In this document: positions 1 through 64,000 of the stretch, one piece after another | Position numbering within the stretch: the first letter of the stretch is position 1 | Layout of the letters: each line of letters begins with the position of its first letter | IMG/VR virus record: IMGVR_UViG_3300011008_000003 | Direction: 5' to 3' (one strand) | Source of the DNA: a virus | Lineage: Duplodnaviria; Heunggongvirae; Uroviricota; Caudoviricetes | DNA length: 64,000 bases | Made by a program: the position numbers and the translations under genes | Notes under the pieces: generated by a model | Told to the model about the DNA's origin: nothing | Database searches by the model: none | Seen by the model: the letters and a program-made list of their open reading frames with translations, nothing else

Positions 1-1
1 A

Positions 2-523
2 TCGTTGTCGTCCATTTAAAAATTTTATTCCTAATTTATTTAAAAACGCTTCATGTGTTGGATTAGAATTTATTTGGTTAGATTTTATACTAGTATCGAC
101 CGGTTTATCATTTATAAAAAAATCAGACATTTCTGTTTTATTAGTAATAAACATATCATCGTTTAAATAAATAAAATTTTCTGTTAAATCTTCTAATTTA
201 TAACAATATGCAAAAAATATATTTGAATTAAATGTTGGTAAATAATTTTCATCAATAAATTCATTATGATAATGAATTTTTATTTTTGGATGATTTATAT
301 TTAACCAATTAGGTATTTGTGATTTATTATCTAATAATAAATGTATTTTTCTAACCCATTTAGCATTTTCTGCAATACAACGCCACCAATATTTAAATAA
401 ACCAAAATCTCTAATACGTTCTGGATTTTTATCACCTTTATATAATGAACATGCGGTTTTATATTTTTCAAACCATACATTATCTTCGGGATTTACCCAT
501 GGTATAACTATATCTATTTCCAT
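2..523 (-). CDS. Stealth-family (capsular polysaccharide phosphotransferase-like) protein, runs off window edge
   Basis: Not in ORF track; manual translation from ATG at 523 gives MEIDIVIPWVNP (CR1-like) ...YLPTFNSN...FIYLNDDMF (CR2-like). Confidence 0.85.
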   Translation of the reverse strand, partial: MEIDIVIPWVNPEDNVWFEKYKTACSLYKGDKNPERIRDFGLFKYWWRCIAENAKWVRKIHLLLDNKSQIPNWLNINHPKIKIHYHNEFIDENYLPTFNSNIFFAYCYKLEDLTENFIYLNDDMFITNKTEMSDFFINDKPVDTSIKSNQINSNPTHEAFLNKLGIKFLNGRQR

Positions 524-525
524 AT

Positions 526-1176
526 TTACTTACAAAATTTTAATTTTTGAAATTTATATTTTTTATTATGTATTTTAAGCCAAGCTTCAAATAAAAATTC
601 GGTAAAATAACCTAATATTCTTTTTGGTAATTTACGATTATAATATTTTTCAGCTTCCATATAATTTGTAGTTAAGTCAAATATAAATTCACAATATTCA
701 TCAATTAATTCTTTTTTACAAATAAACATATTACACATTGCATGATGATCACTATTTAATATTTTCCAGCATTCATTATAATAATTTTCATTAACATATG
801 CTTTTGCAAATATTAAAAATTTTTTTATATCTGCAAGTTTATTATTTTTAATAAACCAATTTATAACAGGAAAACGTTTACTATATCCAGGAGATTTAAT
901 ACATAATATATCATATACTTCTAATTCTTTTTTTATTTCATTTTCTGATAATAATCTACCACGATTATTTACAAAATATCTTCTATAATGCTCCAATCCA
1001 ACGATTTCATCGTCAACATGCTTCCATAAGTAATATAAGCCAGTCAATTCACAATACCAAGGATTAAGAAAATCAATATTATCCCCTTCATGTGGCTGAT
1101 CTATAAGGAATTTTTCACGGATATCATCCAAAGGTAAAAATTTATTTTTACTACTTCCAACTACGTATATTTTCAT
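526..1176 (-). CDS. DUF4422 glycosyltransferase-like protein
   Basis: NIDFLNPWYCELTGLYYLWK...VGLEHYRRYF...CNMFI...RILGYFTEFL motifs; start reassigned to MKIYVVG. Confidence 0.8.
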   Translation of the reverse strand: MKIYVVGSSKNKFLPLDDIREKFLIDQPHEGDNIDFLNPWYCELTGLYYLWKHVDDEIVGLEHYRRYFVNNRGRLLSENEIKKELEVYDILCIKSPGYSKRFPVINWFIKNNKLADIKKFLIFAKAYVNENYYNECWKILNSDHHAMCNMFICKKELIDEYCEFIFDLTTNYMEAEKYYNRKLPKRILGYFTEFLFEAWLKIHNKKYKFQKLKFCK

Positions 1177-1260
1177 TTCACCATCTTCACTAAAATTATT
1201 ATTTTTTATATTTATAATATAGAAAAATCCTTGATTGTTGGTCAAGAATTTATATAATTT

Positions 1261-2100
1261 TTATACATAATTCATTATATCAGTACAGAACACAGGTCGT
1301 TTGGAAATATTTTTAATTATTTGCGCCTCATAAAAATTAGACTCTATAAAACATGTACAATCCGTCTGCATATAGATATACGCCTTGTGCGTGGCAGGAT
1401 TCATCTGCAACCTTTCTGCGTTATTCTTGGCGGGACACATAAACAAATGACTATAAGAAATATTATGCAATTTTAACCAATGTTCAGTCTGCAGACGATA
1501 TTTTTCCAGCCGGCCAGTAACCAGGGCGAATATAGGCGACTGCGGAACATATATCGGTCGTTGATTCATGATAAAGTCGATATATTTGGGACCGTCATCG
1601 TCTATTTCGGCGGGGACTTCTTCCGTAAAAATTCCGTCTATATCGAAACACGAATTATTATGACTCATCTTAAGGATAGAATAAGGAAACAACGGCCATA
1701 CATTTTCCATCAAGAAAATATCTACAATTTTCATGCCGGCACCTTCTGCGAACGGAGCAAATGTCGTAATGAATGCCCTCTCGGTCTTTTGCCTGATTTT
1801 TTCTTTCGCATTTATCAAAGTCTTGCCACTCGAACAAGTATCGTCTACCAGCAAAATATGGTTATAATTTATCGTATGGTTAAATTGCTTGGCCAATGAC
1901 AAATCTGTACCGGGTTCTGTATCGATGTCATTCAAATATTCAAATATAGTACATAGAGGTATATTTCTATATTCTGATATTATCGTACCAATTATCATAC
2001 CGCTTCTGGGTATACAGACAATAAGGTCTATATCTTGTGGAAGCCTATATAAATTTTTAAAAATTAAGTTATTTAAATTATTATAATCACAATATGCCAT
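1261..2100 (-). CDS. phosphoribosyltransferase domain fused to HAD-like domain
   Basis: IPRSG and LLVDDTCSSGKT (PRPP-binding loop); FDIDG and TGR HAD-like motifs in C-terminal half. Confidence 0.75.
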   Translation of the reverse strand: MAYCDYNNLNNLIFKNLYRLPQDIDLIVCIPRSGMIIGTIISEYRNIPLCTIFEYLNDIDTEPGTDLSLAKQFNHTINYNHILLVDDTCSSGKTLINAKEKIRQKTERAFITTFAPFAEGAGMKIVDIFLMENVWPLFPYSILKMSHNNSCFDIDGIFTEEVPAEIDDDGPKYIDFIMNQRPIYVPQSPIFALVTGRLEKYRLQTEHWLKLHNISYSHLFMCPAKNNAERLQMNPATHKAYIYMQTDCTCFIESNFYEAQIIKNISKRPVFCTDIMNYV

Positions 2101-2606
2101 ATATAAAATTTAGCAATTTTTTATTAACACAAAATTAAAAAGATATTTTCTAATTATTTATATTAAAAATAAAATTTACGAATAACCATAGATTTTTACA
2201 GCTCTATTCCCTTGCCAGTCAACAGTTTCTTCAAAACAGTCTAGGTTAAGGTCGTCGGTAAATCTATAATCTGGACTAAGTGTAGGGCTTAGAACTTCAA
2301 TATCGCCATATTTTTCTTGATATTCATTTAATAATTTAATAACATATGAAATTTTCATTTTGAACCTCTATGGAATATTTGGTATAGCTGTCCAATATTC
2401 AATATTGCTGATATCCCATGTAGTATCATAATCGACAACACTATAAACTAATTTTTTGCCATCATTATATTTGTCTAATTCTGGATAATATGTTACAATA
2501 TCCCAATTTCCACTAGTCATCTTGATTAAAACCTCTTTATGGTCCATAAACTCAAGATGTTCTGGAATGAACTTAAAAAATGTCATTTCTTTATTGATTA
2601 TATCAC

Positions 2607-2705
2607 TCATGATTTTATAATTATAAGCCAAAAAATTACGATTATTAGGGTAGGAACACCAATAACTATTCCCATTCCTAGTGCAAATTGATTAGGGTCC
2701 AACAT
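2607..2705 (-). CDS. 32-aa single-transmembrane protein
   Basis: Manual translation MLDPNQFALGMGIVIGVPTLIIVIFWLIIIKS*; fills gap, ATGA overlap with next gene. Confidence 0.6.
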   Translation of the reverse strand: MLDPNQFALGMGIVIGVPTLIIVIFWLIIIKS

Positions 2706-2706
2706 A

Positions 2707-3222
2707 TTAATTTTTCATCTTGATGAGTCTATATTTCTGCTTTACATCTGGATATTTCTCATGGTCAACTTCAGAAAGGAACATTTCTAACGGTCTAGCA
2801 TAAATTCCATCTTCATGATTAGTTTTACCCTTGTTTCCAGAACACTTATAGACAACCAAATCTTCACTTGTTTCAGAATGCTTACAAAGAGTAATGACTT
2901 CTGCTGTCGTGCCTTTAAAGTGCTTCCATTTGCTTCCTGGAGTGACTTTACGGTCCGGTGTTAATACAGATAATAAATCCTCAATCATCTCTGTAAGGTT
3001 ATCAAAAATTAATTTAGGATTACACGGTTGAGATGGAGAACCAACTACAAATTTTTCATTTTTAAAATAAAACAAAATTTCTTTATAAACAGCTAAGCCC
3101 GTATTTAAAACAACACATAAATTACAGACTGCATCTTTCGGAACTGGCTGTGGTGGATTTTTAATTGTATAATAAAAACCTAAGCTATCGAGTGTATCAG
3201 TTAAATATTCTAAATCTGTCAT
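2707..3222 (-). CDS. DUF1653 domain protein
   Basis: WKHFKG...HSET..LVVY...YARPLEMFLSEVDHEKYP..KQKYR signature. Confidence 0.85.
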   Translation of the reverse strand: MTDLEYLTDTLDSLGFYYTIKNPPQPVPKDAVCNLCVVLNTGLAVYKEILFYFKNEKFVVGSPSQPCNPKLIFDNLTEMIEDLLSVLTPDRKVTPGSKWKHFKGTTAEVITLCKHSETSEDLVVYKCSGNKGKTNHEDGIYARPLEMFLSEVDHEKYPDVKQKYRLIKMKN

Positions 3223-6200
3223 ATTATTTCTTTACTAATTCCTTTGGATCTTTACATAATATTTTACGTTCATTGTAATAATCAACCATTGCATTGATAT
3301 ATTTGAAAAAAGTTTCTTTATCACCTAATGTGCTTTCTTCGATTAAATCATCAGTTCCTATTAAATTATTATGATTGATACCATTTGTTAATTCCATAGT
3401 ATAAACTACGGCATGAATTGGACCTTGATTTTTTGCACTCCATGTAAAAGTATCAAAAAGACCAGCAATAACTCTTTCATCAAATTCGACAAGTATAGAA
3501 AATTTATAGCCAACTGCTTCAAAACCATTATATTTGCAAGCTACATAGTAAACTGGTGTATTGTCAGGTAATGCTTTTTTAGCTCGCCTTTCTATATCAG
3601 CTCTAATCTTTTTATAATCTGCTTCGTTACTTTCTTGTAACAATGCTTTAATTTCTTCTATTGACATATTTTACCCTTCTTTTTCTTTTCACCCTGTCTC
3701 ATAGCCATTCTTACCGAACGGAGTACAGATTCGTCGTTTACGAGTTCCTTGAGGTATTCGTGCAGTTCTTTCTGGTTGCTAATCATCTTTTCAGCCCTAT
3801 TGACCTTAAGAGGCTTAATCAGCACCGGATAGGTTTCGGCATAAGAAAGAGCGGCAAACTTGTTACGGACCGGAGAATTCGTTTTTTCGTTCGTATAGCA
3901 AAATACGAGATAATAATTCTCGTCCATGACTTGCAAGTTATTTCTGAAAAGTACCCTTGCTTCATCATCGATAAGCGGCATAAGGCTTATATGTCCGACA
4001 CCGTTGGTAATTCCGCAAACTTCGTTATTCAAATTATCAAGTTCATCGTCAACCTTATCGGAAGACTCATCCATGAGTTTTTCCAAGTCAAAATAATCGT
4101 CTTTCATTTTTATACCAAATTATTAAATTTTTCTATATTAGAATCTATTTGTTTAAGTTTTTTATTTAAGTCTTCTACAATTTTAATAGCCTTTTTGGCG
4201 GCAGAAACTATAGAAGCAAGATTATCCTGTTCAAAATTTATATGTAAAGGCATTTCTGTATCATAATTAAAATACATACTAATATGGCTATGTGTATCAA
4301 TAATCATTTGTGCTGCACAATATTGATTATCAGGATGAAATCTTATATGCAGACTAAATTCTTGTTTTGTATCGTAATCATAATATTTCCCACCAAGATG
4401 ACATTTCTTTTCTTTAAAACCTAATGCTTTAAGGTCATTTTTAATCTGTTTTAATTCCTGTTTATCATTCATTTTTATACCTTGTTATCCGGAATGAAAT
4501 CAATCTTAATCTGTTTAATCTGTCCGTCAATCTGTCTATCGACCTGAATATCCTTTACAGCGACCAGGTTGATTCCAAGCTGGTTGACAATAAAGCACGA
4601 AATTATATCTTCAGCCTTGTCCTTTTGTTTCGGCGGGTCTAGTTTCTTAACTTCGTCTTCGGTAATATCATCAATATCCATACAAAAATCGTCAGGGTGG
4701 TCTTCGTCAACATAACTTATATAACCGCTGAACTTATAAGTATGTCCGTCAATGAACTTTTCGCAAAGATCGGTTTCAAGAGAACGCATGATAGTATAAT
4801 AATCATAATCGCCGGCCATATTGGTAGAAGCAACATCCCAACGATTATTAATAATAATACTGAGGTCCGTAGCAAATTCGTTAACTTGACCTTCCTTATA
4901 GACTAAAGTAAATTCGTCTTCATAGGAATCAGTAAACTTGAAATCGAACCGTTTTTTGGCGTCGATTACGGCTTGTTCGAGTTCATAGTCTTTGCAGTCT
5001 CTGGCATTATTGAATTCTTTTCCGTCGTCTGCGATATAGACATTTGCTGTTACCAAAACTTGTTTTTTATCTACTCTCATTTTTAACCTTCCTTTACTTT
5101 CGGCCAACTGACCGTGTTTTCTGGATATTTCCAAATATTAGCTGTTTCAGACCTTGACATTACATCGTCAAGACTGTTATGAAATTCTGGGCAATGCTTA
5201 TCATAAGCCGGCGTCCAGTCTATATGCCAGTCGAATCCCATGACATCGCAAACCATAGTACCTGCTTCACGGTTCAACTGCCTACAATAATCACAGTTTT
5301 CACAATTGTCAGCCGGAATGTTATAATCTGGCGCCCGTGTTAAAAGATCAGCAGATTCAACGTCTTTCATCTTTGTCAATCCAAAGGTTTTCAGTTGTTT
5401 CACTTGGAACTGCATGGCAATGCGGCTCTTCTTTCATCTTTTCAGACATATACTTGCCCATATTTCTGATAATATCGGCCATGTCTTGTGCGTTTGGTGT
5501 TTTAGATTCCATTATCTATGTCCCGGATATAAAAAGTCCTGTACCTGCATCCACATTTCCCACATCTTCTCATATTCATAAGAACTACTCAAAATCATCG
5601 GGTTAAACGGTGACATGCAGGAAAATATAGATGTTTCCAAATCTTTCTCGATTTGTTCTAGTTCTAAAAAAGCTTCTTCTCTAGTCATAATTATTAAAAT
5701 AACCCCCATGCCTGGCGTTCTTCTTGTTCTCTTATATTTTGACATTTAGGACATAATTCACCGTCCCAGCCTTCCATAATCTTGTCGACGTTTTTCAAAT
5801 GTTGCTTTTCTTCGTCATTAAGATTATGATACCAATCAGTTGCGGTAATCGGTTCATGGATAACAGAAACAACCTGTTGTCCGCAATAGGTTTTATATTC
5901 TCTGCTATCTACCAAACCGCCGCCTGCACATTGACTAGTCCAGTGAATTTTGCCATCGGCTGTTCTACATAATAATGGTTCTGTCATATTATAAATCCGG
6001 TAATCCTACAAAGTGAATAGCTTTTTGCCTTAATTCATGCGTTTCAGATTCTTTTCTCAAGTCATAAGTTTTGCCGTCATATGTCAACTTGATAACACCG
6101 TCACGATACATTCCCGGATAACGATTCATAATTTCAGCAATCCGTCTATAATCACGAATCATGTTGCTGAAACTATTTGTCGATTCCATATCCGTCTTAT

Positions 6201-8385
6201 TACCGCCTGATGGCTCATAGTATTCAGGTTCCTTTCCTTCGATTACAAGGGTACAATGAAATTCTCTGGTAACTTCCTTATCCCTAATATCGTCAAGCTC
6301 AGAAAAGGCTGGATGGTCAAAAACTGCTGACATATTAACCCAGCGGATCAGATTTCAAAACGTTAGAAACCTTAGCCTTATTCATTTCGATAAGCTTCTT
6401 GAAGATAGAACCGTCGCAGATTCCCTTATAGATAGCTTCTTCTTTTTCATAAACGGTTTCTCCGTTATAAACAAATGAACAAAGTTCCTTACCGAACCGC
6501 GGATATACATCCATATCATAATTCGGTGCATCTTCTTTAAGCTTGCCGGTTTCCTTATCGAAAACCTTGTCCTTCCAAGCTTCAACTTTTTCGTCATAGT
6601 CATGAAGGTCTACGCCGTCATAGTAACGAATCTGAATATTGTCGAAACTTGCCATTCCGGGCCCGATAGTGCTGGTAGCAACTGCAGTCGGGACAATCTT
6701 AATTCTCATAACCGGCATATGCTTCATCTTTTCATGCCACTTGTCATGAATATCAGGATCGTTTTTGTCGACCAGTACAATAACAGCTTCATATACAATA
6801 GGTTCGAGCTGCATCCAGCCGCAATAGCTGTTCAGCCAGTAGAATAGACGATAATGGTCTTCCATTTCGATAACTGCTTTCATTCCCATTGCCAAACTGC
6901 TTTTGAAAGCTTCGAAGCAGCGGAACATATTCTTGCTAAAATATTTAAAATTTGAGGATTCTATATTATTCTCCAAAATATTCCTTTTCTTTTGTAAAAG
7001 ATTCTTCCAATTTCTTTTTCCAATATTCCTTGACCTTGTTCCAGAACTGAATTCGCTTATATGCATCGCAATCTTTGGTACTATGATCCCAGTACATATC
7101 GTCCTGTTCTATATACCATTCTGCATATTCGATTCTCATCCTGCACAGTGACCGAAATGCCTGAAAATATGCCTTGCCGTTAATCGACCATTCGAGATAT
7201 ACATTATGTTGCATTTTTAACCTCTGCCTTGAAAGATTCGACATAACCGTAGCGATTATAATCTTCAGTCTTTGCCTTCTTATATTCTTCGACTTCGAAA
7301 TCCCTTATAAAACGGAGTTCTTTTTCGTCCGTAAATACAAATTCTTTCTTTTCTTTATCAAACATACCACACGGATAAGTATATGCTGGATCAAGCTTAG
7401 GTTTCTGTACAACAACGAGATTATCCAAGTCCATTTCATAACCTAACTCTTCATCAAGAAACATCTTGATGTCGCAATTATCATATTCCTTAGGTATAGA
7501 CTTTATAAACTTCGTAAGTTCTTTTAATGTCATCTTCCCATTCCCATTTTAAAGTTTTCTTGCCGGTCGCATATTCCAGTTTTTCTTCTGGCGTAAGCGT
7601 TTCGTCATAGAACCATTCGACCTTACCGATTTCACCGTATTGGTAAAGTCTTTTCATACGATGGTCATTCGTAAATACCAATTCTACACTGTCTTTAGCA
7701 ATATAATTATCTGTATATGGTCCACGATACAATTTGACAAAAATATTACCTGCGTATTTCTTACAAAAAGCTTCGCCGTGCATAGTCTTAAAATAATTAC
7801 TTTCCGGGTCTACTATACTCCAGTTAAAAAAGTAATTATACTGCGACTTGTTGCCGAATTTCAAAGTAAGATATTCGTCTATAAAATGCTCATCCGGCTT
7901 AATCTGCATTATAAGTTCATCAAGTTCATATTTCATACTTACTCCAGCATTATAACGGTTTTCCACTCGCCGCAATCGCAGTGGTTTTGTTCATAGACTT
8001 CATCGATAGGCTGGTCTGCAATCTTGCTCCATACATCCATATCGTCAGGAAGCTTTTCGAGTTTTTCACGCAGTTCTTTATTCGTCATAATCGATTTCTT
8101 CCAGTAAATATTGGTCAACAACACTGCAGCATCCGAATACATTATAACAAACAGTAGCTATTTTACCGTTACATAAAATTTCTTTCTTTGTTACTTCATA
8201 TCCGCCGCATTCAAAATAACCTGTCTTTGGCCAAGAATTATACCAATCTTTAATTATTTTTTTAGCCCTGTCAATATCTTTAAATACTTTAATATTTTCT
8301 ATATTTTTTGTAGATACGTCGCTTCCGCCATTCGGATTTCTCTTTGTGGCAGAGGTATGATTCTTAACTAAATATAATTTTTCCA

Positions 8386-8586
8386 TTATTCCCATTCTTC
8401 CGGTTTAATTTCCAGTAATCGCTTGGTAATATTGTCAGCAAGAGCAAGCAATGATACCTACTCTTCGGCGTCACCCATCTTCGTAATCCAGGACATCATT
8501 GCAGCCTTGGCCATATACGGATTGTTACCGAGGACTACTACCATATCGGTAGCAAGCTTCTTCCAGAACTTTAAATCGTGTTCCAT
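8386..8586 (-). pseudogene. 66-codon gene interrupted by a single in-frame TAG (8458-8460)
   Basis: MEHDLKFW...MGDAEE*VSLLALAD...KPEEWE*; both ends coupled to neighbours by TAATG overlaps. Confidence 0.6.
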
Positions 8587-8717
8587 TAGTTTTCCTTATC
8601 TTTAGTCTTATTTTTCTTGAAAATTCCAGCAATAGAATCAATAATCAGGTATACGAAAATCATACCGATAATTGTTAATCCCGGATTATTCTGGCAGAAA
8701 TTAAAAAATGCTTCCAT
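8586..8717 (-). CDS. 43-aa single-transmembrane protein
   Basis: Manual translation MEAFFNFCQNNPGLTIIGMIFVYLIIDSIAGIFKKNKTKDKEN*; TAATG coupling both ends. Confidence 0.65.
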   Translation of the reverse strand: MEAFFNFCQNNPGLTIIGMIFVYLIIDSIAGIFKKNKTKDKEN

Positions 8718-9701
8718 TATTTAGTCTCCCGTGGATCTTTCCACTTTTCTGTTTTTATAGTTTTCTTATACAAGTCCAATGCCTTGTCTTTTTCACCTTC
8801 CATCCAGTAGTCGAAAACCTTTGCGGGAACATCATAAATGTCCCAGTCGCAACAGTCATAGTTATGGACACAAATAGAGAATTCCTGTTCATAACCGTGC
8901 CAGTTACATTGTTCAATATCGTCGATATTTACATTCGGTTCCAAATACCTGAAACATTCATAAAAGATGTCAAGCTGCATATCTTCGATATAGACCTGAG
9001 CTTCACCATATTTTTCGAATTTTTCAATATTCTTGATGTCTCGAATATCATGTTCCATTAATTTTCCTCTTTTACCATTTTAAAATGAAAATATTCAGGT
9101 TCATATTCAGTAGGAACTACAGATTCCATATTTTTAATCATATTATCATGAAATTCAGCAAATCTATCCCAATCTTCTTTAGTTTTAGGACGATACTTTT
9201 CGATTTGTTTTCTTAAATATGGATAAAATTCAGGAAATAATTCTGTAAGTTCAGCAATTTCTGCTTCTGTCGGTTCACTATTCATAACCCCTCGTAAATG
9301 ATTTAAGTACACGTTCTCCCTTATAGGCAGAAACCATGTCGTTTTGCTTATCGTCCATGAACTTATCCATTTCAGACAAAGCTTCTTTCTCGGAATAACA
9401 ATACTTACAGCCGTGATAACGCTTACCTTCATGATTAAGACCAGAATACTTGACATAGAAATCAATTCCTGCATTCTTTCTGAACTTTTCTTCGTCGAAT
9501 TTCGGCGTAGCCAGCATTTCATCCATGACTTCCTTAGGAAGTGCCCATTGATTCATGGCTTTCTGTTTCTGTTCACGGTAATACTTCAGCTCTTTCAGCC
9601 ATTCGGCAAGCTGTGCATGTTCCTTAGAGCATTCACCGTCTTTACATTCTGCCTTTTCTTCACAATGCTTAATAGCCTGGTCTAGCGTCATATTAACCCC
9701 A

Positions 9702-10235
9702 TTAATACTTAATCTCCGCCTTGTAACCGTCAAGCAACATCTGACGAACCTGGTCAAGAACCTTGCCAAGTCGATTTTCGCCCTGCCAGTTAGCCTCGTC
9801 GTCAGCGAGAGGATCACCTTCGCCGAGCTTGATTCCCCAGATTCCGTCTACAGGGCTCGCCTCGACGAATTTCTTACCGGTCAGGGCAGGATCCGTAATC
9901 TTATCGAAGAGAACCTTATTCTGTGCATACTTCTGAAGACAGCCGCGAAGCATAATGTCATAGGAAACAGCGTTCCATGCATCCTGGTCGAAATTCTTTA
10001 CCTGACGGCCAAGTTTCTTGGCCTTATACGACATCTCATCAGTGAACGGCAAATGAAGAATCTCGTCTGCCTTTTCCTGGTCGTCGAAATAGATTGCCTT
10101 CTCATACATGTAATACTGTTCCGTACTGAAGAACATACGGGTAACGTCGTCCATGCATTTCAACTTAATCGGTGCCCAGGCGAAATTACTCGGCCAGTCG
10201 CTCCAGAAAAGAATGTGCTTATCTGTAATAGTCAT
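9702..10235 (-). CDS. NADAR (YbiA-like) family protein
   Basis: SNF, EQYYM..KA..F.D, AKKLGRQV..FD...W, EASPVDGIWGI, GENRLGKVL motifs. Confidence 0.9.
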   Translation of the reverse strand: MTITDKHILFWSDWPSNFAWAPIKLKCMDDVTRMFFSTEQYYMYEKAIYFDDQEKADEILHLPFTDEMSYKAKKLGRQVKNFDQDAWNAVSYDIMLRGCLQKYAQNKVLFDKITDPALTGKKFVEASPVDGIWGIKLGEGDPLADDEANWQGENRLGKVLDQVRQMLLDGYKAEIKY

Positions 10236-10709
10236 TTTAACCTCTAAATTCTGTTAAATCTATATCGAATTGAATATAGCCGTTTCCGACCGTTTTATAA
10301 ATCGGCAGAATAATCCATTTCGCGTCACCGCAATTAACGAAATCTTCGGTAAATGCATAAATTTCAGATTTACCTACATAAAATTCATTTACCGTATAAG
10401 TATAACAACGTTTACCATCTTCTGAAAAGAACATAACTATTCCTCGTCTTCAATTCGACTGCTTATAACGTTAAACTTCTCGTCATATTCATAATAAACA
10501 TGACGGGCCTTTTCATACTTGTGGTCGAAATAGTTTACATAGCCTGCCGGAAAATACATATGGGTAATATGTACATCCTTGATTCTGCCGTTCGGCTTAT
10601 ATTCGTTAATTCCCCAATATTCGTCACCGTCTCGTTCTCTCCAATGGATTGCGAGATTGTGCTCATCTACTTCGAGTTCTTCATACTTATGCTTAGCCAC
10701 AATAGACTC

Positions 10710-11147
10710 CTAGTAAAAAATTCCAAGATTTGGAAGTTCAACAGATTTAGTATCAAATTCTTCAATATAACCCAGCCAACCGTCTCGAGTATCTTCACGA
10801 TATGCTCTCAGCCAGTCAGCGACAAGATGCCTATGGCAGAAATCGTCCGGTTTTTCGTAACAGAGAAGAATAATCTTATGCGACTTTACTCCGGCCAATT
10901 CTGAAAGCTCATGGATTACGTCTTCAGGTTTCAACGGTGCCAATACTTCGTCTTTGAAATGCTGGATATAGTAATCGTTGTCTCCCTTATGGGATCCGTT
11001 TTTCCATTCATTAAAAAATTCCCATTTAGGAGCAAGCTTCTTATATTCCAGTCCCTTATACCAGGACGGAGCCTTTCCAGCAATCGAAACCGGAACAAAA
11101 CCATTTTCGATATAAGTTTTCAGCTTAGCAAAATAACCTGTCAACAT
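10710..11147 (-). CDS. DUF488 family protein
   Basis: TGYFA...SIA..AP..Y..LAP...LLCYEKPDDFCHRHLVA.W. Confidence 0.8.
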   Translation of the reverse strand: MLTGYFAKLKTYIENGFVPVSIAGKAPSWYKGLEYKKLAPKWEFFNEWKNGSHKGDNDYYIQHFKDEVLAPLKPEDVIHELSELAGVKSHKIILLCYEKPDDFCHRHLVADWLRAYREDTRDGWLGYIEEFDTKSVELPNLGIFY

Positions 11148-11446
11148 CTAGCAATATTCCTCATCAGGCAGTTCGCGGTGGTTAGCGAAATACTTCAAAG
11201 CCTCGACAATTTCATCAATTGTCTTGACGTTAATATAACCCTGAAGGTAGTTATTATCGTCATAGTGATTCATCGCTATATAATCATCGTTTTCATCGAC
11301 ATCGACAATTACGTGATGTTCGTTTTCCTTGATGAACGCACACTGGTAATCACGGTCGTAAACTGCCTCGTCGATTCCGAATTTCTTTGCAAGTCGTTTC
11401 TTAGCCTTTACAGCCTCGACGATTTCTTTGGTTGTTGGTTTTTCCA

Positions 11447-11926
11447 TTATTCTAATCCTTCCAGACAATATTCGTTATACTTGTTAGCAAGTATCATGTT
11501 ATAATAGTCAGTTTTATCTTTCAACATTTCCATATCGTATTCTTCACCGTCAATAGAAAGAATATATTTCGAATATTTATCTTCGCCCTTAACCTTATCT
11601 TTGTCGAGGTCTCTGAAACTTGCAATATTAATATACCGACCAAATCCGCTAGAGTCATTCGGCCATATAGATTTTTCCATTTCCACCGCTACGATATTTG
11701 CAATATAGGAAAAATGCATAATACCATCCTGAGACTTCAGAAAATTCTTGCTGAACGGGTTGAAAAAACCTTTTTCTCGAATCTTACTTGGTTTAGTTCC
11801 GCTACATACGACATTTTCCGCATATTTCAAAGTAATCGTACCAGGAAAAAAGGCACGTTCGTACTTATATTTCTTTTCCGACTTGGAATATTCAAACACT
11901 TTAATGAAATACGGGACATTCATCAT
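11447..11926 (-). CDS. hypothetical; weak member of C-terminal-tail family
   Basis: IDGEEYDM...EYCLEGLE*. Confidence 0.45.
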   Translation of the reverse strand: MMNVPYFIKVFEYSKSEKKYKYERAFFPGTITLKYAENVVCSGTKPSKIREKGFFNPFSKNFLKSQDGIMHFSYIANIVAVEMEKSIWPNDSSGFGRYINIASFRDLDKDKVKGEDKYSKYILSIDGEEYDMEMLKDKTDYYNMILANKYNEYCLEGLE

Positions 11927-12337
11927 TTTTACCTATGTGACTTCTTATGCTTATTGCATACGTTAGTGCTTGTTACGGGATGCATAGGCGAGCCGTGGAC
12001 GTACTTTGGCTCTCGCCTTTCTAGTTCTATGCCCTGACCGAAACGGTAAGTCCTGAGGGCCTCTATTTCGCCGTTAAGCTTGTCCCCTATGAGTTCATTT
12101 GCATATTTCTTTGTAATATAGTCTTCGCCAGATACCTGAACGAGATATTCAATATCAGGGTGACGACAACATGTACATTCGTACAAACAATCGTAATAAT
12201 TTTCATCCTTATTACGGTTCAAATAATGTTTCCGGTCTTTACAAAGCTTATAGCCCAGGTACTTCTCGACATCAGCTAACTTATAAAAATCTTCTCTATC
12301 GTAATACTGTGGCATGTTTTACCTTCTATTCCTATCA

Positions 12338-12366
12338 AATATAGCAAAACACCGCCGTTTTGTAAG
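12338..12366 (-). promoter_or_regulatory. sigma-70-type early promoter
   Basis: CTTACA-17 nt-TATATT upstream of the long 12315->2176 gene block. Confidence 0.65.
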
Positions 12367-12424
12367 CAAAAAATAAAAAGCCGAACAATTTTTGTCCGAC
12401 TTTTTGGAGATTATTAGAAATTTA

Positions 12425-12892
12425 TTATCGAGCTACAATAAACGTGGCCATTTCTGGATGTTTGCTGTCATACTTATCAGTTTCGAGCTTCACGTTACCT
12501 TCGGCAAGAACCATATACAGGTAATATGCACTTCCGCCGAAAGCTTCCTTCAGGTCGAGCCTGAATTCCTTGGCACCGACCTTATTTAGGAGTTCGAAGA
12601 ATTTCGGTCCTAGGTACTCAGTATTCCTGTCAACGAATTCAGTCATATCGACCGGCTTTCCAGCCTTGATATTTTCATAGTCATTGGAAACGAGGTCTAT
12701 CAATTCCCAACCGTAAGTGTCAGTCATTTCGTCCCACAAATCATCGCCTTCCGGTGTATTTCTAAGTTCCTGCCACCTGTCATACTGAGCCTTAACGGTA
12801 TCGACGAGGTTTTCATCGGTTTCGTTAAGCTTCTTGATAGAATATCCGGCATTTTCAAGTAAATTCAATGCATTTCTAACTTTTGGTTCCAT
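12425..12892 (-). CDS. late hypothetical protein, probable virion head component
   Basis: TATAAATA at 12911-12918; N-terminal ALNLLENAGYSIKKLNE motif. Confidence 0.5.
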   Translation of the reverse strand: MEPKVRNALNLLENAGYSIKKLNETDENLVDTVKAQYDRWQELRNTPEGDDLWDEMTDTYGWELIDLVSNDYENIKAGKPVDMTEFVDRNTEYLGPKFFELLNKVGAKEFRLDLKEAFGGSAYYLYMVLAEGNVKLETDKYDSKHPEMATFIVAR

Positions 12893-13097
12893 AGCAAATT
12901 CCTTTTTTATTATTTATAGTTCCGCATTGTCAATAATCCACTGCTTATTGAAATCGTCGGCTATATTATCAATCCAGTATTTCAGGGCGTTTGCAAATTC
13001 CTGGGATTCATGATCAGGATTTACGGAATCTGCATACGCTACCATGGCCGACACCGAATCGAGTGCGTGCTTATGTTGCTTTTCCCAAGGGCTCATT

Positions 13098-13973
13098 TTA
13101 TCTGTTCTTTATGAAATCGAGAACGTCCTTTTTGACTGTCTCGTAGTATTCTTCCCAAATCTGGATAACGAGCTTGATATTATCGCTAGATACGTTGTCC
13201 ATCTTCAGTTTCTTATTGTATTTCGGGCAGGCGCTAAATACATACTGGTCGCCGAGAATAGCCTTTGCCTCGTAAATCGGAGACTTGCTGGCTCTTGCTG
13301 CCCAGTCGGAAATGATGTATTCTGCCCATCCCAATAAAGTCTTGTTTCCTTTTTCAGTATTCGGCGTATCGAGTCCGGTTCCGAAATCGAGAATCTTAAT
13401 ATCCCTATGACCCTGCTTGAACTGGCCCGCGAGGAGAACATCGGTACAACTGTTAGCCCACATGCCGCCGTCACAATAGGAATGACCTTCCTTGTCGACG
13501 ATTACATCGAAATACGTCGGGGCGGAACAGCTCGTAAGTATTGCGAACCACTTATCGACATCCTTATCTCCAAGGTCCCAAACCTTTTCTACAGAATCGC
13601 CGTTCATAAACGTTACAGGAATGAAAATCGGCTTTTTCCAGTCTGAAATCGTACCGTTGAACTTCGACTTAAGAATAGACTTCAAATTCGAGTTGTCATA
13701 GGTCGGGCAAGTCGGCTTGAGCCTCTTGTACCAGGAATACTTCGTGAAAATCTTCTTAAGGTTGCTATTGTAAAGTTCGAACAAGTCATGTGCGGAATAT
13801 CCTTCAGCCATACCGCCAGCGATAATAGAACCAGTGCTAGTACCAGCGAAAGCCGAAGTCAAATCACAAAGTTTCTTTCCGAGATCCTGTTCAAGTCGGC
13901 ACATAAATGCGAGCGGTCCAATTCCGAGACATCCACCACCGGTTACACTAATACAAAGCTGTTTCTTTCCCAT
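13098..13973 (-). CDS. patatin-like phospholipase
   Basis: GGGCLG oxyanion loop, GTSTG nucleophile, SAPTYF, DGG; late promoter TATAAATA at 13998-14005. Confidence 0.92.
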   Translation of the reverse strand: MGKKQLCISVTGGGCLGIGPLAFMCRLEQDLGKKLCDLTSAFAGTSTGSIIAGGMAEGYSAHDLFELYNSNLKKIFTKYSWYKRLKPTCPTYDNSNLKSILKSKFNGTISDWKKPIFIPVTFMNGDSVEKVWDLGDKDVDKWFAILTSCSAPTYFDVIVDKEGHSYCDGGMWANSCTDVLLAGQFKQGHRDIKILDFGTGLDTPNTEKGNKTLLGWAEYIISDWAARASKSPIYEAKAILGDQYVFSACPKYNKKLKMDNVSSDNIKLVIQIWEEYYETVKKDVLDFIKNR

Positions 13974-14038
13974 AATTTCTCCTAAAATACTTTACATTAT
14001 TTATAAGTATTTCAGAAGATGAGAAATTACAATGCCTG

Positions 14039-14608
14039 TTATAACTGGGATAACTTTATACTCTTCAGACCGTAGTCCCTCTTAAGGTTTGGATCAATGT
14101 AATCGCTAAGATAAGTACAAATAGAATAAATTATATCTACTTGGCGTTCAGTAAACATAAACTTATCATTGATTACCTTATCACACCACCACAATAACTG
14201 ATTTCCATTTTCTTCAGAAGTAGCAGCCCAATCTGTACACATTTCATAAAGGAATGTATCGTTCATTTCCGTACAATTTATTCCAGTAGACTTATAATCA
14301 CCCGCACCCCAGTATTCGCAATGATGCGGATTAGATTTAATGTGTTCCATAACTACATTATTAATTTGCTGTTTTTCTTCTTGAGTAAGCTGTCTATCTC
14401 CGCAATATCTCAGGGATTGCCTTACAAGATTATCGTATTTAAGCTTATCCAAATCATGTTTCATTACCCGCTCAATATCAACATCTTCCAATGGAATTTT
14501 TTTATTTTCGACCAGGATATTGTAAAAATATTTCACTCTATCAATATGATCTTGTATTCGTTTCCTGCAAGTAACCAACAAATTGTCATTGACACTTTCT
14601 ATAGTCAT
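14039..14608 (-). CDS. DUF5662-like HD-fold protein
   Basis: H..RV...HDLDK...H...NPHH.EYW...EM..DW pattern. Confidence 0.7.
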   Translation of the reverse strand: MTIESVNDNLLVTCRKRIQDHIDRVKYFYNILVENKKIPLEDVDIERVMKHDLDKLKYDNLVRQSLRYCGDRQLTQEEKQQINNVVMEHIKSNPHHCEYWGAGDYKSTGINCTEMNDTFLYEMCTDWAATSEENGNQLLWWCDKVINDKFMFTERQVDIIYSICTYLSDYIDPNLKRDYGLKSIKLSQL

Positions 14609-15066
14609 AACATGCCCATCAATGCACCTTCGTTTTCGATGTCTTTGACACGCTTTACCATGTCGTATGTCAAAGTATTTAATTTCTTTTCTTTATAATC
14701 TAAAATCGCCGAATAATTATCTTTGAAAAACCGTATATGGTCATTGATAAACCAATATAATTTACTCAAATGCTCCATACAAAACCAGTCGTAAAATTCA
14801 TCTTTAGTTACGCTGAACTGGAACATAAGAAAGGCTGTATTAAAATAATCGTCTGGAACATCTGTCATGAAAACTTCGGCAGTTAAATACTCTCGTTCTA
14901 CTGTCCATAAGATTCTAAAATCATTGAATTTAAATAATATACAGTTATTTACGTCATTGTTATGACTATATGAATAATCAATCCAATGTCGGTCAGCATA
15001 TTCCGGTAAGATTCTATGTAAAATACGAGACTGCCAATCGCTTAGCATTTTAATTTCATGACTCAT
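14605..15066 (-). CDS. hypothetical, paralog of 18022..18522; tail-family-like
   Basis: FNTAFLMFQF...EFYDWF vs FRNSVLMYQF...EFFAWL; ends ENEGALMGML. Confidence 0.55.
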   Translation of the reverse strand: MSHEIKMLSDWQSRILHRILPEYADRHWIDYSYSHNNDVNNCILFKFNDFRILWTVEREYLTAEVFMTDVPDDYFNTAFLMFQFSVTKDEFYDWFCMEHLSKLYWFINDHIRFFKDNYSAILDYKEKKLNTLTYDMVKRVKDIENEGALMGML

Positions 15067-15443
15067 AGATTATCAATCTCCATTTCCGTTCTGATATTTT
15101 CCAGGTAATAATTTACTTTATCAACGAATAATTCAATACTTCCGCAATCGCTAAATTTGACTTCCTTATCTTTATAATGAAAAATCGGATTATTCGACGC
15201 AAAAATATACGAATTCGCAAATTTGCTATTCGGATTTCTATAAGCTCGTTCCGGTAAATTTTTATACTTACGTCTAATATCGGTAAGTAATTTTCCTAAG
15301 AAAACAATATCTTTCGAATAAGGCGAACCGATAAAGAGTAGACGTTCCGGACTTACTTCGAGACAATTGTAACGTACTTTAGAAAATAACCGGGATTCAT
15401 ACCGGATATACGGAATATCTACTAACGGGACAAATTTTTTCAC
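15063..15443 (-). CDS. C-terminal-tail family protein
   Basis: ends RTEMEIDNL*. Confidence 0.65.
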   Translation of the reverse strand: MKKFVPLVDIPYIRYESRLFSKVRYNCLEVSPERLLFIGSPYSKDIVFLGKLLTDIRRKYKNLPERAYRNPNSKFANSYIFASNNPIFHYKDKEVKFSDCGSIELFVDKVNYYLENIRTEMEIDNL

Positions 15444-17607
15444 TTTGTCTTTTCCTGCGAAGCCGATTTAAGGCTACGTTCTGTCTTATCCTTAAGTTCT
15501 TCTACATATTTCGGATAACGCCTTTCAAAATCGTCGTCCGGTTCCCAAAGGTCATTCATATTACCGAAATCGTCACGGATGAACATGGCTATTGTATTAC
15601 GATGGTCTTCTTCCATAGACGGGCTGTCCTCTACGTTACAGCACGGAAAAGCTTCGACTTCGCCATGTACATTATTGATAAGATCCTTGAACTTGAATTC
15701 GATATTACCGTGCACATAGTTAATCTTGAAACCTGTAACCTTGAACTGCTTCTTGTTCTCCAGCATATCCTCGTACAGGTTCTTAAAACCCAAAAGACAA
15801 GTCTGGGCATATTTCATATATCTCTTACGAACCTCGGTGGCGTGCTTTTCGCAGACCATTCGCATGTCCTTTAAAATCGCTTTCTGCTTATCCGACATCT
15901 TAGCCATTCTTCTTTTTCCTTTTCTGTACGATTAACGGTTTAAATTCTTCAGGCAATATATTTTTACTGCTGAGTATTTTAAACATACCATTAAAATTTT
16001 TCAAAACACTGCTCTTGATTTCATCTAGTTTTACAGGAATAAGATGATCCAATTCACTAGGTTCAAATAATTGCGATATTTCTTGATAAACCATAATAGA
16101 ATCGCAGAGAGATTTGCATTCCCATAAATCCATAGAAAGATTAAACATCGTTAACTTTCTATAAACTGTACCGTCTGAATATGCTTTATATCCATTGTCC
16201 TTTATTACGTAATAATAATTAGTACAATTTTTATCCACCGATGTTCCATCTACGGTTTTATACCATTTGCCTGCAAAAGACTTGGTATCGTCAGGTAGAT
16301 CTGCGGACTTTTCCAGCTGTTTAAGCCGAGCTTTTAGATTGCTTACTTCTGTAGTTTTTTCAGCAAGAGATTTCTGGGCATCTGCTAATATTTTCTTAGT
16401 CTCAGCAATCTGCTTGGAAACATCGTCTATCAAAATCGATTCTTTTTTCTTCTTAGCCATATTACTTCTTCTTTGTCAACAGTTTATCCAAGTCTTCTCT
16501 AATATTCGAGTTTTTCTGTGTTTCAATACCTTCAAATTCAGAATAGACGACAGTATTCCCAGGATTTACATCTCCGCCCTGAGCTTCGTTATGTTCAAAC
16601 TCTTTTTTAAATTCTTTAAGAATTTTCTTCGCTGCTTCCAGCCTAGGAATATAGACGCCAACTTCATACCAGCCGTCATAAGTACAGACTCGTGGCTTAT
16701 TATTATCTGACATCCAACTTTTATTCCAGCTATCGTAACCCAAACGTAAATGACGCTCCATGTTATAGGTAACACGACGCCATTTCGGATGCCACAAATT
16801 CCAAATCGACGGCTTGTCAACACGGTATTCAACTACATAGAAATCCTCTTTTAAGAATTCCGTCTGAATATTTCCATCGTATGTACTAGAATTAACAGGA
16901 CATTTTCCGATTTTTACAATTCTATAGTCTGGCATTTAGAAACCGTATTCCTTTTTGTCACCTACAGGATATTTCTGACCGGTGAAATCTTCATATTCTT
17001 TCCTGACAGCTTCGAACTGCTTGATAGACTGTTTCAGGTACTTCCTGAATCGCTCTACGGAGCCAGTAGAATGAAATCTTCCACCTGGCTCGATATAGTT
17101 GCTATCTTTACCGTCGGAGGTCTTCTCGTGCACAAAATAAGGGTTTTCGTTGAGTATAATCATAGTACGACCCTTATCGGACTTGTAGATAGAAACGACA
17201 GGCCAGTAGTTAGCCGAAGCCTGGTCGATACCGTAATCCTTATAATCCCAGAAAACCTCGTCGTCTCCGATATTACCGAAAGCGCCGCGATAGTCGCGTT
17301 CCTTCTCGTTGTTATAATCGAACAGATTATCGCGAACAAGGCCGAAACCTTCGCAAATATCTTCTACCCATGCAATATTAATCGGTGTAAATGTATTCTT
17401 CATTTTCCTAAAACTCTCGTCTTCAATCCAATAATCCGGTTCAAATCCGCCGCCGCAGTCTCTTTCCTGCTTGGCTTTGTAAATTGCCTGATCCAGGCAA
17501 GGACCAGAGCAAAATGTGAAATCGTCATCTTCTCTATGATAGCCACGACTCTTGTGAAACCATTTACCGCAGCAGTTACAAATGTAATAATTCCTGATAT
17601 GACCCAT
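15440..17607 (-). other. four hypothetical genes (15440-15907, 15900-16460, 16462-16935, 16936-17607)
   Basis: Coupled ORFs; last has N-terminal CxxC...C-x3-C putative Zn site. Confidence 0.65.
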
Positions 17608-17610
17608 ATC

Positions 17611-17970
17611 TTATCCGTGTCTGATATTTCCGCACATAGTGGAAACGTTACCTTCAACGTCGCCACCGATTTCGATGTTTCCAGCCATCGCCTTGACATT
17701 ACCCTCGACGTCACCATGAATTTCAATATCGCCCGCGGAAGAAGTAACGTCGCCTTCGACATCGCCTTCAATTCTTACGTTATTGACATTCTTGACCGTA
17801 CCGCAGTCACCCTGGACAACGATAGTAATAGTCTTGCCAGTACAGTTAAAAGTCTTACTTCCTGCAGTAATCGTGTTTCCGTCATAACGAATATCGGAAG
17901 CATTCACTTCTTCACCGTCGATTGTTACATGGGCGTCGCCGTTAAGTCCACTAAGAATATTATCTGACAT
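17611..17970 (-). CDS. beta-helix repeat (bactofilin/DUF4097-like) protein
   Basis: Repeats of I.GDVEG.V...G.I; start reassigned to MSDNIL after RBS. Confidence 0.6.
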   Translation of the reverse strand: MSDNILSGLNGDAHVTIDGEEVNASDIRYDGNTITAGSKTFNCTGKTITIVVQGDCGTVKNVNNVRIEGDVEGDVTSSAGDIEIHGDVEGNVKAMAGNIEIGGDVEGNVSTMCGNIRHG

Positions 17971-17989
17971 AGTTTCCTCTTTTTTATAC

Positions 17990-18022
17990 AATATAGAAAA
18001 GGATTGACTCTTCGTCAACCCT
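17990..18022 (-). promoter_or_regulatory. composite terminator/early promoter
   Basis: AGGGTTGACGAAGAGTCAATCCTTTTCTATATT: TTGACG-17-TATATT with hairpin plus T-tract in spacer. Confidence 0.8.
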
Positions 18023-18522
18023 TAAATAGCAAGTAATTCTACTTCTGTTTGTAAATCTCTTCGCCATTGATGATATTCATACGGTATGGTGTCCATTTCG
18101 TGGTTCGGTATTCCCATTGAATTATGGATTGCATCCTTCGTAATGTACGGTTCCCACTTTTGAAAATATGGAATAAATTTCAACGTCAAGTCGATAGTTT
18201 CTTTCAGCTTGTCATTTGTGAGCCAGGCAAAAAACTCCGTATCTTTATATTCAAACTGATACATTAAAACAGAATTTCTGAAAGTCTTATGTTTGACTGC
18301 ATAATCAGGCTCAACATAGTATGCACGAATATCGATTGCGTTTCTGTCTACTCTCCACTTGAAATTAATCTCGAAACATGGTCCAAGGATTTCGACAGTA
18401 TCGCTTGCTGCAGACGGATAAACACGCATATGGCTCATATAGTAAGTATTACCATAAACAGCCATAAACGTATCTTTTATACGATGTGCAAATTCTGAAA
18501 AATCAAAATAAGACATAGACAT
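18022..18522 (-). CDS. hypothetical, paralog of 14605..15066; tail-family-like
   Basis: ends LQTEVELLAI*. Confidence 0.55.
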   Translation of the reverse strand: MSMSYFDFSEFAHRIKDTFMAVYGNTYYMSHMRVYPSAASDTVEILGPCFEINFKWRVDRNAIDIRAYYVEPDYAVKHKTFRNSVLMYQFEYKDTEFFAWLTNDKLKETIDLTLKFIPYFQKWEPYITKDAIHNSMGIPNHEMDTIPYEYHQWRRDLQTEVELLAI

Positions 18523-19631
18523 TAACAGACATAGCCTTCTGCGAATTTTCCAGTAACATTATCCTTAAGGATTTTCGGAATAATGCAACCGGCCTTGGTT
18601 ATAATAACTTCATGTCCGATTTCAAGACCGAGAGCCTCGATACATGCGACATTGGCGAGGCTTGCACGCTTAACGGTAGTTCCGCAAAGTTCGCAAGGTT
18701 CGCAGATTGCGACCGGAGTAAGAGTTCCATTCCTGAGAGACCATTCAATATTGATAACTTTAGTCGTGGCAAGTTCATACTTCGGCTTCAAAGCAATGGA
18801 ATACTCAGGAAGATAATTAGTTTCCAAGTCTTCATAATCGATGTCAGAAGTCTTCCATACGATACCGTCAATATCGTAATCTCGATCCTGCTTCCAGACC
18901 TGCTCCATAAGGTCGATAGCCTTCTGACCGTTCATGGACTTAAGGTCATAAATCGTGTACTCGACAACATCGAAACCCTGTGACTTCATCCAGTCGAGCA
19001 TATCGACCTGAGTGGCGAAACGGGCATAACGATTACGGGCTTCATAAACCTTGACATTGAGCTTATCGCAGTCGGCGCCGTCGAGATGCTTCATAATACC
19101 AGAAGCTGCATTTCGACAATTCTTATACTGAGGGAAATACTGTTCACGGACAGAACGGTAAAGAAGGATTTCACCGCGAATAGTTCCAGTATACTCATCC
19201 TTGAGCTTCTTCGGAACATTTCGCATACGCTTGACGTTTTCGGTAATATCGTCACCGGTTTCACCGTCACCGCGAGTAATTGCCTGAACGAACTTACCAT
19301 TTTCATATTCAAGGGCGATAGAACAACCATCGAGCTTCAACGGGGCGACAACGTATTCATGACCAGCCATTCGACACTTGTTGAACCATGTGTCCATTTC
19401 AGGAGCCGTATTGGCCTTATTCTGAGAACCCATGATAATCGAGTGCTTTGCCTTGGCAAAACCGTCGGTATGATCCGAACCGACAACCTTGAGAAGTTCG
19501 GAATCCGGATATTTGGTTTTCAGTTCGTCCCAGAGTGCATCGAATTCGATGTCGCTCATGATAGGAGAGTCAGAGTTATAATAGGCATCCTGTGCCTGAC
19601 GGAGTTTTGCTTCAAGTTCGTTCTTATTCAT
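18522..19631 (-). CDS. ligA: NAD+-dependent DNA ligase, Ia + adenylation + OB domains only
   Basis: AYYN...SD.EFD, KLDG adenylation motif, TRGDGETGDDIT, RGE, RNAASG, DGIV, TPVA...GTTVKRASL, KAG.IIP; ends with no Zn-finger/HhH/BRCT. Confidence 0.9.
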   Translation of the reverse strand: MNKNELEAKLRQAQDAYYNSDSPIMSDIEFDALWDELKTKYPDSELLKVVGSDHTDGFAKAKHSIIMGSQNKANTAPEMDTWFNKCRMAGHEYVVAPLKLDGCSIALEYENGKFVQAITRGDGETGDDITENVKRMRNVPKKLKDEYTGTIRGEILLYRSVREQYFPQYKNCRNAASGIMKHLDGADCDKLNVKVYEARNRYARFATQVDMLDWMKSQGFDVVEYTIYDLKSMNGQKAIDLMEQVWKQDRDYDIDGIVWKTSDIDYEDLETNYLPEYSIALKPKYELATTKVINIEWSLRNGTLTPVAICEPCELCGTTVKRASLANVACIEALGLEIGHEVIITKAGCIIPKILKDNVTGKFAEGYVC

Positions 19632-19637
19632 GTCATT

Positions 19638-19673
19638 AATATAGCAAAAACTAGAGGACTTGTCAACCCTCTA
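19638..19673 (-). promoter_or_regulatory. composite terminator/early promoter, leaderless
   Basis: TTGACA-17-TATATT-6 nt-ATG(19631); hairpin plus TTTTT in spacer. Confidence 0.8.
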
Positions 19674-19890
19674 AATCAGAAATAGCCCCAACAGATTCGC
19701 AATAATTCAGAGTAGCGGCGTCAAAAGCTCGCATCTTAGTTCCGTTGATTTCTATTTCCGCATTTTCATCAATAAAAAATTTCCTGCCTTGCGAATCCAG
19801 TGCTGCATACAATCCCAAGTTGTAAAGAATATCAGTTATTGTAGCTTCTCTACCATAAATCGTAATTTTAACATTTGTCTTTGTAGTCAT
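19663..19890 (-). CDS. C-terminal-tail family protein
   Basis: EINGTKM...VGAISDLEG*. Confidence 0.7.
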   Translation of the reverse strand: MTTKTNVKITIYGREATITDILYNLGLYAALDSQGRKFFIDENAEIEINGTKMRAFDAATLNYCESVGAISDLEG

Positions 19891-19894
19891 ATCT

Positions 19895-20137
19895 TTATCC
19901 ATCAAGTGCATCCAGTATATTCAATGTTCTACAGGACTGAATAAAAGCGTTCACATCGCCTTTGTTATCCATCCTGTAATCTATACCTTCCAATTCGATA
20001 ACCATATCCAGTGTAGGCAATATAATCGTATCGTCACACTCGATATAAGTAATGACTTCCAAATCTTCGTAATTATTACTGCTCGTAGAAATCTTAACTA
20101 CGTTATATTCTTCACCGTCTATCTTTATCCTAGCCAT
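19895..20137 (-). CDS. C-terminal-tail family protein
   Basis: LEGIDYRM...LNILDALDG*. Confidence 0.7.
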   Translation of the reverse strand: MARIKIDGEEYNVVKISTSSNNYEDLEVITYIECDDTIILPTLDMVIELEGIDYRMDNKGDVNAFIQSCRTLNILDALDG

Positions 20138-20405
20138 TTAAATTATCCAATGCAAGTTCTGTCATAATATTATTATAAAATAAATCTAATTCGCCGGATT
20201 TCTTAAAATCATACATTTTACCGTTATATTTGACATACCGAATATACATCGGGCTAAGCGAATAACGATTTAATGTCGTTGTTCCAGACTTCGATGCCCA
20301 TAAATATACACCATATATCCTATATTCGTTTTTCCAGGGCTCACAAGAACGTACATAGTAAGTATGGTTTTTTCCGTCTATTTTAAACCTTACCGATGTA
20401 CTCAT
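20130..20405 (-). CDS. C-terminal-tail family protein
   Basis: YNGKMYDF...TELALDNLNG*. Confidence 0.75.
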   Translation of the reverse strand: MSTSVRFKIDGKNHTYYVRSCEPWKNEYRIYGVYLWASKSGTTTLNRYSLSPMYIRYVKYNGKMYDFKKSGELDLFYNNIMTELALDNLNG

Positions 20406-20722
20406 AATTTTTCCAGTGCAAGCTCTGTCTCAATCGCGTTATAGAACATCTCGGCGTCATGTTCTTTCTTAAAATCATATGTTCTTCCGTTATACTTAAC
20501 TTCAGTAATGTCGCCGTAATCATTTATCCATGCTTGTCTAATTCCTGGAGGATCCGACTTTCCATCCCATATTGGTTTCGGATAAATACGTTTAACATTC
20601 AAACACACACCAAAAATTCTTTCAGGTCTGCCTCCGCCACCTTCGACAGAAGATGAACAGTCGAATACCTGATACAGTTTCGGAATCTTTTCGTATTTTG
20701 TTCTGAACATTACCTTAATCAT
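20402..20722 (-). CDS. C-terminal-tail family protein
   Basis: YNGRTYDF...TELALEKL*. Confidence 0.75.
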   Translation of the reverse strand: MIKVMFRTKYEKIPKLYQVFDCSSSVEGGGGRPERIFGVCLNVKRIYPKPIWDGKSDPPGIRQAWINDYGDITEVKYNGRTYDFKKEHDAEMFYNAIETELALEKL

Positions 20723-21066
20723 AAACACTCCAAAGCCAAATCAGTCGAAAGTTTCTGATACAGGACTTCAACTTCTGTCTCATTGCACATATTGTATTGC
20801 TTGCCCTGATAGATAAGCTTATTTGCCGGCATTCCTACGCAGACCCAAATATCTTCAATCAACGGCTGAATTATTGTATTACATGTTCCCCAGACTTTTT
20901 CTGATTTTTTATGAGATGGCGGCGGAGTAAATTTTGTCTTAACCAATGCTCTAACCTTTAAGTTAACTCCTTCCAAAACATCTCTTTGTGCAGTAAATGA
21001 AAAACGTCTAATCGTATTACAGCGTAAAACTTGATAATCAGCATGATTTATTGTTACTCGTATCAT
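20719..21066 (-). CDS. C-terminal-tail family protein
   Basis: YQGKQYNM...TDLALECL*. Confidence 0.75.
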   Translation of the reverse strand: MIRVTINHADYQVLRCNTIRRFSFTAQRDVLEGVNLKVRALVKTKFTPPPSHKKSEKVWGTCNTIIQPLIEDIWVCVGMPANKLIYQGKQYNMCNETEVEVLYQKLSTDLALECL

Positions 21067-21335
21067 TTCAAATCCTCCAATGCGACTAATGTATTGAATG
21101 TCTGAATAAACGCATCAACGTCATAGGCAGAATCCATATGGTAAACCTTTCCGTTCATTTCTATCTTTTGACTCGGGGTAATTACAATAAAACCAAATGT
21201 CCCACGTTTGGTAGCATAAACTATAGAATTAATTTTGTTTGACGGACAATTTTCAATATCAGAGAAAAAACTTTCATCCGACATATTAATACTTTTAGCA
21301 TTATATACTATATCATAAATTTTAATCGGTATCAT
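21063..21335 (-). CDS. C-terminal-tail family protein
   Basis: MNGKVYHM...TLVALEDLK*. Confidence 0.75.
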   Translation of the reverse strand: MIPIKIYDIVYNAKSINMSDESFFSDIENCPSNKINSIVYATKRGTFGFIVITPSQKIEMNGKVYHMDSAYDVDAFIQTFNTLVALEDLK

Positions 21336-21592
21336 ATCTGGTCCAACAAGTACAAAAGTTTACAATGTTCTTCAAATTTAATATTATCCCATTCATCGGC
21401 TATATTATATTCGACATTATCCATTTTTATAACGGATTTTTCAATGCCAAGCAAATGAGTAGAGTCAGCTGTTTCGCTCACTTTATAAACTATGCCTGTT
21501 ACATGCTTTCCGTTAAACGACTTAAGCAATTTCGTAACATAGACAGTTCTCCAGAAGTTATCCTTATTCCGTTTCAGTTCCATTTTAATCAT
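21332..21592 (-). CDS. C-terminal-tail family protein
   Basis: MDNVEYNI...LYLLDQI*. Confidence 0.7.
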   Translation of the reverse strand: MIKMELKRNKDNFWRTVYVTKLLKSFNGKHVTGIVYKVSETADSTHLLGIEKSVIKMDNVEYNIADEWDNIKFEEHCKLLYLLDQI

Positions 21593-21825
21593 AGACTATC
21601 CAGTGCCTGTACTGTCAAAAACGTGTTTTCAAACATCTCATTTTCTGCGATATTAGCGACTCTGAACTTATAACCGTTAAATTCTACACAAGAATACTCA
21701 TTGAAACAATAAATAGAATCATCATACAGCAATACTCCGTCAACAGACTTACTGTTGAACCCTTTCAGTATCATCTTTACAAACATAAAGACTCCATCGA
21801 TTTTCATAGAGTAGAACTTATTCAT
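21589..21825 (-). CDS. C-terminal-tail family protein
   Basis: FNGYKFRV...TVQALDSL*. Confidence 0.75.
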   Translation of the reverse strand: MNKFYSMKIDGVFMFVKMILKGFNSKSVDGVLLYDDSIYCFNEYSCVEFNGYKFRVANIAENEMFENTFLTVQALDSL

Positions 21826-22097
21826 CCCGCCAACTCCTCAATCGACTGAATTGTATCAAATGCCTGTTGAAGTTCTTCCTCGTCGGCAGGCATTTCAACA
21901 CCGTTAATCTTTACTTTATAAACGCCCCGTAAAGAAATCTTTGTTTCTTGTCCTTTATGATTCAATACGCAAATACTCGTAACCATATCATAGATACTGG
22001 TGCGAATATACCCAGTCGCCTTGACATTAAGCTCGTATGTATGCTTTTCATCATTAGACCGATAAATTATTGTCATCGGAATCGGATTAGAAATCAT
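21822..22097 (-). CDS. C-terminal-tail family protein
   Basis: INGVEM...TIQSIEELAG*. Confidence 0.75.
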   Translation of the reverse strand: MISNPIPMTIIYRSNDEKHTYELNVKATGYIRTSIYDMVTSICVLNHKGQETKISLRGVYKVKINGVEMPADEEELQQAFDTIQSIEELAG

Positions 22098-22483
22098 ATC
22101 AATGCCCTTTCTATTTCAATTTCATTAATTTGCGAATCTAGCCAAAGTCGAGACTTCATATAATCATTGCCGAATTTCTTGTACAGGTCATATGCAAGGA
22201 TTGCCATCTCAGAATGTATAGGCGCTTTAAAATACGGATCCGAAAATGTTTTCGGCATTATGCCAGTATTCCATATTTCTTCCAATACATGTGCATAAAA
22301 TTCATTACAGCGATAATCGCTAATACAAAACTGTGCGGCAGTATTTGAAAGTACGTTCATACTAGGATCGTTATACTTATACTCGTGTCCCTGTTTCTTT
22401 TCTATTTCCAGAATATGAGCATAATAAGTATATCTTGCAAGTTGAACGACATAACGGCGAAGATCTTCTGATATTGGGTCCAT
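22094..22483 (-). CDS. C-terminal-tail family protein (different N-terminal region)
   Basis: ends NEIEIERALI*; leaderless ATG 6 nt after -10. Confidence 0.6.
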   Translation of the reverse strand: MDPISEDLRRYVVQLARYTYYAHILEIEKKQGHEYKYNDPSMNVLSNTAAQFCISDYRCNEFYAHVLEEIWNTGIMPKTFSDPYFKAPIHSEMAILAYDLYKKFGNDYMKSRLWLDSQINEIEIERALI

Positions 22484-22489
22484 ATTCAC

Positions 22490-22523
22490 AATATAGAAAA
22501 AGGGATGACTTTCGTCAACCCTT
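22490..22523 (-). promoter_or_regulatory. composite terminator/early promoter, leaderless
   Basis: AGGGTTGACGAAAGTCATCCCTTTTTCTATATT-6 nt-ATG. Confidence 0.85.
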
Positions 22524-22866
22524 ATTTAAGTCTGTCTATTTCCTTAAGTTCATTAAACAACTGACCAAATGCGACTTGTTCATCATGGTTCCACAATCTG
22601 AACGTATGCCCGCCAAGTTCGACGACTTCTGTACGAGTTAACGGAACAAATGTCATCTGCAGTTTAGATTTACGGTTTGCACCGTATACCTTATCCTTCC
22701 GGTTTCTACTTTGAGGCGCCGGAGTATATGTAAATGGTCTTAGGAAATAAATTCCGCCAATCTGATTATAAACCCGCTGAGTAGGCCATTCAAATATTAT
22801 TTGCTTTGACCAATAGACTTTTTCAACATTATTATAAACTAGATTGTTGATTTTTACACTTACCAT
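22522..22866 (-). CDS. C-terminal-tail family protein
   Basis: LGGHTFRL...ELKEIDRLK*. Confidence 0.7.
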   Translation of the reverse strand: MVSVKINNLVYNNVEKVYWSKQIIFEWPTQRVYNQIGGIYFLRPFTYTPAPQSRNRKDKVYGANRKSKLQMTFVPLTRTEVVELGGHTFRLWNHDEQVAFGQLFNELKEIDRLK

Positions 22867-24082
22867 GGACGTCACCCTTGTAGAGTTTCTTCAGTTCACG
22901 ATTTGTCTTCATCCAGAGATCCGGACGAACACGGTCGATAGAACCGAACTTGATAGCGTTAATAGCGATACCGACATACTGCTTGCACTTATATTCCGTC
23001 GCGACTGCTACGGCTGTCTCATAACGAGTACGAGCGTCTTCGATACCGGAAATTCGAGTTACGATACCCTTGACCTTTTCCAAGGCTTCAGCATAGTAAC
23101 GCTCAACAATTCCGACGTAATTACGCATACCAGCGAGCTCTTCCGGAATGAACTTCACATAGTCAATATCGACTACGCCAGTCATACAGTCGAAATGGTC
23201 GCGGATAGACTTGTACGTAATGCAGTTAATACGTTTAAACATCTCGATATATTCATCACCCTTGACCTTCAAACGGAACTTGACCGGATAACCGTTGATA
23301 GTATGTGCAGAATTGAAAGCCAACACATAACCTTCATAGTTAAGGTCAAGCTTCTTGGCCTGGTCCACACAGTCCTTCAGATTCTGATAACCAGTAATGA
23401 CTTCCGTTACAGGTACGCCGATTTCCTTAGCCAACTTTTCAAGGTCAGCTCGCGGATATTCAAGATGGGTCGCATAGAAAGCGCTAAGCAAAGTCAATCC
23501 TTCGTAATCGTAATGAACTACGTGAACATCGTCCTTGCTCGTAGATTCGAAACAGTATGTTTCTCCGTCAATAAGCTTGCTTGCATCTACATGGTCGTCA
23601 AACCACTTCTTAGCCCAGATTGCCTGTTCAGAATAGAAGCTGCCCGGAGTCTTCAAAATCCAGTCATCCTTATACTTGAAACAGATAATCAGAGAACCGT
23701 CAATCTTGTTAGTCGCCAAAAACGAACCGGCAATGCTCGGCTCGAATTCCTTAAAACGGCTGATAATCTTACCGGTCTCGGCATAGGTTCCGTCTTCTGC
23801 AAAGATTTCAGAATAGTTAAAGAACTTGTCGAACGGATGTGCGACAATCTTACCAGTCTTCTTTTCGAAAACGATACCGCGGCACTGCATAGTCACCTTG
23901 TCCCAGTGACCTGCATAAGTCGTAGCAAGGCTATACTTGAAACCGACCAAATCTTCAGTTTCATGCTTGGTAAGCCAGCCCTTGCGGACATAGCGATAAC
24001 ACTTCTTCATGAAAAGCCAAGACTTAAACGCCTTCCACTTTTCGCCTAAATCAAATTTGATTCTGTAGTATAAGTTAATCAT
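22832..24082 (-). CDS. RNA ligase, T4 Rnl1 family
   Basis: CRGIVF...PFDKFFN, K(I)DGSL motif I, T.GSF.S, EGYV, KVK motif V. Confidence 0.88.
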   Translation of the reverse strand: MINLYYRIKFDLGEKWKAFKSWLFMKKCYRYVRKGWLTKHETEDLVGFKYSLATTYAGHWDKVTMQCRGIVFEKKTGKIVAHPFDKFFNYSEIFAEDGTYAETGKIISRFKEFEPSIAGSFLATNKIDGSLIICFKYKDDWILKTPGSFYSEQAIWAKKWFDDHVDASKLIDGETYCFESTSKDDVHVVHYDYEGLTLLSAFYATHLEYPRADLEKLAKEIGVPVTEVITGYQNLKDCVDQAKKLDLNYEGYVLAFNSAHTINGYPVKFRLKVKGDEYIEMFKRINCITYKSIRDHFDCMTGVVDIDYVKFIPEELAGMRNYVGIVERYYAEALEKVKGIVTRISGIEDARTRYETAVAVATEYKCKQYVGIAINAIKFGSIDRVRPDLWMKTNRELKKLYKGDVHGKCKNQQSSL

Positions 24083-24387
24083 AGCTCCTCTATTGCAAAT
24101 GCTTCTTCTAAAGCGTCTGCCAACATTTTTCGTTCTTCGTCTTTACTGACATTAAAAGTTAAACCGTTATAGTCTACATAATGATTCTGCATCCAACCAT
24201 GAATATTGCTTGTTCCCCAAAGGTCAATCAATTCCGGTAAATCATATTTGTTTTCTTCTGGCAACCATCGTTCGACCGATAATACTGGATGAGCCATGAA
24301 ACTATCCTTCGGAGTGAAGTCAAATCTACCGTTATGGTAAAATCCCCGAACTTTATACTTTTCATCGCTAACCTTTATCTCAATCAT
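24079..24387 (-). CDS. C-terminal-tail family protein
   Basis: YNGLTFNV...EAFAIEEL*; ATG 6 nt after TATATT (24394-24399). Confidence 0.75.
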   Translation of the reverse strand: MIEIKVSDEKYKVRGFYHNGRFDFTPKDSFMAHPVLSVERWLPEENKYDLPELIDLWGTSNIHGWMQNHYVDYNGLTFNVSKDEERKMLADALEEAFAIEEL

Positions 24388-24417
24388 ACGTAAAATATAG
24401 TTAATATTCTACGGAGG

Positions 24418-24738
24418 TTAACCCTCTAAATTTTCTATCGACAATTCTGTCTTTAATGCGTCATACAGCATGGCTCGTTCCGGAGGCAAATCCATATCAT
24501 AAATTCTGCCTGCATATTCAATCGACTGCAAATCACTGTTAATAAGCTGTAACTCTTCCATACCGTAATAAGTAGTCGTTACCTGAACACCGTTTACCGT
24601 AATTACGCCGTCGACTCGCTTTGCGATAATTTCAGGAATCCATACGAAGTCATCTTTTTCTGACATGGACTCATATTGGTGCAAAAAATCCAGGACTTCA
24701 TATGTTCTTCCAGTCTTTAAAAACTTGATTACTGCCAT
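24418..24738 (-). CDS. C-terminal-tail family protein
   Basis: YAGRIYDM...TELSIENLEG*. Confidence 0.75.
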   Translation of the reverse strand: MAVIKFLKTGRTYEVLDFLHQYESMSEKDDFVWIPEIIAKRVDGVITVNGVQVTTTYYGMEELQLINSDLQSIEYAGRIYDMDLPPERAMLYDALKTELSIENLEG

Positions 24739-24740
24739 TT

Positions 24741-25145
24741 TTACTCCAACTGGTTAATTGCCGTTACAGTATTAAAGTTATGCTCAATTATCGACATGAT
24801 ATGCCTGACATACTTATAGAAATCAGACATTTTCGGACAACGCATATCAAATTCAGGTTCCTTAATTTCAAATCTCTCATCGCCAAAGATAAGTGTATCG
24901 TTTATGAAAATATCCATACACTCATTTACTTCCTCAGCGGTACCGGTATCTTCAGAAACCATGATACACGTATACCAGATTTCGAATAACGGAACACGGT
25001 CAATAAGGCACGGATTATAACACCAATCCGAAATATCCTCATTATCTTCGCAATCGTCGACTACGCACTTGAACTTGATATTGTACGAATTGTCGATATA
25101 TTCGTACTTATTGTCTTCGCCACGTATAACCTTAATATTCCTCAT
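24741..25145 (-). CDS. C-terminal-tail family protein
   Basis: ends TVTAINQLE*. Confidence 0.7.
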   Translation of the reverse strand: MRNIKVIRGEDNKYEYIDNSYNIKFKCVVDDCEDNEDISDWCYNPCLIDRVPLFEIWYTCIMVSEDTGTAEEVNECMDIFINDTLIFGDERFEIKEPEFDMRCPKMSDFYKYVRHIMSIIEHNFNTVTAINQLE

Positions 25146-25151
25146 ATTAAT

Positions 25152-25191
25152 AATATAGGAAAAAGACTGACTTTTGTCAAGCCAGTCTTTT
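25152..25191 (-). promoter_or_regulatory. composite terminator/early promoter, leaderless
   Basis: GACTGGCTTGACAAAAGTCAGTCTTTTTCCTATATT-6 nt-ATG. Confidence 0.85.
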
Positions 25192-25213
25192 CAACAAATA
25201 GGTAAATTATTTT

Positions 25214-26632
25214 TTACAGAGCGCCGAGCTTCTTAAGTTCAGCAATCGTAGATTCCATAAGAGAGTCCTTGACAGGAGCAGATTTCTTAATGGTTTCAGG
25301 TTTCTTAATTGCAGATTCCTTAACAATCTTGTAACCAGCTTTTCTAGCGACACGAACTGCTTCGTTGAAATCGTCAGAATCACTAAGAGTAATATCTTCC
25401 TTGTTCTTCCAGTAATTTGCAGTTTCCTGGTCAAGCTGGTCAACAAGGAATGTCGTAACTTCGTCGAAAATCTTCTTCAAAGTACCGAGAGTATAACCGC
25501 GAGGGAATACAATCTTGAACTTGTCGTAGAATTCCTGGAGAGTACCGTCAAATGCACCCTTCTGACCGACGTGGAACTTACGGTTAAGCTGGTTCATGCA
25601 ATACTGGTAGCACTGACGGACCTGAGCCTTGTCAACCTTACCAACCTTATTCTTGTCGACAGCACCATCTTCAGCGGCAATCGCAACAATACGACGAAGA
25701 GCTGCCGCTGGAATTGCATCGAAACCGATAGAACCTCCACCGAAACTAGAACCAGAACCGCCGTTTCCACCGCCAGAAGCAACACGACGCTTTTCTTCAG
25801 CTTCAATCTGGTCGATAACCTTCGGATTATCAAGAGCTGCCATGATACGCTTCAGTTCCTTGTTGAGAGGCGGTTCTTCACCCGGAGCAAGAAGCTTACG
25901 TCCGAGCATCTTACCAACTTCCTTAGCGACATAGAAATAGAAATTATCGAAATAATACATCGCATTATCGGATTCGAGAATATCAGCAAGACGTTCGAGA
26001 GTTTCCTTAGAAAGAGTATATTCCTTTCCAGCCTTCTTAGCACGGTGCCAGTCCCAGAATTCTTCAATAGCCTGTTCCGGAGAACCTTCCCAGTTATCCA
26101 TCAAGAACGGCTTAAGAATACGAAGAACCGTTTCATAATGACGACCGAAAGCCTGTTCCGCAGTTTCACCTTTAATTGTCGAATCTTTATCCTTTACCCA
26201 ATTAACAAGCGTTTCAAAAGCAGGTTTTGATTCAATCGCAGACACTTTTTCGCGGTTGGCTTCATGTTTTGCCCTGTAATAATCCCAGAACAAATCAATA
26301 TTATTATCCACTTCATCCTTTAAACGGTCAACCTGGTCAATAACTTGATACAGGTCAATGTCATTCTTGTTAGCGACGTTGATAATAAGATATTCAAGCT
26401 GAGCCTTCTTTTTAGAATTCTTCAAGCTCGGATCGATATTGAGCTGCTTTGCAACTGTGTCCCAGTCCAAACCGTATTCTTCAATAAACTTGCTAAGCCT
26501 ATTATATGTCGGGTCTCCGTCCTTTTTAAGAAAATCGCCAAGGATAAATAAAAGATTTTCAAGAGAATTTTTACCGTGAACACGGTCAGAGGCACGAGAC
26601 ATTTCTGTCAAAACGTAGTCTTTAAATTTCAT
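25214..26632 (-). CDS. late protein with capsid-targeting-like N-terminus (putative internal head protein)
   Basis: TATAAATA 26659-26666; MKFKDYVLTE; Gly-rich linker; EAVRVARKAGYKIVKES motif. Confidence 0.55.
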   Translation of the reverse strand: MKFKDYVLTEMSRASDRVHGKNSLENLLFILGDFLKKDGDPTYNRLSKFIEEYGLDWDTVAKQLNIDPSLKNSKKKAQLEYLIINVANKNDIDLYQVIDQVDRLKDEVDNNIDLFWDYYRAKHEANREKVSAIESKPAFETLVNWVKDKDSTIKGETAEQAFGRHYETVLRILKPFLMDNWEGSPEQAIEEFWDWHRAKKAGKEYTLSKETLERLADILESDNAMYYFDNFYFYVAKEVGKMLGRKLLAPGEEPPLNKELKRIMAALDNPKVIDQIEAEEKRRVASGGGNGGSGSSFGGGSIGFDAIPAAALRRIVAIAAEDGAVDKNKVGKVDKAQVRQCYQYCMNQLNRKFHVGQKGAFDGTLQEFYDKFKIVFPRGYTLGTLKKIFDEVTTFLVDQLDQETANYWKNKEDITLSDSDDFNEAVRVARKAGYKIVKESAIKKPETIKKSAPVKDSLMESTIAELKKLGAL

Positions 26633-26718
26633 TATTAAACTCCTTAATTATTTTATATTATTTATAAGAAAAGCTGACCTTATTCAGACCAGCTTTAAGG
26701 AATAATAATATGAAAGAT

Positions 26719-27837
26719 CTAGCAAACAACTACATGGACATTGTAAAGATACTTTTCAACGATTCCGACTAGTTTTTCAAACTTAATCTTATCGAGAGTA
26801 GTAATAATTCTCGGATTTTCATTCTCAGTATACTTAATTGGATGCTTCCAGAGATTACACTTCTGAATTTCTCTCTTAGTCTTGATGAAATTGATAACCG
26901 TGTCGAAACGTTCCTTAGTCAAATACTTTCGGACATTCTTACACATATATTCAAGCGTATCTGCGAGTTCCTTAGACTTGTCCTTACTCGTCATAGCAAA
27001 GAACCAGAAAATCGCATGGTCCTGAATCGGCTGGAAATCACAGCTGATGTCATAAGTAAGCCCACGCTTCTCACGGAGTTCGTTCGTCATAGGGCTGGAA
27101 CGACCGAACGTAAGCATGTGAGACGCAATAAGAAGATACTGAAAATCTGAACGCTTGAGCACCTTCTTTCCATAAGCATAAACCTGAGCCTTATCGCCCT
27201 TGGCAACCGGCATAATTTCCTTCTTAGTCGCCTTGAACTTCGGAGAGACCTGCTTAGGAAGTTCAGTACAATATTCAATACCCTTGAATTCTGTCCATTC
27301 CTTACCGACTTCGACAATTCGTAACGGATGCATGAAAACATCGTTATACATCTTCTTCGCGTCTTCGTAAGTGAAATTCTTAATGTCTTCTACAAATCCA
27401 CCTGGTTCGACAAGGTTATAATACTTATAGAAGTTATTCAAAATGTTTCCGTCAACAGGATCATCGTAACAGTCAGTAATTTCCTGAATGACGATATTCT
27501 TTTCGGTTTCGAACTCTTCCTTAGTAATAGAATCAAACCCTGACAACAAATCGCTTACGAGCTGCTGTTTAAATTCTCTTGGAAGTTTTGATTCCAATCC
27601 CCTGAAGAAAAATTCTACATAATTAAAACAGGTTTCGGCGTTAAACTCGATACAGTCATTAAGGAAGCGTTCTTCGTACTTATCAACCAATTTACAGATA
27701 AGATGTTCCATCAAATGCGATACGCCGTGCTTTCCTTCCGGTTCATAAATTGAACCTGCCGGATATACCAATGTAAGAGAAGTAAATTCAGATTTCTGTT
27801 GTGCCCTGTGAATATAGCCAGAAAGTATTTTAGTCAT
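26719..27837 (-). CDS. M16 (insulinase-like) zinc metallopeptidase
   Basis: GS.YE..GKHGVSHLMEH (HxxEH), NAET, EKNIVIQE, LREKRGLTY. Confidence 0.9.
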   Translation of the reverse strand: MTKILSGYIHRAQQKSEFTSLTLVYPAGSIYEPEGKHGVSHLMEHLICKLVDKYEERFLNDCIEFNAETCFNYVEFFFRGLESKLPREFKQQLVSDLLSGFDSITKEEFETEKNIVIQEITDCYDDPVDGNILNNFYKYYNLVEPGGFVEDIKNFTYEDAKKMYNDVFMHPLRIVEVGKEWTEFKGIEYCTELPKQVSPKFKATKKEIMPVAKGDKAQVYAYGKKVLKRSDFQYLLIASHMLTFGRSSPMTNELREKRGLTYDISCDFQPIQDHAIFWFFAMTSKDKSKELADTLEYMCKNVRKYLTKERFDTVINFIKTKREIQKCNLWKHPIKYTENENPRIITTLDKIKFEKLVGIVEKYLYNVHVVVC

Positions 27838-28193
27838 TATAAACCCAATTTTTCCTTTAATTCATTATCGTGTTCTTCGTCGTAATCTTCCTTCATAAGA
27901 TGCTTGCGGATTTCATCGACTGTCATGTTTGTAATATCTATATCGTCGACGAACTGGGCAAGGAAATCTTTATCAAAACTGAATGAAGTCTCGTAATAAG
28001 CAAAATTCTTTACTGACTCGGATCTATCGGTATCTTTATATTTAAATCCGGCGTCAACCCACTTATAATTGTCCTTTTCAACGGTGGCAAAGGATTCCGG
28101 GTTTTTAAATGAACGATGCAGGAACAAATCGAAATTCTCGATGTCTTCCTTATGTTGCGGATAGTCCTGCAACAATTTTTCAATGATATACAT
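27837..28193 (-). CDS. hypothetical protein
   Basis: Coupled ORF, no motif recognised. Confidence 0.65.
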   Translation of the reverse strand: MYIIEKLLQDYPQHKEDIENFDLFLHRSFKNPESFATVEKDNYKWVDAGFKYKDTDRSESVKNFAYYETSFSFDKDFLAQFVDDIDITNMTVDEIRKHLMKEDYDEEHDNELKEKLGL

Positions 28194-28567
28194 TAGATTT
28201 CTACTCCTATTGACTTCTTGAATTCGTCAGAACAATCAGCCTTGGGCAGGAAAATCGTCTTGACGATTTCTTCTGGCTTCTGGGTCGTATGCGAAATCTT
28301 CGTACTGTCGCATTCGAACGGGTTATTGTCACCCTCTACGAACAAGTACGAGAACATAGAACTGAACACCAAATCGAAGTTGTGATAACCATCATTATCC
28401 TTTAGATAAAATTTATAAGAGAATACGCCGTCCATAGTAGTAACGCACAGCTCAGTCATCTGCGGTTCCAACGTCTTCATGAAGTCGTCGTATAACGACT
28501 TGCACAAATCATCATCTGCCAGGCAGATACCACAAGAAAACAGGATAATGAACAATATTTTCTTCAT
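28193..28567 (-). CDS. secreted hypothetical protein (Sec signal peptide)
   Basis: MKKILFIILFSCGICLA|DD; leaderless ATG after TTTACG-17-TATATT (28574-28602). Confidence 0.65.
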   Translation of the reverse strand: MKKILFIILFSCGICLADDDLCKSLYDDFMKTLEPQMTELCVTTMDGVFSYKFYLKDNDGYHNFDLVFSSMFSYLFVEGDNNPFECDSTKISHTTQKPEEIVKTIFLPKADCSDEFKKSIGVEI

Positions 28568-28611
28568 ATACTAAATATAACAATAATCTACGATAACGTA
28601 AACCCTTATTA

Positions 28612-28640
28612 AATAAAAGAACCGGGAATTTCCCGGTTCT
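28612..28640 (-). terminator. intrinsic terminator
   Basis: AGAACCGGGA-AAT-TCCCGGTTCT followed by TTTATTT. Confidence 0.85.
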
Positions 28641-28663
28641 CCGAATGCATTCAGAAGATCTTA

Positions 28664-28723
28664 TTAGACCTTTCCGCCCTTGGCCCAAGGTGGTACATTC
28701 TTCGGATTTGTTTTTTCTGCCAT
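28664..28723 (-). CDS. 19-aa late peptide MAEKTNPKNVPPWAKGGKV
   Basis: Own TATAAATA (28741-28748), GGAGGA RBS, tandem TAA TAA stops and terminator. Confidence 0.65.
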   Translation of the reverse strand: MAEKTNPKNVPPWAKGGKV

Positions 28724-28821
28724 ATTATCCTCCAATATAATATTTATAAAAAAACATAAATAATATGTGAAAGACGATAAAAAACATTACAGATATTCAG
28801 AATTTGAGCTGTTTATAGCCC

Positions 28822-29640
28822 TTATTTTGATTCTTTGCTGTCTTTTTTCGCTTCTCCACTTTGTATAATCCTATTATAAGTGGCCTCTGTTATAGTAACG
28901 TCGTTTTCTACTACAGATTCCATGCCGTTGTCATGACGGTATTTCATAATATAAGCCGACATTAACCTTTCAGACAAGAACCCGTACAGTCGAGCCTGAT
29001 ACTGGTAAGTATCATTCGGCATATCGTCCTTTACAGGCTTTTCAATATACAATTCACGATAATCGCCGATATGCATCAACATATTCTCGTAATTGTTATT
29101 TACCTTGAGTTTCTTATCGTAAGTAATAAGAACGCTGAACAAAAGCTCACACATCTCGTTGAACATAGCCTTAGGCAAAATGAACATGTTATATGGATAA
29201 TACCTATGGCTATCGCACATTCTGACCATCGCTTCGGCATATTCCGGATGCAATTTCTTCAGAACTACGAGTGTCTGCATCAGGTCGAGAGCGTTATGGT
29301 TAACGAAATACGACATGAAGTTATTAAGCGGGTTGATCAAGGCGGTTGCGACTATCGGTTTCGTAATTTCAGGAATATCGTTCTTGAAATCAAAATACCT
29401 ACGGTAATGGCAGAAACCAATCCAATCATCCTGTAATTCCGGATGTTTCCATACATAATAGATATGTGAAAGTTCAGACCAAAGCCTGTTGTCAAGAAAT
29501 CCGTCCGACTTGACCAATTCCAGCGACGACTCGTTTTTAATATCCTTATCGGAAATCAAACGATAACAAGGATTCGTGATACCGACATCCTTGTAGTCCT
29601 TATGACAGCATACATAAATTTTAAGATTTTGCATTTGCAC
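28822..29640 (-). CDS. DUF4422 glycosyltransferase-like protein
   Basis: KIYVCCHK, WSEL..IYYVWK, IGFCHYRRYF, YNMFI, RLYGFLSERL. Confidence 0.8.
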   Translation of the reverse strand: MQMQNLKIYVCCHKDYKDVGITNPCYRLISDKDIKNESSLELVKSDGFLDNRLWSELSHIYYVWKHPELQDDWIGFCHYRRYFDFKNDIPEITKPIVATALINPLNNFMSYFVNHNALDLMQTLVVLKKLHPEYAEAMVRMCDSHRYYPYNMFILPKAMFNEMCELLFSVLITYDKKLKVNNNYENMLMHIGDYRELYIEKPVKDDMPNDTYQYQARLYGFLSERLMSAYIMKYRHDNGMESVVENDVTITEATYNRIIQSGEAKKDSKESK

Positions 29641-30388
29641 CTAACAAGTTAAGATATTTTTCATTAAACTGAAGCTTATCGTAAAGCATTCGAACCCAGT
29701 TATCCTGTGCCGCAACGGTTTCTTCCCACTGCTTAAAGTTACGCCTCCAAGAAGCACCTTCGACATGGATATACGGCTTAATATCTCCAATATCGACACA
29801 GATACCTCCAGCCTTGATAACGTCCTCATACATAGTCGAGCCGGCGTCATAATAGAAACCCTTAGGGTCACGCTTATCGGCAAGCATGTTAGTATTAACG
29901 AACGATTCGCTGTTCGAAGCCTTGATACGTTCGAAATCGACGAACGGTATATTGTTCTTCTTCAGGAATTCGACATCAATGTAACAGTACCATGGATGTA
30001 CTCGCTTATGGATATGGAATCCGCCTCTGTCACCACAAATATCGCCGTAAAGCTGGATATTCCTGGACTTGACCAAATTGATAAACTTTACCGGGTCAGA
30101 AACACAGAAACAGTCAGAATCAAGCAGAAGCGCATATTTGGTTTTGACCATGCCGATTGCCCGATTCATGGCCTCAGCATGAGAACCGCCCGGATTGTTT
30201 GTATAGGCGATTTTATATTCGTTGAGCATTTCCCTATTAGACTTGTATTCCATCGGGCTATTTTCGAAAATTAACAGATTTTCCTTTGAAAACCCGTATC
30301 GAGCGAGCTGATGTAAGCAGAGCCTAAATTCCTTGTTAGCTTTGTAAGAACAAATAACGACTGTTAAATCTTCAAATTCTTTTCTCAT
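29621..30388 (-). CDS. GT-A fold (family 2-like) glycosyltransferase
   Basis: LTVVICSY, A.AMNRAI..VKTKYALLLDSD (DxD). Confidence 0.8.
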   Translation of the reverse strand: MRKEFEDLTVVICSYKANKEFRLCLHQLARYGFSKENLLIFENSPMEYKSNREMLNEYKIAYTNNPGGSHAEAMNRAIGMVKTKYALLLDSDCFCVSDPVKFINLVKSRNIQLYGDICGDRGGFHIHKRVHPWYCYIDVEFLKKNNIPFVDFERIKASNSESFVNTNMLADKRDPKGFYYDAGSTMYEDVIKAGGICVDIGDIKPYIHVEGASWRRNFKQWEETVAAQDNWVRMLYDKLQFNEKYLNLLGANAKS

Positions 30389-30503
30389 ATATTTCCTTCA
30401 CGAAATCACGATTAAATATAGCAAATTTTGATTTATTTATAAAACCGCAAATTTTTTCTAGTTTTCTCATTCTTATAAATAAAATAAGGGAATTCCGACA
30501 TTT

Positions 30504-31256
30504 TTGAGGCTTTCATACATGGCATATACACTAAAATACTGTTACGAAATTTATGATTTCTTCAATAAAGATTTCTTCGAGGAAGAACTCGGTAAAAAGT
30601 TAAGTTCTTGCCAAATCGTAACTGATATGGTCGAAGGCGACAAGATTTTCGGAAAACACAACTATGATGGCCTGTCTGGCCTTTCATTGACCCGTAAGGG
30701 CAAAAACTTCATCTGGCTCAACAAGTACCTGTTTGAAAACAAAAAGCTCCTCCTGAATACGATTCTGCACGAAATGATACACCTGTTCGATAATCTCGTC
30801 AACCCGGACGTCAGGTCCTATCGTGCAGGTCACGGAGCATACTGGACAAAGATTGCTAAATTCGCTACTTCCCTTTACGGTCAGCAAATCGGACCTATCG
30901 AACGCTATGCCGACGCTCACGAATCCGAAAGACTGAGCCATTACAAGATGATGAGACATACGAAAACATTGTCGAATGTCTATCTTGTCAAACTGTCCAC
31001 ATGGGATCTCGTTCCTATCAAGGACCTTACAGACGAACAGATTGAAATCCTTAAGGGAACAGACATTATCGGAATCTATAAGGTAAAACCAGGAATCGCC
31101 CAGACGGAAAAGACTCGTGTTCAGCATTATGCAACATTCCAGTCATTATTGGAAGATATTGAGGGCGGATTAACAGAAGAGGAGGAAGAATTGTTCTCCC
31201 ACCTCAGAATCGATGTCACTCAGGACACTACAGTAGTCTGGCTTCGCCGTAAATAA
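30504..31256 (+). CDS. SprT-like zinc metalloprotease
   Basis: FN..FF, TILHEMIH, HGAYW; late promoter TATAAATA 30474-30481. Confidence 0.75.
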   Translation: MRLSYMAYTLKYCYEIYDFFNKDFFEEELGKKLSSCQIVTDMVEGDKIFGKHNYDGLSGLSLTRKGKNFIWLNKYLFENKKLLLNTILHEMIHLFDNLVNPDVRSYRAGHGAYWTKIAKFATSLYGQQIGPIERYADAHESERLSHYKMMRHTKTLSNVYLVKLSTWDLVPIKDLTDEQIEILKGTDIIGIYKVKPGIAQTEKTRVQHYATFQSLLEDIEGGLTEEEEELFSHLRIDVTQDTTVVWLRRK

Positions 31257-32131
31257 TTACTTACATGGACACGGGTTTCGATACTTAATAAATCGATACC
31301 TATTGTCAGTCACTGCATCCATGGCTTCTTCCGTATAGGAAATGAAGCCTTTTTTCTTCATAGCGACTACGTTAGCGACGATTTCGGCAATAGCCTGCTT
31401 CTGCTCTTCGTCAGTCGGAAGAATAACGCCAGGAGGCGGAACCGGGTCGTCAATATATTCCGTATGTTCCTTAGCCTGTTCGTCGAGATAGATAATCGCT
31501 GGAATTTGGTCACTATAGCAACCGAAGATTTTTCTTAATGTTTCAAGTATCATTTTTACCTCACTTATAATTCAATATCACTTAATATCATTCTTTCCAG
31601 TTGTTCCGGAATAGAGGACAACGGCGTAAGGTTATCCTCATTGATATATCTATAAACTTGTGTATTTCCCTTTATATAAAAATATTCAAGTAATGCACTC
31701 TTGTGCATTACTTTAAGACACATGGTCGATGTTTCAGGGGTTTCGTTAAATGTAGCGCAAGTAACCTTGGCTGCAATATTTTCAAATACTGACTTTACTT
31801 CTGAATAACGAGCATTAAAAGAATTATTCATACCTTTTATTTATAAGGCATGATTCTCCTTATAGCTCGACATATGACGGTTTTCAGTACGTTCCTTAAA
31901 ATATCCAAGCTTAGTGAGGGTCGCTTGGAATTCCTTAAACGGAACTTCGATAGGCAAGCCGAAAATATCGTCTTCCTTGAGTGTCGCGATTTCCTTGTCA
32001 GGTTGATAGGTAATATGTACGAGCTTGCCGTTTACGTCAAGTACGCATTCGTTCATATTCCATGACTTTACGTAAGACATTACGCCTTCCGCATTCTTGA
32101 AACGCCATAAAGCAAAATCTACTAATCCCAT
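31257..32131 (-). other. three small hypothetical genes behind composite promoter at 32152-32184
   Basis: ORFs 31257-31553, 31565-31831, 31841-32131; CTGACA-17-TATATT with hairpin and T-tract. Confidence 0.65.
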
Positions 32132-32176
32132 TTTTAATCTCCGATACGGATAATATAATAAAAAAGAAAGGACTTG

Positions 32177-33010
32177 TCAGCCCTTTTTATAATTTTTCTG
32201 TACTTGTTTGTATATTTTATAGAGAGCCATACATTTTTCGATATAGCCTTTAGTTTCTCCTGCCAAAGGTTTAGCAGGTCTTCCAGCTCGGTCAAATTTG
32301 GATTTCGACCTGTATGTACGGTAATTAGTAGCCTGAGCCCATCCACCGTTATAGTCAGCAAGCATCATTTCAATAACGTTCTTGTGTGTCTTAGAAAGAT
32401 ATGCAATGATTCTTCCTGCATTGTCGATATTGAACTTCAAGTCATTGAAATCATCAAAGTTGAACTTTTTAGGATCCTTGCCTTGAAGTCTGGTATGGGT
32501 ATCGAAAGCAGTTCCTTTCGTAATCTGCATCATTCCCCGTGCACCGGCACCGCTCCTGGCTCCGTTATCGTAATTCGATTCGGTTCCGGCCATAGCGAGA
32601 AGAATATCAATATCGATATTATACTTATTGGCAGTATTCACCATGTATTTTGCAATAATATCGAGATTCTTCCTTCCGTATTTCTTAAGCATAGTATCTG
32701 GAGTAGCGAGAATCTTCTTCTTGGTCAATTCGATTTCATCCTTAAAGGTGAACTTGGAAGAATCTTCAGGACTGGCCTTATAATTCTTAGGAACACCGAA
32801 CTTGTCGAAATTCGTATTATAACGTTGCTGCATGTGAACGACTGAACCCTTACCGAAAGAATCATCAGTAACAGGCTTAGCCTTTACACCGCTGTTTCCG
32901 AATGCGAGACCTGCAGCGAGAGCTCCAGCGCCCAACGCCTTAGAAATTACGCCTTCTTCCAAAATATATCCGGCATCTTCCAGAATTTCTTTTGCTTCTT
33001 CTATTGTCAT
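32177..33010 (-). CDS. lytic transglycosylase (SLT domain), possibly virion-associated
   Basis: AMAGTESNY, SGAGARGMMQI, NI..G, A.YNGG, ETKGY; start reassigned to MTIEEAKEILEDAGY. Confidence 0.85.
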   Translation of the reverse strand: MTIEEAKEILEDAGYILEEGVISKALGAGALAAGLAFGNSGVKAKPVTDDSFGKGSVVHMQQRYNTNFDKFGVPKNYKASPEDSSKFTFKDEIELTKKKILATPDTMLKKYGRKNLDIIAKYMVNTANKYNIDIDILLAMAGTESNYDNGARSGAGARGMMQITKGTAFDTHTRLQGKDPKKFNFDDFNDLKFNIDNAGRIIAYLSKTHKNVIEMMLADYNGGWAQATNYRTYRSKSKFDRAGRPAKPLAGETKGYIEKCMALYKIYKQVQKNYKKG

Positions 33011-33144
33011 TAAATCGTCCAAAAAGAGTATAATAAGAAAGCGACTATTCCGATACAGACTAAGATAGCGACACCAGCTAGAGCCTTGTCTAGCCAATCG
33101 TCGTCAAATGCCGTTACCGGTATAAAGTCGTTTTTCTTTTTCAT
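33010..33144 (-). CDS. 44-aa single-transmembrane protein
   Basis: Manual translation MKKKNDFIP...ALAGVAILVCIGIVAFLLYSFWTI*; TAATG-coupled to SLT gene. Confidence 0.65.
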   Translation of the reverse strand: MKKKNDFIPVTAFDDDWLDKALAGVAILVCIGIVAFLLYSFWTI

Positions 33145-33293
33145 TATTCTACAATATTATCTAAAGAATCAACAAATTCCTGTGCAGCCTCAAGTTCTTC
33201 ATCAGTAAACTTATGGCCTTTCTTCTTGTTTTTCTTTGCTTCATCGATTTGTTCGATGTATTCGTTAAGTTCTACATAGTTATCGTCAAACAT
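33144..33293 (-). CDS. 49-aa hypothetical protein
   Basis: Manual translation MFDDNYVELNEYIEQIDEAKK...; GGAG RBS; coupled to next gene. Confidence 0.6.
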   Translation of the reverse strand: MFDDNYVELNEYIEQIDEAKKNKKKGHKFTDEELEAAQEFVDSLDNIVE

Positions 33294-33302
33294 TTTAACT
33301 CC

Positions 33303-34535
33303 TTATCTAGGCTTTATTGTATATTGGCCTGGTTCATATACTCTAACATCCCATTCTACCTTAACACGACCAAGATAGTCATAATCAATAACATAATTCG
33401 GTTTTGACGTTATTCGGTAACGCTTATAGAAAGTGTTGAAGCTTGTCATAGTCGTACCAAAAGATACAAAATATTTCGGATCTCTATTTATCTTCAGTTC
33501 GTACCAAGTGCCTTCAAGGTCAGGGTCATTAGATTTACCAGTAGCTATAGCACGAGTAATAGATGCATATGCCTTAGAACCGCGTTTTACAAAATACACA
33601 GGACTGTCGTCACCGCCGTCTTCATAATCCTTAGCAAAAACGCGAACACTATCACACCACTTATTAATTGCTTCCTGCGACATGCCGGATCTCGATGCAT
33701 TCTCCGCATCATAAGATACAACACCAAGTTCTCTTTCACGGCGAATCATTTCCGGTTTGATACTGTAGTAATAGTGCATCATATCTCGCATGGTACGCAT
33801 CTGTTCAAAATTATTCGGATCTAATGTACTGAACAATCTTGTCCACTTACCACAGAATCTTTGCTGTCCAGATTTTCCACTAGCTAATGCTTCTTGTAAT
33901 GCCTTCCAATCTGAACAATTTACAGAAACAACATAGAAATATGTCTTACCCTGATATTCCTGCTTAAGCATGACGTTCTTCATTGCCCATTCAGCAACAT
34001 AGTCCTTATCCATCAAGGCGACACCGGTTTCAACATTCTTAACGGCATACCTTTCGATATTGCCAAGTTCTGGATAATCTTCAGAAAGCTTGTCAGCCAG
34101 TCGTTTCCATTCGAACTTATGGCATGTTTCATCGCTGGTTCTCAATGCACGCCTAACCGCAGTACGGTCACGAAGTGCTGCACGACGAATTGCGAAATCC
34201 CAGTTTTCAGGCGGAAGTTCAGTATAGCAATGAACATAATAGTGAAGCATTTCATGTACGAATACGTTTCTAAAAGCCGCATAAGTACCGCATGCATTAA
34301 GATTCAACTTTATACATATCGGAATGAACTTGCGATTTATCATATCCGTTCTATGTGAAAAATATCCATGTAACCTGGTACCTTTCATCCAATCAAGTGG
34401 AATCGGGGCAAGTACACCGTTAAAATAAGTCTTATTAAACTTATCGAAATAATATTTCAATGCGGCTTTATCTTTTTCAAAAGAACGGCCTTCATCGTCT
34501 GTTAACTGTATGGCTTCGTCTAATATATTCATCAT
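33303..34535 (-). CDS. SprT-like zinc metalloprotease with duplicated C-terminal domain
   Basis: FNKTYFNG.L, VFVHEMLH, H..EW; two repeats of W...V....Y.V......AL..G.S....G.W; TATAAATA 4 nt before ATG. Confidence 0.75.
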   Translation of the reverse strand: MMNILDEAIQLTDDEGRSFEKDKAALKYYFDKFNKTYFNGVLAPIPLDWMKGTRLHGYFSHRTDMINRKFIPICIKLNLNACGTYAAFRNVFVHEMLHYYVHCYTELPPENWDFAIRRAALRDRTAVRRALRTSDETCHKFEWKRLADKLSEDYPELGNIERYAVKNVETGVALMDKDYVAEWAMKNVMLKQEYQGKTYFYVVSVNCSDWKALQEALASGKSGQQRFCGKWTRLFSTLDPNNFEQMRTMRDMMHYYYSIKPEMIRRERELGVVSYDAENASRSGMSQEAINKWCDSVRVFAKDYEDGGDDSPVYFVKRGSKAYASITRAIATGKSNDPDLEGTWYELKINRDPKYFVSFGTTMTSFNTFYKRYRITSKPNYVIDYDYLGRVKVEWDVRVYEPGQYTIKPR

Positions 34536-34555
34536 ATATTATTTATAAGAAGCTT

Positions 34556-35347
34556 CTACTTTGTTTCCCAGGACAGCTTAATATATTTTACCGGAATATT
34601 CTGGTTAGTGAAACAGGCACAGGCAGACAAATCGTCCTCATCGTCAAATTCTGGGTCCTTATAGACCTTAAAATTCGATGGAAGATTGATTTCATAGATA
34701 TACATCTTCGGCATATCCTCGTCATGATCCTTACGCCATGTATAATGCATATCAAATAACATCCTCTCGGTAAGCTCGTCCAGACGCTTTTCAAGTGCCA
34801 CCTGAGCTTCTTCCGTAGATGTATCGTAATCTATCGTACCGTCAATAATGATAGTCTTTAAAGCCATCTTGCCGCTAATCATGTAAATACGGCGTTCATA
34901 TTTGACATTGTTCTTGTTCTTGCAACGAAGACCGCCAGTCTGCTTAAGAATTTCCGGCGTGGCAGAACTAATATGATAGAACTTGCTGAAATCCAGCTCT
35001 TCAATAAACCTGTTATAAGCTTCCATCTTATCTGGGTCATTCAACAGTTCAAGTTCGACATACGGCTTGATATTGTCGACTGGTTCTCTGGACTGACGGA
35101 AAATCAACTGTTTCTTATTCGGGGAACAGTCAGACCAGCCATTGGCGTCAAAGAACTGTTTTGCTTCCGCAATATCGATATTATAAATGGTAGTTAATTC
35201 TGTTGCGGAAAATTTAACTTCCATACCATTAAGAGACAAAGTAGCACAGTCGTTCAACCTTATGTTAAAGCGGTTTTTCCATTTCTGGCAAAGTTCGGGT
35301 AAATCTACGAATCTTAAAGATTCGTTCATATATTCTGCAAATGTCAT
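34556..35347 (-). CDS. putative ADP-ribosyltransferase-fold protein with capsid-targeting-like N-terminus
   Basis: MTFAEYMNES; FYHISS..I...GGL..RIYM...IYEI.L...DPE...IP.KYI pattern typical of H-type ART/KptA-like folds. Confidence 0.5.
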   Translation of the reverse strand: MTFAEYMNESLRFVDLPELCQKWKNRFNIRLNDCATLSLNGMEVKFSATELTTIYNIDIAEAKQFFDANGWSDCSPNKKQLIFRQSREPVDNIKPYVELELLNDPDKMEAYNRFIEELDFSKFYHISSATPEILKQTGGLRCKNKNNVKYERRIYMISGKMALKTIIIDGTIDYDTSTEEAQVALEKRLDELTERMLFDMHYTWRKDHDEDMPKMYIYEINLPSNFKVYKDPEFDDEDDLSACACFTNQNIPVKYIKLSWETK

Positions 35348-35350
35348 ATA

Positions 35351-37200
35351 TTATTTATTCAATATTTCGTACTTCTCATCGAAGTCTTTTTTAGAATACC
35401 AAGAAAATTTAAAATACCCGTCCTTGGTAACTTCTTTTACTATATAAGTATTATACTGGAAATATCTAGGAGTAAGTCTCCATGCGATATTGTTCAAACA
35501 GATAGGATCTTCCCAGACCATTACGCCGTAATCGGTAAAATCGTAATCATACGTATCGCCGAAAAATGCTTCAAGTTTTTCTCTATCGTTATTCGTAAAA
35601 TAAATGAAATTGAACGTAGGAGACTTGTATCGACATTGCTCCACGCCAGTATTGTTAAACATTTTACGTATAAACCGTTTGAACATGTTTTAATTCTCCA
35701 GGCAAATCACAATTTAACATAAAATATAGTAAAATTTTAATCACGTACAGAAACAAAAAAATTATCTGATAATTGCCAATGCTCTTTCATTTTCCTGGTC
35801 AATTCATTGGCGCAATCTGTCGTAAAAGCACAATCGCAGTCGCGTTCCGCATATTTGAGAATTATATATTCATAACGGTTATTACCCATCTTTTCAACCA
35901 ACTTATGGACACTGTTATAGGTTTCGTTACGAATCTCGTATTCGACCTTATCCCTGTCTGTATTCGACGGAATATCTATATCAAGCTTGAATATATCAAT
36001 CGACTTGATATAGGCCTTAAGTTTCTTTCTCTTCTGCTTGTCGGTTTCTAAAAACAGTTCCTTAAGCTTTTCTCTCAGAAGTGCCGTATAGGCAAACAAT
36101 TCCTCTGTAGTATAACCGAAAACGATATTCTTATATCGGTCGAGAAAAAACAATCTTTCCTGATAGGTCATTTCCATATTATATTTATTCCTTACAGGCC
36201 GAGTTTTTTCTTAAGCTCGTTATTTCGCTTGACAAGCTGTTCAAATAACGGTTTCGCATTTTCGAAATAGTCTTTCTGGTCCTGGCGAAGCCTTACACCG
36301 TCAGGCAGATACCACTTATGAACATCGTCATATTGAAATCCGCATGCCATCAAAGTATTCTTGATTCCGTTTATCCTCATGCCGTTAAGCTGGTATTCTT
36401 CCATCTCGCTCATATTACTTTCCTTTCTTTTTCCAGTCGATGTCCTTCTTCATGAATTCGACTTCGGCGTTTTCGTTCGCCTTTATATACTTTTTGAATT
36501 CTGCCAACGTATCGTAATGGCAATCGGTCAACTTTACCGTGGGCTTCTTGGAAAAACACAAGAACTTGTCCTCGACCTTCATTACCCGGATTATCCTAAG
36601 CTTGAAATCAACCAGAATAATATCACCGGTAACTACATCTGTCTTTATATTTTTCATATACAGGTAAGGGTTCATTTTGATATATCCCTTATCTGTCAAG
36701 TATTTGGACATAGCCTTCACGATAGCATCAACCTTCATTATTTAACTTTTTATTTATTATAAAAGAAAACCGTCATCCAAGAAGTTAGGCCTGACGGTTT
36801 CTTATAGTATGAAAATGAATTACATGGTAATAGAAGTCTTCAAGTTAGCACAATCGATAGCGCAGTGCTTGAGAAGTTCGATAAGGGTCTTAGAAGCACC
36901 CTGCTGAATCTTCTGAGTAACGGCGTTGATGTACTTAGCCTTGTCGTCCTGAGAAGCGAACATTTCATCAGTTACGTAACGTTCGGTTGCGTACTTGAAA
37001 ATAGCGTCGCCGAGGTCCTGACCGAGCTTCTTGAGACCTTCCTTCATATCGCCGTTGCCAACATAACGCTGGACAAGAGAATCGAGGGAAGAATTCATAG
37101 CCTGAGTTTCATAGCTCTGTTCGGCAGTTGACTGCTGAGCGGCTTCCATTTCCTCGTCAAGCTTCTTGTGGTAATAAGTCTTGAAATCAATATCTGTCAT
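35351..37200 (-). other. five small hypothetical genes, several with own late promoters
   Basis: ORFs 35351-35686, 35737-36177, 36192-36413, 36415-36738, 36820-37200; (T/A)ATAAATA at 36182, 36751, 37230. Confidence 0.65.
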
Positions 37201-37228
37201 GATAATCTCCTAAATTTTTTCTTTTATA

Positions 37229-37735
37229 TTATTTATAGCGTTTATTTTCCAAAATCATGAAAGTTGTCGGAAAATCGTTATCTTTGTCTGCAGGGAAATC
37301 TTCAGAATGCACAATATCCCACTTCGACATATCTAATTCAGGAAAAAATGTATCGCCATCTGGTATTTCTGTATGAATTCTGGTCAAATAAATCTTATTA
37401 ACAATGTTAACAGACTGTCTATAGAGTGAACCGCCACCGATAATGAACGGCTCTTTAATATACTTGGAATTAACATAATCGACCGCAAACTGAAGGCTCG
37501 GCTTAACTATAACACCTTCCGGATTATAACTTTCGTTAGACGAGACCACGACATTAAGTCGATTCGGCAACGGCCTGCCTATGGATTCAAAACACTTACG
37601 GCCCATAATTACTGCTGAACCAGTAGTCAATTCCTTAAAACGTATCAAATCTCGCTTTAAATGCCAGGGCATGGCATTATTTCGACCAATGACGTTATTA
37701 TCCGTTGCTGCTACAATTATACTATACTTACTCAT
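37229..37735 (-). CDS. folA: dihydrofolate reductase
   Basis: VIG..NAMPWHL..D...FK..T, MGRK.FESIGRPLPNRLN, IIGGG.LY, GDTFFP. Confidence 0.97.
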   Translation of the reverse strand: MSKYSIIVAATDNNVIGRNNAMPWHLKRDLIRFKELTTGSAVIMGRKCFESIGRPLPNRLNVVVSSNESYNPEGVIVKPSLQFAVDYVNSKYIKEPFIIGGGSLYRQSVNIVNKIYLTRIHTEIPDGDTFFPELDMSKWDIVHSEDFPADKDNDFPTTFMILENKRYK

Positions 37736-38232
37736 ATCCTTTCTACCTTTACTCCGTTGCGTTCCAAAAAGCTAATGCCATTAGACCCACGATCATATTT
37801 ATTTTCATACATGACATGCTTAATTCCACAAGTATAAATTAAACGAGCACATGCTTCACAAGGTTCATGTGTCAAAAGCATAGATGTACCAGTAATATCG
37901 ATTTTTTCCCTTAATACATTGCCCAACGTATTCTGTTCGGCATGGATTTCGTTCGTATTGGCGAACTCATGATGAAGTTCTTTCCATTCCTCTTCTGAAT
38001 ATTCCAGCCATTCCGCGGAAGTCGTCTTCCTTGCATAGAACTTTCCAGCCTCTGTCTTGAAGAGCTCGTTACAATTGGTCTGACCTGCGGGAGTTCCGTT
38101 ATATCCGCAAGAAAGAATCCTACCGTCTTTCACAATCAAAGCTGCGACCTTGACCCTGGAACATTTGCTAAGATTCTGATATTCTTTCAAAACCGTCTTA
38201 TAGAGATGCTTATATTTTAATTCCATTACCAT
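37732..38232 (-). CDS. dCMP deaminase
   Basis: S.C.RVKVAALIV, GYNGTP.G, HAEQN, PCEAC zinc motif. Confidence 0.93.
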   Translation of the reverse strand: MVMELKYKHLYKTVLKEYQNLSKCSRVKVAALIVKDGRILSCGYNGTPAGQTNCNELFKTEAGKFYARKTTSAEWLEYSEEEWKELHHEFANTNEIHAEQNTLGNVLREKIDITGTSMLLTHEPCEACARLIYTCGIKHVMYENKYDRGSNGISFLERNGVKVERI

Positions 38233-38738
38233 TGCTCCGAAATACGTCGAATTTCAGATTTATCAAATAAAACATATCGACTATTATCTTTTTCTCGAGT
38301 TCTTTCAACCTCGCCAGTTTGTTTTATTCTCTTTACTATATGAGAACCTTGATACCATTCATTATTTTCAATCTTATTCATCAATAGTTCATATAGGCTT
38401 TTCAAACCAGGAAGATATATTATATTATCATTTTTATATTTCAACAATAAAAATATTGAAAAATCCTTATCATACAACGGTGTATGCAAACCACAATCTT
38501 TCAAATACGTATATGATAATTTATACTGTGCGTCTTTACCTTGGCCGGTCTTAATATCACCCCAATACTGTTTACCAGTTTTTATATCCGTTATTTTAAC
38601 ATCATGCCCAGTCTTATCTAAATAAGAACCTTTCATTACTTCATTAAAAATATATTCTGGATGTCTTTGCTGTAATATCTGAATAATCTTAGTCTGATCA
38701 TCCATACCGTTTTGATTCAATTCAATTATTGTACTCAT
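38226..38738 (-). CDS. putative PD-(D/E)xK nuclease-fold protein
   Basis: D....D...DIK core; paralog of 38800..39270. Confidence 0.45.
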   Translation of the reverse strand: MSTIIELNQNGMDDQTKIIQILQQRHPEYIFNEVMKGSYLDKTGHDVKITDIKTGKQYWGDIKTGQGKDAQYKLSYTYLKDCGLHTPLYDKDFSIFLLLKYKNDNIIYLPGLKSLYELLMNKIENNEWYQGSHIVKRIKQTGEVERTREKDNSRYVLFDKSEIRRISEQW

Positions 38739-38799
38739 AGATACAAATATAGCATATTCCTGTTAAAGAATATGCTATTTGTAAATTTAGTTGTAATTT

Positions 38800-39270
38800 T
38801 TAAATAGTAGCGTATGCCAAATTTTTAATTTCGTCTAATGTGAATCGTACAAAACGACTCTTTTCATAATAATGACTAACTTCTTCCTTGCCTTCAGCAA
38901 TCTTATCAAGCAAAGCCTTATGGAATTCTTTTGCCTTTACGATATATCCGACGACATAGGTATCTAATGTGAAAACTAAGTCAATCGAAAAATCACCAGA
39001 ATATATTTTACTTTTCTCACCCAACCCATTAATATGTGTATAGGTAATAGAATCCGAACTCTTAGAACTCTTGACATCAATATAAGCATCAACATTCTTT
39101 ACACTATCGTGTATAATAATATCGATTTTATCTTCCATGTCTGTCTTTGAATTTTCTTCAGATTCAGTAACAATATATTTCGGTAGTTTCTTAAAGTATT
39201 GTTCAAATCTGCCGAATATTACATGCTGTGCTGTAAATCCTTCCGAACGAAGTTGTGTTTTACTTACCAT
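38800..39270 (-). CDS. putative PD-(D/E)xK nuclease-fold protein
   Basis: DMEDKIDII...YIDVKS core. Confidence 0.5.
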   Translation of the reverse strand: MVSKTQLRSEGFTAQHVIFGRFEQYFKKLPKYIVTESEENSKTDMEDKIDIIIHDSVKNVDAYIDVKSSKSSDSITYTHINGLGEKSKIYSGDFSIDLVFTLDTYVVGYIVKAKEFHKALLDKIAEGKEEVSHYYEKSRFVRFTLDEIKNLAYATI

Positions 39271-40106
39271 TAATGTACCTTTTTAACTAAGTTAACATAA
39301 TCGGTAAACGTATTCATCAGCTCTGCCAATCCTGACATCTGAATGAACTTGAAATACTTCTTAGTATCTGGTTCACCGTATGTTAAATTATTTATTACGT
39401 CATTAATCGCAAGTTCGATTTCCTTAGGAATACAGTCAAACGAAATCAACTTCATATTACGTTCATATTCGGGCTGAAGCTTTTCAGTTTCAATCCACTG
39501 GTTAACGTCTTCGTTGATAATCTTCAATGCACGCTTCGGACCAATGCCTCGTTTGAGACCAGGAATATTATCGCTGCTGTCGCCAGTAAGAATCTTCACC
39601 ATCAATTCGACATCAGGATCCAAACCTTCAATAAACGTATGCTTCATCGCATCCCATTGGCGGTAATTTGGATATTTGAATAACTGGTAAAAGTCCCTAT
39701 CTGAAGATACGTTAATTATATCCCAGTCAGGATGGTTTTTGACAATCGTTGCTATACAATCATCTGCCTCGGCGTGAGGAATCTTGACGAACGGAATATT
39801 CTTAAACGAATCCGCAATATCGTTGATAAACTTCTCGAGAACCGGGAAAAACACATCGAAATTGACTACAGATTGTTCACGCTTTGCAGCACGATTAGCC
39901 TTGTATTCCGGATATACCTGTTTACGCCAGCTTTCAGAATCCTGCAAACAGATTACTCGCTCTGGTTCAAGTGTCTTGAGAAGCTTCATAAACGAAGCCA
40001 TGAATGTAAGCTTGAATATGGAAAATTCCTGTTCTTCTGGACCTGGCATCTGTGAGAACAGGCACCTCATAGTTAAATTTGATACGTCGATTAATACTAC
40101 TTTCAT
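39270..40106 (-). CDS. rnh: T4 RNase H-like 5'-3' exonuclease (FEN family)
   Basis: LIDVSN, SWRK..YPEYKANR, EADD, SSDRDF.QL, GDSSDNIPG. Confidence 0.92.
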   Translation of the reverse strand: MKVVLIDVSNLTMRCLFSQMPGPEEQEFSIFKLTFMASFMKLLKTLEPERVICLQDSESWRKQVYPEYKANRAAKREQSVVNFDVFFPVLEKFINDIADSFKNIPFVKIPHAEADDCIATIVKNHPDWDIINVSSDRDFYQLFKYPNYRQWDAMKHTFIEGLDPDVELMVKILTGDSSDNIPGLKRGIGPKRALKIINEDVNQWIETEKLQPEYERNMKLISFDCIPKEIELAINDVINNLTYGEPDTKKYFKFIQMSGLAELMNTFTDYVNLVKKVH

Positions 40107-40155
40107 ACGATTTCAAATATAGTAAAAAACGCTAATGAAAATTAGCGTTTTATTT

Positions 40156-40491
40156 TTATTCCAGATTTTCTTCTTCGTCATTCTCAAGCCAGTATCGTTC
40201 TTTATACATTTTCCGACTTTCCCTGACCTTTATCTTTCGTTTCTCGTCTTCTTTCATTCTCATGTATTCACGAACATTGACATGACGGTAACAATACTTA
40301 AGACACTTACCCATCTTAATCAGAAGCAAATGGCACAAGTGATGTTCTTTCGGAGAAAGCTCAATCTTGTTTTCCTTCTTGTTACTCCCACCTTCGCTTC
40401 TGGGTATAATATGATGGTTTTCTATCTGTCCGAATAATATCCTGTTACGAGCCCGATTAATTAACGTCTCATATATCTTTTCGTAATTCAA
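40156..40491 (-). CDS. HNH homing endonuclease (T4 Mob-like N-terminus), short
   Basis: NY.KIY..LI.RA, E.HHIIPRS.GGSN..EN...L..KEH..CH.LL. Confidence 0.8.
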   Translation of the reverse strand: MNYEKIYETLINRARNRILFGQIENHHIIPRSEGGSNKKENKIELSPKEHHLCHLLLIKMGKCLKYCYRHVNVREYMRMKEDEKRKIKVRESRKMYKERYWLENDEEENLE

Positions 40492-40493
40492 AA

Positions 40494-40979
40494 TTAGAAT
40501 CCTTTGTTACCTGGTGCCAAATCAAACTTACTCTTAGCGTCCTTGCTATCCATAATCCTGAACTTTTCTTCTAATCCAAGGTATTTCGGAACACACGGCA
40601 TCTTAATCCTGAAACTATCCATAACATATTTTCTATTATAGCATCTCAGACCGATAGCTATATTAGAATATATATCATTTAATTGCTTTCCGTTCCACAA
40701 AATTCTTACGTCTTCCAAAAACGCATGATATTGTTTCTGCATCTCGTTCAAAATGTATAGCTGTGTATTCATATCGAAATGGTGAAGATTGATTGCCCAG
40801 AACGCATTGATAGACATCTCGTCAGGTCCGATACAGTAAATCAACGGAAAATTATCGAAACCCTGTTTCCTTGCAGTCGTCGTATATGCGTCGTATTCAA
40901 GCAAGTAGAAATAGCCGTTCTGTATCAGATCGGTTTTTTCACATTCGTTTCTATCAATATGATAATGGTCTGCAATCAT
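40494..40979 (-). CDS. T4 gp2-like DNA end protector
   Basis: Y...YDA...FD.FPLI...INLH motif; adjacent to gp3-like gene as in T4. Confidence 0.7.
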   Translation of the reverse strand: MIADHYHIDRNECEKTDLIQNGYFYLLEYDAYTTTARKQGFDNFPLIYCIGPDEMSINAFWAINLHHFDMNTQLYILNEMQKQYHAFLEDVRILWNGKQLNDIYSNIAIGLRCYNRKYVMDSFRIKMPCVPKYLGLEEKFRIMDSKDAKSKFDLAPGNKGF

Positions 40980-41530
40980 TAAATATCTTCAGTATTTTCA
41001 AGCATGAGTTCTACGTTTTCGTAATCGAATGTCGCGACGAAATTAACCGGCGACGCAGAACCATACTGCAAGGATAAACTCGACAAGTTGTTGATGATAG
41101 CATGTTTGAACTTCATCTTGGAAATAATCTTGTTGTTATTATTGAGCGATACGAGCTCTATGGCGTCAATACAGTCATACCTTAGTAGTTCTTCCCCTTT
41201 AAGGTTTGTCTTGCCCACGGGCTCGCCGAAACGCATCCAGTAAATCCATTCGCGGAACAGGTAGTAGTTCATCATGTGTTCATCGAGCTGGAATTCAACA
41301 TGCATTGTCTGCAAGTCTCTAGCACCAATCGGATTCGGGTGTAGCTGTCTTTCATGCTGATATAAGGACGTAAGCATCGGAATAGAAAAATCCGGCACTG
41401 TTACGTTTCTTACGTAGTTATCGAGAATATGAGTATCAAGTTCATAATTAGTCATGTTAACGAGATTTGAAAACCTGATTATAAACTTGTTATTACTAAA
41501 ATCATTAATTTGAGTAGTTATTCCTGCCAT
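40979..41530 (-). CDS. T4 gp3-like tail completion/sheath stabiliser (tail-tube fold)
   Basis: V.VP..SIP...V.F.LDE...Y...EW...F.ATF.Y pattern; late promoter 4 nt before ATG. Confidence 0.7.
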   Translation of the reverse strand: MAGITTQINDFSNNKFIIRFSNLVNMTNYELDTHILDNYVRNVTVPDFSIPMLTSLYQHERQLHPNPIGARDLQTMHVEFQLDEHMMNYYLFREWIYWMRFGEPVGKTNLKGEELLRYDCIDAIELVSLNNNNKIISKMKFKHAIINNLSSLSLQYGSASPVNFVATFDYENVELMLENTEDI

Positions 41531-41543
41531 GTTTTATTTATAA

Positions 41544-41572
41544 AAAAGGTATTTCCGAGTGGAAATACCTTT
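41544..41572 (-). terminator. intrinsic terminator
   Basis: AAAGGTATTTCC-ACTC-GGAAATACCTTT plus T-tract. Confidence 0.8.
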
Positions 41573-41593
41573 AAATCTTATTTTTTATCGTTA

Positions 41594-43957
41594 TTAAGGA
41601 TTCTTTGCACCCTTAATTTCGATTATACCGTTCGAGGCAGCCTTCAAGTCATTGACATACTTTTCAATTCTGTCTTTTGCCTTAGCCTGATACTTGATTA
41701 TGATAGAGAAATCTTCGCCGAGCTTAACTTCAATTTCGCTCTGGGTCTTTTCTTTAATCACTTCCATAATAGTCTGTATCTTAACAGTAATCAAAGTAAG
41801 CAATGCCTTAGAATCGACATCTTCCGGATGTTCAATAACATCTTGGAATGAAATCTTTCCCTTTGGCGTATTAATAACTGCTGCCTTTGGTGCTGCTGCC
41901 TTCTTTTCTGTAGCTTTCTTTGCCTTCGGGTCTGCTTCCGGCTTTTTAGGCTTTGCTGCCGATTTTTTAGTTTCAGATTCCTTTGCCGCAATTTCATCGA
42001 GATACTGTTTACGTAATTCTCTAGCTTGTTTTGGATCTTTTTCTTTCAATTCAGCCAATTTTGCCTTTTGTTCATCACTCAATTTATCATCTAATGCATT
42101 TTCATTAAGATGTAAAGATTCCATCAAGTAGTCATACAGATTCATAGCGAAAGATTCAGCTAATGGAATTGTATCAATAGCAGTAAGAAGATTCGACTTT
42201 GCTTGAGTGCTCAATTTCTTGAACTTATCGAAAATAAACTGAATAGCCAATGCACCAGTAGCATTTGCTGCCTTCTGTGCATCTGCATCAGCTGCCTTCT
42301 GAGCATCATTTTGGTCTTTAGTAATCCACTTAGAAGCCATTTCGAATAACGAAGTAAACTTTTCACGAATTGCATTAATTTCGTCTTGCTGTTTACTGAA
42401 ATTATTAGCGAGCTTCTGCATCAAACTCTGATGACCTTCAATTTCGCCTTGTGTAAAGCTACCGCGACGAATCGTAATCTTAGAAGCCGGAACAATACCG
42501 TTCAAATAAGTTTCGATATTATCAGTAGAAGTATTGCCTGTGAAAATGAACACAAGATTTGAACCTTCAGAACTTGCAGAAACGAAGTTTTCCTTACCAT
42601 GGTCAACGAGCGGCTTAAAGACTCTATCCTTTAAGCTTTCAGCCATATAGAATTCGGTATTATTATCGCCATTCAAAATCTTATTCTTAATCCAATCATC
42701 ATCGACCTTTACAGTAGCAATCTTAACTTCACGCGCAGTCTTTGCTTCAGGATAAATATCACCAATAAGTCCGACAACATGCTCAACAGCAAAACGAGTT
42801 CCCATAAGCCAAGAACCAGCGCCGCTAATACCTGTCAAAGTCTTACCGTTAATATCCGCACTTGCAGCCAATACCTTAGGACGATTTACAATCTTTCCTT
42901 CATAACGCTTACGTTCAGAAACCTTGACATCTGTTCCGTCCTGATTCAAACCTTCAGCAGCCTGTTCAGCAGTGTCACGGTCCTTAAAGTAAAGGTTGAA
43001 ACCGTAAGTCTTAACCGGAACAATTCCGAGATAATCATTAAGACCATCTTCATTCAAAGTCTTTAAGAAATCAACAATGTTATTATTAGCAACACTTGCA
43101 AGCTTATCAAAGAAATTACCTGCAGTAGCATTACTGTTTTCTTTCTTCAAATCTTCAGCGATTTTAACGATAGAGTCATCAGAAATCTTGTACGGAATAG
43201 AGAACACAGTAATGAGATTACCTTTCTTGGCAAATTCAGCATTCTTATCGATACGTTCCTTGACCTTATTATAAATGTTAGCAGTAACATTCATAACGAA
43301 ATCGCTCTGTTCGATATTTTCAGCAGTCGGGTTATTGAAAATGTTTCCCTTACCTGCTTTATCTCCCATTTCACGGTTCGTATAGGTAGTCTTAACTACT
43401 TCCGCAATTTCAGAAAGATAAGCCATATTGGTTGCAGTATCGTTCGTAGCCATGTTACCAATCAACTTAACAAAGCTGTTGGCATAAGCCTTCGGCTGAG
43501 CATCGTTGTATTTCTTAAACAGATAAATAACTTCGTTATCGTTTTTTACCTTTGCAATGATACGACCTTTAGCTTTACTATATCTTTCAGCAAGTTTCTT
43601 GATATATGTAGAAATAATCGTAGCTGCATTTTTCTTATATGTATCTTTGTCTGCCAGCGGATCTTTTTTCGTATCTGTGCCAGTAGTTGTAGAACCATCG
43701 GCAGGAGCAGAACCATCTTCTGGTTTTTTAGTTTCTCCTTCCTTCTTTTCTTCCTTCTTGAAAGTATCGTTATTAAGAAGCGCCTTAGCAATATGATTAA
43801 TGACTGCAGGATCTGCAAAATTAATTATAACACCGTAAGCTTCACGTTCCTTATCCTTACCTGTAAGACCAAACAAACCTTCGGACAGGATAAATTCAGA
43901 AGAATAGCTATTGGCTTTCTTTTTCTCATTAAGATATTCGTTAAATGAATCTACCAT
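41594..43957 (-). CDS. 787-aa late protein with capsid-targeting-like N-terminus (putative internal head protein)
   Basis: MVDSFNEYLNE; internal LxE clusters (LAESF..YLMESLHLNEN); TATAAATA at 43980-43987. Confidence 0.55.
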   Translation of the reverse strand: MVDSFNEYLNEKKKANSYSSEFILSEGLFGLTGKDKEREAYGVIINFADPAVINHIAKALLNNDTFKKEEKKEGETKKPEDGSAPADGSTTTGTDTKKDPLADKDTYKKNAATIISTYIKKLAERYSKAKGRIIAKVKNDNEVIYLFKKYNDAQPKAYANSFVKLIGNMATNDTATNMAYLSEIAEVVKTTYTNREMGDKAGKGNIFNNPTAENIEQSDFVMNVTANIYNKVKERIDKNAEFAKKGNLITVFSIPYKISDDSIVKIAEDLKKENSNATAGNFFDKLASVANNNIVDFLKTLNEDGLNDYLGIVPVKTYGFNLYFKDRDTAEQAAEGLNQDGTDVKVSERKRYEGKIVNRPKVLAASADINGKTLTGISGAGSWLMGTRFAVEHVVGLIGDIYPEAKTAREVKIATVKVDDDWIKNKILNGDNNTEFYMAESLKDRVFKPLVDHGKENFVSASSEGSNLVFIFTGNTSTDNIETYLNGIVPASKITIRRGSFTQGEIEGHQSLMQKLANNFSKQQDEINAIREKFTSLFEMASKWITKDQNDAQKAADADAQKAANATGALAIQFIFDKFKKLSTQAKSNLLTAIDTIPLAESFAMNLYDYLMESLHLNENALDDKLSDEQKAKLAELKEKDPKQARELRKQYLDEIAAKESETKKSAAKPKKPEADPKAKKATEKKAAAPKAAVINTPKGKISFQDVIEHPEDVDSKALLTLITVKIQTIMEVIKEKTQSEIEVKLGEDFSIIIKYQAKAKDRIEKYVNDLKAASNGIIEIKGAKNP

Positions 43958-43979
43958 AATAATTCCTTGTTCTTTTTAT

Positions 43980-43991
43980 TATTTATAAATA
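43980..43991. promoter_or_regulatory. palindromic bidirectional T4-type late promoter TATTTATAAATA
   Basis: Overlapping TATAAATA on both strands between divergent genes. Confidence 0.75.
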
Positions 43992-43997
43992 AATTGT

Positions 43998-44801
43998 ATG
44001 ACGAACTTCAAAGATTACGTTCTTGACCAGATTGAATCCAGCGGCGACGATAGCCTCCTGGACGAGAAGATGTACTGGGAATATGTTACTAGAAACGGAA
44101 AACGTCAGAAAAAGTGGCATACCGATAAGAAAAACTACAGAATTCAGATAAACCGCAAGACTGGTCAGCCTAAAGAGGTCTTTATTACTCCTACGGAACG
44201 TCTAAAACGTAAAATCGGCCAGCGAAAAGCCGCACTGAAGCGTCGTTCTAAGCAGAAAAACATATCCGCAAGACGTCATAAGTCATTCAATGTCCGTAAG
44301 TTGGCCGGTATGAGATACAATACTGGTTCCTCGAGAGAAGATAAAAACAAAAAACACGGAAATTCGGATAACTACAGAGAACGCGATACATTGATGCCTA
44401 ACATGATGGAAGCATTGTTATTGGAATGGCCTCATGTTGAAATTCTTCCTGATACTTTCTGGGATTTCTATTCTGAAGTAGGAAACGAAGACGGTTCCTG
44501 GATTATGCAGCTTGTTACCCTTGTTCGTGAACAGGAAATGCATTCCATGAAGGAAGGGGATCCGAAAGACAATAATAACTCTACTGAATTCGAAAAACCG
44601 AAGGATGGAGTTATCAAGGTCTCTCCTGGTGAAATTGAACAGATTTTCTATGCGATTTCGACAGACATGTTCTGTGTCAACGCCATCAGGAAAGCTTATA
44701 AACTGTTAAGCTATGAAGACCGACTCGAATTCGATGAAGCCATGGTCGCTGGCGGACAAGGAAACTTTCTTAAAAAGGTAAAATCGGTCGATTATACATA
44801 A
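43998..44801 (+). CDS. basic prohead-core-like protein (T4 gp68-like N-terminal half)
   Basis: MTNFKDYV..; LDE followed by a very K/R-rich segment ending RKLAGM, recalling gp68. Confidence 0.45.
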   Translation: MTNFKDYVLDQIESSGDDSLLDEKMYWEYVTRNGKRQKKWHTDKKNYRIQINRKTGQPKEVFITPTERLKRKIGQRKAALKRRSKQKNISARRHKSFNVRKLAGMRYNTGSSREDKNKKHGNSDNYRERDTLMPNMMEALLLEWPHVEILPDTFWDFYSEVGNEDGSWIMQLVTLVREQEMHSMKEGDPKDNNNSTEFEKPKDGVIKVSPGEIEQIFYAISTDMFCVNAIRKAYKLLSYEDRLEFDEAMVAGGQGNFLKKVKSVDYT

Positions 44802-45261
44802 CCGGCTGGTCATAGACAAGGAACTGGTCAATACCAGATTCATCGGTCGATTCTTCCTTAGGACACCAGTTATCGAAATCCCATTTAAAGAAATCTGCAC
44901 AAACGAAATTATGGTCAATAATTTCGTTTATTTTTTCTGTAATCTTGACCTTATTCGAACGAAGTACATCACGGATTCTGTCTTTACAAACATCAACATT
45001 ATCCTGCATTAATTCAACACCGAATAATGTCTTTAATGCCGTAATAGGTTCAATACCGGAAGCAATTCGTTTTTCGAGCATACAAATAATCATATTACCA
45101 GAACCCATCGTAGGATCTAGATACTGTTCTTCCGGATTTGTCCATAGTTCCTTTGGAAACTGATTTATCATCGATTCAACAAGTTCCCTCGGAGTCCAAA
45201 CCTCGCCGTTCTTCTTGGCGATTTCCTTACTGACTACATGTTCATTAAATCTATTATCCAT
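44770..45261 (-). CDS. N6-adenine DNA methyltransferase, SAM-binding half only
   Basis: GEVWTP, YLDPTMGSGN (motif I), LFGVEL; no NPPY/DPPY. Confidence 0.7.
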   Translation of the reverse strand: MDNRFNEHVVSKEIAKKNGEVWTPRELVESMINQFPKELWTNPEEQYLDPTMGSGNMIICMLEKRIASGIEPITALKTLFGVELMQDNVDVCKDRIRDVLRSNKVKITEKINEIIDHNFVCADFFKWDFDNWCPKEESTDESGIDQFLVYDQPVMYNRPILPF

Positions 45262-45265
45262 AACA

Positions 45266-45958
45266 TTACCTAAATACGCAATAGTAACTGTTTCGTTTTT
45301 CACATAAGTTATTTGTTGCATGTATTGTGTCCATGCCGTCTCTAATTTCCATTGCTGTAAAATTTTTAAACTTTTTTACATCAGCCGGAGTCTTTATTGA
45401 AAGCAAGTTATTAATCATGTAAAAGAAAAGCTTGTCTTTTATCTTATCCGGCGGACTCATATCGACAGAAGGTAAAAGCCATATTTGATGCTTATTTTTA
45501 AGTACATTTATACATTCCTTAATCGATTTCGCCATAGCTGATTTTTCAGGAACTGCATCTGCACCTTTGCTCGGCATATTCAATTCATATCCGGTAAACC
45601 TTTTTGATACATATTTACCGTCAATATTAAATTTACCTTCATAACATGCATATCTGGCTCTGATATTAAGCAATACGTCATTATCCGGTTTCTTTACGAC
45701 GAAATTAATTTCAGAATACGGCTTAATAAAACTATACTCCATATTTTTTTCAAAACTACGACCAAGATCATAGTTAAGAATTTCGATATTATTATCGGCA
45801 AACATATCTAAAACAGTCTGCAAATCGCCCTTATTCTTAAGGACTTCGTTCTTTGCTTTCTCTACTGTTTTTATTTTCTTGTTAAAATCTTCGATATGGT
45901 TGTCAAAATGCTTGACAACTTCAGTCTTAAGCTTTTCAATTATTTTAGGCTCTGACAT
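45266..45958 (-). CDS. hypothetical, paralog of 46328..46918 and 46918..47505
   Basis: N-terminal coiled coil; D.LFF....L..IKT......F...T C-terminal block. Confidence 0.6.
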   Translation of the reverse strand: MSEPKIIEKLKTEVVKHFDNHIEDFNKKIKTVEKAKNEVLKNKGDLQTVLDMFADNNIEILNYDLGRSFEKNMEYSFIKPYSEINFVVKKPDNDVLLNIRARYACYEGKFNIDGKYVSKRFTGYELNMPSKGADAVPEKSAMAKSIKECINVLKNKHQIWLLPSVDMSPPDKIKDKLFFYMINNLLSIKTPADVKKFKNFTAMEIRDGMDTIHATNNLCEKRNSYYCVFR

Positions 45959-46331
45959 ACTGATATTCTCCAGCCAGACCTTCTACATCCAGAACAGCGG
46001 AAATGTTATTGACATACATCCGATAGCTATTATAAGCTTCCTGAACATATCCCTTCAGGCAAGAAAGGAATTTAACGATATTCGCATTACTGCCCGGATT
46101 ATGAAGCCTTACCGCATTGATACTGTGAATACTGCCTTCAGTTTGATTGTAGATATTAACATGAATATCGTTATAATGTTCATACATCGTAACGCTAAGC
46201 TCGAACTTTATCGAATTGATAAACAGTTCAATAGCAAACTCGCATCGTTCTGAACCCTTATGATATTCTATGAGTTTCATATCTGAAGGAATAACTGCTT
46301 CGATTGCTTCTTTGGAAAGGTCACAGGTCAT
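45945..46331 (-). CDS. hypothetical protein
   Basis: Coupled ORF; tail-like VLDVEGL near C-terminus. Confidence 0.55.
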   Translation of the reverse strand: MTCDLSKEAIEAVIPSDMKLIEYHKGSERCEFAIELFINSIKFELSVTMYEHYNDIHVNIYNQTEGSIHSINAVRLHNPGSNANIVKFLSCLKGYVQEAYNSYRMYVNNISAVLDVEGLAGEYQYVRA

Positions 46332-46918
46332 AGCTTTTTCAACTCCCTAATTAATTCATGATTTTCTTTGATTGCCTTGCAGGTCAAACTCACATATTTG
46401 TTGTAATCATGTTCTGATTTTATGTTGCTCAAACCGTCCAATGCTAAAAAGAACGTATCAATTACTTCAGACGGGCTTTTTGCAAACAACTGTACAAACG
46501 GAGTTTGACAGCATGCACTATTCAACCAATATTGTTCCGGTAATCTCTTCTTATTAGTCGGAGACTTATGCTTTAAAGAGAAATACAATTTACCTTTGTT
46601 TGCTTTCGCAGACGATAACTTATAATTCAACGGAATAATGCCACCGCCGTCTTTCTGTACATTAACGGTAAATGCAAGCTCATTAGTATAAGCATTAGCT
46701 CTCGGATTATAATAATCGTCTTTGAGTGTTTGAAATCCATTATTATAAGATACAATCTTATAACCATGGTCTGCTAAGAGCTGTTCCATTACGGCAGAAT
46801 CTTCTCTGAAACGATTATAAACTGCTTGATAACGACTAGTAATGTTACTAATCGCCTTTTCATAGTATTCTCTCGTTTCCTTTATACCGTCATTTATGAT
46901 TTCATCAATTAATCCCAT
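46328..46918 (-). CDS. coiled-coil paralog with C-terminal tail
   Basis: GKLYF, DTFF...TC...KEN; ends IRELKKL*. Confidence 0.65.
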   Translation of the reverse strand: MGLIDEIINDGIKETREYYEKAISNITSRYQAVYNRFREDSAVMEQLLADHGYKIVSYNNGFQTLKDDYYNPRANAYTNELAFTVNVQKDGGGIIPLNYKLSSAKANKGKLYFSLKHKSPTNKKRLPEQYWLNSACCQTPFVQLFAKSPSEVIDTFFLALDGLSNIKSEHDYNKYVSLTCKAIKENHELIRELKKL

Positions 46919-47505
46919 TAGTTCAACTCCTCAAGCATTTTGATATTCTTGATATTTTCCTTTGCGACATGGCAGGTATAATTGGTAAAATGTTCAGAAC
47001 TACGCTTCGTTTTCACTTCCTTCAATTCTCTGGCAAGCATAAAGAACGTATCTTTAAGTTCTTGTTCGCTGTGCAGGAATACATGGATTCTGGGTCTGGC
47101 ATACATTGCATTACGCATCATGCTGTATTCACTTTCTGTCTTAATGTTGACAAGCGTTTCATTTAGTTTAGTTTCAAACGTAAGATACAGCTTTCCATTT
47201 TTCTTCTTGTTCTTGCAGATAGCTACAGGAACCTTGAACTTTCCGCCGTCATTAGAAATACAGAAAGCGCATCGATTTGTCTTCAAATCGAATATCGAAT
47301 AGTCACACGCAGTAAAACCGTATTCTGCGATTAACTTATGAAACTTCGCAATATCTCCGTCCTCGTTAGCACAGTAGTTCTTCATCTTATTGAACTTATC
47401 CTGCTTTTCGGCAAGTTCGTTTTGAAGCTGCTTGATTTTTTCCTGAAGCTCTCGCTCGGACTTTTTAATTGCGGCACTGAGTGAATCATTAATTGAACTA
47501 TACAT
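46918..47505 (-). CDS. coiled-coil paralog with C-terminal tail
   Basis: GKLYL, DTFF...TC...KEN; ends IKMLEELN*; start reassigned to leaderless MYSSIND. Confidence 0.65.
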   Translation of the reverse strand: MYSSINDSLSAAIKKSERELQEKIKQLQNELAEKQDKFNKMKNYCANEDGDIAKFHKLIAEYGFTACDYSIFDLKTNRCAFCISNDGGKFKVPVAICKNKKKNGKLYLTFETKLNETLVNIKTESEYSMMRNAMYARPRIHVFLHSEQELKDTFFMLARELKEVKTKRSSEHFTNYTCHVAKENIKNIKMLEELN

Positions 47506-47512
47506 ATTAGCT

Positions 47513-47546
47513 AATATAATAAAAAGGTTGACTTTCGTCAACCCTT
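47513..47546 (-). promoter_or_regulatory. composite terminator/early promoter, leaderless
   Basis: GGTTGAC-GAAA-GTCAACC perfect hairpin, TTTTT, TATATT-7 nt-ATG. Confidence 0.85.
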
Positions 47547-47549
47547 ATC

Positions 47550-47921
47550 TTATTCATTTCGCTTACGTTCGTGTTCTGCAATTCGCCTTGTAAATATTGC
47601 CCGGTTCTTATTAATCCAGTTGATAATATCCATAAACGCATTCTTTAGGTCAACCGGATCCAACTCAGTGCCTTTCGGCAAGTCTTCATCTCGAAGGTCC
47701 ATTGCCCATTTACCAGAATTGAATCTGAATTTTCGCTGGTCGATTTCGTCACGATACTTGTGACACTGTTCGATTGCCCAGTCTGGATAGTGCATTACGG
47801 TATTGACGCAATGCATAAGTAATGAATTGTATTTCGGATTATCCATCAGGCTCTCGATTGAACGCGAACCTGTAAACTTATTGATAATGTAGAAACGAAC
47901 GATTTGGACTACTGGTCTCAT
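47550..47921 (-). CDS. hypothetical protein
   Basis: GAGG RBS; no motif recognised. Confidence 0.65.
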   Translation of the reverse strand: MRPVVQIVRFYIINKFTGSRSIESLMDNPKYNSLLMHCVNTVMHYPDWAIEQCHKYRDEIDQRKFRFNSGKWAMDLRDEDLPKGTELDPVDLKNAFMDIINWINKNRAIFTRRIAEHERKRNE

Positions 47922-48005
47922 GTTTTCACCTCATGTTTTATTTAAACAATTTAATCCTGCCTCAAACGGGCAGGATTCTTTTTTCTTATATAGTATATAT
48001 AATTT

Positions 48006-48950
48006 TCAATTTTTGATTTTCGCAAAAAGTCCAGTTATCATGCTAAGAATTTCTACATACCATGGCTTGTCTTCTTTAACAGGAATTGGATTCTTTTTTG
48101 CTGTAGTCTTAATCGTAGTTGTAGATTTCTCAACATTCTTTCGAATTTCAGCAAACGTTATATCTTCGGTCTTAACCAGTCCTTCTTTCTCGACCGGTTC
48201 CGGCGGAAGCAATGATTCTTCCCACTTTTCCTTAATATACTTTACCTGTGCATACGGTAAATCGAATTTATCTTTTCTGACCTGTGCATGTGTAAATATA
48301 CCCGTAAATTCCTGTGCACATTTATCGTTTTCGAACATACCTTCGAGCTTATAATTATGCGGAATATCGCATTGTTCGCAAAGCCAGTTAACAAGTTCAT
48401 AAACTGCTGTTTTCTGAGCTTCGGTCATTCTCGAATAATAATTATAGTTTCTGAAAAGAATATTTTCAACGTGTCTGTCTTCGACACAATAAAGCTGCTT
48501 ATAGGCGTTATAATATCCGTCAGAATGCCTATTAAGCGGCCCGTAATTGGATATTTCAATTCCTATTGCACTCTTACTCATTACTCCGTTAGTTCCGATA
48601 CATTTGGCACCGAGATGATAGGACCAGTTCTTTTCCTTATCCAACGGAATAAGATTATAGATATTTCCAAGCCTGTCGACAACATAATGAACTGAGACTT
48701 TGTTATCTGGTTTGGTCAAAGTCGCAATATCACCGGTTATGCTGCCGACGGTGAAATGCAAGCAAATCTGAGTTTTCTTCGCCTTGGATGTATAGTAATA
48801 GCTCCGGTCTTTCGTCCAGAGCCTATAAATCGAACTTTCGCCGATTTTTGTAGTTTCGGCGATTTCGAAAACTTTACCGTTAGAATCCTTTAGATTCTTC
48901 TTGAAAGTCGTTTCTCGTTTTTCTAAGGTATCTATAATCGCAGCATTCAT
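48006..48950 (-). CDS. N-acetylmuramoyl-L-alanine amidase (Amidase_2), candidate endolysin
   Basis: ICLHFT, SVHYVV...G.I, W.YHLG, IGIEISN, TH...K.D; late-type promoter 4 nt before ATG. Confidence 0.82.
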   Translation of the reverse strand: MNAAIIDTLEKRETTFKKNLKDSNGKVFEIAETTKIGESSIYRLWTKDRSYYYTSKAKKTQICLHFTVGSITGDIATLTKPDNKVSVHYVVDRLGNIYNLIPLDKEKNWSYHLGAKCIGTNGVMSKSAIGIEISNYGPLNRHSDGYYNAYKQLYCVEDRHVENILFRNYNYYSRMTEAQKTAVYELVNWLCEQCDIPHNYKLEGMFENDKCAQEFTGIFTHAQVRKDKFDLPYAQVKYIKEKWEESLLPPEPVEKEGLVKTEDITFAEIRKNVEKSTTTIKTTAKKNPIPVKEDKPWYVEILSMITGLFAKIKN

Positions 48951-48957
48951 ATATTAT

Positions 48958-50089
48958 TTATGTCTGCGGCTTATCATACCAGTAATACCCTACGTGATTT
49001 TCGTTCTCGTAATAGTTAAAACAATAGTGAGCTTTCTCAAGAGATACTGCATGGTTCATAATCTGCGTAATAGAAGAAGCAAGTTCTGAACTATTACGCT
49101 TATATTCCATGAATACGACATCCAAATCTTTCTGCATACCCGGAATTACTTCCTTGGTAAACAGTTCCTTTTCCTTTTCAGTCATTTCAGGAATATCGAT
49201 AATACGAATCCTTGGAGTATCTGACATATAATCCAAAGATACTTTTACCATTTATTCTCCCATGTGATGCAACAAGAATTCTTCGATTTCGCCAAATTCC
49301 ACTTCATGCTCCATATTGGCGAAATAAGTTACTTGAGTATCACCGTTAATGACACCTATAGTATCTTGCCCGTTCTTCAGTTCAAACAGTGTTTTCGTTT
49401 CATTCACCAAAACATTGGTAACCTGCTTAAGGTTAACAAGATTTTCAGAATTATTCTTTCGTACGATTTTAATATTCATAATTATACCAGCTTGTAAAAC
49501 AATTCGTTAATTTCTTTATACTTTAAACCTTTTTCTTCACAAACCTTCTTAAGATAATTCTGCTCTTCCTGAGCTTTCTTATCTTTCTTTGTAAGAGAAA
49601 CGAATTTGACATAGTAATCACCAGAAGTACAAGAAATAACGAAGTCAAAAACCGCGTTACATTCCTCTCCGTCTACTGCGGACTTATAGGATCCTGCCGG
49701 AACGGCATACATCCATTTACTAACGTCCTTCATAGTATCACACCACTTAGCGAACACATAAAACATTTTCTTATGTGTCGCAAACAATACATTGCCTGCA
49801 CATTTTTCAGGATGCTTTAACTTCACTGTAAGTTGTCTATGATTCATTCTAAACCTGCCAAATCAAATTCTGTTTTAAGGTCACTTAATAGGAAAAATAT
49901 ATCTTTTTTCTTCTCTCGTAGTTCATCAATTTTTTCTTCGCTCAAATTATATGCTTTAGGATTACTCAGTACGTATTCGACAAACTTTAATTGTTCTTGA
50001 AGACTGCGTATGTCAGTTCCATACGCAATCTTTAATTGTTTAGCATTAAGCTTTTTAGAATCGTATCTGAATGTTCCCATTACATACAC
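48958..50089 (-). other. four small hypothetical genes downstream of clamp loader
   Basis: ORFs 48958-49251, 49252-49479, 49482-49847, 49844-50089; no gp62/RegA motif recognised. Confidence 0.6.
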
Positions 50090-51021
50090 CCAAACAAAGA
50101 AACTATCGCTGCCGCAATCTGAATAGTCGGGTCGCTAGACAAAGCACACTGATATTCATACTGTGCCATGTTAAGGATAGCGTCACCCTTATTCTTAATT
50201 CTTGCGTCAGGAATAACCTTTTCCATAATGAACGAGAATACATCGCTAGGACTCAACCCGCATTCTGAAATATAAGCACGAGCTTCACCGAGCTTCTTGG
50301 TAAGAATCTTCTCTGCAAGTTCGTCACCGATTTCAAGATACTGTACGAGGCCAGAATCAATCTTTCCTCTCATCATAGCATACTGCTGTAATGCCGTAAT
50401 GATAGCACGGATAGACGGATATTTCTTTTCGATAAGGTCAATAACCGGCTGAACGTCGTATTCAATCTTCAAGAACTTGAGAATACCAATCATACGCTTC
50501 AGAATCTGTTCCTTGATTTCTTTCTGGTATTCCGGTTTTTTCATATCGAAATTAAATACCATTGTTCGACCGCCGACATCCTTGAGCGGGTCGATAATCT
50601 TCGCAATATAGTTACAAGTCAGAATGAAACGACAATTCTCTTGACACTTGTCGATATAGGAACGAAGTGCTTCTTGTCCTTTCGGAGTCATACCGTCTGC
50701 TTCGTCGAAAATAATAAGCTTCGGTTTGCCATTAAAAGCCATAGTCGAAGCAAAGTTCGTAACAGTTTCACGAATAGTCTCGATACCGTTGTCGTCAGAC
50801 GCATTAAGAAACAGATATTCTACATCGAGGTCATTAGCCAAAGCCTGTGCAAGAGTAGACTTGCCAGTACCCGGATAACCTGCAAGAATCAAATTCATCG
50901 ACGCACCAGCTTCGATAACCTTAGCACAAAAATTTCTATAGTCCTGCGGTAAAATAACATCTTTAACTGTCGTGGGACGGAAATAACCTTCCCAAACAGC
51001 TTCCTTAAGTTCATTAGCCAT
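50080..51021 (-). CDS. clamp loader large subunit (T4 gp44/RFC)
   Basis: WE..FRP.T..D.ILP, GYPGTGKS, LNASD..GI, DEAD, CRFILTCNY..KII.PL. Confidence 0.93.
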   Translation of the reverse strand: MANELKEAVWEGYFRPTTVKDVILPQDYRNFCAKVIEAGASMNLILAGYPGTGKSTLAQALANDLDVEYLFLNASDDNGIETIRETVTNFASTMAFNGKPKLIIFDEADGMTPKGQEALRSYIDKCQENCRFILTCNYIAKIIDPLKDVGGRTMVFNFDMKKPEYQKEIKEQILKRMIGILKFLKIEYDVQPVIDLIEKKYPSIRAIITALQQYAMMRGKIDSGLVQYLEIGDELAEKILTKKLGEARAYISECGLSPSDVFSFIMEKVIPDARIKNKGDAILNMAQYEYQCALSSDPTIQIAAAIVSLFGCM

Positions 51022-51022
51022 A

Positions 51023-51325
51023 TTAGCCCTTCTTTTTCATTGCTCTGCGTTCTGCTCTATTCATCGGCTTATGCGGAATCTCGCCGATTTCCCTATCAAA
51101 CTTCTGCTTCGGGAAAATACAAGTGCATGCAATCGGTTCGCCGGAATCTGAATGACGTCCGACATAACCACGACCATGACACTTCTTACAATTCGGCTTA
51201 GGCTTCATAATTTCGATACCCATTGCCTGTGCAGCTTCGACTATGACCTTCCACGGGTCCATAGTCTTTAAATCCTGCTGCATTGCTTCTTCTGTCTGAT
51301 TCTGAAATACTTGTTCTACTGACAT
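51023..51325 (-). CDS. small zinc-finger protein
   Basis: CKKCHGRG...CTC and C-terminal NRAERR; start reassigned to MSVEQ. Confidence 0.6.
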   Translation of the reverse strand: MSVEQVFQNQTEEAMQQDLKTMDPWKVIVEAAQAMGIEIMKPKPNCKKCHGRGYVGRHSDSGEPIACTCIFPKQKFDREIGEIPHKPMNRAERRAMKKKG

Positions 51326-51326
51326 A

Positions 51327-52100
51327 TTAAACCCTACCTGCTGCCTGTACACGCTGTCTGGAGACATAAAGATCCAACTTAATCTGGTCGTCACGCATCA
51401 TATGGAAATTAATCAATCCACGAGGGTCGATAACCATCTTATATTCTGCACTCGGAAGAAGCAAAATACCTTCTTTATCCGTAGTGAACGTAAAGTCCTG
51501 GGTAACAGGAACAGGCAAATCATATTCAATCTTATAAGAGTTAGACGTTGCAAGACATACAAACGAAATAATCAACTTGTTGCCTTTACCAGTAAACTTA
51601 ATACCAGACTTTTCTGTACGTTCCTGGGTGAGGTTAATCATCTTCTGAAGATGGTCAATCTGTGCCTTAGTAAAGTTAAGGCTCGTCGCAGGATTCTGCA
51701 AATCGACATTGCTGAACTTCGGTTCATCAATCATGCCATCTGCGGCTGTACGATACGTAAACTGCTGATTACTCTTAGAAGACTTGATAATAATATTATG
51801 GACTTCGCCTTCATCTGTAAGCGAAGTATCAAGAACTGGAACTTCGTTAAGTTCCACATTTTTATCCGGATTATTGAAAATATCGAAGAATGACTTAAAT
51901 TTCTTATATTCGAAGAAACGGACTGCATTACCCGGGAATTCGAAATATTCCCATGGGCAAGAAAGTCGATATACAACCTTCTTTGTCACTTCTTGTGCGA
52001 CAAGAACGATAGAACCGTCTTGTTCTTTAGCGAACTTTAACTGTTGCTGAATAGGAGAAAGCTTAGATACTAGGTCGAGTAATTCTATATTATAGTTCAT
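51327..52100 (-). CDS. probable sliding clamp (T4 gp45-like)
   Basis: 257 aa, just upstream of clamp loader; L..L..I start and LLP..Y...I ending resemble gp45. Confidence 0.55.
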   Translation of the reverse strand: MNYNIELLDLVSKLSPIQQQLKFAKEQDGSIVLVAQEVTKKVVYRLSCPWEYFEFPGNAVRFFEYKKFKSFFDIFNNPDKNVELNEVPVLDTSLTDEGEVHNIIIKSSKSNQQFTYRTAADGMIDEPKFSNVDLQNPATSLNFTKAQIDHLQKMINLTQERTEKSGIKFTGKGNKLIISFVCLATSNSYKIEYDLPVPVTQDFTFTTDKEGILLLPSAEYKMVIDPRGLINFHMMRDDQIKLDLYVSRQRVQAAGRV

Positions 52101-52235
52101 AGATTATCCTTGTTATGTTTTCTGAACTAAATATAGAAAAACTTACAATGTAATTTTAAAGAAGTATTTTTATTTGAATTTTTTAAAAAACCGGAATTCT
52201 TATTCAGAACTCCGGTTTAAATATACTTAATTTTA

Positions 52236-53786
52236 TTAGAAACAGAATGCTAATTCTTTCCAATCTGGAAGATTTGCATACCTGAACATGTAGATATTAT
52301 GGAACAGACGAATAGAAATCAACTTTTCCTTACCTCTAATTCTAGGATCCTTCAGGAATTCGTCAGATTTCATATATTCAAGAACTTCTTTCTTGATTTC
52401 ATCATTCGAAACATCCTTGCCACGGTTATCATAGATGTGCATTGTCGGAAGGATAGATTCGATTTTGAACATAATATCTTCAGCCATGAGCTTAATATCG
52501 ACCGCAAGGTTACGAGTCAAAAGCGGCTGCATAGCGGAATTCTTTTCCAAGTCTTCCTTGAACAAATTGGAAATGAAGATACATGCACCCTGGAACTGGA
52601 AGTAATTCGGAGTACCGACCTTACCCTTATGCTGTGCCGACCAAGCAGCAAGACGTTCTTCGATTTCTTCATGGCTTTCACAACCGAACGTATCAACCAT
52701 GTCAGCACCCTTCGTATTCCAGCTAACTTCCTTAACCGCACCGGAATCGAGAACACCCTTAAGAATATTCAAACCGTCTGCATCCTGAAGAACAGAGTCA
52801 CAGTCATCGAATACGACAATCTTGTTATAATTATCGTAAAGGAACTTATACATTGCGGACGTACTAGACTTACCCTTCATGATAACATAGTCTTTGTTCT
52901 TTGTGCCGTAAGCAGCCAATATCTTATTGACATTGTAAGACTTACCAACACCACCTTGACCAGTAATAAGCAAGCCATTACGCAATCCACGAGCAACCAT
53001 GAGGACATACTTATTAAGCTGTCTAAATACAGGAAGAGGGTCTGCAATAAGCTGTTCGTCAAGTTCAGCCTGATTTTGCTTAATAGTCGGATTTTCTTCT
53101 ACCTGTTCCGGAATTTCGCCAGCGACTTCAATATCTTCATCGTCAAAAGAAGATACACTGAGTTCTTCCGGCGGTTCTGCCTCGTCAGTATCTCGAGCGT
53201 CTTTAGTTCCGAACTTTGCCTTATAACCGACTACTGAATAAACGTCTTCTTCATCAATTACACCGTCAAACCAGTAAAGAATAGAATCGAGGGAATATCC
53301 TTCTTTATACATGAGCATAATCGCCATAGTAATACTATAAGCGACTTCTCCATCCGGCGTCTGGATTTGTTCAGAGTGATAAATAGCTTCTACAGGTGCA
53401 TCAAGTGCCGAGGTTTCGCCTTTAGCAATGGATTCCAAAATCGCTTCAATAGACTTGTCACTCATGGCAAGAATATTAGAACGAGTCTGATTAGACTGGT
53501 TCTTAAATATAACCGTACGGTTCGGATTTTTACCGAACTTAGTCCAGGCAGATACGGAATGAAGCTTGTTCTTCATAAAGTTAATCCTCACGGCAGAAGT
53601 CCCGCCAATATAAAGTCTACCATTCAGCTTACCGAAACCGTTTGTGACATTTTGTGTATCAACAAACTTAAAATCCTTTCCGGACTTCTTGTTCAGTAAT
53701 CTGACAAATCCGTCAGCAAGTCCAGCAGTATCGTTATTTTCACGTGCCGGTGCAGACTCAAGCATAAATTTAGCAAATCCTACCAT
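52236..53786 (-). CDS. AAA+ ATPase with capsid-targeting-like N-terminus
   Basis: GQGGVGKS Walker A, VVFDDCD Walker B, IFISN sensor 1; MVGFAKFMLES; TATAAATA 53814-53821. Confidence 0.8.
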   Translation of the reverse strand: MVGFAKFMLESAPARENNDTAGLADGFVRLLNKKSGKDFKFVDTQNVTNGFGKLNGRLYIGGTSAVRINFMKNKLHSVSAWTKFGKNPNRTVIFKNQSNQTRSNILAMSDKSIEAILESIAKGETSALDAPVEAIYHSEQIQTPDGEVAYSITMAIMLMYKEGYSLDSILYWFDGVIDEEDVYSVVGYKAKFGTKDARDTDEAEPPEELSVSSFDDEDIEVAGEIPEQVEENPTIKQNQAELDEQLIADPLPVFRQLNKYVLMVARGLRNGLLITGQGGVGKSYNVNKILAAYGTKNKDYVIMKGKSSTSAMYKFLYDNYNKIVVFDDCDSVLQDADGLNILKGVLDSGAVKEVSWNTKGADMVDTFGCESHEEIEERLAAWSAQHKGKVGTPNYFQFQGACIFISNLFKEDLEKNSAMQPLLTRNLAVDIKLMAEDIMFKIESILPTMHIYDNRGKDVSNDEIKKEVLEYMKSDEFLKDPRIRGKEKLISIRLFHNIYMFRYANLPDWKELAFCF

Positions 53787-53816
53787 ATCTTGTATACCTT
53801 TTTTATCTTACATTAT

Positions 53817-54209
53817 TTATAAGGTTTCCTGCGCCGTTTCGGTTTCCTCATCCAGATTTTCGATTGCTACCTCGTTCCAATAATTCTTTACATACATCTG
53901 CACTTTATTCATGAATGTCGTATACTTTTCGAGATCTTGATAATAAAATTCTTCAGATGCACCTTCATATTCCAGTTTAATATCGCCGTAAAGAAAAGTC
54001 AATTTTTCTTCATTGCTAAATGAAATAAGCTCAGGTACATTACTCAATTCATAATGATCTTTCTTATCGACCATAGAATAACCAGTAATAACTGTTTTAC
54101 TTCCTATTGTCCTAAATTCACTATCTGACGGTAAAAAATAAGAGCAATTTTTCCAAATCGCACGCTTATACATCAAACATGGAACTTCCAGAAGTTTCTT
54201 GTTCTTCAT
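53817..54209 (-). CDS. C-terminal-tail family protein
   Basis: YWNEVAIENLD plus short acidic extension. Confidence 0.65.
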   Translation of the reverse strand: MKNKKLLEVPCLMYKRAIWKNCSYFLPSDSEFRTIGSKTVITGYSMVDKKDHYELSNVPELISFSNEEKLTFLYGDIKLEYEGASEEFYYQDLEKYTTFMNKVQMYVKNYWNEVAIENLDEETETAQETL

Positions 54210-54723
54210 TATAATCTTCCTTTGCTTGCTTAATCTTGTTATATACAAATGCGTAAACCAAACCAGTAGCAAGACCGATTAAATGCCCGCTGTGGCTGAT
54301 ACCGTCATTGTGCATGACTCCGCTAATTTCCTTGAACCCGTAAATAAACAACAGGATAATTCCACAAATAGAAATCCCGCGTCGTTTATCTGTAATAAAA
54401 CAGTTCAACATAAACAGGGCAAATACGAAGCCGGACAAGCCGATTGCCATTACATGTGCTACGTATGTCTGGAAAAGATAATCGACAATTGCCGTCAATA
54501 GAAATGCGCCGATATAGTTCAGCTTTCCGTAAGTCTTTTCTACGGCTGGGCTCAACATCAAGAAAAGCAGCATGTTATTCATAAAATGCTGCATATTGCC
54601 GTGCATGAATACGGCTGTAACGAAATTGTAACCAATATGATCTTTTAAAACCGTACCGATAAAACACAGTACGATTATTAAAACAGAAATGATTTCAGAC
54701 TTAAGTCCGTTAACGATTGCCAT
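54166..54723 (-). CDS. rhomboid intramembrane serine protease
   Basis: FMHG...HF.NNM, GLSG catalytic Ser, SH.GHL.G catalytic His; multiple TM segments. Confidence 0.9.
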   Translation of the reverse strand: MAIVNGLKSEIISVLIIVLCFIGTVLKDHIGYNFVTAVFMHGNMQHFMNNMLLFLMLSPAVEKTYGKLNYIGAFLLTAIVDYLFQTYVAHVMAIGLSGFVFALFMLNCFITDKRRGISICGIILLFIYGFKEISGVMHNDGISHSGHLIGLATGLVYAFVYNKIKQAKEDYNEEQETSGSSMFDV

Positions 54724-54754
54724 ATATTGTCCTTTGGTTGCTTGTTATATAGAC

Positions 54755-54788
54755 AATATAGCAAAAAGAGCTGAATATGTCAACCCTT
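54755..54788 (-). promoter_or_regulatory. composite terminator/early promoter
   Basis: AGGGTTGACATATTCAGCTCTTTTTGCTATATT. Confidence 0.8.
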
Positions 54789-55123
54789 TACAAATCCTTT
54801 AAAATATGTTTCGCTTCCCAGTTATTGAAAATAACAATCGCTTTTTCCGGATTCTTAATTGCACGTTTCATAACTGACAACGGTATATTATTGAATTGAT
54901 ATGAAAGTAATGTCTTTGTCGCACCGATTCCTATAACTTTACCGTCAACGATTTTACGTAAGTCATAAACGTTCCTAAAGCGATTCATATATACTTGTTC
55001 AAGAGAAAACCGGATATAATATCCGTCTTTACAATATTCGCCCGGAAATGTTCTGCGTTCAGTAGGTTTATAACCTAAACCTTCTACATACTTACGCATC
55101 ATTCTAAAATAATCTTGTTCCAT
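54788..55123 (-). CDS. C-terminal-tail family protein (subfamily with 56425 and 56754)
   Basis: YQFNNIPL; ends KHILKDL*. Confidence 0.65.
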   Translation of the reverse strand: MEQDYFRMMRKYVEGLGYKPTERRTFPGEYCKDGYYIRFSLEQVYMNRFRNVYDLRKIVDGKVIGIGATKTLLSYQFNNIPLSVMKRAIKNPEKAIVIFNNWEAKHILKDL

Positions 55124-55124
55124 A

Positions 55125-55571
55125 TTAACCCAACTTATCCAATGCCGCTTCGGTGTATGCCAAATTGATATACGGAGTAACCTTGTCCTTGAATTCTGTC
55201 AAGCTCAAACCGTTACTGTCAATAACGATATTCTTATAATGGAAAGAAAACGCTTCTGTCTTATAAAGGGTGACACGTTCACATGACTCATGAGTATCAG
55301 GAATTGAATATCCCATCATATCGCCATAAATCGGTTCTTCCGTGATTTTCCATCCCATTAGTTCCAAAGTCTTGTAGCCAAGACCATCTGTCCAAATCTC
55401 AAGCGGAACATCAGCGATCAACAAATCAAACTCTTCTGTACGACGATCCGACCGATACTTACGATAAACAAGTCGCGGGACATTGACTAAATCAGCCGGA
55501 CTTGCATATCGCATTCCGATAAACGCTTTCGTAAACGGATTAGTATACAAGCTGGTCTGGGAAGTACTCAT
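55125..55571 (-). CDS. C-terminal-tail family protein
   Basis: ends TEAALDKLG*. Confidence 0.7.
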   Translation of the reverse strand: MSTSQTSLYTNPFTKAFIGMRYASPADLVNVPRLVYRKYRSDRRTEEFDLLIADVPLEIWTDGLGYKTLELMGWKITEEPIYGDMMGYSIPDTHESCERVTLYKTEAFSFHYKNIVIDSNGLSLTEFKDKVTPYINLAYTEAALDKLG

Positions 55572-56042
55572 TCTGCTTCATCTCCACATGGAAATCTGTA
55601 TCGAGGCCGTTTTCCTTGAGAAATTCGATAGCCTGCTTACGCTTGTTCCAAGCCATAGCATCCATGAAATCTTCGGTGGAAATAAAGCCAGGATGGTTTT
55701 CGATGTAATTCCGGAAATAGTAATGGACATAGTTATTAGTCCTATTCGATTCCAGAACATAGAATGTAATCATTTCAACTCCGTTTTTATGGTTTACTTC
55801 AATCCTAAAATTTTATTTGCTATTCGATTCAATAATGTCATATGTGTATAGTGTACATATGTTAAAGATTCTGTAGCGGACGACCATTTGCTTTCTCCGA
55901 AAATATATACTTCTCGAATATATTTGGAACCGAAAATATTTCGTCCTTCAAATTTAACATGCGTTGGAATTTTATACATATAATTTCCAGGAAGAGCTAT
56001 TTCGCCTTCACGCATCACTTCTTTTTCATAAGACCATAACAT
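55540..56042 (-). other. two small hypothetical genes without the tail motif
   Basis: ORFs 55540-55773 and 55794-56042; leaderless promoter TTTACG-17-TATATT at 56050-56078. Confidence 0.55.
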
Positions 56043-56080
56043 ATTATTGAATATAGTAAAAGCGAATAAGTTCGTAAACC

Positions 56081-56422
56081 CTATTCCAAAGAATTTAATG
56101 CATTAATTTCCCAATAATATCGGATATACGGCCAAATAACATTAATAAAATCCGGCAAGTCCATATCTTCATTTGTAATTTTCTTATTCTCAAATACAAA
56201 TTCTATATAATCATAATCGTACAGTGCAAGCGGATTATTATCAACATAGAAATCCCCAGAATATGAACCATATATCATACAATATGTTTCTTGACCATTA
56301 TATGTTATATTAGGTTCTTTCGTACCTGGATAGAAAATCTTAAATCTTCTTTCTGTTATTTGAATACCAACCATACGGTCGTATTTATCGTTTGCTGATA
56401 CTCTTATAAACGGTTTATCCAT
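56081..56422 (-). CDS. C-terminal-tail family protein
   Basis: ends EINALNSLE*. Confidence 0.7.
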   Translation of the reverse strand: MDKPFIRVSANDKYDRMVGIQITERRFKIFYPGTKEPNITYNGQETYCMIYGSYSGDFYVDNNPLALYDYDYIEFVFENKKITNEDMDLPDFINVIWPYIRYYWEINALNSLE

Positions 56423-56424
56423 AA

Positions 56425-56754
56425 CTAGTCCAATGTTTCCAAAGATTTCGATAAAAGATAATTCTCGACATTCATTTCAAGTTTCGTTAAATCCCCGCAC
56501 AGCCATTCGATAACTTTCTTCAGCGGAATATCCCTATACTTATAACTTTCGAAACCTTTATCGCTAGAAATCAAAGATATTCTATAAGATCTTGGCGTAT
56601 TAAAGGCGTCAAGTTCATTATATACGCGGTTCACAAAAACCGCATTATGATACATTTCCACAACGAAATCACCTTTTATGAAATTCCAGTCGCCTTCTTG
56701 TACAAATCCGGCTTTTTCCAACTGAGCCCTATGTAACCTGTCAACGAAGTTCAT
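56425..56754 (-). CDS. C-terminal-tail family protein
   Basis: YKYRDIPL; ends SKSLETLD*. Confidence 0.7.
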   Translation of the reverse strand: MNFVDRLHRAQLEKAGFVQEGDWNFIKGDFVVEMYHNAVFVNRVYNELDAFNTPRSYRISLISSDKGFESYKYRDIPLKKVIEWLCGDLTKLEMNVENYLLSKSLETLD

Positions 56755-57089
56755 TATTCAAGCTCCCCTAATGACTTTTCAATTTCCATGTTATTAAGCC
56801 GCATGAGAATCTTACTCGAGTCGCCGCAAGCTATACTAATTAACGTATCTACAGGAACTGAATTATACCTGTAAGGCTCCGCCAGATTAGTAGTCGCAAT
56901 CCGTTGCTCATTGCAATCCAAAAATATATTTTCGTTCCAGATAATTACCTTAAATCCGGATTTATCGTTTTTCTCATAGGTAGCCGAATATTTAGCTGTC
57001 TGAGTAAATCCGTGATTTGATATGAAATTTTCAATAAGTCTTTGTTTTGCGTAATCTACCATAGGCTTAACGTTTATCAGGTGGTGCAT
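56754..57089 (-). CDS. C-terminal-tail family protein
   Basis: YRYNSVPV; ends EKSLGELE*; start reassigned to leaderless MHHLIN. Confidence 0.7.
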   Translation of the reverse strand: MHHLINVKPMVDYAKQRLIENFISNHGFTQTAKYSATYEKNDKSGFKVIIWNENIFLDCNEQRIATTNLAEPYRYNSVPVDTLISIACGDSSKILMRLNNMEIEKSLGELE

Positions 57090-57095
57090 ATCTGT

Positions 57096-57167
57096 AATAT
57101 AGTAAAACTTAAACATCATGTAAACCCATAAAAACGGGTTGACATATATAATGGCTTTTGCTATATT
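57096..57167. promoter_or_regulatory. back-to-back divergent early promoters, both leaderless
   Basis: - strand TTTACA-17-TATATT-6-ATG(57089); + strand TTGACA-17-TATATT-6-ATG(57174). Confidence 0.85.
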
Positions 57168-57173
57168 ATAATC

Positions 57174-57488
57174 ATGGTTCAAATACACAACGGAAAAATC
57201 AAGAATTTAAACATTAACCTTAAAACCGCGACTAAGGTCGTAGGAGATGTTTGCGTAGATGAAGATGTACTCGTACTTCGTTTTACTGTACCAAACCCAG
57301 ATTATGTAAGTAAGTCTGGTTTCTGGTCGAATATCGGACCTACTACACATGAAAACGTATATCTTGAACCGCATGATATTATCATAATCGGTGGAAACCG
57401 ATTTGAATGTACAGAAATTTCAGATTACGAAGCTACCCGCCTCGCAAAGAACATTACAACCCTTATCGACCTGGAGAAATTGGCATGA
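57174..57488 (+). CDS. C-terminal-tail family protein
   Basis: IGGNRF...TLIDLEKLA*. Confidence 0.7.
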   Translation: MVQIHNGKIKNLNINLKTATKVVGDVCVDEDVLVLRFTVPNPDYVSKSGFWSNIGPTTHENVYLEPHDIIIIGGNRFECTEISDYEATRLAKNITTLIDLEKLA

Positions 57489-57781
57489 GTCAAAACGTTA
57501 TGAAATTCAGCGGTGCAAACTGGTATGTGGTCAAGTCCTTTACCAAGATTCTGGGTATTAGCAAAACCAACGGAATCTATCTTGACAATAATGCCAGGGT
57601 TATCGAATCCAATCTATGCTCACTTACAAGAGATACAGCAGACTCTTCAAACGGCTTTACTTTATATTCCGATACCGACTATATTGAATATAACGGTAAG
57701 CGTTATACAAACAAAAATTTAGACAAGCTTAAGATGATCGTAGAAAACGAAAAGAATGAAGAGGCAATAGATGCACTCTGA
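57485..57781 (+). CDS. C-terminal-tail family protein
   Basis: YIEYNGKRY...NEEAIDAL*; start reassigned by ATGA overlap. Confidence 0.75.
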   Translation: MSQNVMKFSGANWYVVKSFTKILGISKTNGIYLDNNARVIESNLCSLTRDTADSSNGFTLYSDTDYIEYNGKRYTNKNLDKLKMIVENEKNEEAIDAL

Positions 57782-58091
57782 ACATAAACCTACATGCGTC
57801 GTTGTCGGGGGAGCATTCACTATGCATCATCTCGACATAGACCGACTTGATGAATTTACGGTAGATACAAAAAACCAATGTATCAAATTTCCATTCATTG
57901 ATTATAACTGGCATAAAGGTTTTTCAAAAGAAAGTTTTTTCTATATCTACCAAATTGATCAATATTCATTTTATATTAATGACCAATATGTACATTTTTT
58001 CTGTGAAAAAAATTTAGAAAAAGTATATTGGCATATATTCAACGAACTGCACGATAAAGTTGTCAAATATCAGCTTTCCGCATTGGAGTAA
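57771..58091 (+). CDS. C-terminal-tail family protein
   Basis: ends KYQLSALE*. Confidence 0.6.
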   Translation: MHSEHKPTCVVVGGAFTMHHLDIDRLDEFTVDTKNQCIKFPFIDYNWHKGFSKESFFYIYQIDQYSFYINDQYVHFFCEKNLEKVYWHIFNELHDKVVKYQLSALE

Positions 58092-58093
58092 CT

Positions 58094-58474
58094 ATGTACG
58101 ACGAATTATATGACAGCCTTTTAGCCGGTAAGTTTTTACGTCCTGTAGGCGAAGAAATAAAGCCTGAATGGCCTGTTATGGCATATACTACAAGTTATGG
58201 CGAAGATGAATTTTTCATAATCAAATCAATCGACGATGCTTCTCACAATGACAGCCTGTATTTAATCGGAATTGATTTTCGTCGCGTAAAAGATGGAAAA
58301 TTCGATTATGATATGAGTGACTATAATGTCCTTGATTATAGATCATGTCGAGGCCTGCATTATCTTGGAAAATATATCCGTTGCCGAGGTAAGTCTATGG
58401 AGGAATTCATTAACGAAATTACTCCGCTGGTCGCAAATTTCAATAACGAAATGGCTATCGAAAAATTGGATTAA
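58094..58474 (+). CDS. C-terminal-tail family protein
   Basis: YLGKY...NEMAIEKLD*. Confidence 0.75.
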   Translation: MYDELYDSLLAGKFLRPVGEEIKPEWPVMAYTTSYGEDEFFIIKSIDDASHNDSLYLIGIDFRRVKDGKFDYDMSDYNVLDYRSCRGLHYLGKYIRCRGKSMEEFINEITPLVANFNNEMAIEKLD

Positions 58475-58475
58475 T

Positions 58476-58823
58476 ATGAAAGTTCATCCTTGTGCAATAT
58501 TCATGAAAGAGCTTATGCCTACAGCTTATAATTCAATATATGAGCTGTGTAAGCATAATCCGATGCGTTGCGTTATTATCAATCAGATTTCGAAAGAAAG
58601 AACCTATATCGACGGGCATTTTGTAGACATAGATTATCATAATGATACTCTCGAAATTAATTATATCTGTGTTGATTTGGTTGCAGGCCTGTGCGGAATT
58701 CCGACTATGGACAGTCATTGTTATGTAATCTATAACGGTAAATCGTATCAAGACATGATGCAATTATACAAAGACTTTAAGAACAACGAACTTTCAAAAG
58801 AAATCGATGAGGCATTAGGATGA
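58476..58823 (+). CDS. C-terminal-tail family protein; tandem duplicate of next gene
   Basis: YNGKSY...SKEIDEALG*. Confidence 0.75.
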   Translation: MKVHPCAIFMKELMPTAYNSIYELCKHNPMRCVIINQISKERTYIDGHFVDIDYHNDTLEINYICVDLVAGLCGIPTMDSHCYVIYNGKSYQDMMQLYKDFKNNELSKEIDEALG

Positions 58824-59188
58824 ATATACAACCGATAGCACTTACAAGAGATTTTTGGTCTTTAAAAACTTTTAAAACCGCTGAATATCATACCTTTGAT
58901 GAGTTTTTACATTTTTTCGATGAAAATCCTATTAAATGTCTGTTCTTAAGCTATACACATACTGGCTGTACAAAAACTTATATACATGGTAATTTTATAG
59001 GTATTGAATACGAAGAAAAAGACGATGAACTTCTAATCTATTATGTTACAGATGAAGAACTTCCGCATGGTATGGTTCAAATGTGTTCAGTAGCCTATAA
59101 CGGTAAAACTTATATAGACCCATTGGAATTATATCATGTTTATCAAAATGATAAACTCGAACAAGAAATCGACGAGGCTTTAGAATGA
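58820..59188 (+). CDS. C-terminal-tail family protein
   Basis: YNGKTY...EQEIDEALE*. Confidence 0.75.
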   Translation: MNIQPIALTRDFWSLKTFKTAEYHTFDEFLHFFDENPIKCLFLSYTHTGCTKTYIHGNFIGIEYEEKDDELLIYYVTDEELPHGMVQMCSVAYNGKTYIDPLELYHVYQNDKLEQEIDEALE

Positions 59189-59502
59189 TTAAGCCATATG
59201 TCGAATGTATAAATGTCTGGACCGGAAAAAACGATATTTTTATATTGTCGCTAAATTCGGCGTCGGTTGACTATATGAAAAAATATCGTAAACTTGTCGG
59301 ATTCTTTAAGACAGACCCGTTGCATGCCGATTTAAAAATGCTTACTCCCTTATTCGGTTCCGTTTTTCATTGCGGAAATATCGTAATAAATTACGATACA
59401 AATAATAACAACTGGACGATTCGAAAAGAAGATGACTTTTGTAATCTAGTCGCGACATACGTAGAACAAGCAAGATTATCAAACGAGATAGATAACCTAT
59501 GA
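59185..59502 (+). CDS. C-terminal-tail family protein
   Basis: ends SNEIDNL*. Confidence 0.7.
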   Translation: MIKPYVECINVWTGKNDIFILSLNSASVDYMKKYRKLVGFFKTDPLHADLKMLTPLFGSVFHCGNIVINYDTNNNNWTIRKEDDFCNLVATYVEQARLSNEIDNL

Positions 59503-59864
59503 TGCATGTACTTGTGAAAAAACTTACCAATGAAGATATATTACTAAGAATGAAATTAAATAAATTTTCATTCTGTAATCTTGGTTTTGTATATTTGCCA
59601 TTCTATGCCGGTAGAATCCTTAAAAATTACCAGCCAGCCGTTACATATCATAATGTTTCATTTATCGACCTAGAACAAGATAAACTATATCCGCATATCT
59701 GGAATGTATATTATTATAATCCGGATAAATTTAAAGGCGTTGTAGTCTGGGAAGATAACGTTTCGTATGTTACTTTCAGAGATAAAAAATATATGGATAT
59801 GACGCAATTACATTTTGCCCTTGAAAATTTCAAAATGGAGAGAATGCTCAGTGTGCTCGACTAA
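59499..59864 (+). CDS. C-terminal-tail family protein
   Basis: FRDKKY...ERMLSVLD*. Confidence 0.7.
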   Translation: MMHVLVKKLTNEDILLRMKLNKFSFCNLGFVYLPFYAGRILKNYQPAVTYHNVSFIDLEQDKLYPHIWNVYYYNPDKFKGVVVWEDNVSYVTFRDKKYMDMTQLHFALENFKMERMLSVLD

Positions 59865-60171
59865 AATTAAATTCATGCAATTCGTCAATGACCCAAATAT
59901 CGAGATCGATAAATATCAGATTATTCATGTAGGCGTCGGCTCTCATGAATATTTCCGGTATACCGACTTGCGTTTTTGCGGTCTGACATATAAAGACGAT
60001 ACATTCTATATTTTCTGGGATTCTCCGCATGACTATTACAGCGATGCGTTTACCTGGGACGATGAGTCATTTATCGTATATCAACACACGATATATACAG
60101 ATTTAAAACAGCTTGCTTTAAAACTCACTAATGACGCAAACGAACGCGATATTGATGAAGCGCTTGGATAA
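59815..60171 (+). CDS. C-terminal-tail family protein (start uncertain)
   Basis: YQHTIY...ERDIDEALG*. Confidence 0.7.
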   Translation: MPLKISKWRECSVCSTKIKFMQFVNDPNIEIDKYQIIHVGVGSHEYFRYTDLRFCGLTYKDDTFYIFWDSPHDYYSDAFTWDDESFIVYQHTIYTDLKQLALKLTNDANERDIDEALG

Positions 60172-60203
60172 GGGTTGACACGTTCAGCCCTTTTTGCTAT
60201 ATT
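60171..60203 (+). promoter_or_regulatory. composite terminator/early promoter, leaderless
   Basis: AGGGTTGA-CACGT-TCAGCCCT-TTTTGC-TATATT-6 nt-ATG. Confidence 0.85.
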
Positions 60204-60209
60204 GTCAAT

Positions 60210-60575
60210 ATGACTGATGCTGAATTTTTAAAACTGCCGCATATTGCCATATGCGTTTATAATGATTCGGACCATGATTTCTTTTACGATTATTTCCTGC
60301 TATCGCCTGTTGAAGAACCGGTTTTATATGATAAAATTCATAAGTTAAATGTCGTCGGTTCTTATGTAATGGACCGCTCTAATAACCAATGTAAGCTGGA
60401 ATTTCCTGAGCTTAATTATTCTATGAATTTTTACGACTCAGACAGCTTTGAATTCATCGACAAGGATTTTAGAATTAAATTTGACAATCCTCTTAAGTTT
60501 AACGAATTGGCACAGAAGCTTGTCATGCACCTGAAAAATGAAATAACCAAAAAGGCAATTAACGATTTGGAGTAA
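60210..60575 (+). CDS. C-terminal-tail family protein
   Basis: ends KKAINDLE*. Confidence 0.7.
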   Translation: MTDAEFLKLPHIAICVYNDSDHDFFYDYFLLSPVEEPVLYDKIHKLNVVGSYVMDRSNNQCKLEFPELNYSMNFYDSDSFEFIDKDFRIKFDNPLKFNELAQKLVMHLKNEITKKAINDLE

Positions 60576-60577
60576 AT

Positions 60578-60970
60578 ATGAGTTGTTATCGTCAAATTGA
60601 TTTACGTAAATGCTGTTATTTTAAGTTCACCACATACGAGGATGGAACTCAGTATTTCGTTCTCAGACCCGGTACTTTAGTAGAGCATGAAGGCGACGAA
60701 CACGGAATGTCTGTTTGTGGCGCATTTGGAGTCTATGATAGTTATTCTATAGCATTTACTGTACCTAAAACATTAGATATTTGCCATACATTTTATTATA
60801 GCCAAAAATGGGAATTCCACGACGGTTCGAATTATTTTAAAGTCGAAAATTCTGAAACTTCTCATAATAGTCGTGGTGAAATCTACCATCGATTTATTCA
60901 GAATATCGGCAAAATTAATATGTATCTCGAAAACAAATATATGAAAGAAGCAATTGACGACTTAGCATAA
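60578..60970 (+). CDS. C-terminal-tail family protein
   Basis: ends KEAIDDLA*. Confidence 0.75.
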   Translation: MSCYRQIDLRKCCYFKFTTYEDGTQYFVLRPGTLVEHEGDEHGMSVCGAFGVYDSYSIAFTVPKTLDICHTFYYSQKWEFHDGSNYFKVENSETSHNSRGEIYHRFIQNIGKINMYLENKYMKEAIDDLA

Positions 60971-61326
60971 TGACAATACAAGAAAGCCCTATACAGATTC
61001 GTTACTATACTCCCGGTGTCGATTTCGCTCGATACATTATTCCGAATATTCACGATGCTTCAGCTACTCCTTGGTTTACTGACAAGATGATAATCGTAAA
61101 CGGTATATACGGACATGAGAATTTCAACCAGGAAGATTTCTATGACGACAGCAATATAAACATTCGACTGTTGCCGACTTATAAGATTCAAGTCTATTAT
61201 AACGATACATGGTTTGAATATAATCCGTATAAGGATTCGTATGAAAAATTCCAAGACTGCTTCAATTTTATCTTATCCTGCTATGAACATTGCATGACGA
61301 TAAACACTATTGACGAACTGGAATAG
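60970..61326 (+). CDS. C-terminal-tail family protein
   Basis: ends INTIDELE*; tail codons contain the -35 of the next promoter. Confidence 0.75.
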   Translation: MTIQESPIQIRYYTPGVDFARYIIPNIHDASATPWFTDKMIIVNGIYGHENFNQEDFYDDSNINIRLLPTYKIQVYYNDTWFEYNPYKDSYEKFQDCFNFILSCYEHCMTINTIDELE

Positions 61327-61344
61327 TTTTGCTATATTAAAGCC

Positions 61345-61815
61345 ATGAAGATTTCTCACGTTGAAAAAACCTATCATGATATCAAGACTCCTTTCGAAAT
61401 CGCAGAAGGAATAAAGAAAGATCGTTTCAGAAACGACTTCGGATATTATGAAGATACTTCCAAACATACGGTCGACTATATCAAGACGTTATCTCGAATC
61501 GTAGAATCCGCTCTTCTCTGCATACCTATGCCTTTTATCGGTGGAATCCAAAACTGTGATGGTAGTATCGAATTTACCAGAAATTGTATTGTTCCTGGTG
61601 CTCTCGTAGCGTTTATGGAAAACAAGTTTCCTCTTGTCGGCATGAAAGTTTTAACCGACGCAGAAGGTCTTTTCTATAACGACCTTATGGGGATTTATCG
61701 TAACCGTATCGACGACTGCAGGCTCGATATTCATTATGTGTTACGTAACTCCAATTCCGGTATTGTTCAGGATATGTATTTCAACAGCCTTGTCGGGAAT
61801 TTTAGCTGTGATTAG
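61345..61815 (+). CDS. degenerate DUF262 (GmrSD/ParB-like N-terminal) domain protein
   Basis: SRIVES.LL.IP.P...DG....F..N.F.L.G...L....G..Y.DL...R.RI pattern, but the DG(Q/L)QR motif is replaced by TRNCIV. Confidence 0.6.
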   Translation: MKISHVEKTYHDIKTPFEIAEGIKKDRFRNDFGYYEDTSKHTVDYIKTLSRIVESALLCIPMPFIGGIQNCDGSIEFTRNCIVPGALVAFMENKFPLVGMKVLTDAEGLFYNDLMGIYRNRIDDCRLDIHYVLRNSNSGIVQDMYFNSLVGNFSCD

Positions 61816-62149
61816 AATACAATATACATCGATTGAAAATCCATTATTGAAAGATATACCGGTACATGTATATCAATCATATCCGAATAAGCTTGATGGC
61901 GAATATCAAGACTATGGCCTTGCAGATATACATTACACAAGGAAAACTACGCCGGAAGGTGTATCTTATGATTTCATCAGAATTTTTATTAGTGCAAAAT
62001 TAACCGGTGATATTCCGCTGCATCTATGGAATAACAAATCATATATTGAATATGAAGGTAAGAAATATAGAACTGAGCAAGACCTATTAAAAATGCTTAT
62101 GATTATCGACAACTTAAGAGCGTTGCGAGCAATTAACCGACTTGATTAG
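61808..62149 (+). CDS. C-terminal-tail family protein
   Basis: YIEYEGKKY...LRAINRLD*; probable GTG start. Confidence 0.7.
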   Translation: MIRIQYTSIENPLLKDIPVHVYQSYPNKLDGEYQDYGLADIHYTRKTTPEGVSYDFIRIFISAKLTGDIPLHLWNNKSYIEYEGKKYRTEQDLLKMLMIIDNLRALRAINRLD

Positions 62150-62158
62150 GGGCTTGCC

Positions 62159-62449
62159 ATGAAAAATAATAATACATTAGTCTTTACATGTGGAAATCCG
62201 CCAGAGCATAGGCCAGTAGATTTCGAAGAGATTCATCGTATCTATACATTGACCGATTGTTATCATCTCAAGTTAACAAACTGCTATATGGAATGGAATC
62301 CCATCAGTCATGCCAAATGCGAATATTTTTACATGCAGCCGAATGACTATATTATCTACAAGAAAAAACGATATACGTACGACGACATGCCAAAACTTAT
62401 AATGTTACTCGAAAACGAAAATACCATGAAGGTAATAGAGCGTTTATGA
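62159..62449 (+). CDS. C-terminal-tail family protein
   Basis: YIIYKKKRY...MKVIERL*. Confidence 0.7.
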   Translation: MKNNNTLVFTCGNPPEHRPVDFEEIHRIYTLTDCYHLKLTNCYMEWNPISHAKCEYFYMQPNDYIIYKKKRYTYDDMPKLIMLLENENTMKVIERL

Positions 62450-62739
62450 AAAATCATGTAGTTTACGGTGCTGGCCATGGTTATACTCGGGCCGATTTCG
62501 ATGAAATCGTACTTATACGGTATGATGAAACAATAAGACCAGAATATTCTGTTCAATTTAAAAATATTAAATTTGAATGCGATGAAAATACTTATGCGTT
62601 TTGGACTGCCTATTTATGCAATATTACTGACTGCATAACCTATAAAGGCAAATTTTACAGTTTCTTCGAAATGCCAAATCTCAGTATGCTCATCGAACAG
62701 GAAAAAACCAAAATAGCCATCGACAACCTGGAGGGATAA
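62446..62739 (+). CDS. C-terminal-tail family protein
   Basis: YKGKFY...KIAIDNLEG*. Confidence 0.75.
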   Translation: MKNHVVYGAGHGYTRADFDEIVLIRYDETIRPEYSVQFKNIKFECDENTYAFWTAYLCNITDCITYKGKFYSFFEMPNLSMLIEQEKTKIAIDNLEG

Positions 62740-63125
62740 TGACAGATAGAGAACACGAACATTGGAAGGATATTCAAAGCAGTAGTCATAAGGAAAAATT
62801 GGAATATCTATTAAGCCTGACCAAACCCGGCAAGAACTATTTTATTACCCCTCATTATCATACGTCTCCCATTAAAGAATTTATAGATATTACCGAACTT
62901 GATTTAGAAAGACATGCCGTACAGTTTAAGTATATCCACGAAGTTTTCAACGATAAATGGGACGGGCTTAGGTATACTACCGATTACGAGTTTATTATCT
63001 GGAACGGGAAAATGTACAGGGGATTTATCGTAACCAACGTATGTATAGACGACCCAGAAGAATTCAAACGGCTTGCATTCGATTTTCACAAATACCAGAT
63101 AGAAAAGTCTTTGGCGGTTCTATAA
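62739..63125 (+). CDS. C-terminal-tail family protein
   Basis: WNGKMY...EKSLAVL*. Confidence 0.7.
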   Translation: MTDREHEHWKDIQSSSHKEKLEYLLSLTKPGKNYFITPHYHTSPIKEFIDITELDLERHAVQFKYIHEVFNDKWDGLRYTTDYEFIIWNGKMYRGFIVTNVCIDDPEEFKRLAFDFHKYQIEKSLAVL

Positions 63126-63171
63126 AGAATTACCGCCAAAATATGCCGTTTTCTAGCCGTTTATATCCCAG

Positions 63172-63447
63172 AATCTATTAAGTTCATACACCGTTAGTAG
63201 ATTGTCAATCTATTAAGAATTTTCAGAAATCTATTAACAATCTGTAAACATTTCTACCACTTCCGTATTTTCCATATATACATATTACCCGAATGTAAGC
63301 CCATACAGGCGAAGATTAATTCGGCCGTTTCCATAGGGGCCCGGGAATCCATTAAGCTCGCCATATATAGGCCCGCCGAAATCTATTAAGCATATACGTG
63401 CCCGCCAATAAAAGTTTTTAGAATTCTGCCCGCCGAAATCTATTAAG
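63172..63447 (+). repeat. six dispersed direct copies of AATC(T/C)ATTAA(G/C)
   Basis: At 63172, 63207, 63228, 63346, 63380, 63437. Confidence 0.8.
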
Positions 63448-63491
63448 CATATACGTGCCCGCCAATAAAAGTTTTTAGAATTCTGCCCGCC
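63371..63491 (+). repeat. perfect 57-bp tandem duplication plus partial third copy
   Basis: 63371-63427 equals 63428-63484, then GCCCGCC. Confidence 0.92.
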
Positions 63492-63560
63492 CGGAAAACT
63501 TGATCTTAGTTCGCAAAATTTTTTTCACGTAAAAAATTTTTTACGAAAAATTTTTTTAAC

Positions 63561-63592
63561 AAAAAATCCGGTTTTTTGGAAAAACCGGGTTT
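63561..63592 (-). terminator. intrinsic terminator of sigma-factor gene
   Basis: CCGGTTTTT-CCA-AAAAACCGG followed by ATTTTTT on - strand. Confidence 0.7.
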
Positions 63593-63621
63593 TGACATAT
63601 TTGCTGCGATTTTGCTGTATT

Positions 63622-63999
63622 TTAAGCGGGCATGGCTGAGGTTTCTTCGGGATTCAACTTCGGCAATCCGACTATTTCCCTATACAGGTTGGATTTTCTG
63701 GCGGCCGCGTTGAGCCTTCTGATGGCCTGTGTCTTATACTGTCGGATTCGTTCGCCGGACCGGCCGTACATTTCGCCGATTTCCTTATATGAGTAAACTC
63801 TGTCGCCTATTCCGTACGCCTTCGAGAGGATTTCCTTGTCTCGGCCTTCTACGAGTTCTATGAACGTATTGACGTGGGATTTATATTCTTCCTGTTCCTT
63901 GGTTTTCTGTAGGTCCTGTCCCGGGATGATGTCGGCGAGCGTCAAATCCTGTCCGTCCTGGAAATCCGACCTGACCGGCATGTCCATGGAGTGCATATT
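63622..63999 (-). CDS. sigma-70 family factor, C-terminal part (region 3.2-4); start lies beyond window
   Basis: SMD.PV...TL.D.I, RDKEIL...YGI....SYKEIG..YG.S.ERIRQ....A.RRL helix-turn-helix. Confidence 0.82.
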   Translation of the reverse strand, partial: NMHSMDMPVRSDFQDGQDLTLADIIPGQDLQKTKEQEEYKSHVNTFIELVEGRDKEILSKAYGIGDRVYSYKEIGEMYGRSGERIRQYKTQAIRRLNAAARKSNLYREIVGLPKLNPEETSAMPA

Positions 64000-64000
64000 G

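Follow-up and report, generated by a model that had tools for sequence, protein, structure and literature searches.

A C-terminal helix shared by many small proteins of a rumen jumbo phage, and its possible role as a docking handle

The window, a 64,000-nucleotide stretch of an uncultured rumen jumbo phage with 128 curated genes, encodes a large set of small proteins whose divergent heads are followed by one tail, an amphipathic C-terminal helix of about 20 residues closing T/L-x-x-A-[L/I]-[E/D]-x-L-(0-3)-stop. The helix has the look of a common handle, carried by about one-seventh of the genes in this phage and its relatives. Our analysis gives even odds (about 0.5) to the reading that variable binding domains dock through this one tail. 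Genome-wide figures are taken from a 411-kb relative and not from the window's own genome. No description of a shared phage C-terminal tail, or of this phage group, was found in the literature covered (mostly open-access papers).

The shared tail

On a looser reading of the motif, 43 small tail genes lie within 14605-63125, close to the 41 or so of the first-pass annotation, with two more at 6 and 11 kb (Table 1). Three of the 43 are marginal (14605-15066, 18022-18522, and 22094-22483), and two carry 9-11 residues beyond the helix (45945-46331 and 53817-54209). The strict pattern [ASE][IL][DEN]xL(0-2)-stop ends 21 of the 93 genes at 14.6-63.1 kb, far above composition shuffles (mean 0.14, maximum 3 in 2,000 shuffles), and none of the 30 genes at 2-12 kb. 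A profile trained on the left array placed 19 of 115 held-out C-termini, mostly of right-array genes, above the 99th percentile of internal windows; reverse training placed 10 of 105. The window-trained profile scored above 5 bits at 58 of the 680 C-termini of the 411-kb relative and in 0.24% of internal windows, at 2/726 C-termini of other T4-like loci, and at 0/748 of other phage loci (2/1,474 for other phages pooled). The tail is present on 89 of 647 ORFs (14%) of the near-complete relative, and orthologs from a lineage of 46% GC carry it too. Its reported absence from enzymes holds for those tested (-16 to -22 bits), while its reported absence from 2-12 kb does not, given the members at 5989-6333 and 11447-11926. 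The (Y/F)xGKxY hairpin attributed to many members occurs in the strict form (Y/F)xG[KR]x(Y/F) in only 10, and as a looser hairpin in about 23.

Invariance is greatest at the very end of the tail (L 93%, L/I 90%, E/D 68%), in a heptad-like spacing with Leu at 0, L/I at -3, T/L at -7, and Asn at -10 (38%). Hydrophobic phase differs by about 165 degrees between the two helix halves, and the net charge of the last 12 residues averages -1.2. Residues after the last Leu vary and are often acidic (LE 12, LD 11; n=131), and some tails continue 6-11 residues past the helix; a free C-terminus is not obligatory.

Table 1. Tail genes, promoters and neighbouring features in the window
Position	Strand	Feature	Remark
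5989..6333	-	Weak-tail type A member (hairpin + helix), outside 14.6-63.1 kb	Ortholog in 411-kb relative
11447..11926	-	Type A member outside 14.6-63.1 kb	19 bits on tail profile
14605..15066	-	Type E head, marginal tail	Paralog of 18022-18522
15063..15443	-	Type B member, strong tail	
18022..18522	-	Type E head, marginal tail	
19663..22097	-	Left tandem array, nine overlapping type A genes	
19663-19902, 19895-20137, 20130-20405, 20402-20722, 20719-21066	-	Left array genes 1-5	
21063-21335, 21332-21592, 21589-21825, 21822-22097	-	Left array genes 6-9	
20400..20430	-	Tail-coding DNA of 20402-20722	~20-nt block in common with 20130-20405 tail
22094..22483	-	Member with degenerate tail, then extra residues	
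-35 at 22518-22513	-	Sigma-70-type promoter of 22094-22483	6 nt between -10 and ATG
22522..22866	-	Type A member	
24079..24387	-	Type A member with own promoter	
24418..24738	-	Type A member	
24741..25145	-	Member with longer helix	
TTGACA 25180-25175	-	Promoter of 24741-25145	TATATT 6 nt upstream of ATG
45266-45958		Probably third type D paralog	Degenerate extended tail
45945..46331	-	Member, tail then 9 residues	13 bits, near-terminal
46328-46918, 46918-47505	-	Two type D paralogs, 195-196 aa	Strong tails
49844..50080	-	78-aa member	Directly 3' of clamp-loader gene
51327-52100		Clamp gene	
53817..54209	-	Type B member, tail then 11 residues	26 bits; extension kept in ortholog L016
54788..55123	-	Type C member	
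55125..55571	-	Type B member	
56081..56422	-	Type B member	
56425-56754, 56754-57119	-	Two type C members	First modelled
57139..57167	+	Sigma-70-type promoter TTGACA-17-TATATT	6 nt upstream of ATG at 57174; mRNA probably leaderless
57174..60171	+	Right array, first operon, nine members	Types A and B mixed
57174-57488, 57485-57781, 57771-58091, 58094-58474, 58476-58823	+	First-operon genes 1-5	
58820-59188, 59185-59502, 59499-59864, ~59851-60171	+	First-operon genes 6-9	
60210-60575, 60578-60970, 60970-61326	+	Three members behind a promoter	TTGACA 60175-60180
~61808-62149, 62159-62449, 62446-62739, 62739-63125	+	Four members, mostly type A	

Heads, promoters and selection

The heads are not one family: those of 131 tail proteins fall into 104 clusters, with at least five profile groups that do not overlap one another, and models support several unrelated predicted folds under one tail. 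Structures were predicted for two members, one of type A and one of type C. The type A model (20402-20722) is PH-like, with a continuous, confident tail helix (H87-105); nearly all of its top 50 structural matches are PH-like, all with Z below 8 (best match Z 6.2, rmsd 3.5, 73 aligned). The type C model (56425-56754) is an alpha/beta meander with an equally continuous and confident tail helix at residues 89-108, and its best structural matches stop near residue 90, ahead of the tail. Alignment of the A and C profiles is confined to 19 tail columns. A widespread YdcK-type beta-helix protein also ends in the tail here (19.7 bits); five of six YdcK homologs from cultured phages do not, and the sixth scores 5.9 bits, so helical ends can mimic the tail by chance. 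The proposal that the tail sits on several unrelated bodies is upheld, with two predicted folds that have no head-profile similarity. As a portable tag rather than a paralog signature, it stands only in part, since about half of the members are true paralogs in which the helix is partly structural; heads of type A, the largest group, are alignable, contrary to the earlier description of barely alignable N-terminal parts. Some heads contain a hypervariable loop.

Type A heads share with bacterial PH-like domains (PMC2817789) a modelled beta sandwich with a C-terminal closing helix, but Z is only 4-6, Pfam gives no match, there are fewer strands, and the likeness covers only part of the tail-bearing set. 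The type A helix, as modelled, resembles the helix that ordinarily closes a PH-like fold, a counter-point to the handle, and its first turns are probably structural. Searches of 139 members against Pfam, PHROGs, and NCBIfam gave single-member matches only, no family fitting the set; none matched the bacterial PH Pfam family at E 0.01, and no head was a recognisable enzyme. Two of the family matches are genuine, one for the YdcK beta-helix protein and one for a kinase-like ORF (tail 3.5 bits), the latter probably a false positive as a member. Foldseek against viral models returned nothing at E <0.001, an Atlas shape search nothing at or above TM 0.5 by query, ESM Atlas sequence searches nothing usable, and a type A member had no match in cultured phages. 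Among 1.84 billion representatives, a profile search picked up the same phage clade and unrelated repeat proteins in which only the hairpin matched.

The tail genes are of early type. The sigma-70-type early promoters proposed ahead of array members were found, as TTGACA-17 nt-TATATT ending 6 nt before the ATG, and the late TATAAATA promoter of the relative precedes 1 of 86 tail genes versus 76 of 594 others (p=0.0004). The left array is spanned by contigs of metatranscriptome libraries made from sheep and cattle gut, although such contigs cannot show transcription, its level, or start sites.

The tail is selected at the protein level. pN is 0.036 in tails versus 0.058 in heads at equal pS; 28 of 35 genes have their lower value in the tail (p=0.0004), a gap not seen in non-family genes. 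Constraint on the tail is only modestly above that on the head (dN/dS 0.14-0.19 versus 0.25-0.30; non-family genes, 0.12). That the motif is a by-product of DNA, mirroring the translation start signals (ribosome-binding site and start codon) of the gene that follows, is largely refuted. GAG is indeed over-used for Glu at -2 (21/30 in the relative against a background of 12%), and some tail ends overlap the -35 of the next promoter, but neither a nearby ATG (p 0.49 and 0.81) nor an SD-like word (p 0.09 and 0.59) is in excess, coupled and uncoupled genes have equal tail scores, and all six Leu codons are used in tails.

Docking and its alternatives

As a docking handle, the first half of the helix (-19 to -9 from the last Leu) would pack on the protein's own domain, and the second half (T/L-x-x-A-[L/I]-[E/D]-x-L) would present a second hydrophobic stripe, on another face, that fits a groove of one common partner. 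The heads would be small, fast-evolving binding domains of several folds, produced from host-polymerase promoters, engaging many different targets and delivering them to it, as a library of adaptors with variable heads and a constant tail. Binding, a single partner, and host targets are what we infer here, and the anti-defence role put forward in the first-pass annotation stays a suggestion. The likeliest class of partner is an AAA+ remodeller or protease, either a host Clp ATPase or the phage's own MoxR-vWA pair acting with its ClpP, although the probability of this identity is low overall. The relative encodes ClpP, GroEL, a MoxR-like AAA protein, and a DUF2201 protein, the last two within a tail-rich region; around the MoxR homolog of one unrelated phage, 0/33 genes are tail genes, so there is no simple coupling of MoxR with the tail. 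A BRCT partner was considered and is not supported: the BRCT-like ORF beside the relative's type C array is faint (E 0.02-0.05), its family alignment is patterned differently, no structure matched, and its homolog sits in a phage region with 1/58 tail-scoring ORFs.

Poxvirus ankyrin/PRANC (F-box) proteins also combine a variable head, there of one repeat family, with a constant C-terminal docking element, and ESCRT-III MIM1 helices have a similar spacing (L-x-x-x-L-x-x-L-end); these are eukaryotic systems, unlike the phage set, and no MIT domain scored above cut-off in the relative. SspB is tethered to ClpX by its tail. Another Clp protease adaptor is Gp53 of phage SPO1 (PMC6873191). The proposed logic resembles that of both adaptors in its target-binding body, short AAA+-docking part, and early host-takeover timing; each adaptor is a single protein, in contrast to a library of many folds. 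A broader possibility, offered tentatively, is that T4-like jumbo phages use genome-wide address tags, a lineage-specific helix plugging binders of many folds (one-seventh of the genome) into a single hub, e.g., an AAA+/protease, which would act on many host proteins to remove or remodel them, with the tag DNA as shuffling joint.

A somewhat doubtful alternative is that hairpin and helix are a stabilising cap from an ancestral gene, with no common partner and heads that act alone; tail DNA, being convenient for joining genes in frame, would account for its spread. Type A members are paralogous with a PH-like closing helix, hairpin-like segments precede the helix in types B and C too, the module matches designed beta-beta-alpha mini-folds in sequence (E 0.005-0.03), a natural crossover falls inside a tail, and arrays expanded independently in two lineages. 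The mini-fold match, however, ends before the last ~9 residues of the module, where the most invariant positions lie; the same residues are kept on the meander and the beta-helix, folds unable to pack the helix alike, and synonymous tail sites vary as freely as head sites. A C-terminal degron making early proteins short-lived is quite improbable: terminal position, early-type promoters, and the relative's ClpP would suit it, but the last residues are variable and often acidic, and some tails have 6-11 residue extensions. Acidic ends disfavour ssrA- or Tsp-type recognition; degrons of that type end in small non-polar residues with a free carboxylate, unlike these tails.

Unlikely, too, is self-association, in which tails would bundle into mixed assemblies or condensates as microcompartment encapsulation peptides do. 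The short heptad-like pattern fits, and bacterial PH domains are known to assemble into rings, one of which C-terminal helices enlarge (PMC2817789), but the exposed stripe spans just two heptads and is net acidic, which makes it weak for self-pairing; a predicted complex between one type A and one type C member scored 0.01 for tail-to-tail pairing, a value uninformative in either direction. Encapsulation peptides are similar terminal amphipathic helices of about 18 residues, but they occur on enzymes, with BMC shell genes, whereas the heads here are not recognisable enzymes; the shell family PF00936 gave nothing above cut-off in the relative. Docking on the phage sliding clamp, by analogy with T4, is very improbable. 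The clamp gene lies in the window, and the unrelated T4 proteins gp43, gp33, and gp55 do bear one short, freely interchangeable acidic-hydrophobic C-terminal motif (PMC2988020), but that motif has aromatic residues and a flexible linker and serves three proteins rather than ~90. Aromatic residues are absent from the tail, which both models show as an unbroken helix, not an epitope on a linker, and it is missing from ligase, RNase H, and other DNA enzymes. What makes the clamp an unlikely partner is the C-terminus of the relative's polymerase, a different, RB69-like aromatic motif (...TMFEFFS, -27.5 bits on the tail profile), and on this point the T4 analogy of the first-pass annotation fails.

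Were the docking handle correct, its value would lie in the fact that most jumbo-phage genes are small orphans: ~90 with one handle in one genome reduce to the single question of what binds the helix, and identifying a partner would assign a seventh of the genome to a functional class. A protease or remodeller in that role would make the set a bacterial-virus counterpart of poxvirus adaptor libraries, and the tag offers a practical way of singling out candidate host-takeover genes. Quick tests are limited by an uncultured host. A Fibrobacteraceae-related host is only weakly indicated by sequence, the GroEL closest to the relative's coming from a Fibrobacteraceae genome; sigma-factor searches did not identify the host.

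Recombination in tail DNA

The tail DNA also acts as a recombination joint, a point missed in the earlier annotation. Because tail DNA is alike, neighbouring genes would recombine within tails, and arrays would therefore grow, shrink, and swap heads with the frame intact. Cassettes of the PeSL type in T4-type hyperplastic regions, which are non-coding promoter/stem-loop units, are likewise repeats that serve as recombination points among small, non-essential early genes (PMC2839356); the joint here, unlike these, is coding and selected as a peptide. One natural tail-to-tail in-frame deletion was found: in natural strains, a crossover inside the tail DNA of 20402-20722 has removed the 20130-20405 gene, and this coding joint shows how such arrays expand and contract.

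A shared C-terminal helix

Our analysis confirms a common C-terminal tail on many small early proteins of this phage. The strict pattern reported in the first-pass annotation occurs in 21 of the 93 genes of its interval (14605-63125; shuffles give a mean of 0.14) and in 0 of 30 genes at 2-12 kb (128 curated window genes in all). That motif is present but was drawn too short; the actual element, an amphipathic helix, spans about 20 residues, and its hydrophobic positions are -16, -13/-12, -9, -7, -4/-3, and 0 (the last Leu). Asn occupies -10 in 38% of tails, Ala -4 in 42%, Leu or Ile -3 in 90%, Glu or Asp -2 in 68%, and Leu 0 in 93%. The window holds 45 members, including two beyond that interval and three marginal ones.

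Genome-wide figures are based on a 98%-complete 411-kb relative (G001), which was read whole and whose ligase is 75% identical to that of the window. A window-trained tail profile exceeds 5 bits at 58 of 680 G001 C-termini versus 0.24% of internal windows; among the C-termini from other phages the counts are 0/748 and 2/726. A profile built on one array retrieves the other, and 89 of 647 G001 ORFs (14%) reach the 4-bit cut-off of a retrained profile. Orthologs from a 46%-GC lineage retain the tail; it was not found in searches beyond the clade of the window phage and G001, and literature searches found no description of such a shared tail. The tail is real and striking and has apparently gone undescribed; its mechanism we infer.

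Comparison with orthologs gives a pN of 0.036 for the final 21 codons and 0.058 for the variable heads, with pS 0.20 for both; the lower tail value is seen in 28 of 35 genes (p=0.0004), and non-family genes show no difference. Evolution is faster in heads than in other genes (dN/dS 0.25-0.30 versus 0.12), and a hypervariable loop lies immediately ahead of the hairpin in two heads examined. A nearby ATG or SD-like word downstream is no commoner in tail genes than in other small genes, tails score alike with and without coupling to the next gene, and all six Leu codons are used at the last Leu. The last one to three residues are shaped by DNA (GAG occurs in excess, and some of the ends run into the promoter that follows); overlap of L-E-G-stop ends with the -35 region may explain their variability.

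Heads, folds, and candidate partners

With the last 45 residues trimmed, just four pairs of window members can be aligned. Iterated profiles nevertheless join some two dozen proteins of the window and G001 as type A, which are therefore true paralogs; types B to E are separate, non-overlapping groups, and 76 of the 131 pooled members fall in no group. A type A member is predicted (pLDDT 88) to form a beta sandwich that the helix closes, and nearly all top structure matches are PH-like domains, with modest Z (best 6.2). A type C member is predicted as an alpha/beta meander (pLDDT 92) whose best matches stop near residue 90 and do not take in the tail helix (89-108); the tail is the sole part in which type A and type C profiles align. 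A YdcK-type left-handed beta-helix protein of G001 also ends with the tail (19.7 bits), its stop directly after the family domain; among six YdcK homologs from cultured phages, five are negative and one scores 5.9. The folds of these three, two of them predicted, differ, which goes against one fold for all members, the case that would have refuted the earlier annotation; that annotation took the heads as barely alignable, which does not hold for type A.

The hydrophobic faces of the two helix halves lie about 165 degrees apart, and invariance is highest at the very end, past a stretch resembling beta-beta-alpha mini-folds; on these grounds the first half would anchor on the head and the second would dock on a partner. 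We give a single common docking partner a probability of about 0.5. Judging from the model, the first half is probably structural in type A; that the whole tail is a purely structural module, spread via recombination, is conceivable but doubtful, and self-association of tails is quite improbable. The free carboxylate is dispensable, tails followed by 6-11 residues being retained, and acidic ends are common; both observations argue against a classic degron.

The leading candidate class for the common partner is an AAA+ protein or protease, although at a low overall probability. Candidates encoded by G001 are ClpP, GroEL, an M16 peptidase, and, in a tail-rich region, a MoxR-like AAA together with a DUF2201 protein (a pair whose synteny extends to a 46%-GC relative); a Clp ATPase of the host is another. 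SPO1 Gp53 is a known example of a phage adaptor of ClpC (PMC6873191). The clamp, suggested previously by analogy with the T4 clamp-binding C-terminal motif (PMC2988020), is an unlikely partner since the G001 polymerase ends in an aromatic motif that differs from the tail. A faint BRCT score of the ORF upstream of the type C array was not confirmed; homologs of this ORF occur in unrelated phages.

Poxvirus F-box proteins combine a variable head with a constant C-terminal docking piece, a design also known from T4 clamp tails and protease adaptors and proposed for the tail proteins; the tail set nevertheless fails the defining tests run against the T4 clamp tails.

Promoters, arrays, and genome context

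Operons begin at TTGACA-17-TATATT, and the ATG follows the -10 box by 6 nt, in agreement with the sigma-70-type promoters noted earlier. The short gap excludes an SD and suggests, from sequence, that the first genes of early operons probably have leaderless mRNAs. Only 1 of 86 G001 tail genes has a late promoter versus 76 of 594 others (p=0.0004); tail genes thus avoid it.

The left-array gene at 20130-20405 is missing in strains L114-L116 and L202, where the crossover lies within a block common to two adjacent tails and leaves an intact fusion; tail DNA is a recombination joint, and these deletions may be one ancestral event. G001 has three or four left-array members yet long arrays of its own, so the arrays expanded separately in the two phages. 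Single-gene presence also differs among strains, since contigs of public runs skip individual window genes.

Coordinates of features in the window, G001, and related strains
Sequence	Position	Strand	Feature
Window	12422-12915; 14031-14611		Exactly these genes skipped in contigs
Window	18522-19631; 22094-22483; 24079-24387; 24741-25145; 55794-56042	-	TATATT 6-7 nt upstream of ATG; SD would not fit
Window	57174; 60210; 61345	+	Same spacing; SD excluded
Window	18522-19631	-	Split NAD-dependent ligase, adenylation and OB part
G001	91902-92717		Separate gene, BRCT-bearing half of ligase
Window	19663-19675; 24418-24430		L-E-G-stop tails overlapping next -35 region
G001	143527-143991		As preceding
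Window	25214-26632; 33303-34535; 34556-35347; 41594-43957; 43998-44801; 52236-53786		N-termini reminiscent of T4 capsid-targeting sequence
Window	54166-54723	-	Phage-encoded rhomboid protease within right array (Pfam E 9e-20)
Window	63370-63490		Non-coding, after right array; ~55-nt tandem copies x2, inverted T/A-rich repeats
Window	63622-64000	-	Partial sigma-70 region 4 gene, higher GC
G001	2900-3727		275-aa sigma-70-like factor
G001	83044-83787		ClpP
G001	85625-88910		DNA polymerase B, two ORFs; RB69-like clamp-binding motif at end of second
G001	336081-337709		GroEL
G001	351821-352195	-	Conserved 124-aa ORF, unnamed family, many invariant residues, upstream of type C array
G001	392100-395568		MoxR-like AAA and DUF2201 protein
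L203/L204 (more distant strain)	1-4900		Left array kept; internal RNA ligase gene absent, different gene inserted

The window is a section of a T4-like jumbo phage genome and encodes a gp45-like clamp, clamp loader, NAD ligase, and RNA ligase; contigs of near-identical relatives reach 411-428 kb, and most of the runs that match are from the gut of sheep and cattle. The GroEL of a relative best matches a Fibrobacteraceae genome (64%; next 61%), a weak hint of the host. The late promoter TATAAATA lies ahead of most window genes with capsid-targeting-like N-termini, and the repeats after the right array are a possible origin or genome-end feature.
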